The notes beneath the pieces are model-generated. The model worked only from the letters and a program-made list of their open reading frames with translations, did not search any database and was not told the origin of the DNA. The translations under genes and the position numbers were made by a program. A stretch of DNA of 64,000 nucleotides, taken from assembly GCA_050273025.1 (NCBI GenBank), contig CP158635.1:9982001-10046000 (forward strand). The letters run 5' to 3'. The DNA comes from Cenococcum geophilum (lineage: Eukaryota). Shown in pieces: positions 1 through 64,000 of the stretch; position 1 is the stretch's first letter, and every line of letters starts with the position of its first letter.

Positions 1-3000
1 AACATAGCTTACGCTTTATATTTTTATACTAATCTAATATCCGCAGCAAAGCTCTATAGGGTTAAAGTAATTATAAAGTAATTTATAAACTACTTACACT
101 ATAAGGATAACGGAAGCCTATTTGCCAACCTTATAGAATACGAAGGTCTTTACCTTATTAATGCCATCGCCTACTTACTACCTACTCCTATAGCCTACGC
201 TACCTCTACTAGATTCTTTAAGACCTTAGCATATAATAGAGTATAGTATTAGCGCTTACTATACTACAATATAGAGTTAGTGGATTATTTACCAACTACG
301 GCAGATAGGGTTAAAGTGGTTAAAACAGACAGAGGAAGGACTCCGTACAGTATACTACTTTATAAACTATATATTCTTAGAAAGATAATATAATAAATAT
401 CTCACAGAATATCCGCAAAGGGAACCTACCCTTTTAAACATATTTACTTTAATATTATTATAAAGGAAGACGGGTTCAATAGAGATACGTATATAGCTCA
501 CTTTTGGTATAACTATACAAAGTACCATTATACTTTTCCTATTAAGAACCACAAGCAAGAGACACTACTCCTACTCTTTAAATCAATAATAGCATTTACG
601 AAAAAATTTAATACTTAAGGTATCCGCATTTAGTATATAGACAAGGAGTAAGGTATAGGCGCTAGGGTAAAGAACCTTATATAGCTTAATAGAGGTATTA
701 TTAAGCAATTAACGCTATATACCCTAGCTTAAAATAAACCTACGGAGAGGTTAGGGAGAGCTATTTCCAAATAAGTAAGGACTGTGGTTATTAAAGCAAA
801 GTTACCCATAGATCTATAGCCCGAGTTTATACTCCTTACAGTATTCCTACTTAATTAAACTCCTATTAAGTCCATTAACTAAAAGACCCCATTTAAGATA
901 CTATATAAATAAAAGCCATAGCTAACAGGACTTTATGTAGCCGGATCTTTAACCTACGTGCTTATTAAATATAGCATTCCTAAAAAGGCAAAGTTTAAGC
1001 TACAAGCCTAAATAGGTTATCTTATTAGTATAAAAGCGTTAAATATCTATAGAATATGGATACTAACTACTAACTACATTATCCGATCTTATAATGTACG
1101 AATTAATAAGTTAAAGAGATATTAGTCTTTAGAAAAACTAGAACACCTTATTATCTTATAAGCTTAAAAGGACCGTTTTTAGCAAGTCTAGGACTTACTG
1201 GATAATCTTTAAGATGGCAGTAAGGACTAAATAGAGAATTTTAATAATAAACTAGATATAAGACTACCGCATTTAGCAAATATTAACGTTACTCCTATAT
1301 TAAAAAGCATTTAGATCTTAATGGAAGAACTCCGTTAGCTACCTACCTTAAAGCTAACTCTAGAACCGTCTAGACTATCTACGTCTTCGGCGCCTTAACA
1401 GACATCATTTACTACTTAGTTATCTCCTAAAGTTACCAAACCACTATTTGTAGATCCTACACCTTATTCCAAACCTCAGACGATAGCAGGCTTATTATTA
1501 GGGGGTAAGAGACGTTCTAGCCGTAAAAAGCGGCCTACGGTAAAGAAGAAAGATATACTAAATTAGGATTTATAATAACGAGCCTTTGCGGTTTAAATTA
1601 ATAACGGTGACAATAACCTTATTAATCCAGATATAACACCATTAGCTTACGCTTTCTATACTGCTGCTACGAAGACATACGGATATTAAGACGATTTTCC
1701 ACCGCCACTAAAGTCATGGAAAGAGATGCTTAATTATAGGTACGCTACAGAGTTTAAAGTAGCTGCTTATACCGAGATAAAGGCCTTAATGGGAAAACAC
1801 ACCTAGGACGAGGTACGACTAGTTAAGAAAGTTTATCGACTTCCTACTATATAGGTCTTTACGTACAAGGAAAATTTAGACGGCTTTATTACGAGATTTA
1901 AAGCTTATCTAGTTATCTGTGGAGACCTTTAAGCAGTCTTATAAAAGGAGGTTAAAGCTATTACGGTAGCCTATCGGACCTTCCGTCTAATCTACGCTCT
2001 TATCGCCAGCTTTAACCTAGACGTTATACAGATTAACGCCGTTAACGCCTTTATTAATGCCTTAGTTAACAATAAGGTCTACTTTATTCCCCCTAAGGGT
2101 ATAGACCTACCGCCTAGATTCTCTCTCTATCTAAGAAAGGCAATATACGGACTACAGAAATCTCTAAAATTATAGTTTTTAGAAATATCTGCTGCTCTAT
2201 AAAGTATGGGTTTAAAAGCTATACCGGATAAGCTATGTCTCTATATACACCCTACCAAACCTATCTTTATATTCTTCTACGTTGACGACATCCTAATTAT
2301 AGGATACCTGAACTGTTAATAGCAAATAGAGGACATCTTAAAGCAGCTATAAGATCAATTTAAGATCCGCCAAATACCTTAGTTCACGTCATTCCTAAAT
2401 ACTTATATCGTGCGAGATCGACTAAAGGGAAAGCTCTAGCTATGCCTAGATTAGTATCTTAAGAAGCTAGTCTTAATATACCACCTAGAGTATCTAAAGC
2501 TATTAGCTACACTACTATTGGGCCAAGAATTAACACTATATAAGGGAGAAGCTACGCCAAATTAGATAAAAGGATATTAACGCTGTATAGATTCTGCAAT
2601 ATATCCTATATCTACTATATAACTAGACATTGCTTTCTTAGTTAGTAAGCTAGCTAAGTTCTTATAAAATCCGTCACTAGCTTATCTTACGGAGATTAAT
2701 AGATTGCTTACCTATCTCTACAATACCAGATACCTTACTCTTAAGTTCTCTACTATTACGCCGTATAAGATAAACTAGGTTCTAAAAGCTGCTTCTAATG
2801 CTAGCTTTGCTAACGATACTCTAATACATTAGAGCTTACAGGGCTTCTTAATAAGCTTGTTTAATGGGCTTATAGTATAGCAGGTAACTAGATAAAAGGC
2901 AGTTACTAAGTCTACCACAGAGGCAGAACTCCTAGCTCTCTTATACGTTAGTGGGGAGGTTAAGCATATAGTTTGGATCTTTAAAGCCATTAGATTCGAT

Positions 3001-3590
3001 CCCAAATAGGACATTATTATTAATTGTGACAATTAGTAGTTAGTACGGATCGTGATGAAAGAAACCCCTACGGTATTTATAAAACTCCGATATGTAGATA
3101 TCTATTAATTCTAGCTTCGCCAAGAAGTCTAAAATGGAAGCTTTGTCGTTTAATAGGTATTAATGAGTGAGATAGTTGCAGATAGACTAACTAAAGCTCT
3201 ATTAAAGCAAAATTATCAAAAATTCGTTAATATGGTAGGGCTCCGCGATATTAGATATCTAGTTAATTGACGCTTAGCAAAGCTCACTACTAGCTCGTCT
3301 ATTACGACTACCTAATCCGGTAATCTAGCTCTGCCGCTCTATGCTAGATCTGAGGGGGTGTGTTGGCCACAGAGGTAGCTTTACCTATAGGTAATATTAA
3401 CCTGTGACGACAGCTGTTAGATATTAGTATTAGCCTAATATCGTCTTATTACACCACCCTCTAGGGACCCCTATAGGGGGTCAATTCTATTATATATATT
3501 AAGGCTCTTAAAGCCACCTTAAATAAAATAGATCACTTATTTAATTCTATATCTCTACCTATAAGCTAGCTTAAGTCATTTATCTTAATA
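1..3590 (+). mobile_element. Ty1/Copia LTR retrotransposon, 5' part outside the window (integrase, RT, RNase H, 3' LTR), RIP-degraded
   Basis: RT motifs RFKAYLVICGDL, INAVNAFINA, LRKAIYGLQKS and FFYVDDIL (YVDD at 2278-2289). RNase H motifs SNASFAND, KSTTEAELLAL and ADRLTKAL. Integrase precedes RT (Copia order). PPT TGAGGGGGTG at 3351-3360 directly precedes TGTTGG. Confidence 0.93.
3361..3590 (+). repeat. 3' LTR of the Copia element
   Basis: Starts TGTTGG right after the PPT. The end is inferred at ...CTTAATA (3590), read as a RIP-altered ...CAACA. The partner LTR is outside the window. Confidence 0.7.
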
Positions 3591-3603
3591 CCTATCTAGC
3601 TAA

Positions 3604-4172
3604 AACGAAGTTCTATATAAAGCTCTATATAAAGCTCTATATAAAGCTCTATATAAAGCTCTATATAAAGTTTTATATAAGGCTTTATATAAAGCTCTAT
3701 ATAAAGCTCTATACGAAGTTTTATACAAAGCTCTATATAAAGCTCTGTATAAAGTTCTATACAAAGTTCTATATAAAGCTTTATATAAAGTTCTATATAA
3801 GGCTCTATATAAAGTTTTACATAAGGCTCTATATAAAGCTCTATATAAAGCTCTGCACGAAGTTCCGTATAAAGCTTTACGCGAAGCTCTATATAAAGCT
3901 TTATATAAAGTTCTATATAAGGCTCTATATAAAGCTCTATATAAGGCTCTATATAAAGTTCTATATAAGGCTCTATATAAAGCTCTATATAAGCTCTGCA
4001 CGAAGTTCTATATAAAGCTCTGTATAAAGCTCTATACGAAGCTCTATATAAAGCTCTTATATAAAGCTCTATATAAGGCTTTATATAAGGCTCTATATAA
4101 AGCTCTGTATATAGAGGCTCTGTATAAGGCTCTGCGCGAAGCTTTATATATAGAGGCTCTATATAAAGCTCT
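3604..4172. repeat. 12-bp minisatellite AAGCTCTATATA (probable ancestral unit AAGCTCTGCACG); resumes briefly at 5451-5485
   Basis: Directly visible tandem units. Variants AAGCTCTGCACG, AAGCTCTGTATA and AAGTTCTATATA differ mainly by transitions. Confidence 0.97.
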
Positions 4173-5450
4173 TGTCGAGCTAAATCGGAGTTACTTATTA
4201 CCGTCTTACCCTTAACTTGGTTACCGACTTGGTCATTAACCTGTAACTTATACCTTATATATAAATAGTCTCTTTTCTTTATAGATTAATCTATATATGA
4301 GTTCTTTTTTTCTTATAATTAGTACACGGACTTCTAATTGATAGTTATAAGCCCGGAGTTGTTTCCTATACACTAGTTATTCTTTTAATCAGCTGTCCCT
4401 ATAGGCTTATATTTAGGTACTTTAATTATTAATATACTTATAATTACCTTTATATCCTTCCACTAATGTTATAACTAATAATGTCTACTATACGCTAGAG
4501 ACGAGGCAGGAGCTAGATATAAGGCAGGTATTAAAGTACTAGATTAAGGTAGGCCGGGTTAAGGTAGGTACTTAGTGCTAAATATAAGGCAGGAGCCAGA
4601 GATAAGGCGGCCTAAGAGTTTAGGTTTATTAGGGTAATAAGCTAGTGGAAGGACAGGAGCTAGCACCTTACTGCTATATTACCCTAGACGCTAGCACCAT
4701 ACTACTAAAAACTAATAAGACTCCGCGCCAATTTACCTACGGATACTAACCAGTCGCTAGCATTATACTACTATTTTACCCTAGAGCTAGCACCTTACTG
4801 CTATATTATTATAAAGATAGCGTGTTACCGCTTTACCCCGGAGCTAGTATCTTACTACTATATTACCCTAGAGCTGGTACCTTACTACTATATTATATCA
4901 ACACTGGCACCATACTGCTAAGGATAAGATAACGACTATACTATTACGGCTTAGCTAAATATTAGATAGACGATTGTTAGATAGTATAGGAGGATCTAGG
5001 TATAGATAGACGATTGCTAGAGTATATAGGAGGATCTAGGCATAGATGGACGATTGCTAGATAGTATAGGAGGATCTAAACACTAGTACGGCTAGTATTA
5101 ACGGACAAAGACTAATAACGTGGCTGCTGACCTGCGGCCCTATTGACAAGTTAGCCTATATATGGCCTTACTAAAGACTTACCGATAACTATCGACAACC
5201 TGGCCTTAATAAGAAACTCAACACTGCGCTAGGACTAGTAATATAGCTTTAATCTTAGAGAGCTTAAAGCTAGGAGGGTGTGTTGAGCTAAATTGGAGTT
5301 ACTTATTACCGTCTTACCCTTGACTTAGTTACCGACTCGGTCATTGACCTATGACTTATACCTTATGTATAAATAGTCTCTTTTCTTTATAGATCAATCT
5401 ATACACGAGTTCTTTTTTCTTATAATCGGTGTATGGATTTCCGATTGACA
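4173..5450 (+). mobile_element. Non-autonomous LTR retroelement (TRIM/LARD-like, Copia-type signals), 1278 bp
   Basis: Two ~170-bp LTRs (4173-4343 and 5281-5450, TGT...ACA/ATA). 5-bp TSD GCTCT (4168-4172 and 5451-5455). PBS-like GTTATAAGCCC after the 5' LTR; PPT TAGGAGGGTG before the 3' LTR. Interior has short repeats and no recognisable gag/pol. Confidence 0.92.
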
Positions 5451-5627
5451 GCTCTGCGTACGGAGGCTCTACACAAAGCTTTGTATTGGGTCCCCGCTAT
5501 ATTCCCAATAGCCTCTATATGTGCCTCTGCTAAGTATACCCCCTATATACACCTAGGTAGCCACCTTATTTTTTACCCTTCTTTATATCCTTTCTACCTA
5601 GGAAGATACTAAAACGACAGCTAGCAG

Positions 5628-6018
5628 ATGACCGTCGCTGGAGCTAGACGACCGTCAGAGCTAGACGACCGTCGTTAGAGCTAGACGACCGTCGCCGGAG
5701 CCAGATGACCGTCGCCAGAGCTGGACGATTGTCGCTAAAGCTAGACGACCGTCGTCAGAGCTAGACGACCGTCGTTAGAGCTAGATGACCGTCGTTAGAG
5801 CTAGACGACCGTCGTCAGAGCTGGACGACTGTCGCCGGAGCTAGATGACCGTCGCTAGAGCTAGACGACCGTCAGAGCTAGACGACCGTTGTTAGAGCTA
5901 GACGATCGTCGCCGGAGCTAGATGACCGTTGCTAGAGCTAGACGACCGTCAGAGCTAGACGACCGTTATTAGAGCTAGACGATTGTTGCCGGAGCTAGAT
6001 GACCGTCGCTAGAGCTAT
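5628..6018. repeat. 17-20-bp minisatellite GAGCTAGACGACCGTC(GYYR)
   Basis: About 20 adjacent units visible, with no spacers. Confidence 0.95.
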
Positions 6019-6089
6019 ATGATAACCGTTTAAACGACCAGCTAGCGAATACGATAAACGATTTAATTGATTGATTGAATTAAGGTAAT

Positions 6090-6287
6090 ATAGATAGGTA
6101 GGTATAGATAGGTAGGTATAGACGGGTAGGTATAGACAGATAGACAGGTAGATAGGTAGGTAGGTAGGTAGGTAGGCAGGCAGGTAAGCAGGTAGGTAGG
6201 TAGGTAGGTAGGTAGGTAGGTAGGTAGGCAGGCAGATAGGTAGGTAGGTAAGTAGGTAGGTAGGTAGGTTAGTAGGTAGGTAGGTAG
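6090..6287. repeat. (TAGG)n microsatellite with CAGG/TAGA variants
   Basis: Directly visible. Confidence 0.95.
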
Positions 6288-6369
6288 AAGAGAACCGTCG
6301 CTATATATTAAATTATCTAAAATAATATAATTTTATACTAACTATATAAACTAAGCAAATACTATTAAG

Positions 6370-6620
6370 TGTGTAGGAAGAGCAAAATATATAGAATGTG
6401 TGAGGAGGGTATTATATACAGAATGCACGAGGAGGGCATTATATATTAATTGCGCATTAAGTGCAAAATGCGTAATTAGCTGCACTGTATTATTAAATAC
6501 GGTAGTATGCTGTACTATATTGTTAAATACGGCAGTTAGCTGCACTGCGTTGTTAAATATAGTAGTATGCGGCAGTATACTATATCGCATTATTAAATAC
6601 GGCAGTATGCTACACCTTAG
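6370..6620. repeat. Degenerate 27-bp and 30-bp tandem repeats
   Basis: TGCACTGTATTATTAAATACGGTAGTATGC-type units start at 6481, 6511 and 6541. GAATGTGTGAGGAGGG-type units lie at about 6370-6440. Confidence 0.75.
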
Positions 6621-6732
6621 TTAATACTATACGCTACACGTTATAGTGCGCGGAATGCGTATTTGGCCGCTAAATGCTGCCAAATGCTGTAAAAATGCTA
6701 GTAAATTTTTTCTTAACGAAGGTTCTGTTACA

Positions 6733-7508
6733 CCTAGCTTTTATATATAATAAGAGTAAAAGCTAGAGTAATTAAAAATTAACGCTGTAAGTAAAAGCCT
6801 CTTATACCCTCCTATTTATAAAGCACGGAAAATATAGGGATAACTTTCTTACTATCCTACTAAGTAAATAGGGTAGGTCCGTTATATATATCTATTATAA
6901 TTAGTAGTAACTAAGGCTAATCCTTTTTAATATCCGCGTGTCCCTTCTATATAACATCTTTAACTATACTAGTAGTACCGTTTACTAAGCCTAGTTTAAT
7001 TTAGATATTCTATATTAGTATTACTTTTACGCTAATATATAGGGCTAGATTCTCTATAGTATTGCACTAATTAAGAGTGACTTTCTATATACCTACACTA
7101 GTGTTAACTAACTTAATAGCCACTACTAGCTATAAAAGGTCGTAAAGCTAAGTAGTGTTATACTTACCTATAGTAGCGCGTATGCTATATAGCCGAATTA
7201 TATTATTAAAGCCCGTAACCTTATTAGTAGATAAGCCCTACTTATACCTAGTTAAAAGAAGCTTTTAGGTTAATTTACTTATAGAATTACTATATAGCTT
7301 TATAAGGGTAGTCCTAAATATAAAGCTCTTAGCGTTATTACCGCCCTACCGTATAACTTAATTTAGAATAATAGTTTGGTTAATTGCCTTATAGGCTTCT
7401 TTTTTATAGCTAGTAAGCTCTAATAGCCTAGCGGGTAGATTACTATATAAGGCCGCCTAATTTATAGGGGGAAGCTAATGGAAATCGCCTATTAGTAAGA
7501 TGTTTAAG
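6733..7508 (-). pseudogene. PIF1-family helicase fragment (Helitron-type RepHel), truncated at both ends
   Basis: Minus-strand translation gives LNILLIGDFH*LPPI (PIF1 motif GDFxQLPP), VKVILI*NI*IKLGLVNGTTSIV (KVMLxxN...GLVNG) and QR*FLITLAFTLIIYKS* (QFPxxLAFAxTIHKSQG). Confidence 0.88.
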
Positions 7509-7859
7509 TGTTACGGAACACCCCCGTAATACCTTATACACATCTACCTATTTCTACCAACTTAGCAATTAGAGACTAACTGCGAAATAGCAATCTAATA
7601 GTAATTTAATGGCAATTTAACGGCAATCTACGGTATTCTGCTATATTCTACTAAGTTCTGCTAAGACTATAACCTAAACCCTATTCTGCCCTATATATAT
7701 ATTAACTAAGCAACTAAGTTAATAATATATGCCCATCCTTCCCGTTTTCTTACCTTCTTTCCTTACGTAATATCTTAATCTCATTACACAGTTTATATAT
7801 ATAGCTTAATAATATCTACTTTGCTATATATTATCGTCGCTTATACTTACTCCGTAATA
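7509..7859. repeat. Probable LTR (~350 bp) interrupting the helicase
   Basis: Starts TGTTACGG exactly where the helicase frame breaks and ends CCGTAATA (RIP form of CCGTAACA, an 8-bp terminal inverted repeat). No matching TSD. Confidence 0.65.
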
Positions 7860-8325
7860 CTATATTACGTTAAACCTATACCACCTTACCCTACCTAATA
7901 TACAGAACGACCTAGAAGCCCCTATATCTATAACTAATTTACGTAATATATTTACTCTATTAAAAAAGAAAATGGAGATCTAACTGCCGGTTTTGGAGGG
8001 TTCTATCGCCGTTTTTGGAGGTCGCGTCGCCAAAACTCCCCGCCGCCCTAAGCCTCCTGCTTGCCAGTCTAACGTTAAACCTCTTACTTACTGCCCTATG
8101 CCCTTGCTTTTTAATAGGTAAACTATAATCTTCTATGCGCCTGGCGCTAAAGCTATATAACTCTATAACTCCTACCTCTAATCCGTTTAATCCAGGCCCC
8201 GTTTCTCTTATTCTCTACCCCCCTATCTCCTTAACCCCATATTGCTCTTTAGATCCTTCCCGCCGTTATTACCCTTTAGGTCCCTCCCGCCGCCACTACC
8301 CTAAGTTCTCTTCTAGCTCCCTAAA

Positions 8326-10844
8326 ATGCGGCGCGCTTAATTATTAGATTGCAGCTTATTGTCTAGCGTTACTGATAATAAGTATATAGACACAGATAGC
8401 GACGGTAATAGCTATGGGATAGAACCGACCGTCTTTAACAGTAATGCCGATAGTGATGCCGATAGTAACGCCAACTATAACGCCAATAGTGGCATTAACT
8501 GTGACGCTAATAGTATCGCTAAATCTAATGATGCTTGCGAAGCGCCTGCTCGAGCATAGCTTTATAAGGATTAAGATTATCTACTAGAATACTATCTTAA
8601 ATAGTTAAAAGAGTTTAAGGAATTTAATTTTACGACGTAGGACTACGCCGATGGCAGTATGAATCTCCTTAACTGTATTAAAGATTAATAGTATTAGTAA
8701 GTAATAACCTGTTTTATGGCTTTCTCTTAGGCTTAACTTAGAGCTGACTATTTCTAGATACTATACCTATATAAGGAAAGACCCTAAGAAAACGTACTAA
8801 GTCCTCTCGCTTTAGCTGCTTTATAGCTTTTTTGACTAGCTCCTAAATTAGAAATGAGGGAAGGGGGGTAAGAAATAGTACGGGATAAAGCTTTCTAGCT
8901 CGCTTAGTGTATACTAGAAGTACTATCGCCTTATATATAAGAGAGCAACTAGTAGGAAAATTGCTAGTAAATTAACCCGCTAGATATATAAGGTAATTAT
9001 ATTCCTAGTTAACCCTTTAGCCTAGTAAAGTAAGGTAGAGCTAAAATATCTTTTCTAGGTACTTTAGAAACTGGCGAAGAAACATGGCTTAAGTAATAAG
9101 AAGTAAGAAAAGCCTGTTATAGACGTAGAGGATCTTGCCCTAGTTCTTAAAACCAACTTAGTTATAATGAGAAAGAGATATATAGTTAGGCGACATTGGA
9201 TATAAGTCTATTTCTTACTATAGCTAAGCTTTTACACTATAAGCCGACCTAAAGCTCTTCTTAATCTATGCTATTAACATATAATAGTTACACTTATTTA
9301 TAACCTAGAAGGTAGGCCTTATAAGATTATGCTTAAGTTTATATTCAAATTTACTAAGAAATATCTTAGCATAAAAGAAGCGTATATTCTCTTTCTATCT
9401 TATTCCTCTTACCTTATGCTTATAGAGAACTAATAATACTTTCCCAATTCCTAAGATTATTTTCAACCCTTTACTTATTTTTAGCCCTTACGTCTTTTTC
9501 CTAGGCCTTCTCTTTACTAACTAAGCTTTTGCACCCCCTAATCTAACGTTTATAAAGCAGCTTAGTAAGCTATATATTAAGCCTAGGCGTAATAAGTTAC
9601 CGCTGCCACTCTGTTTAGACCTAGATAATATCCCTATATTTCGGCGATTAATTAAAACCCCCTACGGCTATAAGGTCTCACTTAACGAGCCTTTACTATA
9701 CTTAACTCTTTTGCCCTAAATTAAGGACCTTAGCGTAATTATAGGATTTTGGTAGGTTATATGCCTATATAGTCTCCGTTACGGCGTAGGTAAGGCATTT
9801 AACGAAAATAGTGAGTTTTATTGTATAGAGCTAGTTCTACTAAAACCTTTCTAACGCCTATACTACCTAGGTAATGTAAGTGACGCCCTCCGGAACCTAA
9901 TAATGTAGTATGCTAACGCTCGAACATTCCTAAAGCACTACCTTCTGCGGCGTGTTAGCGTAGATATATAGGCAATCGTTTAAGGCTTAAAGCCTTAAGA
10001 AAAGTTAATGAAAGCAGTATGCCGAATAAGCCGATTAATTGACTTATGGCGGCTATAGTACCTAATAATAGAATAATCCTTATTGGTAAACGAGAACCCG
10101 CGTATTTATTTCTTAATTAAAGTTTAAAATAAGCTAAAGCTTAGCCTTAAGCGCAAAACTACAGGAAGTATAGAATACTAAAAGCTTAGCTAAGAAATTA
10201 TAAATAAAAGGCAACGTTAGAGAAATGCGCTATTAGAAAATATTAAGAAGAATTAGGATAACGAATAAGCTATAATTAATATTAAGCGGCAACTTTCCAG
10301 GGTTATATTTAGTGAGGATATTAAAGCAACCTTGAAATCTAGTAATAATAAATCAGTTGAACACAAACGCCTTATTAAAGTGATTATAACGCTACCTAGT
10401 ACGTCACTAGAAGATAAGATACGTAGACGTAATAATGCTATTAATACGGTCGTAGATTACTGTAATATTAAGGAGGGTAGAGCGTACTAGCCGAGTTATC
10501 GCTAGAGATAGTTTAAAATAGATATCGCCCTTGGCTAAGTTAAGATTAAAGAAGATGCTAAGATTTTAGAAGCGGCTAAAGCGCTAGAGAGGGTAAGGTT
10601 ATTCTTATATAAGGAGAAAAGACTAAAAATATGCTTTATCTGCCTTGGGAATAAAAAGCTTGTAATTAGTAAGTATATATATAAGTTCTATACTCTAGCT
10701 ACTATTATAAAACATTTTTAAGGTAGTTATCTCTTTAAACTCCTATAGTAGGGTAAGATTAAATATAACGTTTATAAAGTAACCCTTAAGTATAAAATAC
10801 ATCTTTAAAACTATGCGCTTAGTATATATAGGACCTTTTCCTAG
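8326..10844 (+). pseudogene. DUF3435 tyrosine recombinase (Starship captain) with C-terminal C2H2-like finger; multi-exon, RIP-inactivated
   Basis: ATG at 8326, then an acidic N-terminus. Motifs: EYYLK*LKEF...DYADG; FFD*LLN*K*GKGG...SSL..Y*KYYRLIYKRAT; L*LSFYTISRPKALL (catalytic R); FKFTKKYL; NTFPIPKIIFNP..SPYVF.LGLLF; YSLRYGVGKAFN; VSDALRNLIM*YANARTFLKHYL (catalytic H/Y region); ICFICLGN...KHF. GT-AG introns separate the blocks. Confidence 0.93.
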
Positions 10845-11375
10845 TTATTGCGCGCTTATCTTATTATTCTTTACTACTTTTTATTTCACTTTAGTCTGTT
10901 ATTATCCAATCCTATTATAGTATTTAATAGAATAGATATAATAACTGGGATTTTATAATTTGTTTAGGAGGGGTAATAGGTAAAATAAGGGATAAGGGCT
11001 CCTCTCTAGCCTTGTTATATAAGCCTTACGCGTTATAGAATAAACTAAAACCGATAATTATAGACTAGAAAACGCTGCCTCTTTATATTATGGCTTAGCA
11101 TTTTAACTAAGCCCTATAAAGCCTTAATCTAAGCCATATTAGGTTGGCTTGACTTTTCTATGTCCAATCTTTAATCCTCGCGTTTGCTCGCATCTTGCTT
11201 TTTTCCTTATACTTTTCTCCCTGGTTATTTCCTTATTATAAAACGCGCCCGACGTGTTCTTAACCTCCCTATATTTATTTGCTATTATACTGTCCTTATA
11301 TGCTAGCCTCTTTAACCTCCCCTTTCTGCCTACCTACCCGCCCTCCTGACGTAGCTTTTGGCGCGTTTGTTTATA

Positions 11376-13772
11376 ATAGCGAATTTCTTTAAATTAGAGA
11401 TAATTAAAACGAACCCTATTGGGGAAGGACTGAATAGCTTTCTTAATTTATTTAACTTAACTTATTAGGATCTAGGTATCCCTAGCTCTCTAGACTTATT
11501 ACGCCAGATAGGCAATAAAGGTAATTGTTAATTCATCCGTTATAGGTTCTCTCTAATATATATAGGGCTTAAAAATCTTACGGTTGACCTTATCCTGGTA
11601 TTATAGAACCTTCTCACTACTTAACTACTCCCGTCTAGCGCTAGCCGCGGCACTCTTTATAGTAACCTTCTTTAACTCCTCCCTTTAGTTAATTCTAACG
11701 ACTTTAATATTAAACGGTTTACCCCTCTCCTAAAAACAGTTATTAATCGCGAATTAGATAAGGACGTTTAAAGTAATACTATTACTACTATAACAGAGTC
11801 TATACCTCCCCCCTAACCGCTGCCACTCTATATTTAATAAACCCTATATTTATGTAATATAAGTAGCTTTACCAACTCGTCCGAATATAGGGAATACGTA
11901 GATTATGTTCTAAAGGAGGAGCTAGGCCCTTTTTATGTGGGGATTCCTAGCTTTTATAAAGCATTCTTTAAGGGAGTAGAAGGTCTTAAAAAGGTAAGCG
12001 CTGCCGTTTTTAAGAAATGTAAGAAAGGGAACAATCTACTATATGCTAAGGGCGGCTGGCGTAACTGGCCTAAAAGCGTAGAGCAAGATAATGTCCTAGA
12101 GTAGTTTAGTAGCCTAATTAAATTAATTTTAGGCTTTATAGAGAAGTATAGGTCCGCCCTAAAGATATAATAAACGCTTGTCGTATATACTAAGCAGCCC
12201 TTATAAGGGTCTATAGTAAAGCGAAAACTAGATATTGGTTTTGTGGATAATCTAATAGCTAGCAAAAGCTCTTAATACTATTAGTCGTATATACTTATAC
12301 TAGGAGAGCTAAAGAGTAATCTAAACTCCGATATACCCTTGTAGGCATGGTTTAATTTAGGGAAATATATAAAAGAAGTCTTCGCCACTTAAGACACTTA
12401 TTGCTTTATCTTAGGCTTTACCCTCTATAGATCTATTATGCGGCTATAGAAGTATAACTAGGTAGGAGGCATTGTATTATCATTATTTAATATTAATAAA
12501 GACGGACTACAATTTACCTTGGCGATGTTGGGATTTCTCTAAATAAATGAGGAGCAGCTTGGGTTTAACCCTACTATTCTAATATTAGACGGTAAATGAT
12601 ATATTAAGGTTATGCGTAATAATTAAACCGAGCGTCTTATCCTTAACGAATCTATAAAGCGGGCATGCTGTATTGCTGGTTAAGTAACTACTTACTAGAA
12701 AGCATACTATAAGGGGGACACCTTTAAGATACCCCTTGTTATTAAAGACTTGTGGTAGTACCTATAACGTAAGGAAGAAGGTAAACTGCTGCGTAAGGTA
12801 ATGGAGAAAGAAGTAGTTAACGTGGCTAGGTACTATTATTATAAGATAGTTTATATAGGCGGTAAAGAAGATAATATTTATAATAATGTCTGTAAGGGGC
12901 TAGATATTATAAGAGCGATAAACTATAAGCTAGAAAACTTAATAATGCCTCTAAGACCGGCTGAAGTAAAAATTAGAAAAGGCTAAAGTTCTAGTAAAAA
13001 GAGGTCGTCTAGCTATACTAACGCCCTATTACCGCCTAGCAAATATATATATTTGGGCTCTCCGCCTAAAGGTGGAAGGCACCCTATAACCCTAAATTGA
13101 GTATATTAACGCGTTATTACTAGGGACTATAGAAAGCCTCTTTATAAGGTAAGCTCTTAGGCTATAATGCTTACTATACTAAAGGGTAGTATTAAAGGAT
13201 ATAAGTCTTTATATACGCGGGCTGGTATTATTTAATATAACATTTTAATAGGTAACCTTATAATGAACGAGGAAGACGACAATCCTTCTTAGCCGGCATT
13301 CTTAATTGACTTTAATCTTATAATTAAGGAGTAGTAAGAAGGGCCTTTAGGAGCGCGGGGCAAGATTGGCATAAGAGCGTTTATAGCGATTAGAGTGCTC
13401 CTAGGCGAGATATACTTAGCTTAGCATAATCTTAAGTCGTTCTTTTAGGTGCTATTCTGGATATATATTTACTATAATAGACCTAATAAAAAAGGCAACG
13501 TTATTAATAGGTTTAATAAGTGGAATTCTATAGATACGGAAGAGCTAGCTAAGATAAAGAAAGGAGAAGTAGATAATAAAGGGGATTTTCTTAAGAGTGT
13601 AGATAATAACTTTTTACTATACTATTAGCTACTAATCCCTTAGGTTAATAGATTACGGAAGGTAGTATTTCTAAGCGGTAGAAGGCAAAAGGGAAAGGAT
13701 AAAAAACTTCCTTTTTAAATAAAGGAGGTGCTTTAGGAAGTAAGGAAGGATCTAAAGGTGCTAGTAGAGTAG
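11376..13772 (+). pseudogene. Fungal-specific FunK1 (Pkinase_fungal) protein kinase
   Basis: Motifs SSFTNSSEYREYVDYVLKEELG, KRKLDIGFVD, ILILGELKSN, FILGFTL..SIMRL*, LVIKDLW*Y, GII*YNILIGNLIM (HRD-like loop), AFLIDFNL, GKIGIRAFIAI and HNLKSFF*VLFWI. Confidence 0.92.
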
Positions 13773-15637
13773 ATAGAATAATATTTTATTATCTTATGCT
13801 CTTCTATATATAAGTGAAGTTTTACAGAGATTTGGGCGGTAAAGGCTAGGTAGTAGCCTTGGTTGAAATGTATATAAAATAGTATAGGGCAAGTAAACTA
13901 TTCCGTGGTTAATATATTATTCCTACTTATTTATACGCTACTAGATATGTAATTATACCTAAGTTTACTATAAGTGCACTAATCTCTAATATATGGTGAA
14001 AGCTTAGTGTATAAAATACTATAAGACCTAAAAAAGATACCTAATAAATGTAGCTAATAGATGGTTTCTTTTAGGTAATTGTAAAGAAATATGGTAAAGA
14101 TACTAGCAAAAACTATAGTAAAAGCCCGGCTAGTTATTGAGATTACTATATAGTCTTACGCAGCTTAAATTTAAACGGGTTGAGTACGGCGTAATATTTA
14201 AAAACATTAGGCAGAAAATATAGGAGGGAGGCTCTTTAAAATGGCTTTTAGAATCTAGTTTCCTTATATAGGCATAGGCCTGCTCTAGGAATACTTAGTA
14301 CCTTTTATAAGCTTTATTTTTCTATAAGTAGATAAAATGTGGCCCTATATAAATTAGGGATATAGTAATTTATTAAGCCCTTCTTAATAGAAATTATATT
14401 ATGTCGGGACCACTAGTTATTAAAACCCTGGGTTAAAAGTAATATTTTTTTAAGTATTTGCCCCTAAGTAAATGAGAACTATAGATTTATAGGTGAACAC
14501 CGCCGCTTTTAAAGGCCTATACGTTAACGTTGCCTATAAAAGTATAGTTCCTATCGCCGTTTTATTTCTAGCTTTAACTACTATTTCTCTCCTATAGCTT
14601 TATGCCGTCTATACTACCTATACTACTAGTCCTTTTCTATTCCTTCTATAGTTCTAGATATCCTTTAATAGTAAAACTATATATAAACCACACCCCTTTA
14701 TTTTAATTTAAATACTACTACTATAATATAAAAGATATTACTACGCCTTTAACTATAGCAAGCTTAAATATTCCTTCCTTATAGCGACGTGTAATGCTTA
14801 AAGGGCTTTACTAAAATCCTTTACGTTAGGTAAGATAGAGCCCTAACTAGCAATATAAATTAACTTATACCTTTTAGCTCAGTATGCATTAGTAAGTTAG
14901 TTCTTTATAACTAATAGGATTAGGCAATTGTATTTTAGGCCACTATGGCTAATTAAGCCGCTATTTAACAATCTATAAGGATTAACTTATAGGATCCTTA
15001 TTACGGTAAGTAACTCCGGCGTTTAGCTTTACGCACTACCGTTATGCTAGCGCTTTCCCTACTTAAGATAGTTATACAGCGAAAAACCTAGGTTAGTAGC
15101 GTGATTTAACTTTTAGATTGGATAGCATTATCTTCTAATTGCTTTAGCGTCTTAAGTTATATACCTATGTTGGTAAGTGGAGCTACCTAATATATTATAA
15201 GCTATAAGGATAAAGCCTAAGCAAAGTCTCCCTATGGGTATAGTAATTATATAATCTAGACCTTTTAATAGTAGCACCACTATATAGTATAGGGAGTGTT
15301 AGGGAGTAAGTATAGATAACCCGTTTTTACTATAGACTATAAGATAAAATAGCAAAGTTTAAGCAACCCCTTAAAGCCATCCTATGCCTAAGGCCGTTAG
15401 CTGAATCGCTATAATGGTACTATAAGGCGCCGAGATAAGAATTTTCTCTTAGGTTGCGGCAGATCCTATATCTTATCGTATTAAGGTAAGCGGGGTTAAT
15501 AGCTAGTATATTAAGGCTAGAATCTGAACTAGTTTATGAGCTAATAAGCTATAAGATAGCTAAGTTCCAGTGTAACAGAGTCTCTTTAATAGTAGAGTGA
15601 GTCCTTAAAGAATTCTAAGGTAGTAGGCTTAATTAGG

Positions 15638-15877
15638 CGATAACGATCAAGTGGGCGGTAGATGTATTAGTGATATAGTAATTATACCAGAGAGCTCCGC
15701 TTAATACTACTAGGCCTAACTATACGACAATAGAGTGGGCAGTAGGTATGTTAGTTGTATAGCGATCTCTAAAGAGCCCCGCCCGCTATTATTAAGTTTA
15801 ATTATGCGATAATAAAGTAGGTGGTAGGCGAGTCAATCCTATAGCGGTTATACTAGAGAGCTTCGCTTGCCACTATA
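15638..15877 (+). repeat. Three degenerate ~80-85-bp tandem units (GTGGGCGGYAGRYGTRYTAG...GAGCYCCGCYYG)
   Basis: Unit cores at about 15651, 15735 and 15817; homologous to the inverted array at 35.5-35.9 kb. Confidence 0.75.
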
Positions 15878-16009
15878 AATATAGCATCCTTTATTTATAT
15901 ATTGCCAACTTTTAGGTATATAGGCGACCTAATATACAGAGCTAGAAGTATCTGTGAGACTCTAGTTGCTATCTATCCGCTACCGGCGTATACCGTATAA
16001 ATGTTAACT

Positions 16010-17163
16010 TAATGGTAGATTTATAAGCTAGAGCGCTAGGTCTAAGGGATACTTAAGCCGTATAATAGACTATAGTATATAGGATCGAATTTGAACCTAG
16101 TATATGGCGCCTTTACCTCTATAATATTTTACTTAGATAATAAACATCACTACTAATATACTTATCTCTAAAGTATAAGTATTAGTGGCTAGAGGCTGTA
16201 TATAGCATCTAGTAAGTTTGTCCGCATTAGCGAGCCCTAAAAAGGCGATTCTGAATCATTACCTTAGACTATAAGATATAAAGCTTCTGCTTTCGCTAGT
16301 AGTTTTTAAGTATCACCCCCTTATAGTGTATATCTTTTATTTACTAGAATGCATTCTATACCAGAGTTTAGGACTATAAGCCCTAATTATATATTTAATG
16401 CTATAGATTAGGCCTAAGGACCCTAACCCCTATTTTAACCTATAAACTATATATTAACAACTTTATAGAGGCCCTTATAAATATACGGAGCGAAAGTCTT
16501 AATTATCCCGCCTTTAATCCTAATAGTAAGACTGATAGTCTTAATTTACCAGAATGTAGTAGCCTAGGGATTATAGTTGGATCTAATAATAACAATCCTC
16601 CTAAAACGAAGCGAGAACTATAGTTAAAGAAGTTTACTAAGTTTAACCCTTTAATCTATCCTAAGGAGACGACTTTACAATACCTAATAAATACTAAGCT
16701 TTATTCATTACCTAACGCTCTATCTCCTCGCTTTTTAGTAGAGCCAATAATTATATAAGGATATTTAACTTAGGCCGGAACTATTATTGTTAGGAATTAA
16801 ATATATAACTAGTACCTCTTGCCTATAGAAAACTATCTAACCTTATTATACGGAAGCCCTCGACCTATATTATCCCAAAAACCGATTTTCTATTTACGCG
16901 TATTATTGGGTTTCTATTTACCCGTATCTTCCTAATTATTGGGTTTACCCTAATGAATAAGATAAGCGTTTATAAAAAAGGATAATAATAAATTAATTCT
17001 ATTAAGGAGCAATAACGTCTGGTAAAAGGATATTATAAAGGAATTTCCAGATTAAACCTAGGTAAGTTTATAGATCTACTATTACGCTTAGTTAACAGAG
17101 AAGGTAAAGAAGACTAAGGATGCTAAGGGGCCTAATATGTCTGATATTGAAGAGGTAATGTAG
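16010..17163 (+). pseudogene. Myb/SANT-domain protein (domain about 16966-17095)
   Basis: AFIKKDNNKLILLRSNNVW*KDIIKEFPD*T*VSL*IYYYA*L matches the Myb pattern F..EDD..L..L.....W..I...FP.RT..SLQ.HY...L after de-RIP. Gene start uncertain. Confidence 0.62.
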
Positions 17164-18799
17164 TAGTAACCGTTTATAGTTATACCCTAGTATCCGCGAA
17201 ATAAAATATACCTTTTTTTAACCAATTAATGCTATATCTTAATAACTTGGCTCTATTTAGTCGCAGGCCTTTAGTAGAGTTATGTCTTTTAGCGCTATCT
17301 AATTCCTAGCTAAAGTATTTAACTAAAGTACTCTATAAACGATAGAATACTTTAGCGGTAACTCTACCCGCACTAGCATATTGTCCTCTTTTATATTACT
17401 GTATATTTAACCGTCTAATCCCTTATATACTATATTAACAGCGTTATAAATTAGTTGCTGGCTAATAAAGCACCTCTTTTTAAGTATAGGTGTGCAGTAC
17501 TAATATTCGCGGATGTGTTCTTTAAGTAGGTCTAGTATTAACGTCTCTAATATAGAGAGTTACTGACAATAAGACGTCGTAGGTAAGGTAGGGAAGTATA
17601 CGGATCTTAGGGAAGTTATTTCTTATATAGAACTTTTAAAAGTTCCCAAGCTATATAGTAAAAAAAGGACTGGGGTATAGGCTATTACAAAGGCTATTGG
17701 GCGACTTAAGGTATCTAGTATAAGCTAGGTAAGCGCCTAGGGTGAGCTAGATAAGCGCCTAGGGTAAGCGCTTAGGGTGAGCTAGGTAAGTATCTAGCGT
17801 AAATAAGTAAGCTGCTAGCTAAGTAAAAGGCGAGCTACGGCTTTATTTAGATTAAACCCGAGGTATATTTCTATAAGTTGCACTTTTGGCTATTTAACGC
17901 ATCTTTAATTAAGTTTATTGTTTTGCTTTAGAGATTATATTCCTACTAACTATACTTTATTCTATTAAAGTACCTAATAACTAGTTAACCTATTTATCTA
18001 TATTATTTAGTCTCTCCTTAATCTTAAGGACCTTCTTTATTACCACCTCTATCCCATAATTACATCGCCTAGCTATTTACTTAAATGTTTTGTGATTAAA
18101 ATTAAGAATTAATATATTATAATCTAAATCGCTAATGCTAGTTTTAATATCCTATAGTTGACACGCGAAATTTTCTAGCTCCTTCTATTCTTTATTAATT
18201 GCCTTATAATAATCAAAATAGATATACCTACTTTGCTATTACTTAGCTCTAAGTTATTAAACCTGTTTTCTAAGGTCTTCTAAGGTCTTTGCTAATGTCT
18301 TTTATTGCTACGTAAATGCTTCTAGCCGCGCCTTATATATATATTGCCACTTTATAAGATAATTAGCTAAAGTAGCCCTAGTACCCCTCTTTGGGTACCA
18401 TTATACGGCTTATATTATATTATAAAGAGGTTTAGAGACTTTTTTGACTTTTCTATCTTACTTTGCAGGATGCAGCTATAGCGGCTAGTTAGTTAAGTAA
18501 ATTTATTAAGATCAGACGCTAGCTTATGTGGTAATATATAATATAACTAGTAAAAGGATTATAAAAGTTCTTAATTAATGTATAGCTATTAATAATAGGG
18601 CTTAGTTATTAAAAAGTGGGAAAAGTAAAAACTTATATATTTTATATATTAGCCGCTCTAATGCCCCCTATAATATTTTAGGTATATTAAGTTATGTCTT
18701 AACTAATTCTAACGTCTATATGCGTTATACTATAACTAACTAATTTAGCGCTGTATCTAAAGTTAGAATAAGGCTGGAAATATCTTCCACTTCCGCCTT

Positions 18800-19887
18800 A
18801 TTATCCTTTTAGCTACCTAAATATATAGGATTAGGCACAACGGGCCCGGTAATTTAAGTAAAAACTTATCCTATTATACCGTTAAACCTATAATAAGAGA
18901 TAAAACCTAGAAACTGTACTTTACTAAGAGAAAATAGCGGCTGTAAAGAGGTTCTATTAAGGAAGTCCTAAGCTGTATTTAACTAGCGTTTTGGGTTTTA
19001 TAGAGTAAGGCTAGTTAGTTACTATAAAACCGTTCCGGGCTCTATTAATTGCATTATAATACGGCTAACAGCCTTTATATTAATATCCTCCGAATAAAAA
19101 GCCGCTTAAAGTATACTTTTACCTATATTTGCTGCTTAACCGTTAGCTTTTTATTTTAGGATAATTATTAGGTACTTACTAATCTTAATTTCCCTACTCC
19201 TTAAAATTAGGAGATTTTGGCAATTTAATAAGCTATAAATAATATAAATGCTATAGATAAATAGAAGTCCTTAGATTACCTATATTTAAAATTAAAGGCT
19301 AGTTTTAAATAGAATAGCTATATTACCTCCTTATAGACTATAGCAATTTTAAACTCTGCTAATATTTTAAAAGGGCTGGCCTAGATATCTGCTAACGATA
19401 TGGACAGGCACTTGTATATTAGATATACTATTTCGCCCTCTTTAAATACTTCTAGAATATTGATAATATTAGGGTGAGGTAACTTTAAGCATTCTAAACC
19501 GTTTACTGTCTTACTTGTCACTCTTATCTTAATAACTATAATAGGGAAAGTTGGCTCTATTTTAAAGGTAATAACCGTAGGTCCTACCTAATCTTCTTTA
19601 AGTAATTTGCGGTAGTAGTTTTACGGACTTTTTAAGACTATAAGGGTCTCTGATTCCTTTAATGGTGGAGTAGTTTTTTTATTATCGGCGGTAGATGATA
19701 ATAAGAAGAGCCCTAAATCTCTATTAACTTTAAGCGGAATATAAAATGGTATACGCTTGCGCTTATAAATGTACTTTCGTTTTATAAGTATATTAGGCCG
19801 ATCCTAATCCTCATTCGCGGTAGGTTTAATTGTTTTAGCGTTTTTTTTATATGCTAGAAATTTAGTAACCCGTCTTTATAAAGACAT
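18800..19887 (-). pseudogene. Protein kinase-like (probably pseudokinase) gene downstream of DUF3723
   Basis: ATG at 19887. Reads SP*NYYRKL..., IIVIK, HPNIINILEVF, YLIYKCLSISLADI, VI*GLLFIYS...IIYSLLNCQNLLILRSREIKI / intron / ANIGKSIL. No canonical HRD or DFG is recoverable. Confidence 0.72.
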
Positions 19888-20349
19888 TTTTCTCTTTATT
19901 AAAAAATTATGCTTTACTATAATATATATATATACTTCTTCTAAAAAAAGAATTCTTAAAATAAAACAAATATTAGAATATTATATAAATTTAAAACAGC
20001 TCTTTTAACACTATATATAAGATATCTAAAAATATATACATTTATTTAGGGATCTAGTTAAAAGGCCATTGACGCAGTAGAGTATCTATATTATCTCTAC
20101 TTTGAATAAAATAAGAGATTCGGCGTATCTTATAGGCTGTTTCGTTAGGAATTGGATTTAAGGACTAAGTATTTCCCCCTAGCTTATTCGTATCCCCTAT
20201 AAAGACCAACCCTTTTTTTTATCTCCCCTATACCTCCCATACCTATCCACTTAAAACGCTCTCTATTAGCAATAAAAAAATTATGCCTAGTATTCGCTAA
20301 ATCCACTAAAGTGGATTTAAATCTTGGAGACAACGCTAAGAATATATAA

Positions 20350-21770
20350 AGCCTACGATTTATATAAAGATATAGAATAATTAGCTTTTCCTAAATCATT
20401 TCTAAGAACGTAGAGTTATCGGGTAAGGGTATTGGGTCGTTCTCGCTTAAGGGTACGTTAATAGTTAGCCTTTAACTAGCTTCTAACTTAGGGTTTATTG
20501 TATTCTCTATATTACGACCTAAGGGGTTCCCTATACTAGGGCCTAAGGCTCCTAAGTTAGAGCTTAAGGGAGGCTCTAAGTTAGGGTTTAAGAGAGTGCC
20601 TAGTAGCCTACTGCTTAGTCTTTAAATAAGCGGCTCTAAAAGTTTATCGGGAACCCTAAAAAAAAGTATGGAATATATCTCACTTAATATAAAACGTTAA
20701 GGTATGTTGCTTTACCTAAATAGGCTACTAACTATTTATATTTTTGATAAATAAATATTTCCTATTAGCAATATGGGATTGTTTAAACGGTCGACTATAT
20801 TAGTATATTTTTGGCTGACGAATAGAGTTATTTGTAAGAAATGGGAAACTTATATAAGGATGGCGACTTGGTATATCTCTAATTATTTAACAAATCCGCT
20901 GCACTTACTAAAGTATAAGACTTGGCTTAAGCTTAGAGAGAGTTCTAAGGTAAGTTATACTAAGGAAGTCTTCTACTATATTCTCTATGTGATTTGTATA
21001 TATTAACTAAGTAATCTTATTAAAGCTAAAGCCTAGTCTTTGTGTAAGGAATCCTAGCCATTCCTATAATATATCGCATAGCTTGACCTCTAGTTTAGGC
21101 TTACCGAGGTCCTTCCAGGGTGTTATACTAGTAAGTTAAAGAAAGTGTCGTATAGTAAAAAGCTAAATTTGTAGGTAGCCAAGCCTAAAGTTTAATTCCT
21201 TTAAATTACTTTCTTTTATAGTGTAAACGCTTTCTACTGTTTATATACTTATTTAGCCTTAATTTAATCCTAGGTAGGCTCGTCCTATAGCTATCTACAC
21301 TATACCTTTAAATTTATTTGGCAGAAGTCTTTTAACCACCTTAGAGTACGGTTTAAGATATTTTATGTCCTTAAAAAATGTATATAGAGAAGGAATTCAT
21401 CCTAGGAAATTCTTTAGGCGCTCTAAGATTCCGCTTCGTACTTAGTAAGAAATAACGGCTAAAAAGAGTTAACTATCCTTTATAAGATTTTCAATCTCTA
21501 ATCTATTATATAACGAACCTTAGGGAATAAAAAGCTTAATAAGAAAAACTGTACAAAAATCTAAGAGAGGTATAAGGGCTTTGTTATTATTAAGTATATA
21601 TAACTATAAACTATAAATATAGTTAAGATAGTAAATAAGCTCCTATACAATATTAGTTATAAATTTTAGCCGGCTTTAATTATTATAATTACCTTATCGC
21701 ATTTTAAAGTAAGGATATAATATAAAGTGCCCAGCTAAAGTGCCGGCCAAAGCCTAATAAGTAAAAGAAG
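20350..21770 (-). pseudogene. DUF3723 protein, 3' part (after the Copia insertion)
   Basis: LLLLIRLWPAL*LGTLYYILTLKCDK / intron / ELIYYLNYIY... and IPSLYTFFKDIKYLKPYSKVVKRLL. The 3' end is approximate. Confidence 0.8.
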
Positions 21771-22238
21771 TGTTGGTACCAATTTAATGGTATAAGTGAG
21801 TCGTGTCTAGGGGCACAAAATACGTATAGTATCGTATGCTTATTTAGACGGTGGTGACTGTCGATTCTATTGAGGTAGACTACGTGGTCTATATACTGAC
21901 GCGCCTCCCCCCTAATTAGTCAGCACGTAGGTGGTTGGTGCACGAACGCGTATTTACGCGTTCGTACACCAGGTGCTATAATTATACACTGGCGGTACTT
22001 GGAAAATGAAACCACTTGTGTACAGCCTCCGTAATTACCTTAATAGAACCATAAAACACATAAGAAAATACATAGGAAATCCCTCCTGAGGTGCCTTCTG
22101 GGTTGCCTTCCAAATGGTGCTCCAAGCTGGCCGTAAGTCCTGCTTACGGTCCGTAAAATGAACTGTACGGCCTTTTGACGGGCTGTAAATGCACCGTACG
22201 GCCTTCCGACGGGCCGTAGCTGAACTATAAATGCTCCG

Positions 22239-25200
22239 TTAGTCTCGCTCTACTTATTCTATAACCTTTAGGTTGAGCTTGTTCGTGTCGATTAGGGTTT
22301 TAAGAGCTTAATATGGCTTTGCCTTAGTTATGGCGTCTGCTAGGTTGTCTCCACTACTAATCCATTTAACCTCCGTAATCTTACGTTGTTCGTAGGCCTA
22401 ATATAAGCACATTAGGTCGACTATAAGCCTCTTCTCTTGTGTCGTACCTAGTTTAACTAGGCAGTCGTAAAGGGACTTTGAATTGGTGTATAAAACTAGG
22501 GGTAACTGCTCCAGTTATAGAATCTTCTGGACTGTTGATTTGATTGCGGCTGCTATATTAAAGCCATAAGCTAGTGCATATAGTTTAGAGGCTAGTACAC
22601 TACGGGTTACTTGTTTGCACTTAATTGAAGACTAATATAGTATATTTGCGTCCTAATTGCGGTCCGTAAGTATAATTATAAAGCCGATTTGTAATAATAG
22701 GTCTTTGTTATTGGTAAAGGAGGCGTTTGTAAATGCTAGTAAGCTAAGGGAACTTAGGTCTAGTGGTATAAAAGTAAGTCCCCTTGCTGCATTGTCAATT
22801 TGCCACTAAATGCGCTTATTAAGCTGCTTAATATTTTTTTCTTGCGGATTTACTGCCTGGGCCGCAAAGGACAAGTCGTAGGCAGATTTGGGTTGGCAGA
22901 CTATGGCAATATAGGCGCCTCTTGCACGCTATGCAGTGTATTAGTCCTTTATATTTACGGTCTTACGGGTCTCTCCGCGGGAACTGGTGAGGTTTGTAGG
23001 CTTTGCTATAATAAGCTTTAGGTTTTAAGCTTGGCGTTCCTGGGTCAGCTAGATTAAGTTGCCCTTTTATATAATTAAGCCTCCGTTAAACTTAATTAGA
23101 GTTTACTTAGTTAACTGCTTTTGCGGCTTTGCCAGGAACTTAGCTTCTTATAGTTTAGTCTCTTTAGCGTCCGTAAATATCTGGTCTGCTAAGAAGAGGG
23201 TATTATCTGTTTGGAGTCTAATAATACTAAGGCCGTTTAATAGGCTGTATAGGAGGCAGGGGTTGTAGGTCGACTGTTCCATTTTAAGTTTACTGACGTA
23301 GTGCTAGTGGTATGTCTTAAACTAATGGTTTCTGGCTTCTGGTACTCCGTAAAGAGGTTTTATAACCCGTAAAATTGTTCCTAGTTATAGGTTAAGCTTA
23401 TAGGGTGGTCGTATAAAGATATCCCTACTTAGGTAGGTGTTAGACTGCACGTAGGCTTGTGAGATATCCCGTAAGTAAAGGGCTACGGATTTGGTTTGCT
23501 GTAGTCTAGGCGTAAGTGCGAGTATAATCCGTTAACTAACCCGTTGAATTGTAGGTAATTGCGTAAGGACTAGGTCCTTTCTCTGGTCGTTATAAGCTTA
23601 TATAATAAGCCTTAATTTCTTAAAGGCTTTGTTAGTACTAGGGTGCTTAATCTTGTTAATAAAGCGTAAGTTAAATATACGGACGCCTTGCGGAACGTCT
23701 CTCTCCGTTATAATTGCAAAGACACCCTTTTTAAGTAGTCTATTAATCTCTTTACGCCGTAAGTCCGTAAAAGGGGTTTCCTATACTAGAACTGATATAT
23801 CTATAGGCGGAGATTGCTTTGCGGATATGCCTGCGGAGGTTAGGTAGTTCTCCGTTACGGGATTCTTATAGGGGCGTCCTCGGCCACGCTTTACGGCAGG
23901 TTTAGTAGGTTTAGTGGGTTTCTGGGGGACCTCTGGGGTAGGCAAGGGTACCTCCAGTTTGTCTAATTCGGCAGTCGTTTCTAGTTCGTCTGGTTTGGTG
24001 GTTACTTCTAGTTTATCTAGCTTGATGTCATGGGTGTTTTTAGGCCAAAAGTAGGGTTTTACGGACGTGCTTCTGAAGCTAGTTGGCCCGCTAGGAAGCT
24101 GTACGCAGCACGTCTCGTTTTCTACGGCTAGTAGATGGTAAGGTCTATTCTAACTGCCGCTTTTACGCTATATGAGGACTTCAGAGTTAAGCGGGAGGTT
24201 GTGTACTAAGGTTGTATTAGGTCCGTTGCGGTAGTATAGGGCGTTATTGACAGTTTGTTTGGCCCGTAATTTGACTATTTTGGCCATTGCCTTCCGTATT
24301 ATAGCTGCTCGTTCCGTAATAGACGGGGCAGGAGGGCCTAGGCTGCTTATCCTTGGGTAGGCTCCGTAAACCAAGAGGGTGGGTACTAGTCCGTTAGGGC
24401 TAGCGGTGTTGTTAATAGCTTTTACGGCCATCTATAAAGCTAGTTCCTTTTAAATGTCCTTGTACTCGTCTATAATAATCTAATAAGCTCTCCGTAGAGC
24501 TAGGTAAGCTCGCTTAATAAGCCCGACGGACTAATACGCCTTAACTGGAACAGCTTTTATTAATATAGCCATGGCCATAGCATACTGCTGGAATTCCTTG
24601 CTGATGAAGTTCCTACCGGTGTTGTAGGTGATATACTTAGGAGGTTTAACGTACGTGTTAATCTAGCAGGTCCGTAAGATATCCCAAGTGTGCTTTGCGG
24701 ATATATTTTGCAACTAACGGGCGGCTTAGTAGCGGGTTGCCTCGTTAATTATGTGTAATACTGGGCTGCCGTTAATATACATAATGTCTACGTACACTGA
24801 GTGGTTGAAGTTAAGGTCCTCGCGAAGGGTGAACTTAAATCGGCCTAGGGAACGTCCGTATTTCTGGCAAAAGGAGCAGTATTTAGTTAGGTAATTAACT
24901 GCCTTTCTATTAATATTGTCGTGTCTAGAGCGTTTAAGGACTCTATATAGCTTTTTGGCTAATGGGTGGCCGAAACGGCGGTGCAGACGGTGGATCTTTG
25001 TACTGGTAAGGTAGCACGGGTTATAGTTGAAAGATTCCTAAATATAGGTCCGTAAAGTCTCTCCCTATATAAGGAACGGGTGTCTAAATCGTTGTGTAAT
25101 TAGTAGGGTAATATGCTTACTTCCTGGGGCAGTTACGGGGCCGATTAAGGTGTCTGTAATATTGTTATAGTAAACCTGTAACCTGTCTATGTCCGCAAGG

Positions 25201-27239
25201 CAAAGTAAAAAAGGGGTGTCTGCTTTTACTATGTGGAAGTTAACTAGGCTAATTAGGGTCTTAACTGTAACTAATCCAATTAATGTAGTTGAGCTAATGC
25301 CGAATTAGACGTTTACGGCCCCAGTTTGCGTAATATTAATATCCGTATTGTCATTTGCGGTAGTCCTATATGCGAGGTATTATCTGTAGCCTGCAGTAGA
25401 CTTCTTGGAGGCGCCTATATCGATTATAACACCGTAGAATTCCTTAGGGGTATAGCGTTCTGTAGTAATATATGCAAATGGGTCCTGCTTGTAATCTATA
25501 ACGTCTGTAATGGGGGTGCTTGCGGAATGGTTTTTGGGCGCAACTGAGTATATAAAGGAACGGTCGGCTAATACGGTTGTAATATTAAAGGCTTAGCTGT
25601 CTGTAAAAGGTCCGAAAGTAGTTAGGAACGTCTCTAGGGTCTCCTGTTCCTGGTTGTCTAGGTTAAAGTTAATTATAAGAGCTTCTATTAACTTATTAGG
25701 GGGCTCCTCTTCTTCCTCTCCTTCGTATTCTAAGATAAACTGGCTAATCCGTTTATCAAATCTCTTCTTAGACCTGTTACGTTCTTCCTGGGTATGCCTT
25801 ATAGACCAATATCCTTCCTTGCTGCATATAAAGCACTTCTAACTGGTTTGTCTGCGGGGGTATGCTTTTGTACGGGAGTTGCTGCGGAGGTTGCGGGTAG
25901 AACCTGGTCGATGCGGATACTGCTGGTGGTATTGGCGGTCCGTAAAGTAGGCATCTAAATTAGGTTACGGATTTTGCAGGTCCGTAATAAAAGCTTAAGT
26001 ACTGCCTGGCGGGTTTAAGGCTTTATACGTTGCAATAGAGGACCATAAATTGTTAATAAGGCCAGCTATGGTGTCTGCGGGCTTGTAATAGGCGTATTTG
26101 TAGGGTTCCATTTCCTGGCAGGCCGTAATTAGTTTATTATGCAAGAAGTCGTCCGTTTGAAGCTTAATATTAAGACCGTGCTATAGGTGGCGGAGGTCTT
26201 TGATAAGGATTTATAGGCACTCTATGGTTAATTTTTTAGTATTCTTGTCCATTACGGTCCGTAACTTGGTCGCATTCCATTGGGTAAGGATATTATGCCT
26301 ATATTCCGGTCCTTTAAAGTAATTGCGTGTGGCTTCGCATAGCTTATTAAAGGGAACACCAAGGGGGTTGCTTTTAAGGTTGGTGTAGTAGTGGTTAAGT
26401 ACTAGGCCGCGCAGTATGGTAGAGTAGGCTTGGCTAAACTCCTGTTTAGGAATATCGGCCTTCTAACAGAGGTCCGTAAAGATGGTTAGTTTAAAGTTAA
26501 AGTTGTCGTTTTCACCGCTGTACTTGGATTTGTCGGTGTAGAGCTTAGCTAGGTTAGCTAGCTCCTTGCTGTAGGTCTTTACTTAGGTAGTTTGCGGGTT
26601 TGTAGCTTGTGGATTTGTGGGTTGCGGATATGTGGGTTACGGATCTGTAGTTTAAATAACGGGAGGGGTTTGGTCCGTATTTTGGTTCGCGGGGGTATTA
26701 TGGTCCGTAATTTGGGTTACGGGGGTATTACGGTCCGTAACATGAGTACTAGGTGTACTTTGGCCAGTAAGATTAATTCTAAAACTGCTTGGGTTTGTAG
26801 GATGAATTTGGTTAAGAGGGTTAGGTATAAGGCTAGTGATTATATTAAGTTTGGAAGAAGCAAAGAGTTCCTTAGTAGTGTTGTACTCGTCTAGGATTTC
26901 TTCCTTAGTCCATTCCGTTCGGTCCTCCTTATGTATTATATTATATAAGGACCGTGTGACAGTGACCCATTTGTTCCTTTTAACCCATACGCCTTAGTTA
27001 CGTAAAAGGGTCCGTAGGTTATAGATGGTAGTGGGGTTGCATTTTTTAAAGATGGCTTCTGTAAAGTCCGCAAAGTCTTCCTGGTATTGCTCCCATAGGT
27101 TAACGTTTATGAGCTTAAAGTATTTGTACTTAAGGATTTTAAATTTAATATAGTTGTTGACGTCATCTATAGATGTAACGTTAACTCCTTGTCTCTACTT
27201 TTTTTGACCTTTATTAACCTACTTACTAATGTCTGCCAT
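22239..27239 (-). pseudogene. gag-pol polyprotein of the GalEa-like Copia, with RIP stops
   Basis: Probable ATG at 27239. Domain order gag-PR-INT-RT-RH. Track ORF 24168..24431 (MAVKAINNTASPNGLVPTLLVYGAYPR) is an integrase fragment. Confidence 0.9.
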
Positions 27240-27742
27240 ACTGTGTAGTGTAGTATAGTGCGTAGCGGGTGGAAGAGGTCTTGTGAGGGTCTGTAAAATC
27301 GGTTGACGGGCCTGTAACGGTTCGTAGAAGGGTAAGGGGGTCTCCGTAGGGTCTTAACAGGTCCGTAGTGGTTTGTAGGAGGGTAAGAGGTCTCTGTAAC
27401 GGTCCGTAAAAGTAATTAATGGGTCCGTAATGGTTCGTAAAAGGGTAAGGGGTCTCTGTAAGGGGTTAGAGAGGAGGCCGGGGTATTTTAGTAGGGTGTG
27501 GTGGTTGCGTTCTTGGTGTAATTGTGTTCTTAACGTGGTCGCGTTGACTACTAGTACAGTGGTTAATATCTCTAATTAAGGTGGAGCGTAAACGTCTTCC
27601 AAAACTAGGGTAGATTTAAGGTAATTCTAGGTAAGGTGGAGCGTTAGACGTCTTCCAAATCTAGAGTACTTTAATTCTCTTTAACTGAAATAGGGGCTTG
27701 TAAGGTGGAGCGTTGGACGTCTTTTAAGCAAGTGCGTATCTC

Positions 27743-27768
27743 CTGATCTGTGCGCGCTTACTAATTAG
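27743..27768 (-). promoter_or_regulatory. Conserved Hairpin Site (CHS)-like motif in the PBS position
   Basis: Minus strand immediately after the 5' LTR reads CTAATTAGT-AAGCGCGC-ACAGATCAG. CTAATTAGT is the two-step RIP product of CTGATCAGT, which pairs with ACAGATCAG. Confidence 0.75.
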
Positions 27769-27986
27769 TGTTGGTACTAATTTAATGGTATAAGTGAGTT
27801 GTGTCTAGGGGCACAAAATACGTATAGTATTGTATGCTTATTTAGACGGTGGTGACTGTCGATTCTATTGAGGTAGACTACGTGGTCTATATACTGACGC
27901 GCCTCCCCCCTGATTAGTTAGCACGTAGGTGGTTGGTGCACGAACGCGTATTTACGCGTTTGTACACTAGGTGCTGTAATTATATA

Positions 27987-28678
27987 AGAAGGTTATTAAA
28001 TGCATCGCGGAGACGCGGCATTTTTTTAAGCAGTTTTTTAATATCCTTTTTTTTGCTTTTAGAAAGCCTGGAAAGCCATTTATTTTCTTATATAAGATCT
28101 ACGCGACGCTAGAAATATTAAAGGTGTTAAAATATATTACCGTCGCAGAATAGGCGTTTATTTAAATATTCTATTCGAAGTTCTAAGATATAACTCAATA
28201 AAAGGCCTTTATAGATTAGTTTTAGATTACGTTATTCTATACCTTAGGTTAACTTACTATTAAGATACAACCTTATAACTTACTACTTTTCCCTTAGGGC
28301 AAGGTAAGCTTTACCTACTTTAATATAATATTAACTATACAAGCAAACTACTATAGAGTTATTATTAAGCAGTAGTTCTGGCGGCTCGCTTTAACAGTCT
28401 AAAAGACCTACCTATGTTAAGTCAGACTTACGCAGACCTTTATTAAGGGTCTCTTGACTAATTAGAGCTAATATATAGTATTCTAGCTCTAAGCGGTAGC
28501 AGCCTTCTATCTTAAAGATGTTAATAAGTTAGAGAACGTTTTCCCAATTAAGGGTCCGAGCTCCTTTAACCTTCTAGTCCTCAAACTTCAGAAATAATAA
28601 GCGGATCTTTACATCCCCATAAAAGTAACTCTATTTCTCATTAAAGAGAGATAAGTCGCGCTCTAACTTAGAATCCAT
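27987..28678 (-). pseudogene. DUF3723 protein, 5' part
   Basis: ATG at 28678. Reads FYGDVKIRL..LKF...RTLNWENVL*LINIFKIEGCYRLELEYYILALI, CLYS*YYIK (CLHG.HRI), EYLNKRLFCDGNIF and NKWLSRLSKSK. The frame continues across the TSD. Confidence 0.82.
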
Positions 28679-29399
28679 TGCCTTTAACTTTAGCCTTTCC
28701 AGGTATATTAAAGCATTTTCTAGTTAAAACAGGTTTGTTCTATTTTTATTACAATATATAAATAGCTTTTTTATTTTTTTATATCCGTTATATTATACTA
28801 CGTATAATAACATATACCTCTAGACTAGGGGTTTACCGGTCTCTAGTAAAATATTAAGTTGCCAATAACTAATAGGTGGTTTAAAAATAGTAGAAAAGAT
28901 TATAAGAAATTAAGAGATCCTAACGCCTATCTATGTCCTATTTATAGCTTATTTCTATCCTTTTGCTCTATAATATCTATCTACTAGGAGCTTAGTAGAA
29001 GTTACCTCCTTCTAAGGATCCTGCTGTTATTAGCCACTTTCTTATAGCTATTCCTATCCTATCTAGAAATAGAAAAAACGCCTCTCTTCCTTTCTTTATA
29101 CAAAATAGTTTCTATAAAGAGAGAGAGGGTCCTAATTGCCTTTGCATCTTCTCTCTCTCTATAAATAGCTTTTTTTGCCTTAAATACTAACATTATTAAA
29201 ACTATTCTATTATAAAGCTAATATAAAGATTCCTATAAGAGTATAACGCCTAAACTTAGCTATATTTAAGTACTCTTATATACTTACTAAATAAAGTAAC
29301 AAATTCTCTTCTACTTAATAATTATATCTTATAAAAACCACGCTATATAGCTACAAGTGGCTAAATCTACTAGCTTTATAATTAATAACACTTCTTAGC

Positions 29400-32300
29400 T
29401 AGGCTATATTATTCAAGCCTTACTAAACCCTGCTTTATAGACGCCGAGTTTACTTCTATTCCTAGGTAAAAGGAGTAAAAACATTACTTTGCGGCAGCTA
29501 TTTCTATATAATAACTTTAAGAGGTATAGCTCTAAGGGAGTTTTAAATATCCAAATTAATATATCTTTAATAGCGTGTAATAACCTAATTATCTTTATAG
29601 ACGGCGATTTTACTAGCGCTGTTCTATCTTACCTAGCGCCTGCGTCCTACTATAAGAGCACTACTTATATAGTGGCTTAGTAGCCCCCTAGCGGACAGTT
29701 GGTTGTCAACGCTATATTTGCTTATATTATACTACCTTTTATTACAGTTCTTACCGTATTTATTAATGACTTTAATTCTATTGAATAAATTCCTGCCTTT
29801 TTTAAATAATAGGCTAATATTAGCAGTTATATAGGTGTCCTCCTAAAGACTAGCCCTAGTTTAATTATTGTTTCTTTATAAAAGAATATAACGAAAGCTA
29901 GAGCCGTTTACACAAGTGCTTACACTATAAAGATTTTCTCGTAAATTGCCGCGCTTAAGATAAACGGCTCTCTATCTCCTCTAGCAGGCTATAGGCCTTT
30001 AAAAAAGGAAATACTAAGACAAGTTAACAAGATTAGATATCATTTACGGCTTAAATACCAATTATTTACTGCGCATCACCTTAATGCGCTTTATTAGGCA
30101 GCGCTACTATATATAGCTATAACCGCCATAAAGCCCTTTAATATTATTTAAATAACTCGAAAGTATTATATATATAAGGATCTTAGTAGTTACATAAAAA
30201 CCGTTATAAGGCTTAGGAGGGAGGGAAAGATCCTCTATAAAGACGTCACTAAGTTCGTCGCATTAAGTATTTTAATAGATGTATATCCTCCATAAGCGTA
30301 TAGTAAAGTCACCTTCTTTATACTATTTCTTTTAACTAACTATTTTACTAGATTTTGCACTAAGGCAAATTTACCGTTTATTATATCAATCTGCATTTAT
30401 TTATGCGTTATTAGAAGTCTTTAATAAAAGTATAGGAGAGTATTAGAGCCGCTAAGCTAAAAAGCATATTTATAGTCTTTTCAAATTATTATAAAATATA
30501 CCTTTTACAAAAGCCCAAGCTCTAGATATTTGTCTATATTAGGCCTATATTAAAATAAATAAGATATACCTATTCTGTTGCTTTCGAACTCCTTAGTATA
30601 TACTTAGTTATAGCCACACTATTTGCGACATCTATGTTTAAATATTTGGCAATATAGCAATAGGAGCAGAGTATAAATATACTATTAATACCTATATTCT
30701 CTGCAAAGCAGTTCTATTTATAGGCTCTCTAACTATAAAGCTAAAGCCACCTACTTATGGTATCCGTATTTTTGGAATTAACAGTAGTGGTATAAGAGGC
30801 GTAATACCTCTAGAGTTCCTCTTATAAACCCAAAATTTACTTAGGTCCTGTGTTATTTAGGACTTTTTTAATATAGTTGTCGGTATAAGCTCTAGTAAGT
30901 AATCTATTTATTATTTAATACGGCGCTTATAAAAATAGGCGGCCTAAAAGCCTTACTTATATTTCTTTATAGATAGGACGTTGCCTAGTATAGTAAAATA
31001 TTTAACTAAACCCTTACGCAATTTTTTAAAAGCCAAAGGCCTACATCCAAGTCATTTCTCTTACGTTTACGCGGTTATCTCCGTATATAGCTTTTAGACA
31101 GTTAGTACAACGCTACAGCTTTAGAAAAATACTTTAAAAATATCTTTGGGCTAATAAGACGCTTAATAGATCCGATAGCTTCGGCTTACTTAGGTATAAA
31201 GGTGGCCGTAATAGCCACTAATATCTTAAACGCGGCACTTTTCTTATTTTCTAATTATAACCCTTTTATAAAGAAGACGAGTGGTTTGTCTAATAATAAT
31301 GCTAGTAAAGTAAATAATATAACTAAGGCTTCTAGTAGGCTATAAGTATACTAAACCGAAAGAAAACGGTATTAAAGAGATTCCGTATATCTGGTAAGCG
31401 TAAGTTAACCTTTAATAAACTAGGCTTCTTGCGCTAATTACTAAATAGTACTAGGGCTACCTCTGCCGCCCTAATATATATATTTAAAGCCCTTTAATCT
31501 TCTCTTTTACTACCTGCTAATTAATTAATAAGGTTATTCCGAGCTGTAGAACTAAAATTATTCGGCGCCTTTTAAGATAGGGGATTAAAGTATAATAATC
31601 TAATAAGCCTTGGACTTTGCGAGAGTTATTATATTTAGTTTAAAGACTATAGGGCTAATATAGTCCTATTTTTTAGAACTAGTATTATAGAGAGCTAGTC
31701 GCCTTAAGCTTTATATTTTAGGCATATTCTTAATAATAGGTTTATTCTAAGACTCTATCAATTATAGCTTTCTTCTTTTAATGGCGAAAGAATATAGAGG
31801 GATCTTACTGTATACTTAGACGATAATTTAAAAGCGAACTACTTTCGTTTTAATATAAAGCTAGAGAAATTAATAGCCATTAATAATACTTTAATTATGG
31901 CTAAGCTACGGGAGATAGTATAAATGTAGCCTTACGGAGCTACGGAGCGTTAAAGATTAGTCCTATTACTTTTGGCTTTATCCTTTTTTTTTAAGCTAGA
32001 CTACGCCCTAAAATTTAATGCAGGATTTTATAGATATAAGGGATTAATTTACTACTAAAACCAAATTAGCGTAATTACCGATATAATTAGTTATATATTC
32101 CCTTTGGCAATAGAATTTGTTACTAATTTAGTTACCCTAGCAACCTTTAAGGGTGCTTAAGGTGTTTATGCCTTATGCCTAAGGTTTAGGAAACTAGTGG
32201 TATTTTATATAAGATACCCTTCCGAAATTATTATAATATACCTTAGAGTAGATAAAGACATTTATATTAGAATTAGTAGGTTTCCGTAAAGCATATTTTG

Positions 32301-32460
32301 GTTTATTCGGCAATAATAACTTAATACTCCTTTTGGTGTTCCTAATTATAGTATACCTAGGTTAATTACTTGCTCTTACTGTTATATAGTAGAGGTTTCC
32401 TTAAAAAGACGTTTTAGTTCCCTAGGAGATACTGCGTGGAAGTAGATATAACTCCAATAG
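29400..32460 (+). pseudogene. Patatin-like phospholipase (FabD/lysophospholipase-like) with upstream Cys-rich/RING-like region
   Basis: YLFCCFRTP*YILSYSHTICDIYV*IFG, LKPPTYGIRIFGINSSGIRGVIPLEFL (DGGGxRG, about 30780), FFNIVVGISSS (GTSSG), RATSAA and F*DRGLKYNNL (DGG). Start approximate. Confidence 0.9.
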
Positions 32461-32696
32461 TTATAAAAATGTCTATAGTAATTTACCCATATTATTTTTC
32501 TATCTTTAAAATTTATATTTTATAAAATTATATTAAGAATAAATGTCTATTTATTTTCGTAATAAATTAGGCTAAGCTATAAATAACCTTAGCAAAAATA
32601 TTTTAGAGTATGGCTTACTTTAGAGCACAGCAAATTTAAGCATAAGGAATATTTTCCCCTATTTATTAAAATCCCGTAGGGGATTTAAAGCCATAC

Positions 32697-32905
32697 TTTA
32701 GAATAACCCGTGCTTTAAAATAACCTATACTCTAAAATAACCTATACTCTAAAATAACCTATACTCTAAAATAACCCGTGCTCTAGAATAACCCATACTC
32801 TAAAATAACCCATACTTTAAAATAACCCGTGCTCTAAAATAACCCATACTCTAAAATAACCCATACTCTAAAATAACCTATGCTCTAGAATAACCTATAC
32901 TCTAA
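32697..32905. repeat. 17-bp minisatellite CTAAAATAACCYRTRCT, about 12 copies
   Basis: Directly visible tandem units. Confidence 0.95.
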
Positions 32906-35489
32906 AAGAAGTGCTTTAGGAATATTATTCCGCTAGTATTCGCGCTTAGCATCTAATATATTTCTAGTATAGAATTTATCCTTAAAGATAACTTTATATA
33001 GCTCTTAAATGCAAGGAACTAATGCCTTATAGATAGGGTCCGGAAATTAGCCCTACTAAATCCTTTTACTAATAAGTCCCCTTAATTATATCTTCCTCTA
33101 AAATCAATTATATCTAAATTATAGATAGCTTTTAGCATTAATAATAAAGATATAGATTAGTAATATAGAGCTAAGGGTATTCTTTATAGACATTTAATAC
33201 ACCATCCTTTACTTTACCCGCCACTATAATAAAGAAATATATTACTCTATACTTAGAGGTTAGTACTAAAAACTTAAATAAATAACTATATTTTACTAAT
33301 AATAATTATATTTCCTAATAAATTATTAAGGGTAGTAGTAAAGTAATACTAAAGGTAAAGTAAGGGGCGGCTTTAAAGGGAAAGGACTAAAACTTATAGC
33401 AGCTGGGCCCCTAACTTTAAGTGATAACGCATCTATATTAATTTAAGACATCGTTTTAGAACGCGGTCTTTAATCCTATAACTCTATTCCTCTTTTAACT
33501 TATTTTTAGAATTTAGCTCTAAAGACTGCCTAATAAGTAGGGAAGGTCATCTAAGGGAATTTCTATAGTATAGGATCTGTTTTTTTCGCGCCTAAGGACT
33601 ACTAGGAATAATTATTCTCTAGCATTTAATGTGGCTCCTAGTCTTGCTTTAGGATTAGAGGCAGAGTTTAATAATTAAGAAAGGTTATTTAGAGGAACTT
33701 CTATAATATAAGACCCGTTTTTCTTACGCCCTAAAATAACTAGGAATAATAGTTCTTCTAAATTAGTATTAGAATTAGAAGTGGAGTTTAATAGCGGTTT
33801 TTAGGTGCAGTAATTATATATAGGGGATGACTTGTGTATAGATAGGGAATGGTAAGTCTACTAGAGATAATACTTTGTAGCGCGCTTTAAGTTTAACTAA
33901 CTGCTAATAGGCGTTAATAGTTGCACTATATGCTTATAGACATTATTACCCTTACCTTTATTATCTATATCGCCACTACTATTGTTATAGTTTTTGGCTT
34001 TAGCTAAATCGTTAGTAGGATTATAGAGAACTTAATTTAGATAGTTACTAATCTTACTATAGGGTAGTGTAGTGTTACGGGGAGAGAAGTGCTAAAGGAA
34101 AGGGCTAGTAGGTTACGCAGTGGAGGCCGCCTAGTTATTAGTATGGTTATAAAGGTTAAGGATAAAACTAGGAGAAAAGGTTTTATAGAAGGGTAATTTT
34201 TATTACTTTATAGGCCTAAGGTTCTTAGAATTATTAGAGCTGTAATTAATGTTTTTTAGTTACTTAAGCTAATTAAGTCTCTGCTTCTTTAATATTAATA
34301 ATATACTTTTTAAGTTTATCTTCTTACGCCCACCCTTATTAGCTAATAGGTTATCTATATTTATATTTATTAGTTTAAGGTCATAGTAATTACAGTCTTT
34401 ATAACTTACTAGCGCCCTCTACTTTTTTAGCTCCTAAAGACTCTTAACTAGTAACTAATATTATAGGTTCCTAACTAAGCTATAGAGTGGTTCTATTGCA
34501 ACGGCCGTTAGTTAGGTTGTTGCTATCTAATAATATAGGTCTAGTATAGCTGCGTATAGGTATATAGGAGAGCTCTTCTAGCGCTTCCAATGAGGGTAAC
34601 TTATTATTATTATCGCTACTATTATTTCCGTAATCTTTAGCTTTTAGGTCTAAGTTAGCTACGCTATCTTTAATAACTATTAGATCCGCTACTACTTATT
34701 AAATATATATAGATACTAGAAAATGATAGGAAAGTGCTAGGATAAATCACTTTAACTGCTTCCCCTACTGCTACTTACATCACAGATATCTTTATTCTCG
34801 CTATCCCCGTTATCCTTATTATTATTCTTCTTATAATTATATTCGGAATCTATAGACGCTTTATTAGGCGGAATATCTAAATTAAGGCCCTATATAGAGT
34901 AGAGTACCTAAGAGTAGTAAAGCTTAATACGCCTTAGGATTGTCTTTTGGGTAAAAATAAAGTCTATTAGACTTTCTCTAAAGTATACCCACGCTTATTA
35001 TTAGGGCTATAGGTTGTATAATACTAATAAGGGGCTTTTAGCTTTTCTTAAGTAGTAGTATAGAAATTAATTAAATGAAATTTCTAAAGAGAAACAGTGT
35101 TCGTCGCTATTGCTTAAGGGGAATTATAGGATTTTAAAATACGCGCTAGTCCTGCCTTCGCCGCTAGCTTTCGCCCGTAGCTTAGACTTCTTAACTAGCT
35201 AAGGCATCTAATGCATGCCGTTCGCGGGGTAAAGGTTTGTAATAGCCTAGACCTACCGCCTAATTAACACCTTTAGCAAATTACAGTTAGAATAGCGCCC
35301 CGCCTATATAGCTAGAATATTTAGCTCTAATAAGGCTGTTATATTAGTATTCCTTAATAAATGGCAACGCTAATATGTCTACTTTAACCTAACAGAATTA
35401 ATCTCCTGTGTTAATTGTTAGCTAGATATAAAGCCTAATATACATACGCGTCGCTAAATATCTATAATAGAAGGAGATAGTGTCTTTAT

Positions 35490-35915
35490 TAGTAGTAAGC
35501 GGAGCCCCCTAATACTAACTACTCTAATATACCTACCGCCTATATTAAGTAATTTAGACCTACTAGCAGCGAGCGGGGCTCTTACTCTAAGACGCCTACT
35601 ATACGCATAATTATCAAATAATTTAAGTATGCTAGTGGCTCCCTACTAACCCCTCTGCTACTAACACGCCTACCCTCCCGCATTATTAAGTGATTTAGAC
35701 CTACTAGTAGCGAGTAGAGCTCTTAAATGCTGATTGCTCTGTTACTAGCACGCCTGCCGCCTATGTGATTAAGTAACCTACTAGCGGCGAGCGGGACCCT
35801 CTAATATTAATTACTTTATTACTAGTATATCTACTAGCTATACTGAGTAATCTAAACCTACTACGCAGTAAGTGAGGCTCTATTAAGTAACCTAAATATA
35901 TTAGTAGTAGGCGGT
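35490..35915 (-). repeat. Degenerate ~70-80-bp tandem units (CTACTAGCAGCGAGCGGGGCTC core on +)
   Basis: Cores at about 35491, 35560, 35701, 35778 and 35858; the reverse complement aligns with the 15.6-kb array. Confidence 0.72.
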
Positions 35916-36949
35916 ATAGAATACTACGTAATGCTCACCCTCCTAATATAGACTAGCTGGCATTAATCCTTTATAGTTATATACTCCGACCTAAAAGACC
36001 AGACCTTTACCGCTTAAACGTCTCGCAAGTAGTGAGGTAGCTAGATAATCCTTTACGCCTAAGCCTGTAAACTATACGGCGTCCTTAAAATGCCCGTTTC
36101 AATACGACCGTATAGGTAGATAGGTATGCGTATATAGCTACCTAGAATGCTACTTATGAGGTCTGGTTTTAATAGCCTAATAGGGTATAGCTGCTTAGAT
36201 ATTTAGCTAGGTTTCTACTAAATAACCTAGTAGTATATCCTTATAATGTAGGCGGCTTTAACTATTAGCGGATACTAAAGCTGTTAGCTCTATACAATGC
36301 ATTTTAGGGGAAAAGAGCGTGTAATTGAATTGTATAATATATACTTAACCTAATAGAGAAGGCAGGGCAAGGCGGTACGCCTATCTATCCCTACCTGGGA
36401 AGGGTATATAAACGACTACAGAGTAGTCTTAATTGGGAATTAAAAGAAGAGAGGTAAGAGAAAAAGTAGAATTATAAGGATATATACGCGCTAAGAGGAT
36501 AGAGGCAGCATTAAAAGAACTTAATAAGCGTTAGAAAGTTGCTAATACTAAAGGCTAGAGTTAGGAGAGGCTAAAGAAAAGGCTATAATTAACTGTATTA
36601 ATTATTAGTTAAAGATATAAAATAGATACTTATATATATATTAGCGCTAAGGGGCGAATATATTTTAATACAACGGTGACGAGTAATAAGAAGAGGGGGA
36701 GGCGCGGTATAAGAAAAGATAAGGATAAGAAGAAAATAAGGCCCTTTAAGGTAAAGGTTAGGGGTTTTAGCGGAGCTAAGGTTTGCTAAGTTCTTACAGA
36801 CTAACCACTCCTTATTAACGAATTCTCTACTTTATAGGGGATAGCTATATATATATACTTTCCCTACCCTATAACCAAATTCTACTATAGGGCGTCTAAT
36901 TTATAAGATAATCCTTATATAAGATAAACTTCGCGAATATTATCTCCTC

Positions 36950-39500
36950 TATGTTACTATCTTTTAGCTAACTTTTACTTTTAGAGCTATTCTTCTTTCT
37001 TAAAGGAGGCAAGTAGAAAATAACGAAATTTGGCTTAAAAGATTGTTAATTAATTTCTATTTAATAATGCTAGATTAGCTAGTATTATAGTTCCGCGTTA
37101 ATATCTATTTCCTTTTTTATTACTTTAATCTTTACTAGCATTTAATTTCTTCTCTTCTTACCTATTTTTATATCTCTTTCTATCTCTATATATAATTTAT
37201 TAAGCCCTTTTTTTAGTATTTCTAATATACTGTCCTCTAGATATTTATACTCCCCTAAACTATTAAGGAACCCTTTTAATATTTCTTTAGCGTCTTATAA
37301 TACAATTTTAGGATCTCTATGCCCTATTAATATTAGAACTACTTTAGTACTACTATACTAGAACTTACTTAGATTTATTCTTTTCTTTTCCCTATTTTTT
37401 TTTTTATTTTTATTTTATTTTTCTTCTTCTCCTCTTTGTTCTTTTTCTTCTTTACTTTCTCCTTTTTCTTCTTTTCCTTTTCCTTCCTCTCCTTTTCCTT
37501 CTCCTTTTCCTTCTTTTCCTTTTCCTTCTCCTTTTCCTTCCTCTTCTTTTCCTTCTTTTTCTTTTTCTTCTCCTTCTTCTTCTCCTTTTTTTTTTCTCCT
37601 TTTCCTTATCCTTTCCTTTCTTCTCTTTTTTTTTTTTTTTCTTTCCCTTTCTTTTTTTAGCTTTTTTTCCTTTTTCTAATTCTATTAGCTTCTTATACTT
37701 TATTACTAGGGAATTTTTCTTACCCTTTATTACTTCCCTGTTCTTATTATCTTCTTTATTATCCTTATTATCTTTTTTATTATCCTTATTATCCTTATTA
37801 CCCAAGTTATCTAAGTTATCTGAGTTATTTAAGTTGCTGTCCTCTTCTTCCTCTAATAACTTATTTAATAAGGAGTTGTCCTTATTATCCCTAGAGGAAA
37901 ATAAGCCTAAGTTGTCCTTATTACCCTTATTATTTAAATCTAAGTCACTATTCTTTTCCTCCTCTAATAACTTATCTAATAAGGAGTTATCCCTAAAGGT
38001 AGAGTTATTAAAGTCATCCTTAGAGGAAGACAAGTCTAAGTTATTTAAGTTGTCCCTAAAGGAAGATAAGTCCGAGTTGTCTAAGTTGTTTAAGTTATCC
38101 CTCTTTCTAAATTTCCTCTTACTTATCCGCTCCCCCCCCCCTACTAGCATCTATTACTTTCTAGTATATTTTAGTATACTGTTAAGCTCTAGTTACTTTG
38201 CCTTTTTCTAATACCCCTCTAATTCCCTATTAATAAGTCCTGATCCGTATTTATTATATAATATAGTCCTTAGGAACTACCTCTTTATACCCTTTACCTT
38301 AATATATATAGCTATAATTGGCATATTAGTATAATGGGGTGCGTTATTTTTAACTTTTGAGAAGATATAACCTTTTAGGCTCAATTCTCTGTCCACTAAT
38401 ACTATACCTTTAATAGCGATGCTTATAAAGGGGACATCCTTAATATGCTTCTTTATGCCTTTTATAATTAGCTTAGAGTATTTATCCTTATAGATTTGTA
38501 AAATCCCCTTATTAAATCTTCCGCTTATAATAAATATATACCTTTTATAACTATTAAATATCTTTAGATGCTAAATTAAGAGCTAATAGCCGCTATAACC
38601 CGCCTCCTACTAGCCCCTAAGCCACTACTATTAGCTATCTAATAAGACTCGACCTCGCTTCTTTGTCGCTGCTAAAGGTTTAAAAGTTTTATTAGTGTTA
38701 TCTTTGGTAGCCTTTATATAATCCTTCTTTTTCCCTTTCTTCTTCTTTACTTTCTTTTTTCCCTTCTTCCCTTTCTTCTTTTCCTTTTTCTTTTCTTTCT
38801 TCTTTTCCTTCCCCTTTTTCTTCTTCCCCTTATCTTTCTTGGCTTTTTTCTTCTTTATAGATAGGTCTAATTATAAAAACGCCTACCGCTCTACCTGCCA
38901 TCTTTTAAGAACATCATTATTAAGAGTAAGGGTAAAAGGAAGAAAGTTTAGAAGATCCTTTCTTTGTTCTCTATACTAGGCTGCTAGTAATTTAGTATTA
39001 ATTATATCTAGGTAGTTTTTTGCTATCCCTATACCAAAATTATCTAGTTCTCCTTTTATTATATATATAAGTATATTTCTTAAATCCTTTAGTAATAGAA
39101 GAACCGTCCTATAACAAATAGTGCCTAAGAGTTTATGGTAGTTGTGTGCTTTATTATATTTAATAGCTTTTTAATTTGCTTTTCTTAGGTTATTAAAAGC
39201 TGTAAAGTTGTTTCTAATAACGACTCGCCAAAAAATAGGAACTAACTTTTTATTTTAGTGGTTAGTATAAAATTCGCTAACTTAATTGGGATTAAAATCA
39301 TTATCTTTTATTTCTTAATCTCCGTCCTTATCTGTTATTAAATCTTATAGCGCGGTTAAGGACTTACTATAGCTAAACCCGTTATCTAGCTCTGGCCTCT
39401 TTATGCCTTTTTTTTACTATTAAAAGGATAGTTAAAGTTAATCGGACCCTTCTTAGGGGTTTAATTCTTTATTTCTTTAACATATTCGCTTAGAACATTA
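36950..39500 (-). pseudogene. Unassigned gene relic with long acidic (D/E/S) and K/E-rich low-complexity tracts
   Basis: Polypurine tracts on the minus strand at 37380-37680 and 38720-38860. DNLNNLDNSDLSS repeats are consistent with RIP-altered DDSDDS. No domain recognised. Confidence 0.4.
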
Positions 39501-42500
39501 AGTTTTTTAATAACGTTTATAATAACTATATAAAAGTTAGTTGTATATTATATATATATTAAACTCCATACTTTAAAGAGCCTTATTGCTATTATTTACG
39601 CCACCCTACTTTAGATGTACTTTCTATACTACTTTCTACTACGCTTATATTTTCTAAGTAGGACTTAGGTTATCGCCCTTTTTAAGTTAAATAAATTTTA
39701 GTGGACCGGCGTTGTTATTACTCTACTTAAGAATTTTGTTAATCTTATTCTGGCGTATTTAGTTTTCTTATTTAGGTTTAGCTGGTTCTTTAGCCCTATC
39801 TCCCTTCCTCTATTACTTCTTCTAAAGATTATTATTAGGGAATAAAGTTGCTTATAGAGTAGGGGGCGCGCTATTAGCTATTTTTAATAAATTGGCGCTA
39901 GTGCCTAATGATAAATTTCTAAAGATTTAAATAAAAGGAAACTACCCTTTTATATTTACCTTAATTATATATAGTGGTATATATTTAGACTCTAGTAATT
40001 ATATATAAACACTACTATATATAATTTATGTCTATTTTAGTAAATTAGGAAGGGGTACGGCCTTAAAACTAAGGTAGCGTTTTATTAAATATAGGGTAGT
40101 ATTAGCCCTTTTAATCACGTCTATATAGAGGGTCTTAAATGTACTTAATACGTAATTTAAATTAAATAATTTACTATCTATAGAGGTTGCCTTTATTACT
40201 CGCATTACTAGCAGATCACTATATTATTTAAAAACACTATATTACGGCTAGTTTTAAAGCATAAAGTAGGCAAATATAGATTTTTAAACTATTTAAAGAA
40301 ATATCTTCTAAAGCCTCTCTAACTTAACTAGGATATTAAATCGAGTTAACTAGGATCCGAGTTAATAGGAAATCTTATATAAAGGCGAGGTATAAAATAC
40401 CTAAAAGAGTTTCTTAAGCCATCTTATTATCTAGATGTTACTAAATTTGCACCTACTATAATAAAACAACTACTTTAAGCTTAGCAATCCTTATTTGTTT
40501 CCTTTTATTCTTTAGAATAATATCCTATATTTTAAATAGCTTGTTGGATTAATTTTATTCCCTAATATCTTAAAACATCTTTCTAAGTCATTTAGCCGTC
40601 GCGGTCGCGTGACTTAATTGCTTTCGGTAATTATTAAGCCTCCTTTTTAACTCTTCTCTAGCTTTATGGGCTTCTTATTACTCCTTATATCTCTAATTTT
40701 AAATCTAGGAAATTACTATCTAATTATAAGAAACTTAAGTTTCTAGACTATAAATATATTATATTGTCTATTACTCTCTAATAAAGAAGTCCCTAAAGAA
40801 GTCCTAATCTGAGCGCCTATTATATATCTTACAGTACTAGCAATATCTAGGGTCCTGTAATTATTAGTACTTAAGTAGTTTTTTTCTACTAGAGGTATAC
40901 CGCTAAGCTATAGCACTAGCTTTTATCCTTATAGTTAGTATAATAGGTTGCGTTATTTATATTTTTAGAGTATAATGCAATTCTAGAATAAAGGCTTCCT
41001 ATACCAGTATATAAATCAACATTTTAATTATAGACTACTGCTAATTATAGGTTATGTCCGTTTTACTATAGTATATAGGAGAGGTATAAGTATATATTAC
41101 CCTAGCACGACCGCTAAGCGCTAATTGCTTATTACTAAAAGAAAGATCTATATATACGCGTACGTTTCTACTAAAATTACTATTAAATACCGCCTACCTT
41201 GAAATTAAAGAGCTACCTATTCTAAAATTATGTGCAGCGCTAGATAAAACCGTTTTACGCTACCCTACTATTAACGTTGCTACTTTACTAACTTAAAAGG
41301 GAATGGAATAATAATATAGTTTACGCTAGATCTAGCTTATACCTTCTTGCTAAGTTAATAGCTATAGGTATATAGAACTATAGGGGTTAGGGGAGGAAAG
41401 GTAATTCCTAGTCCTATATTCTGTGTTAAACTATATAATAAGCAAAAAGTTAGGAGTCCTCTCTGCAATTTACCTACTGTATTGGTAGCCCCTTTTTAGT
41501 TTACTTGCTTATATCTAACCTTATAGCTACTTTATAGGCGTGAGAGAAGATTTACTATTTAAACTTTTTTAAGCTTTTAGTTCTTCCTAGGATTTTAGTT
41601 CTTCTTAGGATTTTAGTTTAGGCATTTCTACTATAACTTAATTACCGACTTTATTTAAGGTAAACCGGTAGTCTTTCTGTTAAAGGCCGTTATAAGCTTA
41701 GACTAAAAGAGAGGGGGTAGTATAACCTAGAGTTTGCGAAGAAGGTTTTTATTATTTAGTGACTAACCCTCTAACTAAGTAATAGCCTCTATAGTAGATA
41801 ACTTTATAGGTAATAAGTTAAGAAAATAAGGGGTTAAATTGCGAGTATCTTAGAGGACGGTCTTTTAAATCTACGTTCTAAATTAAATAAATATTAATTA
41901 GTAAGTTTTTAAGCTAATGCTAGAATACTAATAGAATGGTAGGTAGTAAAGAGCGGCGTAGGCGTAGTAGGCGATAATAGACTATATATATCTACTAATT
42001 AGCTAGCTACTTTATATAGCTCCTAGTGTAACCAGCTAAGCGCTTTATACGTATTAGCTTCTAAAGAATAATTGCTAGAACTAACTCTAGAACTTACGCC
42101 TGTAGCATTACTATCTAAAGTTAATTAGGCGTTTTACGCCTGTAGTATCGCCGGACTCTTTATATATTACGAAACACTATAATTAATTAGGCGCTCCGCG
42201 AAGTTCGACCGTTAGCTAGATTGCCTTAGGCGCTCTATACTTACTAAGCGCCAGGGTTTCTAACTTAAGGCAGCATTAACGCTAGAAAGATACCTGGCTT
42301 TATAATTACTTAAAGATAAAGAGCACCTACGCAGCAAGACTAATATCCTTTTACTTAAACTTTATTAATCCTTTTTTACGAGGCCGTATCCTATTATAAC
42401 TAGCTATAACTCTCTAGCGGATAATAAATACTAGGAGAGAATTATAAATAAAATTCTAGAGATAGATTGGGGTTTTATTAAAATCGATTCTCTTAACCTT

Positions 42501-45082
42501 AATAATATTTAGTTTTTAAATAACCTAGATATAGCTACGCTGTAACACTCCGATATATTCTAGCAACCTTTTAGCTAGGGGGCTATACTAGAATAGCTAT
42601 AGTTTAATTAGGGAGTTTAGAATAAGTAAGGATATTAGCCTAATCTAAATCTAGGCCTTATGTGCATATATATTAGCCTAGAATTATTAGCTGAGACCTA
42701 TATATTAATAGGTTCTAAGCTACCTAACGTCTATATACTAGCATAAGAGCTTTAGAAAAAGTAAGTTTTGGATTATTAAGAAAAATTGCTTTACTAATAT
42801 TGCTTAGACAAGAGCTAATAGCTAAGTAGGTAAAATTAAATGGATTACGTCTTTATTTAAACTAATTATTAATAATAGACGGCTTAATTATCTTAACAAT
42901 TATATAGCTAAGATGCAAGTATAGGCATTCTCTATTAGTACAAGAATTAGGGAGTTAAAGGAGGTATTAAATAGTGGAAGTAATGGTGGTAAAGGTTAAT
43001 AATTGGCTAGGTACCGAAATTTGGTACTAGATATTCTAATAGAGTTTTAATATATAGCTTTTATAGTACTTTTAAAAACTTATTAATCCCTCGTTTATAT
43101 CACAAAGCCTTTTCCTAATAATAAATAGCAACTTTCCTCATTAAACGGCATTCCCGCTACAGTTCTGTAATTTTAATATTTAAATTACCAAGCCCTTTAT
43201 TAACTCCGTTGCTCTTCTACTACTCTCTTTTAGCTTCTATATTCCGTAGTTCTCTTATACCTAACCCTTAACTTTTAATTTCGTGGGTTAGATATTTATA
43301 GGAATTAAATTCTTTTTAGAAACTATTAGCTTATATTAAATAGTATTAGTAGTTTTATACCTCTATAGTTTTAGTTCTTACGGCTCTAATAGTGTTTCTA
43401 ATACCTAAGTATAAATCCTAATACGCTATAATAGAATGTTTGCTTAGGTGTTTTTTAAAGAGGTATTATTTCTTAGGGGTTAGCTGCTATTAGTAAGGGT
43501 CGTTATCTCTAATAATAAGCCTTACTTTATTTGGGGAAATAACTATATTAAGCTCGTCTTCTACTTACGGCCTAAGTAGATTACTTAAAATAAAAAGATG
43601 GCTAATATATTTAAATATTGCGCTAATTGTAAACGGCACCACTATCTCCATCGTACTCTTTATATATTTTTTTATGCTTTATTTTCCTAGTAAAGTTTTA
43701 GAGAAAAGTTTGCAATTATATATAACTATACTAAAATTAAAATTTCTATTTTTAGCATCTTAATTCTCTTATAACTTTTACTTTAAGTAAAAAAGTGCGC
43801 TAGAAACCTCTTTATATACCTTATATAGAACGCGATTAATACTCCCTTTAGGGTCATTTCTTCGTTAACTATAAACTTAGGTTTTTATGGTAAAATAACC
43901 GCTCTCTTTACTTTCCACCAAAATATAGCGTTTAACTTAAGTGTGGTATGCGCGATACTAAACAGATATGCTAGTTAACCAGTATTGGCTTTATGGAAAG
44001 TCTACTTTATTTAACTAGCTTGTCTAAAGTTTGCTAAAGTAGCGGCAAGCTATAGAACTCGCTTTTATTGGATATAACTTATTATATAGGGTACGGCATA
44101 GCCAGTTTAAAAAATAGCGCATTATAACGAAAAGTTATTAGGAAATAGACCCCGCTTTTCTGATGCTAAACCTATAGGGTAAGCGGTAGTAATATAGGTG
44201 TAATAGTCCACACCCAATTTTCCAGCCTAGCATTGTCTTATTATTTATAGCAATAGCAATACTATACGGGCTTTATTATGGCCTTATTAATCCCTTTTAG
44301 TATCTTAGTTTAGCTTAATCTTAAAATTTTTATGTTACGTCTTATAGGAATAAGTTTCTTAAGTCCGCCGAATTGTACTAGGGGTGGTCTTCGCTTTATA
44401 GGCATAGCGGGTTTATATACTATGATATAGAGCTAGGCTACTAAAGACTACTAGTAACTGTAGTGAGGTTAAACTTTGTCGTTTTATGTATAGAGGTCGG
44501 GGTATTTATATTATCCAATTATTCTATATACTACCCCTATCTCTTTAGAAGTTAACTATTATATAAGATTTGCCTAGAGCCGCTAGGGCTAGTATGTATT
44601 AGCATTGTAAAAGCTTAGTAACCTTAAAGCTAAGGAAGTAAACGCTATCCTATCCATTTAATCTAGAATTGATCTTTCCTAAAAATAGAAAAAGTCCCAG
44701 CCACTTTATACGGCAACTCTTTTATATAATCCTAACGCTAAGCAATTTAGATCCTATATCTTAGCCCTTTCGCAGGCTAGCTATTGCTAGGACAATCTAG
44801 GAAATTTTATGTAACTATACCTCGATGCAGCTTCTAAGATTGAGGTGTAGGGCCTATACGCACTCGCTTCTCTCCTACGCCTAAGAATAATATTATAATA
44901 GTTGTGGTTATAGCAAACTCTTCTAAACTTACTTAAAGCTTTTAAACGCTTAACTTAAGTACGTATAGTCCCCTTTATTATACCCCTATTAGCACTAATT
45001 TAAGCATAGTCTACTTAGCCTAAAGGGCTTTAACTTAGGTTAATTATTACAAAGCTATAGAAAATCATCTCTTGCCTTAAGC

Positions 45083-46260
45083 ATGCCAGCCTTAAATATG
45101 CCAGCCTTAAGCAGAAACGTAAGAGAAGTGCTAAACTTTTAGTATCTATAAAGGCTAGAAGAGATAAAGCTAGAGAAGAGCCTAATAATAGACTGAAGGA
45201 GTCTTGTAAATATTAGGAGTATATAGGTTCTAGCTGATTTAATACCATTAATATAAGCTATCTTATATAAATAATTTAAACAATTATAAAAAGAGATCTA
45301 GCCTTATGGAAAATTAGCTATTTTAAAGTCTTAGTTCCGCTAGACGCGCTCTCTACTTACTTAAAATCTATAAAAGGCCAAATTATAGGGAAGTATAGTG
45401 CTCCCTTAAACTTCAATTATGCGGCTTATATAATACGGCCTTTGCGTACTAAGGAGGTTATAAACTATACTATATGCAACCTTATATACCAGGCATCTTT
45501 CGATTAATAAGAAGACAAGTTTAGGATCCCGAGGATTCTTTCTTATTAACCGTCTACCGCTACGAACCTATTTTGCGCTACTAAAATCCAGAATAAAACC
45601 CTCTCGTACTTAATTTATTTTACCTTTATTAGTAAAGAACGGGAAACAATTAGTTTAGGTAATAAGTCACTTTTTAACTATAGGACTTAACTTAATAAGA
45701 TAAAGGCAAAGATCCCTAGGATATATTTACTATATGTATATATTAGTGGTTCTTGGAATACGCTAGCAACTATATATATAGAAGATGCTGGACTTAGCTC
45801 TATAAATCTTGTTTACGCTAAAGCCCCTAAGTCTTAGTTAATAGTCTCCCCTAACAATACGTGCCAGTTAGAAGATAGAATTAAGGAGGTTTTTAGCTTT
45901 TAAAAGCGAAAATCGAACTCTAAGGTATAGGAGTTAGCCTACTCCTAATTTATCCGGTATATAGATCTTATGCTATATAAGGAGTTGCTTAATCTCTGGC
46001 ATATTCGCTACGAAATTACCTATTACTAGCCTAGGGAAATGGTTATCACGTTACCGTATATATATTATTAAATTTTAAATAATGGAGTTAATATTACTAA
46101 AGCTATTAACTTCGCACTTAAGGAGGATTAGGAACCTCCTCCTAACTATTAGTTCTATAGCAGAAAATATAGCTAGGCTTCTATTACGGAGAATGACCTT
46201 AGTATTATTAGAGGCGGGCCGCCTAAAAGGTAGGTTAATTTATACATGAATCTACCTTTA
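45083..46260 (+). pseudogene. JmjC-domain protein, KDM4/KDM5 (histone demethylase)-type; domain about 45700-46120; gene may extend to about 47.4 kb
   Basis: IPRIYLLYVYISGSWNTLATIYIEDAGLSSINLVYAKAPKS*LIV ... S*FIRY ... Y*PREMVITLPYIYY*ILNNGVNITKAINFA. Compare KDM4 [23 protein letters not shown] ... FLRH ... [28 protein letters not shown]. Both His ligands appear as TAT (RIP of CAT). Confidence 0.9.
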
Positions 46261-48271
46261 CTAATTCCTTTAGCAGCAATAACTACCCAAAAATTAGCGC
46301 CGTTTGAGGGAATTTAACTGTCTTTGCCCTTATAGAAGGAAGCGCTAACGTAGAGTATATCGCCCTATTATTATCTAAAAAGCAACGCATCTCTTTAAAC
46401 CCTACTATTAACACGAATATTTTAGACGCGTTGCGTTATAATTTTTAATAATTAACGCCCCCTATTCCAATTCTGTTCTCCTAATTTAATAATATAGTTA
46501 TTACTTCCGGCCTTTCTCTTTTATTTATTATACGGACAATATAGCTAATATTTAACTATATAACTGCGCGTATTATTATTAATTTATTATAGGAATCTCA
46601 GAGCAAGAGTAAATTAGTTAATTCTGCCGATAATAAGGTTAAGAATATTTATCGCATCCGCGCCTATATTTGAGATATAAGGTAGGCTGAAAGTAGGATG
46701 TATAAAGGCGTCATATAAAGGCGAATTAGTTAAGTTAAATTGCGGGAAAGCTTTAACTCCTATATCTAAGCTAAATCAGCTATCTTTTTGGAAAGGCGTA
46801 AAAAGAGCTAGCCGTAAAATGATGTTGTTCCTAGTAGGAAAGCCTAGGACTATATTTAAAATAACCTAATACTTAAGTTATTTAATAGAGATTGGAAAAT
46901 TCTAAGAGGCACTAGAGATTCTGCCGTTAGGATGTTTAAGTATAACCTTAAGGTTGGCGCAATTCTTAAATTATTCTGCTCCGTCTATAGTATTTAAATT
47001 TTATCTTTCCTCTCGTCTATAGACGCAGAGCCCTAGCTTCAGTTTTTAAAAGCAAGCAATTACCTATAGTTAAAAGATCTTACTAAAGCAATTGTGCTAT
47101 TAGAGTAAGTCCTTAACTAATATCTATCTTAAGAAGCTAACTAGCTTAAGATATAATATAATGATAAAACGATAAGCATAATTCTTTATTAAGTGGCTTC
47201 TACTTCTCCGACTTAACCTTAAACGATTAGCTGAAATTAATGGCGATTTACTTAGTAGTAATATATTTTTAAATAAAAGTATATATCCTTTTATGGCGTA
47301 AGACGAGATTAGTAAATAAATTGCCACCTTAGCTATAGAGCAAGAACCACTTAATACTTTTTTTAGCTTTTTCCGTAGTAATTAAGGTAGTATTACTATT
47401 TTATATAATTTAGGAGAAGCGTCTCTTCCGATTTATTCTACCCTCTTATGACGTCGCTACTATAGTTAGATGCTACTTAGCGCTCTAGACTTTAGTATAT
47501 CTAACGCGCCTTTAGTAAAACCTAAGAGCCTCCCTTATATTTAGTAGCCTACTTTTATAAAGCTAGGTATCCTTCTAAACTACCTTATATTTGCGTCCTA
47601 TTTTAGTTATTCTTTCCTCTATAATATCGTTAATCTCCTATTTGTTATTTAAGATTATTTTATTAATTTAGTTATATATCGCCTGGGAACCCTATAGGTG
47701 GGAATTTAGGTAGCATCGCTTTATCTAATTAGTGGCGGAGCTGTTATACTCGCTATTATCTTTATTATACGGATCGTAGGGGTTTAAATATAGACTAGTT
47801 AGTTTATTTGTCTTACTCGGCCGGTATATACTCTTATTGTCTAAGTCTTCTAGAGTGATTTTGCCGCTTTAAATATCTAAAATAGCCTTATTGTCGTTAA
47901 CCTAAGAAATACGCATTCTAGATGTTTTAGGGTAGGAGCTTTTTAAAAGATAATCCTAGACAATATTTCTTAATAAAGTGTTTAATAAAAAGTAGATAAA
48001 AAGAGGGTTAGAGGATATTTAGCGCTTATAGAGTTCTTATCTAGCTTTTTAATTCTAGAGCTAAGCTAGCTAATATATATAAATGCTAAGAAAAAATATA
48101 TAAGTAGGGCGTCTAAAGATTAAAAGCCTAATCCTTAAGATAATTTTAGTATTCCTATATATATATCTCTAGCCATTATTTTTAGAACTTAAGACTATAT
48201 TTAATGAAAATTTTCTCCCTAAATTATAAAAATTAAAATAGCCCTTATACCCTAAACTTAATACTAAATAT

Positions 48272-49205
48272 ATATACACTTCTCTTTTTTGTTTTACGCG
48301 CGGTTATAGTAGTATACTATTAATCTCTAGAAGTAATTACTAAGTAGGTAGATTATAGTTACTGTAGAAATCTAGTCCTAATAAATTATAGTGTTAATTA
48401 GTCTCTTTTAATTAAAGTTAGGGCGGATATACTAGTAACTATGCCTAAAGGAGGCGAGCTTAAAGTAGACGTTAAGCTTAGCGTTAAGATTATTGCGACT
48501 ATATCTCCTATTATAACTTCCTTATCGCCAATCTATACTGTCTAAGTCGGTACTTAGGGAGATCTAATATTTTCCCTAAATTAAATATCTGTGCCTATTA
48601 GAGATATTATCCACTTTTAGTTTCTTAAACTAAACTATACCGTATTATAATTCTTGCTTAAGAATCCGTGCACACCTAATAGGATTTTTAATACTAACTT
48701 TCTCTATTTTAACCCTAAGAACTATATAGATAATATTATTTCCTTTTTTATCTAATATATAAGTCTATAATGGTTTTTCTACAAATAAACGCTATTAGTT
48801 TTATATTGCCACGCTAGTATAGTCTTTGCTATTAACCCTAGGCCAAATATAGAAGAATTCCTTTGTAATGCTTATTTGCTATAATTTACCTTATAGATAA
48901 GTAGTGTTATTGGACAGTTAACCACAAAACCGAATGCTAGGAGTAGCTATTAGTAAAAAGGAATTACTGGTATTAGCCCGGTTAAGATAGCTAAAAGTTA
49001 TTAGATATTAATATTATTTCCTATAAACCTAACTAACCTTAGAGGGAGTTATTAGATAGGAATAGGTAACGCTAGTATCCCTAATAGTACTGTCTTTTAA
49101 CCTACCCTTTAGCCCTAGCCCTTAACTTAACTAGTAAATAGCGGGGGAATTTCTCTTCTACCTTTTACTAGTCTTTTTATATTATTAACTCTTGCTTTTA
49201 TTTAG
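48272..49205 (+). pseudogene. Extracellular Ser/Thr-rich cupredoxin, probably GPI-anchored
   Basis: IYTV*VGT*GDLIFSLN*ISVPIRDIIHF*FLKLNYTVL*..LKNPC (NHTV.QS....PC) and WFFYK*TLLVLYCHASIVFAINP (WFFC.Q...HC.AGMVFAIN). Hydrophobic C-terminal tail ends TAG at 49205. Confidence 0.85.
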
Positions 49206-50868
49206 TAGTTTAGTAGGAATTTTATATTCTTATTTATATAGTCTAGTAAACAGAAGTCTTATCTATTTTCTTAGCCTATTATATTATACTTTTCTAGTAG
49301 CCTTGCAAATCTTATCTAAAGCGTTAATAATTTATAAGTTCGCTAATTTAATCTCCTAAACTCTCTTATAACCTCTTTTTAAGTTAACTTCCTTTTTACT
49401 CTTAAATTAAAAAGAAGAGAGTCCTGCCGATCTATTATATAATTCTAGAGTATTATATATTTACAAGGGGATAGCATAGTCTAAGGCTAATGAGTTAGGT
49501 TCTCTAAATGGGGCTAATAAGCGTTTAATAGTTAATGAGACTTAAATAGTAGTTTAGAATAAAGATAAGTTTGGAAAGAGTTTAAGATATAACTAAGGTA
49601 TAGAAGAGGATTATAGTATCTCTTTTTCTAAGTAGATTAAGAAGGTAGAGCTTAAAGAGATAGTGGGATAAGTAATAGAGGTAAGATTATTATAATTTTA
49701 GTAAAGTATAGATAGGAATTATATAACTTTTACTACTTTTAATTATAGTTTAAGACGTCTAACGTCTCGGAATAAAAATAAACTTAGTTAACTCTATATA
49801 TATATAATAATAAAAATAAAATATAGGGCATATATATACGTCCTTAAAAGACTTTAACTTAAAGAATTAATTAACTACTTTACCTTAAAGATATGTATTA
49901 TTATAATATTTTTATCTAATCCAAATTGTACCATCTAGAGGACTTTTAGGAAGATGCGTAATTAGATTTAGAAAATTAAAGGAGTAGATAACGCTATAGA
50001 ATATTCTAAGCCACTACCTACCTATAGGTACTATTTTCTCCCCCTTTAACTTATATTATAGACTAATATATAATAGTAGCTATATAACCCTTAATAGGCT
50101 TAATAGTGGCGCATTAAGGCGTATATTTAGAACTACCACTATTAATAGGGAAGGTAAAGAGGATACGCTAGATAGAGCTATACTAGAGGGAACTGCGCTA
50201 GAGGTGTTTTAGAGGGAGCTATGGTATAGGCTACGCTAAGCCGCGTTAGATAAGGTTATATTAGAGGAGGCTAAGATTAGAACTTTAGTATAGAGCTAGG
50301 CTTTATATATTAATTTCTATAGGTTCTACCTTATCTTTCTAGTAATATTAACGGTTAGGTTAGGTTTAAAAAATAAAGCTAAAACTAATCTAAAATATAA
50401 TTTTAAGGCTTAAACTAGTTATAAAATTAGGTTAAACCAGATTAACTATAGTGTTTATTTACATATTTTAGTGTACTTTTTGGCCTTAGTAAAGGCTAGC
50501 CCTATTTAGATTGCAGCGCCCGTCCTTATAAGGTAGGTATTAGGAATATAGGCAAGTTGCCGTTATATATCGCCGCGGCACTAGCGTAGTAAGGAGCCTT
50601 AAGCTTTTTACCCTTTCTTAAGTAAGAGAAATATAGAATAATAATTATTATACTACCTATAACTTGTAGATACGTAATATCACCTTATATTACTAACAGT
50701 AGGGCTTAGTAGGGGCTTATAATAAATATAATTCTAAAAAAAACCTATAAAAAAGTCTTTAGTATTTTATTTTTAAATATAGATTTTATTTTTATATATA
50801 GGGATTTATTTTTAGATTAAAGAAAAAGTATATATACTTTCTTTATTCTTTTACTAAAACACAACACT

Positions 50869-52695
50869 ATAGAGATTGCTAAGATATATACTCTTGCCGC
50901 GGGCGGTATTCTTATAATATTCTATATTTTTAGGCTTCTATCTTTTCTCTCTTGTTTTAAATATCGATTAGTCTATATATTTATCCTTAACTATCTTATT
51001 TACCTGCGAATCTACTAAGGGTTATATTTTACTATACCACTCTCTAGGTATTAGGCCTTAATCTAAGTAATATACTAGTTGGGAACTATTATATGCAATA
51101 TTCTTGGCGTATAATCTCTTTCTAATGCTGGCTTAAGAGCTAGAACGCTTGCAATTATTAATTTTATGCCTCTTCTTTTGGCAAGTCCCTTAGGCCTAGT
51201 AGCTAATATTATTAGTATATTATTATGGAGCTATACGCAGCTTTATGGCTTAATTGCTATTATAACTATAGTGCAAAGCATTTTCTACTTTTTAGTTATT
51301 TTAGCATAGCGGAATTTTTCTTTTAAAAATTCCAGCCATTTAACCGGATTTTTGGTTTATTATAATCTAAATATTTTAGAAAGTAACTAAAATATATTTA
51401 GGCTTTTGTCTTATTAACCTAGCTTGTACTTTTCCCTTACGTTTAAAGGTTCTACTACGAAATTTTTCTAAAATCTTACTATACTCTTGCAGTCTTTATA
51501 GGGCTTATAATATTATAATATATAAATCCTAGTACTAGCCTTAATTAAATCTATCTTATTACGGCACTTAGTCTCCTTAGAATAATAACAGTGCTTCGCA
51601 CCTTATAGATACTTTACTGTAATATCTAGTTTAGGAAATTAGGAGTAAATACGGTATTATAGCACCTCTTGGATGCCTTATACCTTTTAATTACACTTAC
51701 CTAGCTATTAGACTTCCGCGCCGGCTAATATATTTAACTTTGGACCCCTAGTATAAGCTTCTAGTCGTTTACGCAGATATACCCGTTTATAATTACGTGG
51801 TAGAACGAAGATAGGATAGAGATTAATCTTTTCCTAAAAGAATATAGCCGATGAGGATTTATCTATAAATTAGTTTATTAAAAAGAAAATAAGTTTTTAA
51901 GCTAAGTTAACGGACCTTACGGATTACCTCCTAGGCTAGGTAACTTTAAAACGGTAATTTTAATAGCTAAAGGTATTAGAATCGCGGCACAGCTACTGTA
52001 TATTAGGGAGGTTCTTATAGGCTACTAAGATCGCATAATCCTTATAAGAAAAATAGTCTTAATATAGTAATATTATAATCTAAGTAAGTATATACTAAAT
52101 TCTACTAGAGATTATAAGCTATAATTTTTATTTTAGGCTATAAAGACTAGGTAGTACAAAGAATAAATAAACTAATTAAGTTGGATAGCACTTTTATAAG
52201 TAGACTTACTCTAGTTAGGCTATTAGTAGTCTAATTAACTAAGTTCTTAAAATTCTTTATTTTAACTTAATAAAGAAGGATAGCCCGGAGATTATTAAAA
52301 GAAAGTCATCTATTAAAATTAAAAGAGGCTTTGCGAATATTCCTAAATTGCTAGCTAAGCAATTTAAGTATAAAAAGGTGGTTAAGAGATTTAAGAGTGG
52401 GGAGGGAAGAAAGTAAGTTAAAAATAAAAAGGTGGTTAAGAGATTTAAGAGTAGGAAGGGGAGAAAGTAAGTTAAAAATAAAACTATGTAATTAAAGGGT
52501 CGGAAGGGAAGAATAATAATAATAAGTATAAAAGTAACTCTTCTACTTATATCTTATTCTAATAAATATAGTCTTTAGAAATACCGGCATTTAAAATAAG
52601 ATATAAGACTTTATCCTAGCCTATAGGGCGTATAGTATTAAGCTAGTAAACCTTAAGTTTTAACTAGTAGAGATATATAAGCTAACGCCATTATA
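50869..52695 (+). pseudogene. Ferric reductase / NADPH oxidase-like transmembrane protein (FRE)
   Basis: AGLRARTLAIINFMPL, YEIFLKSYYTLA, DFRAG*YI*LWTPSISF*SFTQIYPFIITW (FAD-binding HPF), VNGPYG and VILIAKGIRIAAQLLYI (NAD-binding GxG). Contains a 54-bp tandem duplication at 52370-52480. Confidence 0.88.
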
Positions 52696-53899
52696 AGCTA
52701 ATTTAGAGAAATCACGATTGCAAGCTTAGAAGGGAAATTTTAGGTATTAAAATTGTAAGCTAAAATATATAGAATAAATGGAGGAATTGGAACTATAGTA
52801 GAAGCTTTAGAGGATTAAGAGGAAATAAAATTGTGTTGGATTTACCCTTACCGCCTACCCCGCTTCCTAATAGCTTTAGTATATAATAACAATTTAGTTG
52901 GCTTCTAATATCCCTTAACTTTAGCACGCTTTTAAGCTCGCCTTTTAGAGATCTGTGTGCTCCTTTAAGGAGGGGGTTATTCTAGAACTATAGCAGTTAT
53001 AAAAGTACTTTATTAAATTATTGCGGTAAGCGTAACGTGGTTCTTAAGAGCGGCATTCTTTTTTCGTCCACCCTTAGGCTTTTTATAAGTTTTGGCAACC
53101 CTTAAGCAGTCCGCTATTGTATAAGCTTCGCTAGTATGCGTATTAGGACTTTGTTAACGCATTTAAGTGACCCTTTACTTAAGGCGATTACATATTTGTC
53201 GTTAAGGGATTACTATAGGTAGAGGGCTTACTTCTAGATTTTTTTATCGGTCGATAGCTGTCGGTTTTAAGCCCCAGCTATTATCCCAAATGCCCTCTAC
53301 TTTCTACCACTTTGCTACTCTCTTTATTGCTAATTTCTTAATATCTAAACTAGTTTTGCTAAGTCTCCCTTTAATATAGTCATTGCAAAGCCGTTCTTCC
53401 TTATTAAATTAGTCTTAATTAAATCGTTAATTAGGGCGTACTTAATAGGTGTTAACGGCGTATATAGGCTTAGGGCTAGGGCTATAAGTTAGCTCTTCTA
53501 AGTAATATAGGGGTGGTAGATTATTAAGAAGATACCGTCTATACTTTAGATCTTATAGATTAATCGCTTTAAGAGTACGTTAAATTTAGGTAAGAGAATG
53601 TAACATTCTAGTACTTCTTAGAGGTAAATAAAATATAGGTAAAGGGATAAAATAAAGGGATAAAAGCGGATAAGATGCGGGATTTAGGTGAGATGGCGTG
53701 ACCCTAAGTGGTAAATATAGGGCAGGGACCTAAAGCGCTAGGATATAGCTATAGCAGTATACTACTACGCCCGCTGTGCTAGAACTAAGAATAATAACAT
53801 TATAGCTTTTTCCAGAATAAATAACCTTACGCCTTATATAACCCACTCTTTATTTAGCTTTCTTACTACCTTAGATATACTTGGTGTGTAAGATTATAT

Positions 53900-55660
53900 A
53901 AGCTTTATTAGTGTAGAGATAATAGTGCTGTGCCGCTTCTTAGGTAGTACGGCGGCCATTATTATAGTAAAATTAACGGCACTGCACTTAAATCTAGAAA
54001 GCTGTTTATTATTAGTCCTATAATAAGCTTTTCTAAAAATAATAAATTTGTAATATCTATGCCCTCGGCTATTATTACTGTTTATATTAAAGCTAATAAA
54101 TATAAAAGCGGAATAAGTAGTTTAAGATCTACTTAATCGTTATCTAGTGTCCCAATTACTAGATAATGCCCTAGGACTAGATATTAGCCCGCTTCTTAAC
54201 TTACGCTCTTTAGAATATCTTACTATTATTAGACGTTTAGATTATAATATAACGGTTTAGGAACCCTAAATCTTTAGGCTTTAATACGAGTTCTATATTC
54301 TTTAAAGTGGAGCTATTTTTCTTTAAGACTATAGCAGCTAATACACTACCTAGATCTTAGGGGCGCGTTTTACCCCCTTTAAGGCCGGTCGCAAGCGTAA
54401 GGTTATTCTACTCCCTACTAGAAATACTAAGATTAGAATAGGTAGCATAGCTTTAATACTAGTTCGGTTTAAGTTTCTCTAGCATAGAAATAATATCCTA
54501 AAAAAGTTAGAGACTTAGCTTAGTAACTTATCTAAAAGGGTAGAGGACCCTAGGCTTACGCGGATAGTTAAAGAAGTGCCGACCGTTCTACTATCTCGAT
54601 AGATAATAAGAATCTATACTCTTATAAAGGCACTAGGGATGCGATATAAAACCCTATAGGGTATTGGCAAAGGCTAGTTTAGGGCGGTTTTCCAAGCTCT
54701 TAATATAGATTTTGGTGCGTATATTATAAAAAAGTCAATTCTATTAGATAAAGCCGATTTAATTCATATTAAATAAGAGGTTAAGACTATTGCATATCTT
54801 ACTTATATACGTTTAATCTCTTACAATATATAGTTGTAATAATTTTTATCTATACTAACTTTTTCTATAAATATATATTGTTAAATATATATAGTATAAG
54901 ACAACTACTAGTGCGATTAACATATTTACTAAACTTATAGATAGTTTATTAAATAATCTCCGCGGCTTAAGCAATACCTACTATTATCCTATCGCCTTTA
55001 ACTACATCCTCCACGCTCTTAACTATTTAGATTAGAATTTATTTATTTATTAGGATATTAAACCTACTAATATTCTCTATAAGGCCACTACTAGTAGCCA
55101 TTACTTCTAGCTAGGGGATTTTGGCATCTATAATAAGGTAGTATTTATAAAAACATATTATGGTATAAGCCTTTATATAGCACCGGAGGTTTATACTAGG
55201 GGAAGGTAGTTAGTAAAGGCTAACGTCTAGTTATTAGTAGTCACTATATTTAATATAAGAGATAAGTATAGGTTCTATTTAAGATTAGAGGCTCTTTATA
55301 CAAGATTAAATCTTAGGGATCTATCTTAGTAGGCATCTTAACAAAATATATTTAATATTGTTAGAGTTATAGCAAACGAGACACTATTTAAAGACTTAAA
55401 AGCGATGGTCGCTTTTAGTCCCCTATAACGCCCCTTAGCAGCTTAGTTACTTTTATAAGCCTAAAAGCAACTTTAGAAGGCTGCTAAAGTTTAGGAGCCA
55501 CCTTAAAAGAAACTAATTAATACTAGTGTTGAAGTAAAAACTAAAATACCTACTAAACTAGATATAGCACAAGTTATATAATAAGGGAGAGTCGGCCTAT
55601 CTTTATAGGGTATATTAAAAGGCAAAGTTCAAAAGGAAGACATTTCACTATATCTTAGTT
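53900..55660 (+). pseudogene. Ser/Thr protein kinase with a possible FHA-like N-terminal region
   Basis: GIGKG*FRAVF (Gly loop), EVKTIAYL, IY*DIKPTNIL (HRDIKPxNIL), LGDFG, YIAPEV and KANV*LL. The FHA-like part (*IFRL*YEF) is tentative. Confidence 0.85.
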
Positions 55661-55689
55661 AAGAGCCATTTACCTATTTTATTTAAATA

Positions 55690-56880
55690 GTTTGCTTCTA
55701 TATACACTTATCCCTTATATAGTAACTAAGAACTATTTTATACCTTTTCAATCTCCAAACTATTAAGGAATATAGTTTGCTCGTAAATAGCATCTTAATC
55801 CCCTCTTAATAGGTATATTTTCTAAAGGCTAGCCTTTTAAAGTGTTAAGCGATAATTTTTAAGGAATTTTAGAAGAGTTTCCTTAGTAATAGTCGCTCGC
55901 TAAAGAGTAAAAGACTTAAGGTATAGAAAGCGGACCCTCTTAATGCTTTTAAGAATTAGAGGACTAGCATTACTAAGAAATTTAAAGAAGAAGCCTAAGT
56001 TAAGGACTTAGATATTTTCCGCAGCTAATAGGAAGTTTATAGCTAATTATATGTCCCTTAGCTTTACGCCTTTCGGCAATAGTTAAGGATAAATATCGTT
56101 AGTACGGATTGTGATTTAAAGAGTAATAAGGGTTTAAAAAGCCAGTTTTAAACGCTTAAATTACTAACCTAAAATTGTATAAAAAGCTGCAAGGTTGACT
56201 CTATTGTCTAAAGTATTAATATTAAATTTAAATAGATCTAGCTTAAACTTTAAGATTGGGATAGGGTAAGTAGTTAGTGTAGTTAAAACGGTTTTAAAGG
56301 TTTTAATAACATCTATATTCTATTTAGCGGTAGTCTGCTAATAAATAGTTATAATACCTTAACTAGGAGTTTGATCTAATGACTTAGGCCTATAGATTTT
56401 AACTTGACGCAGGTTTAAGAGGTTGCGTAATATAACTAAGAGAATTGCACTTTTAAATCCTAACCTCTTAGCATATTCTTGGTCGTTATATAGGATAGTA
56501 AACTAACACTAATCTTATATTATTAGAGGGTTATTATATAATTCTTTGCTTAATAGCCAGACCTAAAGGTCCTAGTTTTGCTTTAGCTGTTTAGTTCTAA
56601 ATCTAAAAGTCTATAGGCGTTTAGTAAAGGGTCCTTATAAAATTTCTAGTAAGGTTTTAAAAGCTAGTCGGGAAAGCATAAAGCGTTTAGTTATAAAGAG
56701 ACTACTAAAATAATTAAAGCAGTAATATTTAACTTGTTAGTATATAAGTTAGAGAGCTGCTACCGCTTCTATAGGCAGGAAACTAAGTATTTTTTTAAAA
56801 AGTTTAATAGGTAGATTAACAATTATAATAAAATAGTTATTATTTCTTACATTATTATGCTAGAAGTCCCTACTATTAAT
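55690..56880 (-). pseudogene. F-box protein with a C-terminal LRR-like region
   Basis: IVNLPIKLFKKILSFLPIEAVAAL*LIY*QV (F-box LP.E....I...L.......LRL.C) near the N-terminus. FLYLKSFTL*RATITKETLLKFLKNYRLTL*KASL*KIYL near the C-terminus. Confidence 0.72.
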
Positions 56881-58571
56881 ATTATATTATAAAAACGTCT
56901 TTAAAAAAATAATAAGTTAAAAATAGATAAGTTAAAAATAATAGTATAGTGGAATACTAAAGCGGCTTAATAGACGCCGACTATAATCGCCTAAAGCGCC
57001 GTCTGGTATATACCTTAGGAAAAACCCTAAACTGTGCTAAGTACCCTCCTACCCACTTATTTTAGTATAAACTTTATTAAAGGCGGATATATTTAATCCT
57101 ATAAAGGTTAGAACGCTTTAAAGAAGATATCTTATAACCTTTACAATTTATTCTTTTGTTAGTGGCTATAAAGGCCGCTTAGCAGATATATATATAAATA
57201 GTTTCCCTTTATAGCCGATAAGAATATAAATATCTGCATTACTAAGGCATTGTAGCTCCTCCGCTTTTTTAAATACCGTTTCCCTTCTTTTATAAATTAG
57301 TTTATAGAGTTATTTAGCCTTTACCTTTTAAATCTTCGTATCTAGATTTAGGCGTAGTATTAAGTCAATACTAGTCTATAATTTGCACTACTTATAACAC
57401 CTAGTGCTCTTCTTGCTCTCTATGTTAGAATCTAGGTATTTTATAAGGCGTATAGTGGTAGGATAGCAGTATAGTAAATAACGAGACGTAAGAACTAGGG
57501 TAGGTAGAAAGCGGTATATAAAGCTTACTTTAATAAGGAAGGGGGACTTAATAGATAAGGGTAATTTTATAAAAGATAGATATAAAGTATAGAGGCTAAG
57601 GTATTAAGGTATATAATTTATAGGAATAAAGATAATAAAAATAGAAGTTTAAAAAATATATATATAATAAAAGCTTAGCCGCGAAGTTTAATATAATAAA
57701 CCTTAAAGACGTAATACTTAAAATATAAAACAACCCTAGTAGCACTATATATAGGATTGGGGCATAAAATTTCAGAATTAGGGGGTAATTAATTAAAGTG
57801 CCGCTTAATATAATCTATTATCTTTGTAGGTTAACACTATGCAAAATAGTAATTAGGGTTTGGTAAAGATTTATCTTAGAGCTACCGTATATAAGGGACG
57901 GCGGTAATACTTTAAGATATCCTCGTTTTTAGATTATAGTACTCTTTTTAGCTTAAAGGTCTATTTCTAGTTTAGCATTCTTATCCTTAGTGTATTTAGT
58001 AGGAGTATCTTATAATTACTAGTCTAATAGATTTAAATTCTTTATATGCTCCATATAATATATAGTAGTAAAACTCTAATTACTGCCTTGCGTAAGCTAT
58101 ATTCTCACTTAGCCTAGTTATATTGCACTATGTTTCTATATTTAAAGACTAAGGTAATTATATAACCGTGTCTGGGTTCTAGAAATAATTAGATAAGTGA
58201 TTAGACGGTGCCGTCTTCTTCTAGTAATATAATTCCGTCCAATTTTTAGATTCCACCGTTTATTAGCTAAAAGCTTAGGATTAGTTATCGCTTTTATTAT
58301 AGTATATTATTAGGCCCTTACTAAGTTGCACGTAAGAGGCTTAGTAGGGGCTATTACGTATAGGCCGAATTCTCGCTTAACTTCCCTCTATTCTCCCTAC
58401 CTTAATTATATATTTTAGAGTCTTAGCAAATACCTTATCCAACTAAGGATAATTCTAAGTTTAGACCTTTATCTCTTATACAAGCGCCCAAATTATAAAG
58501 TAAGGAGAATTAGAATCCCTCTCTATTTGTTTCTAACACATATATATATATAGGTATTACGACCATTGTAG

Positions 58572-59470
58572 ATGCCTCCGACAGACTATACTATTCGTTA
58601 CCTATATAGTTTAAACGGCTAAGATATAGTAGGCGTTAGAATTATAGCACTAGTTGCTTATCTTAATGCTATTATAAAGTTCGCCCGGCCTACTAAGCTG
58701 CCGTTTATTAAGAGGGAAAAGTATATCTACTAACGCCTTAGACAATATTATAATAGTATCCTTTAATTTTATAGGAGCCTAGAGGATGCCCTTATCCTAT
58801 AGTATACCTGCAATGGTTCTATAAGATAGTACTTTGCGAAACAAGCTAAGCCGGTTCCGCTACCACTATAACTTCGCTAAATTTAACAGATTATAGTTTT
58901 AATCGCTTTTATCTACTCTAAATAGGTGCTATATAGGGATATTTCTTGTAATAATGTTTTCCTTAATAAAGAGCTTAATGCGAAGCTTGGCGACTTTGCT
59001 AGGTTATTAATTAATAGTTAAGCCCCTCTTATCTATTATAAGACCAGTTATAAGCACCCTAAGATTAAAGGAATCTCTATAAGAAGTAAGGTATTTACTC
59101 TTAGCTCTACCTTTTATAAAATAATAATAGGATTAAAGCTATATAAGGAGCTTTTAGACTAAGAAATATATAATATATATATTAAGGGAAAGTTTCTAAA
59201 CCTAGCCGCTCTAGCTACGTTTAACGATATTATTATTAAGTGCTAGGCCTAAGATTATATAAGTATAAATAAATTGCTAGAGGATGTATAGGCTAAAGGT
59301 ATAATTTTTAGTTGGTGAGGTATTTAGTACTAATAACTTCTAGTTACTGTTTAGTTAAGACTTATTACGTAAATTAACATCTTTACTATTCTTTATTCTA
59401 CTATACTCCTAATAGCCCTTACTCTTATTTCTCTACTCCCTGTTATATTCTAGGTAAGAAATCGTAAATA
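58572..59470 (+). pseudogene. Small TKL/tyrosine-kinase-like protein kinase with hydrophobic C-terminal tail
   Basis: ATG at 58572. Reads REKYIY*RL, L*YTCNGSIR*Y, LR*I*QI...AFIYSK*VLYRDISCNNVFLNKELNAKLGDFA, VFTLSSTFYKIIIG and IIIKC*. Confidence 0.88.
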
Positions 59471-62400
59471 ATAAGGCTAGGTAGTAGTATTCTTATATTA
59501 TTAGCAGAGATCTAAGTTTTTTTTTTAATTTACACTTACCTTTAATTAAGGCGGATACTAGGGATATTCGCCCACTTTCCTTAATAATCCCATTACAATT
59601 ACTTTACTATTTTAACCTTTGGCTGGTGACGTATTAGGGCAGAAGTGCCTATTAGCTTTAGCTCTCTAGCATTTATCCTAGCTGCGTACTAATTAAATAT
59701 ACTAAGCCAGTGCCCTGCATTCACTATAGTAAAAGGAGTGGTCGTAGTAGTAATATATTATATAGTTAACGATAAGTGCAGCTGGATTTAGTAAGAAGCT
59801 CTTATTTAGGAGGGAGAGTAGATTATATAAGAAGACTAGGTAATAGGGAGACTTATCCTTTTATATAGTCTTTATAGCATTTTACTATTACTCTAAGTAA
59901 TAACAGGTCTACTAGGTAAAGATACTATTCCTTATTAAAAGATATAAGGATTATCCCAAAACGGCCGTATATAGATATTCGTTGCCTATAAATCTATACG
60001 CGCGATCTTCTAGAAGTGGATATTACTAAATCCATCTAATATATAAACTTAAGTATTACTAATAAAGCGATCCACTACAGTAATTTAACTCTATTAATTT
60101 TCTTCTGCTCTCTAAGGGGATAGCCCCAAACTAGACGTATATAGTTGTTTATCCTTAAGGATTAAAAGGAGCTAAGAATATAGTATATCTAAGCCTTTCC
60201 TAAAGCGCAGAGAATTGCCTTATGATATTAAAGTCTGCAGCGTCTTGGCGCTGGTTTAGTAAAGTTAATAGTATAAATTACTTATTATAGTAGAGGATGG
60301 CATTAATTAGCTTCTTCTAGTGAGGTACTTCTGCCACGTCATGGCTCTCCTCTATAGCCGCTATTATTATTTATATTTTGCACTCACAGTCTTGCAAATT
60401 AATATAGCGCGTAGTTGTTTATATTACTCTCTACGAACTAATATACTACACTTTATTAGAAGCCCCCTTTTAGCTAGCTAGTTGCCCTACTTACTTTAGT
60501 AAAGTTTTAATAAATTTCTAACAAAGTTTTAATAAACAGGAACTAATTAGGGCGATATATAGGTATCTATAATACCAAGCCGCTGTTGTTTTTAGTAAGG
60601 GTTAATGCTATAGCCGCTATAGGGCTGCTTAGTATAAATACTATTAAACTTTTAACCAATTTCCAACTAACTTCTAACACTCTCTATAATACTACTGTTT
60701 ATATTATAGCCCTTTAGCCACGAGTAATTATAAAATCTAGCCCTATATAGCCAAAAATATCTCGCTATATACTATTAACTATCGCCGCGGCAATAAAGAA
60801 GCTTTTTAAGGCCTCTAAATTAATTATATATTAAGAAGGTGTAAAGCTAAATAAAGGGAAGCGTATCTAATACGCCTTTATATTATTGGCGAAGCTACTA
60901 AAGGGCGCTTTAAAGACCGCGGAAAGATAGAATTATTATTAATAGTTTTTAAGGCAGGCCGAAAGGGTTAGTAGCCGCGAAATGGTTATACTTTGCGCCG
61001 TCGGCCTAGGGCAATCTTTAGTCGCTAGTATAAGGGATTGTAATAGGCTTTTACTTCCTTTAGAATTTAAAGGGTATAAGAGCGCTTATTAGTGCGATGT
61101 CCTTAGGGATATAGTTAAGAAATACTCTATAAAAGGTGTGGAAGATTATAATACTTTTAAAGTTCTATCGCTTAATCACTCTAAAAACCCCTATGGATTT
61201 CCTACTAGTATAGCCGGCGTCACTTATAGGGGATGTCTACGAGCTTACGGTTGCTAACGCTTAAGGCGTAGTTATATCCAATTATCTTAAAGGCTAGATA
61301 TACTTAATAAATATATATAGAGTAGAGTCTGCGCCATTTATTACGATTCCTATTTTAAAGGAGCTTAGTAACTATTTTGCTATATAGTATTAGTAAATAA
61401 TGTAATAAGTCTAAAATATATCCTACTTCTTCTTAATATACGCTAGCCTAGTAGATCCTATACTGTAATAATACTAATTATTACTTTAAGGAACCATTAC
61501 TATGTATCCTTAATCCTCTATCCTAACGCCGCCTTTGTATTTGCTATCCCGCCTTTTATAGATTAGTACTACTCTAATATTATTTCGTATATTAACAACG
61601 ATGGCAACAGTGCTATTTGGGGGGTTAGTTTATGTACCGTCTGGCTTTATCTAGTTAGGCGCCTTGTAGTCGCCGCAATTGGTTTAAAGCTATAGTTAGA
61701 TCCCACTATTATAGGCCTAGGGAGTTTTCTATCTCTTCCTTATACTCCCTTATAAGCGCGTCTTCCGAATTATCTTTAACTCTAGTTTTCCTAATTATGC
61801 TGGCCATAGTATAGTAATCCACGACAATTAAAGTGAGTTATAATTGGTGTCTCCGTCGCGTAATATATATGCCGTTAGGAAGCCGAGCCTAAGGGTAGAT
61901 CGCGGTAATAACTAATAGAGCTATTATACTAGCAATATATAAGGTTAAGAGGAGGGTAGTCGTGTTATAGGCTTATAAAGATAAAGAGAAACTAAGAAAC
62001 TAAGTAAGAATTCCGGTAAGCTTCCTATAAATATTAAAGACGTTCTATAGATTTCTTTAAGGGAAATATAATAAATATACAAAGTTTAGTAAAAGGGGCT
62101 TTAATAAAAAGGTAATAAGGCGACGATATTGTTGTTAAGAGTAACCGCATTAGCTAAAACATTTTTAGGTAATAGGCGTTTAACGCCTAACCGAAAAACT
62201 ACGCTACCCTAAGTGGTTAGAGGGGCAAGAGCGATATATAACCCCGCCTAAGCCTATTCATTACTATAAACTAACGTCTAGATATCTGTACTGCGCTCTA
62301 CTTAACGTATATAATAGAGAGGGAAGTAAAGCGGAAAGTATTTACGTGGATTTTGTTATAAGATTATCTACTTAAATCTATAAGCTAGGGAAACGCCTAA

Positions 62401-62489
62401 TACTAAGCATATTGCTAGCTAGGAGCGGCTTTATTAAGGATTATACTTCTATTTACTCTCTTATATACCTCCTATAGGTGTAAAAAGCT

Positions 62490-62570
62490 AGAGTTTAGTT
62501 AGAGTTTGGTTAAAGTCTAATTAGAATCTGGTTAGAACCCAGTTAAAACCTAGTTAGAGTCCTATTAGAA
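62490..62570. repeat. Degenerate 11-bp tandem repeat (AGAGTYTRGTT)
   Basis: About 7 visible units. Confidence 0.65.
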
Positions 62571-64000
62571 AATAGCCGCGAATTAGTAAATAACTAAAGT
62601 CTAAACCTTATTCTGCACTTCCTTTAAAGCGTCTCTATTTCGCCATAATATATTATAATATACTAGGCGTATAGAGGCCGAGCTAGATAAAAGAAATACT
62701 TTAATCTTATTTGTTAAAACGCCTAAACTAGCTCCCTAGCTTCCGTTATCGATTTAAATAGTAACCTACCCCTTTAGGATCAGAGCCGCGGTCCCTAGTG
62801 CGTAGCGATCTCTTTATATATATAGTAGTAATATGCCTATATATATGCTCTAGCGTCTCCTAAGGGGGCACTAATGAAAAACGATACTATTAGCTTCCTC
62901 CGTATACTTAGCTTATTACTAGTTTTATATATATAAGTAACCTCCTATACCAAATATAAGGTTCCTATAATCTACCACGATTTTATTAATTAAAGTAGTA
63001 TATATATACTATGGATTCCGGAATAGCTCTAATATTAAAATCCATATATTACCCATACTTTACCTAGACGGAAAATTATTGTCATTACCTTATAAAATGT
63101 GCGACTATATTTAAATAAAGCTTAAATGCGGCCATTTTATTAATAGAGTAAAAACGTAGTGCCTAAAATACTATAAGACCTATAAACTATGTCCTTCTAA
63201 TGTTATAGAAATGTAAATATAGAGACCTTCTAATCCACTCTAAGGTTATTGCTTACGGCGTGATTTAGAAAGGGCTACCCGGATAAAAACTGCGGTAAGC
63301 TTCGAAGCAGCTAAAAAGATTGGGTGGTTAGCTTATTAAAACGTATAGCGGACTGTTAATTAAAATTATAGATAAAGTAGAGGATATAATTTGCCTTTAA
63401 AACGAGGTTATTAAAGCTCTAAATAACGCGAATTCTTAACGCTTTATTGAACTCCCCTATAGGAACCAATGTTCTATAGCTTCCGTTCTCCTATTCCTAG
63501 CTAAGTAAAACTTAAAGATAATATCTACCTGGCTAAGTCTTCGTCCTTATAACGCTATAGCTTACGCTTTACCTATTTTATGGCTTCCTCTCCGTTTTCT
63601 ATCTTTTTAACTATATCTAATAGCACTTTGCCTAGCTTCTGCGACCTATTTAAAAGAAAAATCCTAAGTAGGGTAAACCGTCTCCTATATAGGGGGGAAG
63701 CGCTTAAAGTAGGACGGAAACCAAATATGTCTAAGACCTATAAAACTGTTAACATATAAAAAGCCATATTATTTATAATATTTACCTTAACCTGCTTAAG
63801 TTGGTCATTAAAGGAGATCTATTTAAAGAATTTTTAAGAAGATAGAGCATTTTTTATCTAAAGCCAATTATTCCTATCCTCTACCTTATATTCTACCTGT
63901 TTAATTATTTCTAGCCCGCCTTTTATAAGTATAAGATCACCTAAGAATACCGTACGTTTAACTACTAAACTATTAGAATTAAATATCCCTAAAAAGATAT

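Follow-up and report, generated by a model that had tools for sequence, protein, structure and literature searches.

The systems closest to the locus described here are the Starship-like and degraded regions of Gluck-Thaler et al. (2022, PMC9156397). In the sections of that study drawn on here, a region is termed "Starship-like" when a DUF3435 gene is colocalised with DUF3723, ferric reductase (FRE), patatin-like phospholipase (PLP) or NLR genes and TSDs are lacking, and DUF3723 and PLP of the reference element Voyager carry adjacent locus tags (its Table 2 and text). Starships have been described as low-copy, and their recombinases have been treated as a superfamily separate from the Cryptons (PMC11162782, in the parts on these points). 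Duplicated Starships have been shown experimentally to undergo RIP (Urquhart et al. 2023, PMC10104507); in the passages of that work on HEPHAESTUS, the target of which is TTAC(N7)A, C-to-T and G-to-A changes run across the whole duplicated element. A MYB/SANT gene has been reported from the edge of large Starships and would mark the far edge of an element; according to the part of the report on this gene, no more than 23% of elements contain both it and a captain (O'Donnell et al. 2025, PMC12256816). Our literature search found no Starship analysis for the Cenococcum lineage.

The window, which is the whole 64,000-nt stretch of Cenococcum geophilum DNA that was analysed, contains four signature relics in the order DUF3435 (+), DUF3723 (-), PLP (+) and FRE (+), all of them dead through RIP-type stops. 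We suggest, with a probability of about 0.6, that the tract which begins at ~7.93 kb and reaches 52.2 kb or further derives from a Starship, was inactivated by RIP and later had other insertions come to lie on top of it. DUF3723, PLP and FRE are all colocalised with the recombinase, no NACHT/NLR domain was matched by Pfam within the read-through frames of the window, and, judged by its sequence, the tract is a "Starship-like region" under the working definition given in the cited sections of PMC9156397. In its present state, it is a mosaic of several repeat families with a Starship-type gene set in mutated form. The features, with the evidence for each, are as follows.

1..3600, +, copia-type retrotransposon pol relic, cut by the window start (RVT_2, SH3_retrovirus)
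6737..7540, -, Helitron Rep/helicase, C-terminal ~270 aa; the repeat extends to at least 7926
7927..11003, +, DUF3435 recombinase unit, captain relic (Pfam, phmmer, tblastn, stop positions, depth)
10996..13900, +, FunK1-kinase repeat fragment "F", directly behind the recombinase; kinase domain 12225-13463
13901..20658, no strand, tract without family match, ~10-15 copy equivalents
20659..21770, -, DUF3723 relic, C-terminal part (PF12520 profile 178-507 of 508, ~20659-21648, E 4.8e-53)
21771..27986, -, nested copia-order LTR retrotransposon, 6,216 bp (LTRs, TSD, domains)
27987..28501, -, DUF3723 relic, N-terminal part (PF12520 profile 1-155, ~27986-28501, E 2.3e-23)
29357..32412, +, patatin-like phospholipase relic (phmmer, tblastn)
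32655..32907, no strand, 17-bp satellite (TRF, 12.8 copies)
45748..46113, +, JmjC domain relic (PF02373, E 2.2e-8, 35 bits, GA 24)
50869..52213, +, ferric reductase relic (blocks 50869-51378, 51423-52064, 52163-52213)
54874..55281, +, protein kinase relic 1 (Pkinase, E 2.4e-11, 44 bits)
57196..57294, -, weak MADS-box (SRF-type) relic (SRF-TF, E 3e-5, 23.8 bits, below GA 26)
58707..59189, +, protein kinase relic 2 (PK_Tyr_Ser-Thr, E 2.1e-7, 30.9 bits, GA 23.1; Pkinase, E 2.3e-7)

Only one ORF of at least 150 aa occurs in the window, and it is of low complexity. The relics were translated with their stops read through (TAA=Q, TAG=Q, TGA=W), and the Pfam scans covered all frames outside 1-3999, 8001-11002 and 54603-54998, where they took in one plus frame, the plus frames and a minority of the frames, respectively. 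An earlier sequence-only reading of this DNA had named five relics, of which DUF3435, DUF3723, patatin and FRE were recovered here with their RIP stops. Its view of this set as a Starship signature agrees with the definition in PMC9156397, and its placing of the captain first also stands, the recombinase lying on the plus strand upstream of the three other signature genes. It had further held the element to be invisible to ORF calling and readable only after de-RIP; the former is borne out by the lack of a usable ORF, and the latter is not, as stop read-through or tblastn suffices.

The sequence-only reading had made its case depend on a DUF3435 match in 8326-10844, and the read-through recombinase there matches PF11917 (DUF3435) in two plus frames (E 2.1e-73 and 1.6e-13), with P0002 as the best phmmer match (E 1.8e-121). 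The relic is full-length: in tblastn, residues 10-734 of a 734-aa homologue are covered by three colinear coding blocks (8440-8685, 8756-9382 and 9435-10841), separated by gaps of 70 and 52 nt that look like putative introns, and a putative ATG is located at 8326. The closest homologues are DUF3435/C2H2 proteins of 617-760 aa from Dothideomycetes and Eurotiomycetes, a type found as captains. This is the only DUF3435 relic that tblastn found in the window. RIP is marked by a high TpA/ApT, a low (CpA+TpG)/(ApC+GpT) and an almost exclusive occurrence of transitions where copies differ. Of the 40 stops of the relic, 32 are placed opposite Q, R or W in the homologue; this agrees with RIP, as does the composite index, which lies at 0.94-1.45 in each of the 32 bins that cover the window from end to end, including the flanks, and as do the 2,312 transitions vs 54 transversions that separate copies in the contigs of run X1.

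The DUF3723 gene lies in two parts, on either side of the nested element. The LTRs of the latter (21771-21988 and 27769-27986) are 96% identical with TG..CA ends, and a 5-bp TSD, AGAAG, flanks the element, its left copy (21766-21770) being the end of the DUF3723 C-terminal part. The LTRs together with the TSD show that the copia element inserted into DUF3723. The LTR pair, the TSD and an integrase placed before the RT (domain order by eye) are those of Ty1/copia elements; rve was matched at 24558-24803 (E 0.002), and a gag knuckle, PR and RT were recognised by eye in the printed frame. The GC content of the element is 42-43%, and its contig depth is very high. Apart from this one element, the Pfam frames gave no transposase or RT match between the relics.

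The PLP relic is divergent from DUF3723, 856 nt apart. It was matched by phmmer to P0053 (E 1.8e-11) and P0054 (E 4.9e-7), the latter carrying PF01734, and tblastn with P0054 gave three colinear blocks (29357-30292, 30495-30896 and 31537-32412; E 1e-17, 4e-14 and 8e-17), with the motifs GGGxRG and GTSS changed to NSSGIRG and GISSS at 30789-30896. A second copy of its 3' half was found in locus L016, positions 1-1956 of which match 30868-32770 at 85%; the match stops at the 32.9 kb satellite, and beyond position 1956 L016 matches a single other locus (L004) and not the window. For FRE, an exhaustive phmmer search gave 309 matches at E<=1e-3 (best P0055, E 2e-31), and 12 of the 16 matches scanned carry Ferric_reduct, P0055 having Ferric_reduct, FAD_binding_8 and NAD_binding_6; tblastn covered q1-414 of 471. 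Neither PLP, in read-through frames, nor FRE was found by Pfam even at E<=10, and PDB phmmer gave chance matches only for both. Since both were later confirmed by the other routes, these misses reflect low sensitivity.

The fifth relic of the sequence-only reading, Myb/SANT, was not recovered: no frame scanned gave a Pfam match at E<=0.01, with the same low sensitivity of Pfam that had missed PLP and FRE. As the gene accompanies the captain in so few elements, its absence decides nothing. The MADS box, with SRF, SEPALLATA3 and MEF2A as its top PDB matches (E 0.019-0.77), is the only DNA-binding relic found. The JmjC, kinase and MADS relics are host-type, which speaks for cargo more than for an ordinary TE graveyard. 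At the second kinase, locus L073 matches 58530-59888 at 76%. The FunK1 kinase, the JmjC and two protein kinase relics, the nested LTR element and the Helitron and copia relics of the left flank had not been named in the sequence-only reading.

In this left flank, one plus frame of 1-3999 gave RVT_2 (E 1.1e-20, nt 1807-2472) and SH3_retrovirus (E 1.6e-7, nt 904-1116). The Helitron was matched by phmmer to P0001 (1499 aa; PF14214, PF05970; E 3.6e-77), of which tblastn aligned q1201-1464 only, and Pif1_2B was detected at E 2.2e-4; the Helitron-bearing repeat is shared with loci L013 and L071, which match 7509/7607-7926. The left edge of the tract can be placed at about 7927-8003, and no right edge can be named. 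Loose contig ends had suggested that the element inserted into the Helitron at 7873. This position was rejected as a boundary and is an indel only, because the 30-nt continuation occurs nowhere else in the window and partly re-aligns after 7873 with a 2-nt indel, and because L013 and L071 remain aligned across it as far as 7926. The recombinase ATG lies ~400 nt to the right of the boundary of another repeat, whose end falls at 7926 or beyond; this junction may have arisen by a later insertion and need not be the original end of the element. A right end, DR or TIR was not found in the window, the terminal repeats being satellites and the LTR pair only, and the search for an empty site and a right end proposed by the sequence-only reading gave no contig joint spanning the element in four runs on 4001-24000. 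The N-terminal 1,200 aa of the Helitron, considered as a right-end marker, are absent from the window and uninformative either way. Neither an Rfam family nor a tRNA was detected in the window, and there is thus no 5S target.

The fragment F behind the recombinase carries an almost complete kinase domain (Pkinase_fungal, PF17667, E 7.1e-78, profile 1-386 of 387). In all 80 related metagenome loci, F (~11.0-13.9 kb) is present without the 8.0-10.5 kb recombinase or the 14-21.7 kb sequence, and its right end lies at 13894 or 13900 in 50 of the 58 loci with room; on the evidence of these loci, F is shown to be an independent repeat family. Other copies extend past both ends of the fragment in the window. 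F is therefore truncated on both sides here, and the junctions at ~11.0 and 13.9 kb must be rearrangement or insertion scars rather than original. A split of F by a ~49-kb insertion, with F resuming at 63.4 kb, was also considered and rejected; the match at 63451-63500 is a short motif repeated after F elsewhere, and in L069 the 690 nt between F and the homologue of 63498-63999 match neither side of the window. The 17-bp satellite found behind PLP also occurs downstream of F in other loci. The sequence that follows F (13901-20658) gave no Pfam match in six frames, and none of the 80 F loci shares it.

The one unexpected feature of the locus is that its recombinase unit appears in unusually many copies. 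In X1, the summed contig depth is 6,450-14,089 over this unit and 727-1,690 over 14-21.3 kb, with a single-contig depth of 82-111 (~100). This corresponds to ~65-140 copy equivalents for the recombinase unit, ~160-260 for F and ~10-15 for 14-21.3 kb, where summed depth, taken from contigs over 4001-24000, is a rough proxy and not a copy number. The same step at ~14 kb occurs in X5 and X6, with similar ratios for the recombinase unit. Stretches of the window that no contig covers, and the small shares of runs X11-X24, were left aside in this comparison and elsewhere. The high-depth unit is ~3.1 kb long, holds the recombinase only and has ends defined by neighbouring repeats only; by this proxy it is not low-copy, a property that is described for Starships without being a strict criterion.

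The sequence-only reading had proposed one fossil Starship, captain first, which would start at ~7.86 kb, stay colinear as far as 52.7 kb at the least and probably continue beyond 64 kb, with only secondary insertions inside. The order and orientation of the genes (captain on the plus strand, then DUF3723, PLP and FRE), the left Helitron fragment without its other half anywhere in the window and the lack of a right-end signal before 64 kb are consistent with such an element. However, the depth changes ten-fold at ~14 kb, F is an independent repeat and a truncated fragment rather than a clean nested insertion, and colinearity with L016, which has the sole other copy of the PLP region, ends at 32.9 kb. 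Neither boundaries nor an empty site were found, 7873 being an indel and the left repeat reaching at least 7926. We consider this proposal possible but rather doubtful; a single 45-56 kb element is not shown by the data, and that the recombinase and the DUF3723-PLP-FRE part were once one element is likely but unproven.

The same depth step could be explained by the chance or preferential juxtaposition of a ~3.1 kb cargo-less multicopy DUF3435 element (Crypton- or solo-captain-like) and an older captain-less "derelict" Starship with DUF3723, PLP and FRE. The high-depth unit at 7.93-11.0 kb is indeed about gene-sized (6,450-14,089 vs ~1,000-1,700 beyond F), and the cited sections of PMC9156397 describe both DUF3435 repeats first annotated as Cryptons and captain-less degraded Starships. 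However, if contig sets of 146-210 Mb contain ~100 copies, we estimate the chance of a copy at most 13 kb upstream in the right orientation at below ~1%, and the closest homologues are of a protein type found as captains, which makes this explanation unlikely. It is highly improbable that the tract is not Starship-derived at all, being an ordinary RIPed repeat graveyard or a segmental duplication including host genes. Signs of RIP and of repetition run through the entire window, including the flanks, and many pieces match scattered, non-colinear loci, as would be expected of such DNA; however, tblastn over 1.14 Mb of related repeat-rich loci gave 0 matches for DUF3435, 0 for FRE and 1 for PLP. 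Because the relics are so rare in this background, four signature genes within 45 kb are unlikely to have met by chance, and DUF3723 and PLP have been reported, in the part of PMC12256816 on gene content, to be highly Starship-specific.

We return to Starship-derived DNA inactivated by RIP. In an active element, the recombinase would have excised the whole element and re-inserted it with its cargo. Once at least two copies were present in one nucleus during the sexual cycle, RIP would have introduced C-to-T and G-to-A changes over its full length, and none of its genes would have survived. The dead tract was then overlain by the copia LTR element in DUF3723 and the truncated FunK1 repeat behind the recombinase. 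Starship transposition and RIP are established mechanisms, and we infer, rather than demonstrate, their action on this copy.

Compared with the Starship-like regions in the cited sections of PMC9156397, the tract is similar in its DUF3435 with DUF3723, PLP and FRE, in the lack of a definable TSD, in the DUF3723-PLP neighbours and in decay after duplication. It differs in that every gene is RIP-dead, no NLR was found and the recombinase unit reaches ~10^2 copy equivalents. The tract shares with HEPHAESTUS the mutation of the whole element; however, the data reported for HEPHAESTUS in those passages of PMC10104507 cover one laboratory sexual generation, whereas here a saturated end state (GC 28-37%) with later insertions is seen. 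Like the Crypton tyrosine-recombinase transposons, the recombinase unit is small and multicopy, with essentially one recombinase gene and no long terminal repeats, but its domain, DUF3435, is that of Starship captains. A tentative explanation, which we think less probable than the contrary, is that a captain-only ~3-kb "mini-Starship" was amplified to ~100 copies, that no more than a subset, the present copy among them, kept or gained the DUF3723-PLP-FRE cargo, and that RIP then silenced the family. If this were true, a ~3-kb captain-only unit would bridge Starships and Cryptons in a TE-bloated genome, and captain-only amplification would contradict the view of Starships as inherently low-copy.

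The locus suggests that a fungal lineage very rich in repeats once harboured Starship-type elements, which RIP then inactivated. In practice, such fossils escape ORF callers and, in the case of PLP and FRE, even Pfam, and they can be recovered without any prior de-RIP if stops are read through or if intact homologues serve as tblastn queries. Should the high copy number estimated for the captain unit be confirmed, it would bear on the kinship between Starships and small Crypton-like elements and on the role of Starships in genome expansion.

The assignment of this tract to the Starship family is reasonable, and the observation made in the sequence-only reading, that of Starship signature genes killed by RIP, is largely right. 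Published accounts define Starship-like and degraded regions and list five gene families (PMC9156397), report that RIP acts on duplicated Starships (PMC10104507), find that 23% of elements combine a captain with MYB/SANT at the far edge (PMC12256816), and treat Starships as a superfamily apart from Cryptons, present in low copy number (PMC11162782). The GC content of the 64-kb window is 28-43%, and the composite RIP index is 0.94-1.45 in 32/32 two-kb bins. Among contigs of the sequencing run X1 mapped on 4001-24000, the differences comprise 2,312 transitions versus 54 transversions. The proposal that no ORF survives was confirmed: the single ORF of at least 150 aa (37452-38150, minus strand) is a low-complexity, purine/pyrimidine-skewed tract with many TRF arrays and a K/E/R-rich product, and is not a gene relic.

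The dead genes were translated with stop read-through (TAA and TAG as Q, TGA as W). Pfam was scanned in six frames over 4001-8304, 11001-54602, and 54999-64000, in the three plus frames over 8001-11002, and in one plus frame each over 1-3999 and 54100-55599. Read-through and tblastn with intact homologues both recover relics, contrary to the idea that the tract would be readable only after de-RIP.

Features located in the window
3608-4172, satellite, 12-bp unit, ~47 copies
5626-6017, satellite, 20-bp unit, 20 copies
6146-6287, satellite, AGGT, ~35 copies
8440-10841, plus strand, DUF3435 recombinase, Pfam E 2.1e-73 in read-through translation
12225-13463, Pkinase_fungal (FunK1), Pfam E 7.1e-78
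21771-27986, copia-order LTR retrotransposon of 6,216 bp, LTRs at 21771-21988 and 27769-27986
either side of 21771-27986, minus strand, DUF3723 in two pieces, Pfam E 2.3e-23 and 4.8e-53
29357-30292, 30495-30896 and 31537-32412, patatin-like phospholipase (PLP), three colinear tblastn blocks with P0054
32655-32907, satellite, 17-bp unit, ~13 copies
45748-46113, JmjC, Pfam E 2.2e-8
50869-52213, ferric reductase (FRE), tblastn
54874-55281, first protein kinase relic, Pfam
57196-57294, minus strand, sub-threshold MADS box, Pfam (PDB top matches SRF, SEPALLATA3 and MEF2A, E 0.019-0.77)
58707-59189, second protein kinase relic, Pfam

The recombinase relic is complete. Its homologue P0002 (734 aa; phmmer E 1.8e-121, 47% identity) aligns by tblastn over residues 10-734 in three blocks, and the gaps of 70 and 52 nt between them look like two introns. 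Of 44 stops aligned to P0002, four lie opposite gaps and 32 of the other 40 lie opposite Q, R, or W, which together account for 14% of P0002; these are the nonsense changes expected from RIP, as had been proposed for this gene. Named relatives belong to Dothideomycetes and Eurotiomycetes; among them are six short fragments from Cenococcum geophilum (47-67% identity). tblastn with P0002 found no second DUF3435 relic elsewhere in the window.

The patatin and FRE relics also stood, on other evidence. Neither gave a Pfam match, even at E<=10 in their two candidate stretches, and a PDB search of these stretches returned chance matches only. Searched by phmmer against 5.8 billion proteins, 30600-32399 matched P0053 (E 1.8e-11) and P0054 (E 4.9e-7), the latter a 1022-aa patatin-like phospholipase with PF01734; in the alignment, GGGVRG reads NSSGIRG and GTSS reads GISSS, which are G-to-A changes. 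Exhaustive phmmer of 50800-52701 gave 309 proteins at E<=1e-3 (top P0055, 2e-31). Ferric_reduct was present in 12 of the 16 FRE matches scanned, nine of which also carried FAD_binding_8 and/or NAD_binding_6. Pfam missed this relic because even intact family members score just ~20-52 bits.

The expected DUF3723 relic is present, split by the retrotransposon, whose LTRs are 96% identical with TG..CA ends and which is flanked on each side by the 5-bp duplication AGAAG. Its GC content of 42-43% indicates that it is younger than its host sequence. The suggested Myb/SANT relic was not recovered: neither Myb/SANT nor NACHT had a Pfam match in the frames scanned, in a scan that also missed patatin and FRE. 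The JmjC, the two kinases, and the weak MADS box are host-type relics absent from the sequence-only reading; diverged copies of the second kinase region lie in four metagenome loci (L073, L029, L030, and L028).

The left edge had been put at 7860, which is close, but the repeat on the left runs to at least 7926, which puts the start of the recombinase unit in the interval from 7927 to ~8003. Loose ends at 7873 were rejected as a boundary, being an indel artefact; the repeat matches other loci through 7926. Left of the recombinase, a C-terminal Helitron Rep/helicase fragment (6737-7540, minus strand) lies inside this repeat, which ranks among the most abundant of the genome, with summed depth of up to 206,000 in X1; the window lacks the N-terminal 1,200 aa. 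The window showed no right edge, no 5S or tRNA, and no terminal repeats other than satellites and the LTR pair, and the contigs mapped on 4001-24000 showed no empty-site joint.

The FunK1 repeat directly behind the recombinase is independent of the recombinase unit. With the FunK1 relic as query, a scan of metagenomes yielded 80 loci of 118 relatives (1.14 Mb in total), of which 63-80 share just ~11.0-13.9 kb of the window by blastn; 8.0-10.5 kb and 14-21.7 kb occur in 0/80. In these loci, tblastn at E<=1e-5 found DUF3435, FRE, and Helitron Rep/helicase zero times and PLP once. In the 58 loci that leave enough room at either side, the right end falls at 13894 or 13900 in 50, and the commonest left end is 11022. 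Other copies extend beyond both ends, so the window copy is a truncated fragment. We found no literature linking DUF3435 with FunK1. In metagenome contigs the family numbers at least 118 relatives, with ~4 kb conserved in 56-79 loci; further flanks are common to 15-38 loci, and the repeat may thus belong to a larger element of at least 13 kb. Many other loci carry the 17-bp satellite and a ~50-nt motif (63451-63500) downstream of the FunK1 repeat, and the last 500 bp of the window (63498-63999) are 94% identical to L069:12352-12853, ~0.7 kb downstream of the repeat there. Other window parts match scattered loci without colinearity. One of these, L016, contains the 3' half of PLP once more (85% identity); its match to the window ends near 32.9 kb, at the 17-bp satellite, and the onward sequence is shared with L004 alone.

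Part of 6001-16000 is contained in 20 of 24 runs (contig sets of 124-4,310 million letters), five of which contain at least half its words. Four of these runs were mapped on 4001-24000 at a likeness of at least 88%. In X1, 41,028 contigs map there, mostly 90-95% alike; single-contig depth is 82-111, and summed depth is 6,450-14,089 over 8003-11337, 16,002-26,367 over 11338-14005, 727-1,690 over 14006-21342, and 66,000-251,000 over the LTR element. Summed depth is not copy number and is used here as ratios alone, by which the recombinase unit exceeds the tract behind it about tenfold in abundance. The tract is Starship-like and RIP-killed, as proposed, but that it forms a single element of 45 to >56 kb is unproven; both its mosaic structure and the uneven copy numbers argue against a simple one-element version. 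The depth steps recur in X5 and X6. One lineage with the same species label (X21-X23) has just 3% of the sampled words; depth in X21 is far lower throughout, including over the recombinase and FunK1 units, a sign of lineage-specific amplification or of strong divergence.

Follow-up and report, generated by a model that had tools for sequence, protein, structure and literature searches.

Did a fungal Starship carry a chromatin-erasing enzyme of its own, and what could such an enzyme have done for the element? The question is raised by a broken JmjC gene in the window, by which we mean the whole 64,000-nucleotide stretch of Cenococcum geophilum contig CP158635.1 analyzed here and to which positions refer unless otherwise labeled.

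A JmjC gene carried by a Starship

The JmjC gene is Starship cargo, as a sequence-only reading of this DNA had proposed, and the proposal now has direct support in the element ends, the captain, and five full copies. The element occupies 7951..64000 on the plus strand, with its 3' end beyond the window at G000:C1:10059733 (window-equivalent 77733), and measures ~63.6 kb when a nested retrotransposon is excluded. Its 5' end (7951..7978, plus strand) comprises a direct repeat, TTTACT (7951-7956), and a 17-nt imperfect terminal inverted repeat (7962-7978) that differs in 2 of 17 letters from the one at the 3' end of copy G. Of the 10 regions read, 8 have the identical 5' junction, every one next to a different flank, and TTTACT stands at both ends of five copies, with a one-letter change in one 5' copy. 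Five copies with both ends, on three contigs and between different flanks, measure 63.7, 63.7, 69.8, 72.9, and 89.8 kb, with nested insertions in the larger ones. The window element is colinear with six other copies and 91% alike. Seven of nine JmjC copies in the genome are colinear, each following its own captain at a distance of 28-51 kb; the remaining two lie in fragments, with no captain within the 50 kb read. A further copy of the 5' end, on C6, shows no JmjC match in its 5' part, the part that was read.

The captain, a tyrosine recombinase (DUF3435) broken by RIP, is the first gene, ~1.1 kb inside the 5' end and on the same strand (Pfam-matched part 9059..10460, plus strand; E = 1.4e-13 and 3.8e-71). 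Behind it lie a fungal protein kinase pseudogene (12699..13640, plus strand; PF17667, E = 9e-43) and a DUF3723 auxiliary gene (20911..28723, minus strand; PF12520, E = 3e-38 and 5e-11), the latter split into 20911-21675 and 28112-28723 by the nested insertion. That insertion (21770..27983, strand unassigned) resembles an LTR retrotransposon, has 218-nt terminal direct repeats that are 96% alike, and is absent from all siblings. A Pfam scan of 35 candidate cargo frames added two broken kinases (54871-55425 and 58314-59243, both plus strand) and a broken MADS-box (SRF-TF) gene (57169-57603, minus strand), while FRE-like (50713-52121) and patatin-like (29300-32457) frames were recognized by eye only and have no Pfam match.

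A mobile counter-silencing module of the JmjC gene and a Myb/SANT gene had also been suggested. The sole Myb/SANT candidate that we found is a weak Myb-like segment (16996..17118, plus strand) with no Pfam match in the window and a below-cut-off one in sibling L044 (PF13921, E = 0.077). Given the weakness of this domain and its distance of 28 kb from the JmjC gene, we reject the module.

In ends and genes, the level at which we compared them rather than captain against reference captain, the element resembles the TTAC-end Starships (Phoenix / Hephaestus): it has a 5' captain, DUF3723, a TTTACT direct repeat, and a short inverted repeat. The target TTAC(N7)A, as given in PMC10104507, is echoed by an A eighth after TTAC in three of the five 3' junctions here. 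Unlike those Starships, every copy read here is a RIP derelict, and JmjC is not one of the four auxiliary families named in PMC11162782.

Several further features of the element and genome deserve record. The element contains an inverted internal duplication (87%; 57878-58133 / window-equivalent 73644-73899) and a direct one (67%; 34665-35068 / 75424-75854). Low-complexity tandem arrays give long open frames at 3605-4172 and 5625-6022, outside the element, and at 37348-38211. The genome-wide captain load is very high: scoring 100 of 341 candidates gave at least 165 DUF3435 exon matches, almost all of them RIP'd. The captain at G000:C3:7969165-7970527 is nearly stop-free, its one stop possibly intronic. 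The term MADS-box occurs 116 times in published Starship tables and may denote an unnamed auxiliary gene class.

Destruction by RIP and the ancestral state

The window copy is a RIP-destroyed pseudogene of the Starship cargo gene. RIP is evident throughout the window (composite index 0.94-1.45 in all 2-kb bins), and the JmjC core that had been called complete sits in an exon 1 with 17 in-frame stops and no frameshifts. With stops read as X, positions 45748-46113, in the plus-strand frame that includes 45085, still match PF02373 JmjC (E = 1.2e-7; 32.6 bits against a cut-off of 24), and the remaining two plus-strand frames gave no Pfam match. Both iron-His codons, 45775 and 46066 (the latter previously placed at ~46065), read Tyr (TAT) in the window. 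The single T>C reversions invoked to restore them do exist in sibling copies: 45775 is CAC in two of nine and 46066 is CAT in two of nine.

The 178-Mb genome (G000) holds nine copies of the gene at 91-92% identity (nine of nine candidates). Each has 14-21 stops in exon 1 and no open reading frame, and exon 1 is gap-free in all. Transitions (C/T or A/G) make up 284 of 290 variable columns in the gene region, with CpA and TpG the most frequent contexts, and 174 of 176 stops across the copies are TAA or TAG. Transversions, at 0.0001-0.0009 per site in the seven long copies, are so rare that these copies must have been nearly identical before RIP. Glu 45781 is kept in eight of nine copies, and the H, E, and H ligands occur together in copy L032. 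The equivalents of Y132, N198, K206, Y177, and N290 are kept in all nine and that of G170 in two; each of the residues for iron, 2-oxoglutarate, the methyl-lysine pocket, and zinc is present in at least one copy.

Stops common to all nine copies number 5 in the gene frame of exon 1, whose other frames have 15 and 34. The captain has a similar share of such stops. The five could be read as marks of neutral debris that was dead before the element moved, and copies in three other DNA runs likewise differ mainly by transitions. Such debris is hard to reconcile with the captain's similar share, an exon 1 without frameshift, and ligands surviving in sibling copies. The near-pure transitions, the gap-free exon 1, the ligands in siblings, the few all-copy stops, and the similar pattern in the captain together lead us to conclude that the JmjC gene was very probably intact when the element multiplied.

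Gene structure

Exon 1 spans 45082..46229 on the plus strand, and similarity to intact relatives starts at ~45220-45260. The ATG at 45083 that had been taken as the start lies in a different frame from the JmjC match, and neither an in-frame ATG nor a true start codon was found in the window copy. The end once placed at 46260 falls within a probable 44-nt intron (46230..46273, plus strand), which the sequence suggests by its GT..AG borders and a CTAAT branch-like motif, and the gene probably continues to ~47066. We therefore reject both boundaries. Splicing out 46230-46273 would join exon 1 in frame to a probable exon 2 (46274..47066, plus strand), whose frame has 4 all-copy stops in 264 codons, where the other frames have 9 and 25.

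Within exon 1, a degenerate JmjN-like segment may lie at 45238..45340 (plus strand): tblastn to relatives covers it, and the model of one relative aligns to KDM4A from residue 11. Pfam recognizes no JmjN there or in near relatives. The JmjC core (45748..46113, plus strand) has its iron codons at 45775 (H), 45781 (E), and 46066 (H) and its 2-oxoglutarate codons at 45805 (N) and 45829 (K). A KDM4-type zinc site follows (45940..46170, plus strand), with codons 45940 C, 45958 H, 46156 C, and 46168 C kept in 4, 1, 4, and 1 of nine copies, respectively.

The distal part of exon 2 shows weak similarity to a helical domain, as yet without a name, that many family members share. A profile of that domain matches the exon 2 frame in five of nine copies (iE 7.5e-4 to 0.015), and among 78 six-frame targets its only other matches are the C-termini of a second JmjC family described below; other seed profiles gave weaker matches or none in this region. 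Downstream of the window's JmjC gene, no SET or Ulp1-like match was found. The all-helical domain itself, for which a search of Pfam and Atlas names found none, recurs among clade members, in 48 of the 113 C-terminal parts, and has been modeled in P0024 (residues ~417-655).

A KDM4-like active site and a probable KDM4 fold

Relatives came within reach through a profile built from the nine copies; the broken window protein failed alone, with no match among 391 candidates of a word-index search. At an E cut-off of 0.001, the profile recovered 570 clusters (the best 150 are listed). Named near relatives come from Coniosporium, Neofusicoccum, Lasiodiplodia, Botryosphaeria, Diplodia, and Macrophomina, and wider ones from Colletotrichum, Zopfia, Xylona, and others. 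An intact relative, P0002, matches Rph1 at E = 2.3e-19, KDM4A at 8e-19, and KDM5A at 6e-12, and KDM4A is the top fold match of its predicted model (pLDDT 81). The predicted model of a second relative aligns best with KDM4A (Z 26.3, rmsd 3.5, 286 aligned) and next with plant JMJ13 (22.4). The top fold matches are histone demethylases throughout, in a whole-model search that is filled by the JmjC domain and says nothing on the helical domain.

We take G170, Y177, and N290 of KDM4 to line the methyl-lysine pocket and F185, K241, and D135 to be peptide contacts, and we number the C-H-C-C zinc site on the same assumption. For the iron and 2-oxoglutarate residues and the effect of positions 288/289, we follow the KDM4 numbering in PMC13632499. 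Counted over 137 divergent relatives, with a few duplicates included and the first His partly fixed by how cores were cut, the iron and 2-oxoglutarate residues are almost universally kept (E190 in 132, H276 in 136, K206 in 134, N198 in 134, and Y132 in 121), as are the pocket (G170 in 132, Y177 in 131, and N290 in 128) and the zinc C/H/C/C (132/135/128/117). The product was thus very probably an Fe(II)/2-oxoglutarate dioxygenase with a KDM4 fold, zinc site, and methyl-lysine pocket.

The contacts fare differently. The equivalents of D135, K241, and F185 are Y, I, and A in the window gene, and among the 137 relatives F185 is present in 45, D135 in 19, and K241 rarely, while Ala stands at 288 in 120. 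The loss of D135, K241, and F185 means that the substrate may differ from that of KDM4. It also speaks for a non-histone substrate, or hydroxylation instead of demethylation, for example of a host silencing or defense protein; the Ulp1-like domain found in 36 of 82 C-terminal parts of relatives would then mark a protein-modifying toolkit. PMC13632499 records non-histone substrates for KDM4 enzymes, and PMC11603075 allows for arginine hydroxylation by KDM4D/E. We nevertheless find this reading quite unlikely, given that the pocket (G170/Y177/E190/N290) and zinc site are kept, that some relatives are fused to SET, and that the top fold matches are all histone demethylases. SET and weak Ulp1/C48 fusions in relatives indicate a chromatin role.

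The gene had been assigned to a KDM4/KDM5 type. The KDM4-like half of that assignment stands: the zinc site has four residues, and the closest matches, whether by sequence or by fold, are KDM4 enzymes. The KDM5-like half does not. The gene resembles KDM5/Jhd2 in its JmjC core and in Ala at the 288 position. It differs in that host Jhd2 has Q, Q, and S at zinc-site positions that the clade of the window gene keeps, no ARID, PHD, or C5HC2 is seen in that clade, the gene is not orthologous to Jhd2, and matches to KDM5A are weaker. We reject KDM5 identity on the zinc site and the weaker KDM5A match.

With KDM4/JMJD2 enzymes (Rph1, Aspergillus KdmA, and human KDM4A-D), by contrast, the gene shares the fold, perhaps with the JmjN position, the H-E-H triad, the Y/N/K 2-oxoglutarate residues, the methyl-lysine pocket, and the C-H-C-C zinc site, as well as its best sequence and structure matches; like KDM4D, it has A-I at 288/289. 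It departs from them in belonging to a separate clade, in lacking the PHD reader that host Rph1 has and a Pfam-recognized JmjN, in being mobile and multicopy, in its unnamed helical C-terminal domain, and possibly in its substrate.

A divergent clade outside Rph1 and Jhd2

In a 160-row tree, Rph1/KDM4 and Jhd2 fall outside the 142-row clade that contains the window gene (SH-aLRT 99). A 52-row subset tree recovers the same branch at 100/100 and rejects a grouping with host Rph1 (AU p 0.0004); in both trees, the composition of the copies is RIP-skewed and the exact sister group is not placed. Identity to host Rph1 is 24% (41/172), and the host genome has five JmjC genes free of stops, some of them Rph1- and Jhd2-like (names assigned by inspection). 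The window gene is KDM4-like, not KDM5-like, and yet neither Rph1 itself nor a captured host copy of it.

The tree and identity data lead us to reject a recent capture of host Rph1. Considered jointly, a recently captured host demethylase and the neutral debris discussed above are very improbable, although no intact close relative was found: among the best 150 of 570 clusters, which are those listed, the closest full-length intact match is ~37% identical in the core.

By sequence, the JmjC gene belongs to a large, fast-evolving fungal clade, some members of which bear SET or Ulp1-like fusions. Among 63 of the best 150 matches that were scanned, SET occurs in 6 (5 above cut-off), C48 in 7 (1 above cut-off), and JmjN in 4. 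The remote Ulp1/C48-like domain noted above is fused to JmjC in P0005, P0007, P0022, P0075, and others.

JmjC-SET fusions at L128, L130, L131, L133, and L135 are in conserved order with CIA30 and Sos7, and this eraser-writer fusion looks like a settled host gene. The sequence-only reading had held that its proposal would fail if homologues were ordinary single-copy host genes; the window gene is no such gene, but one JmjC-SET sub-clade is. Fungal JmjC-SET proteins fall in the same divergent JmjC clade (one relative is named "set-domain histone methyltransferase-8" in its source); they differ from the window gene, which has no SET, and their best-sampled sub-clade is syntenic, not mobile.

This clade also contains a second JmjC family in the genome, likewise RIP'd, with four copies, at G000:C5:10307722 (L008), C4:19502700 (L018), C7:4840815 (L017), and C6:12072156 (L016). 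The second family has 60 of 185 core residues in common with the first. It lies in another large repeated element, in which two compared copies are colinear over ~49 kb and which holds genes related to the FRE-like and MADS genes in the window, together with TPR-, BTB-, and kinase-like frames recognized by eye. No captain was found for this family in 80 kb around one copy, in 50 kb around another, or among the captain matches listed.

JmjC genes on other Starships

JmjC-labeled Starship cargo is already in public tables, unremarked there. In Table S7 of PMC11162782, JmjC labels at least 38 rows and at least 33 Starships in seven genera, out of ~585 classified. Across Tables S7/S9, a family is given for 31 of the 33: Arwing for 15 (of 63 Arwing rows counted), Galactica for 8, Prometheus for 4, Enterprise for 2, and Voyager for 2. 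The annotation behind these labels was automatic, a few of them appear mistaken, and Fusarium oxysporum accounts for 18 of the 33 elements. The word "histone" is absent from the main text of that paper, and no JmjC match was found in the supplements of three further Starship papers (PMC12256816, PMC12289983, and PMC12153272). We found no published discussion of JmjC on Starships, in a search that was thin on subscription journals.

The published JmjC cargo may belong to the same clade as the window gene. A broad-alignment search returned five proteins, with no Fusarium or Pyricularia names among them, and none of the accessions from three relative clusters (30 proteins) appears in the published Starship table. 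One Macrophomina assembly has near-identical copies of a relative, spread over three contigs. No Starship marker was found in 13 of 25 metagenome loci scanned (87 open frames of at least 150 aa; 6-21 kb each); six of these 13 loci have the JmjC-SET fusion, and five adjoin CIA30 or Sos7.

Possible functions of the enzyme

By analogy with KDM4, the product would remove methyl groups from histone H3 lysine, K9 or K36; demethylation of one of these is its most likely activity and, in our estimation, a probable one. The helical C-terminal domain may, speculatively, target the enzyme. Such a demethylase could hold off repressive methylation, leaving captain and cargo still expressed after insertion. 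That this was a Starship-borne chromatin demethylase relieving repression of the element's genes, cargo included, has a little under an even chance of being correct. We hypothesize, with the chance of being right well below even, that self-protection is the likeliest reason for an element to keep such an enzyme. Doubtful, too, is the broadest form of the proposal, that Starships of several families repeatedly carry an unrecognized KDM4-derived demethylase clade, some members SET/Ulp1-fused and aimed by the helical domain, to stay out of heterochromatin.

Self-protection is favored by the presence of the second JmjC family in another repeated element and of JmjC in five or more Starship families. 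An anti-silencing role of the JmjC gene is weakened by the RIP that struck all nine copies and the captain, by the sub-clade that is a syntenic host gene, by the absence of Starship markers from all 13 metagenome loci scanned, by the loss of the KDM4 peptide contacts, and by the weak, distant Myb candidate. The JmjC gene gave no protection from RIP. RIP is set off by repeats, in the sexual cycle, and because it belongs to that cycle, RIP'd copies leave a vegetative effect possible.

The self-protection logic resembles that of VANC, the transposon-encoded anti-silencing protein of plant VANDAL elements, in that an element-borne factor would strip repressive marks from its own element. VANC is DNA-binding and no dioxygenase, however, and for the window gene the anti-silencing role is only proposed.

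An active histone demethylase could instead have been ordinary accessory cargo that retuned host or accessory-region genes and had no bearing on the element's own silencing. The element does hold several regulators (kinases and a MADS-box gene), the JmjC-SET sub-clade is a settled host gene, every copy was struck by RIP, and JmjC marks only 33 of the ~585 Starships listed from PMC11162782. We think this account unlikely, as this genome has two separate JmjC families, both carried by repeated elements and neither with an intact member found elsewhere in it, JmjC recurs in five or more Starship families in the same source, and Macrophomina has its near-identical copies on three contigs.

Arwing elements offer one indirect lead for self-protection, confounded by transposon content. 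In a 2026 Pyricularia preprint (10.64898/2026.01.28.702382), Arwing elements are low in H3K9me3, a state that goes with low transposon content (10% versus 52%), and some carry heavy H3K27me3. The two JmjC-labeled P. oryzae elements listed from PMC11162782 are both Arwing, but of the six P. oryzae Arwing rows, four are without a JmjC entry. The blast-fungus KDM4 orthologue, according to PMC13601938, alters H3K9me1, not H3K9me3.

Implications for Starship biology

The window copy is dead, and its value is as a pointer to the clade. The same preprint leaves unclear whether Arwing mobility results from chance escape of silencing or from an avoidance mechanism of the element's own (10.64898/2026.01.28.702382), and recurrent KDM4-like cargo is a concrete, testable candidate for such a mechanism. 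Self-protection, if true, would mean that a eukaryotic transposon encodes a catalytic chromatin eraser, and it would supply the missing mechanism for euchromatic Starships. Even without self-protection, a large, partly mobile clade of fungal JmjC proteins that is distinct from Rph1 and Jhd2 and has its active site complete would mean that fungi swap chromatin-modifying enzymes via transposons.
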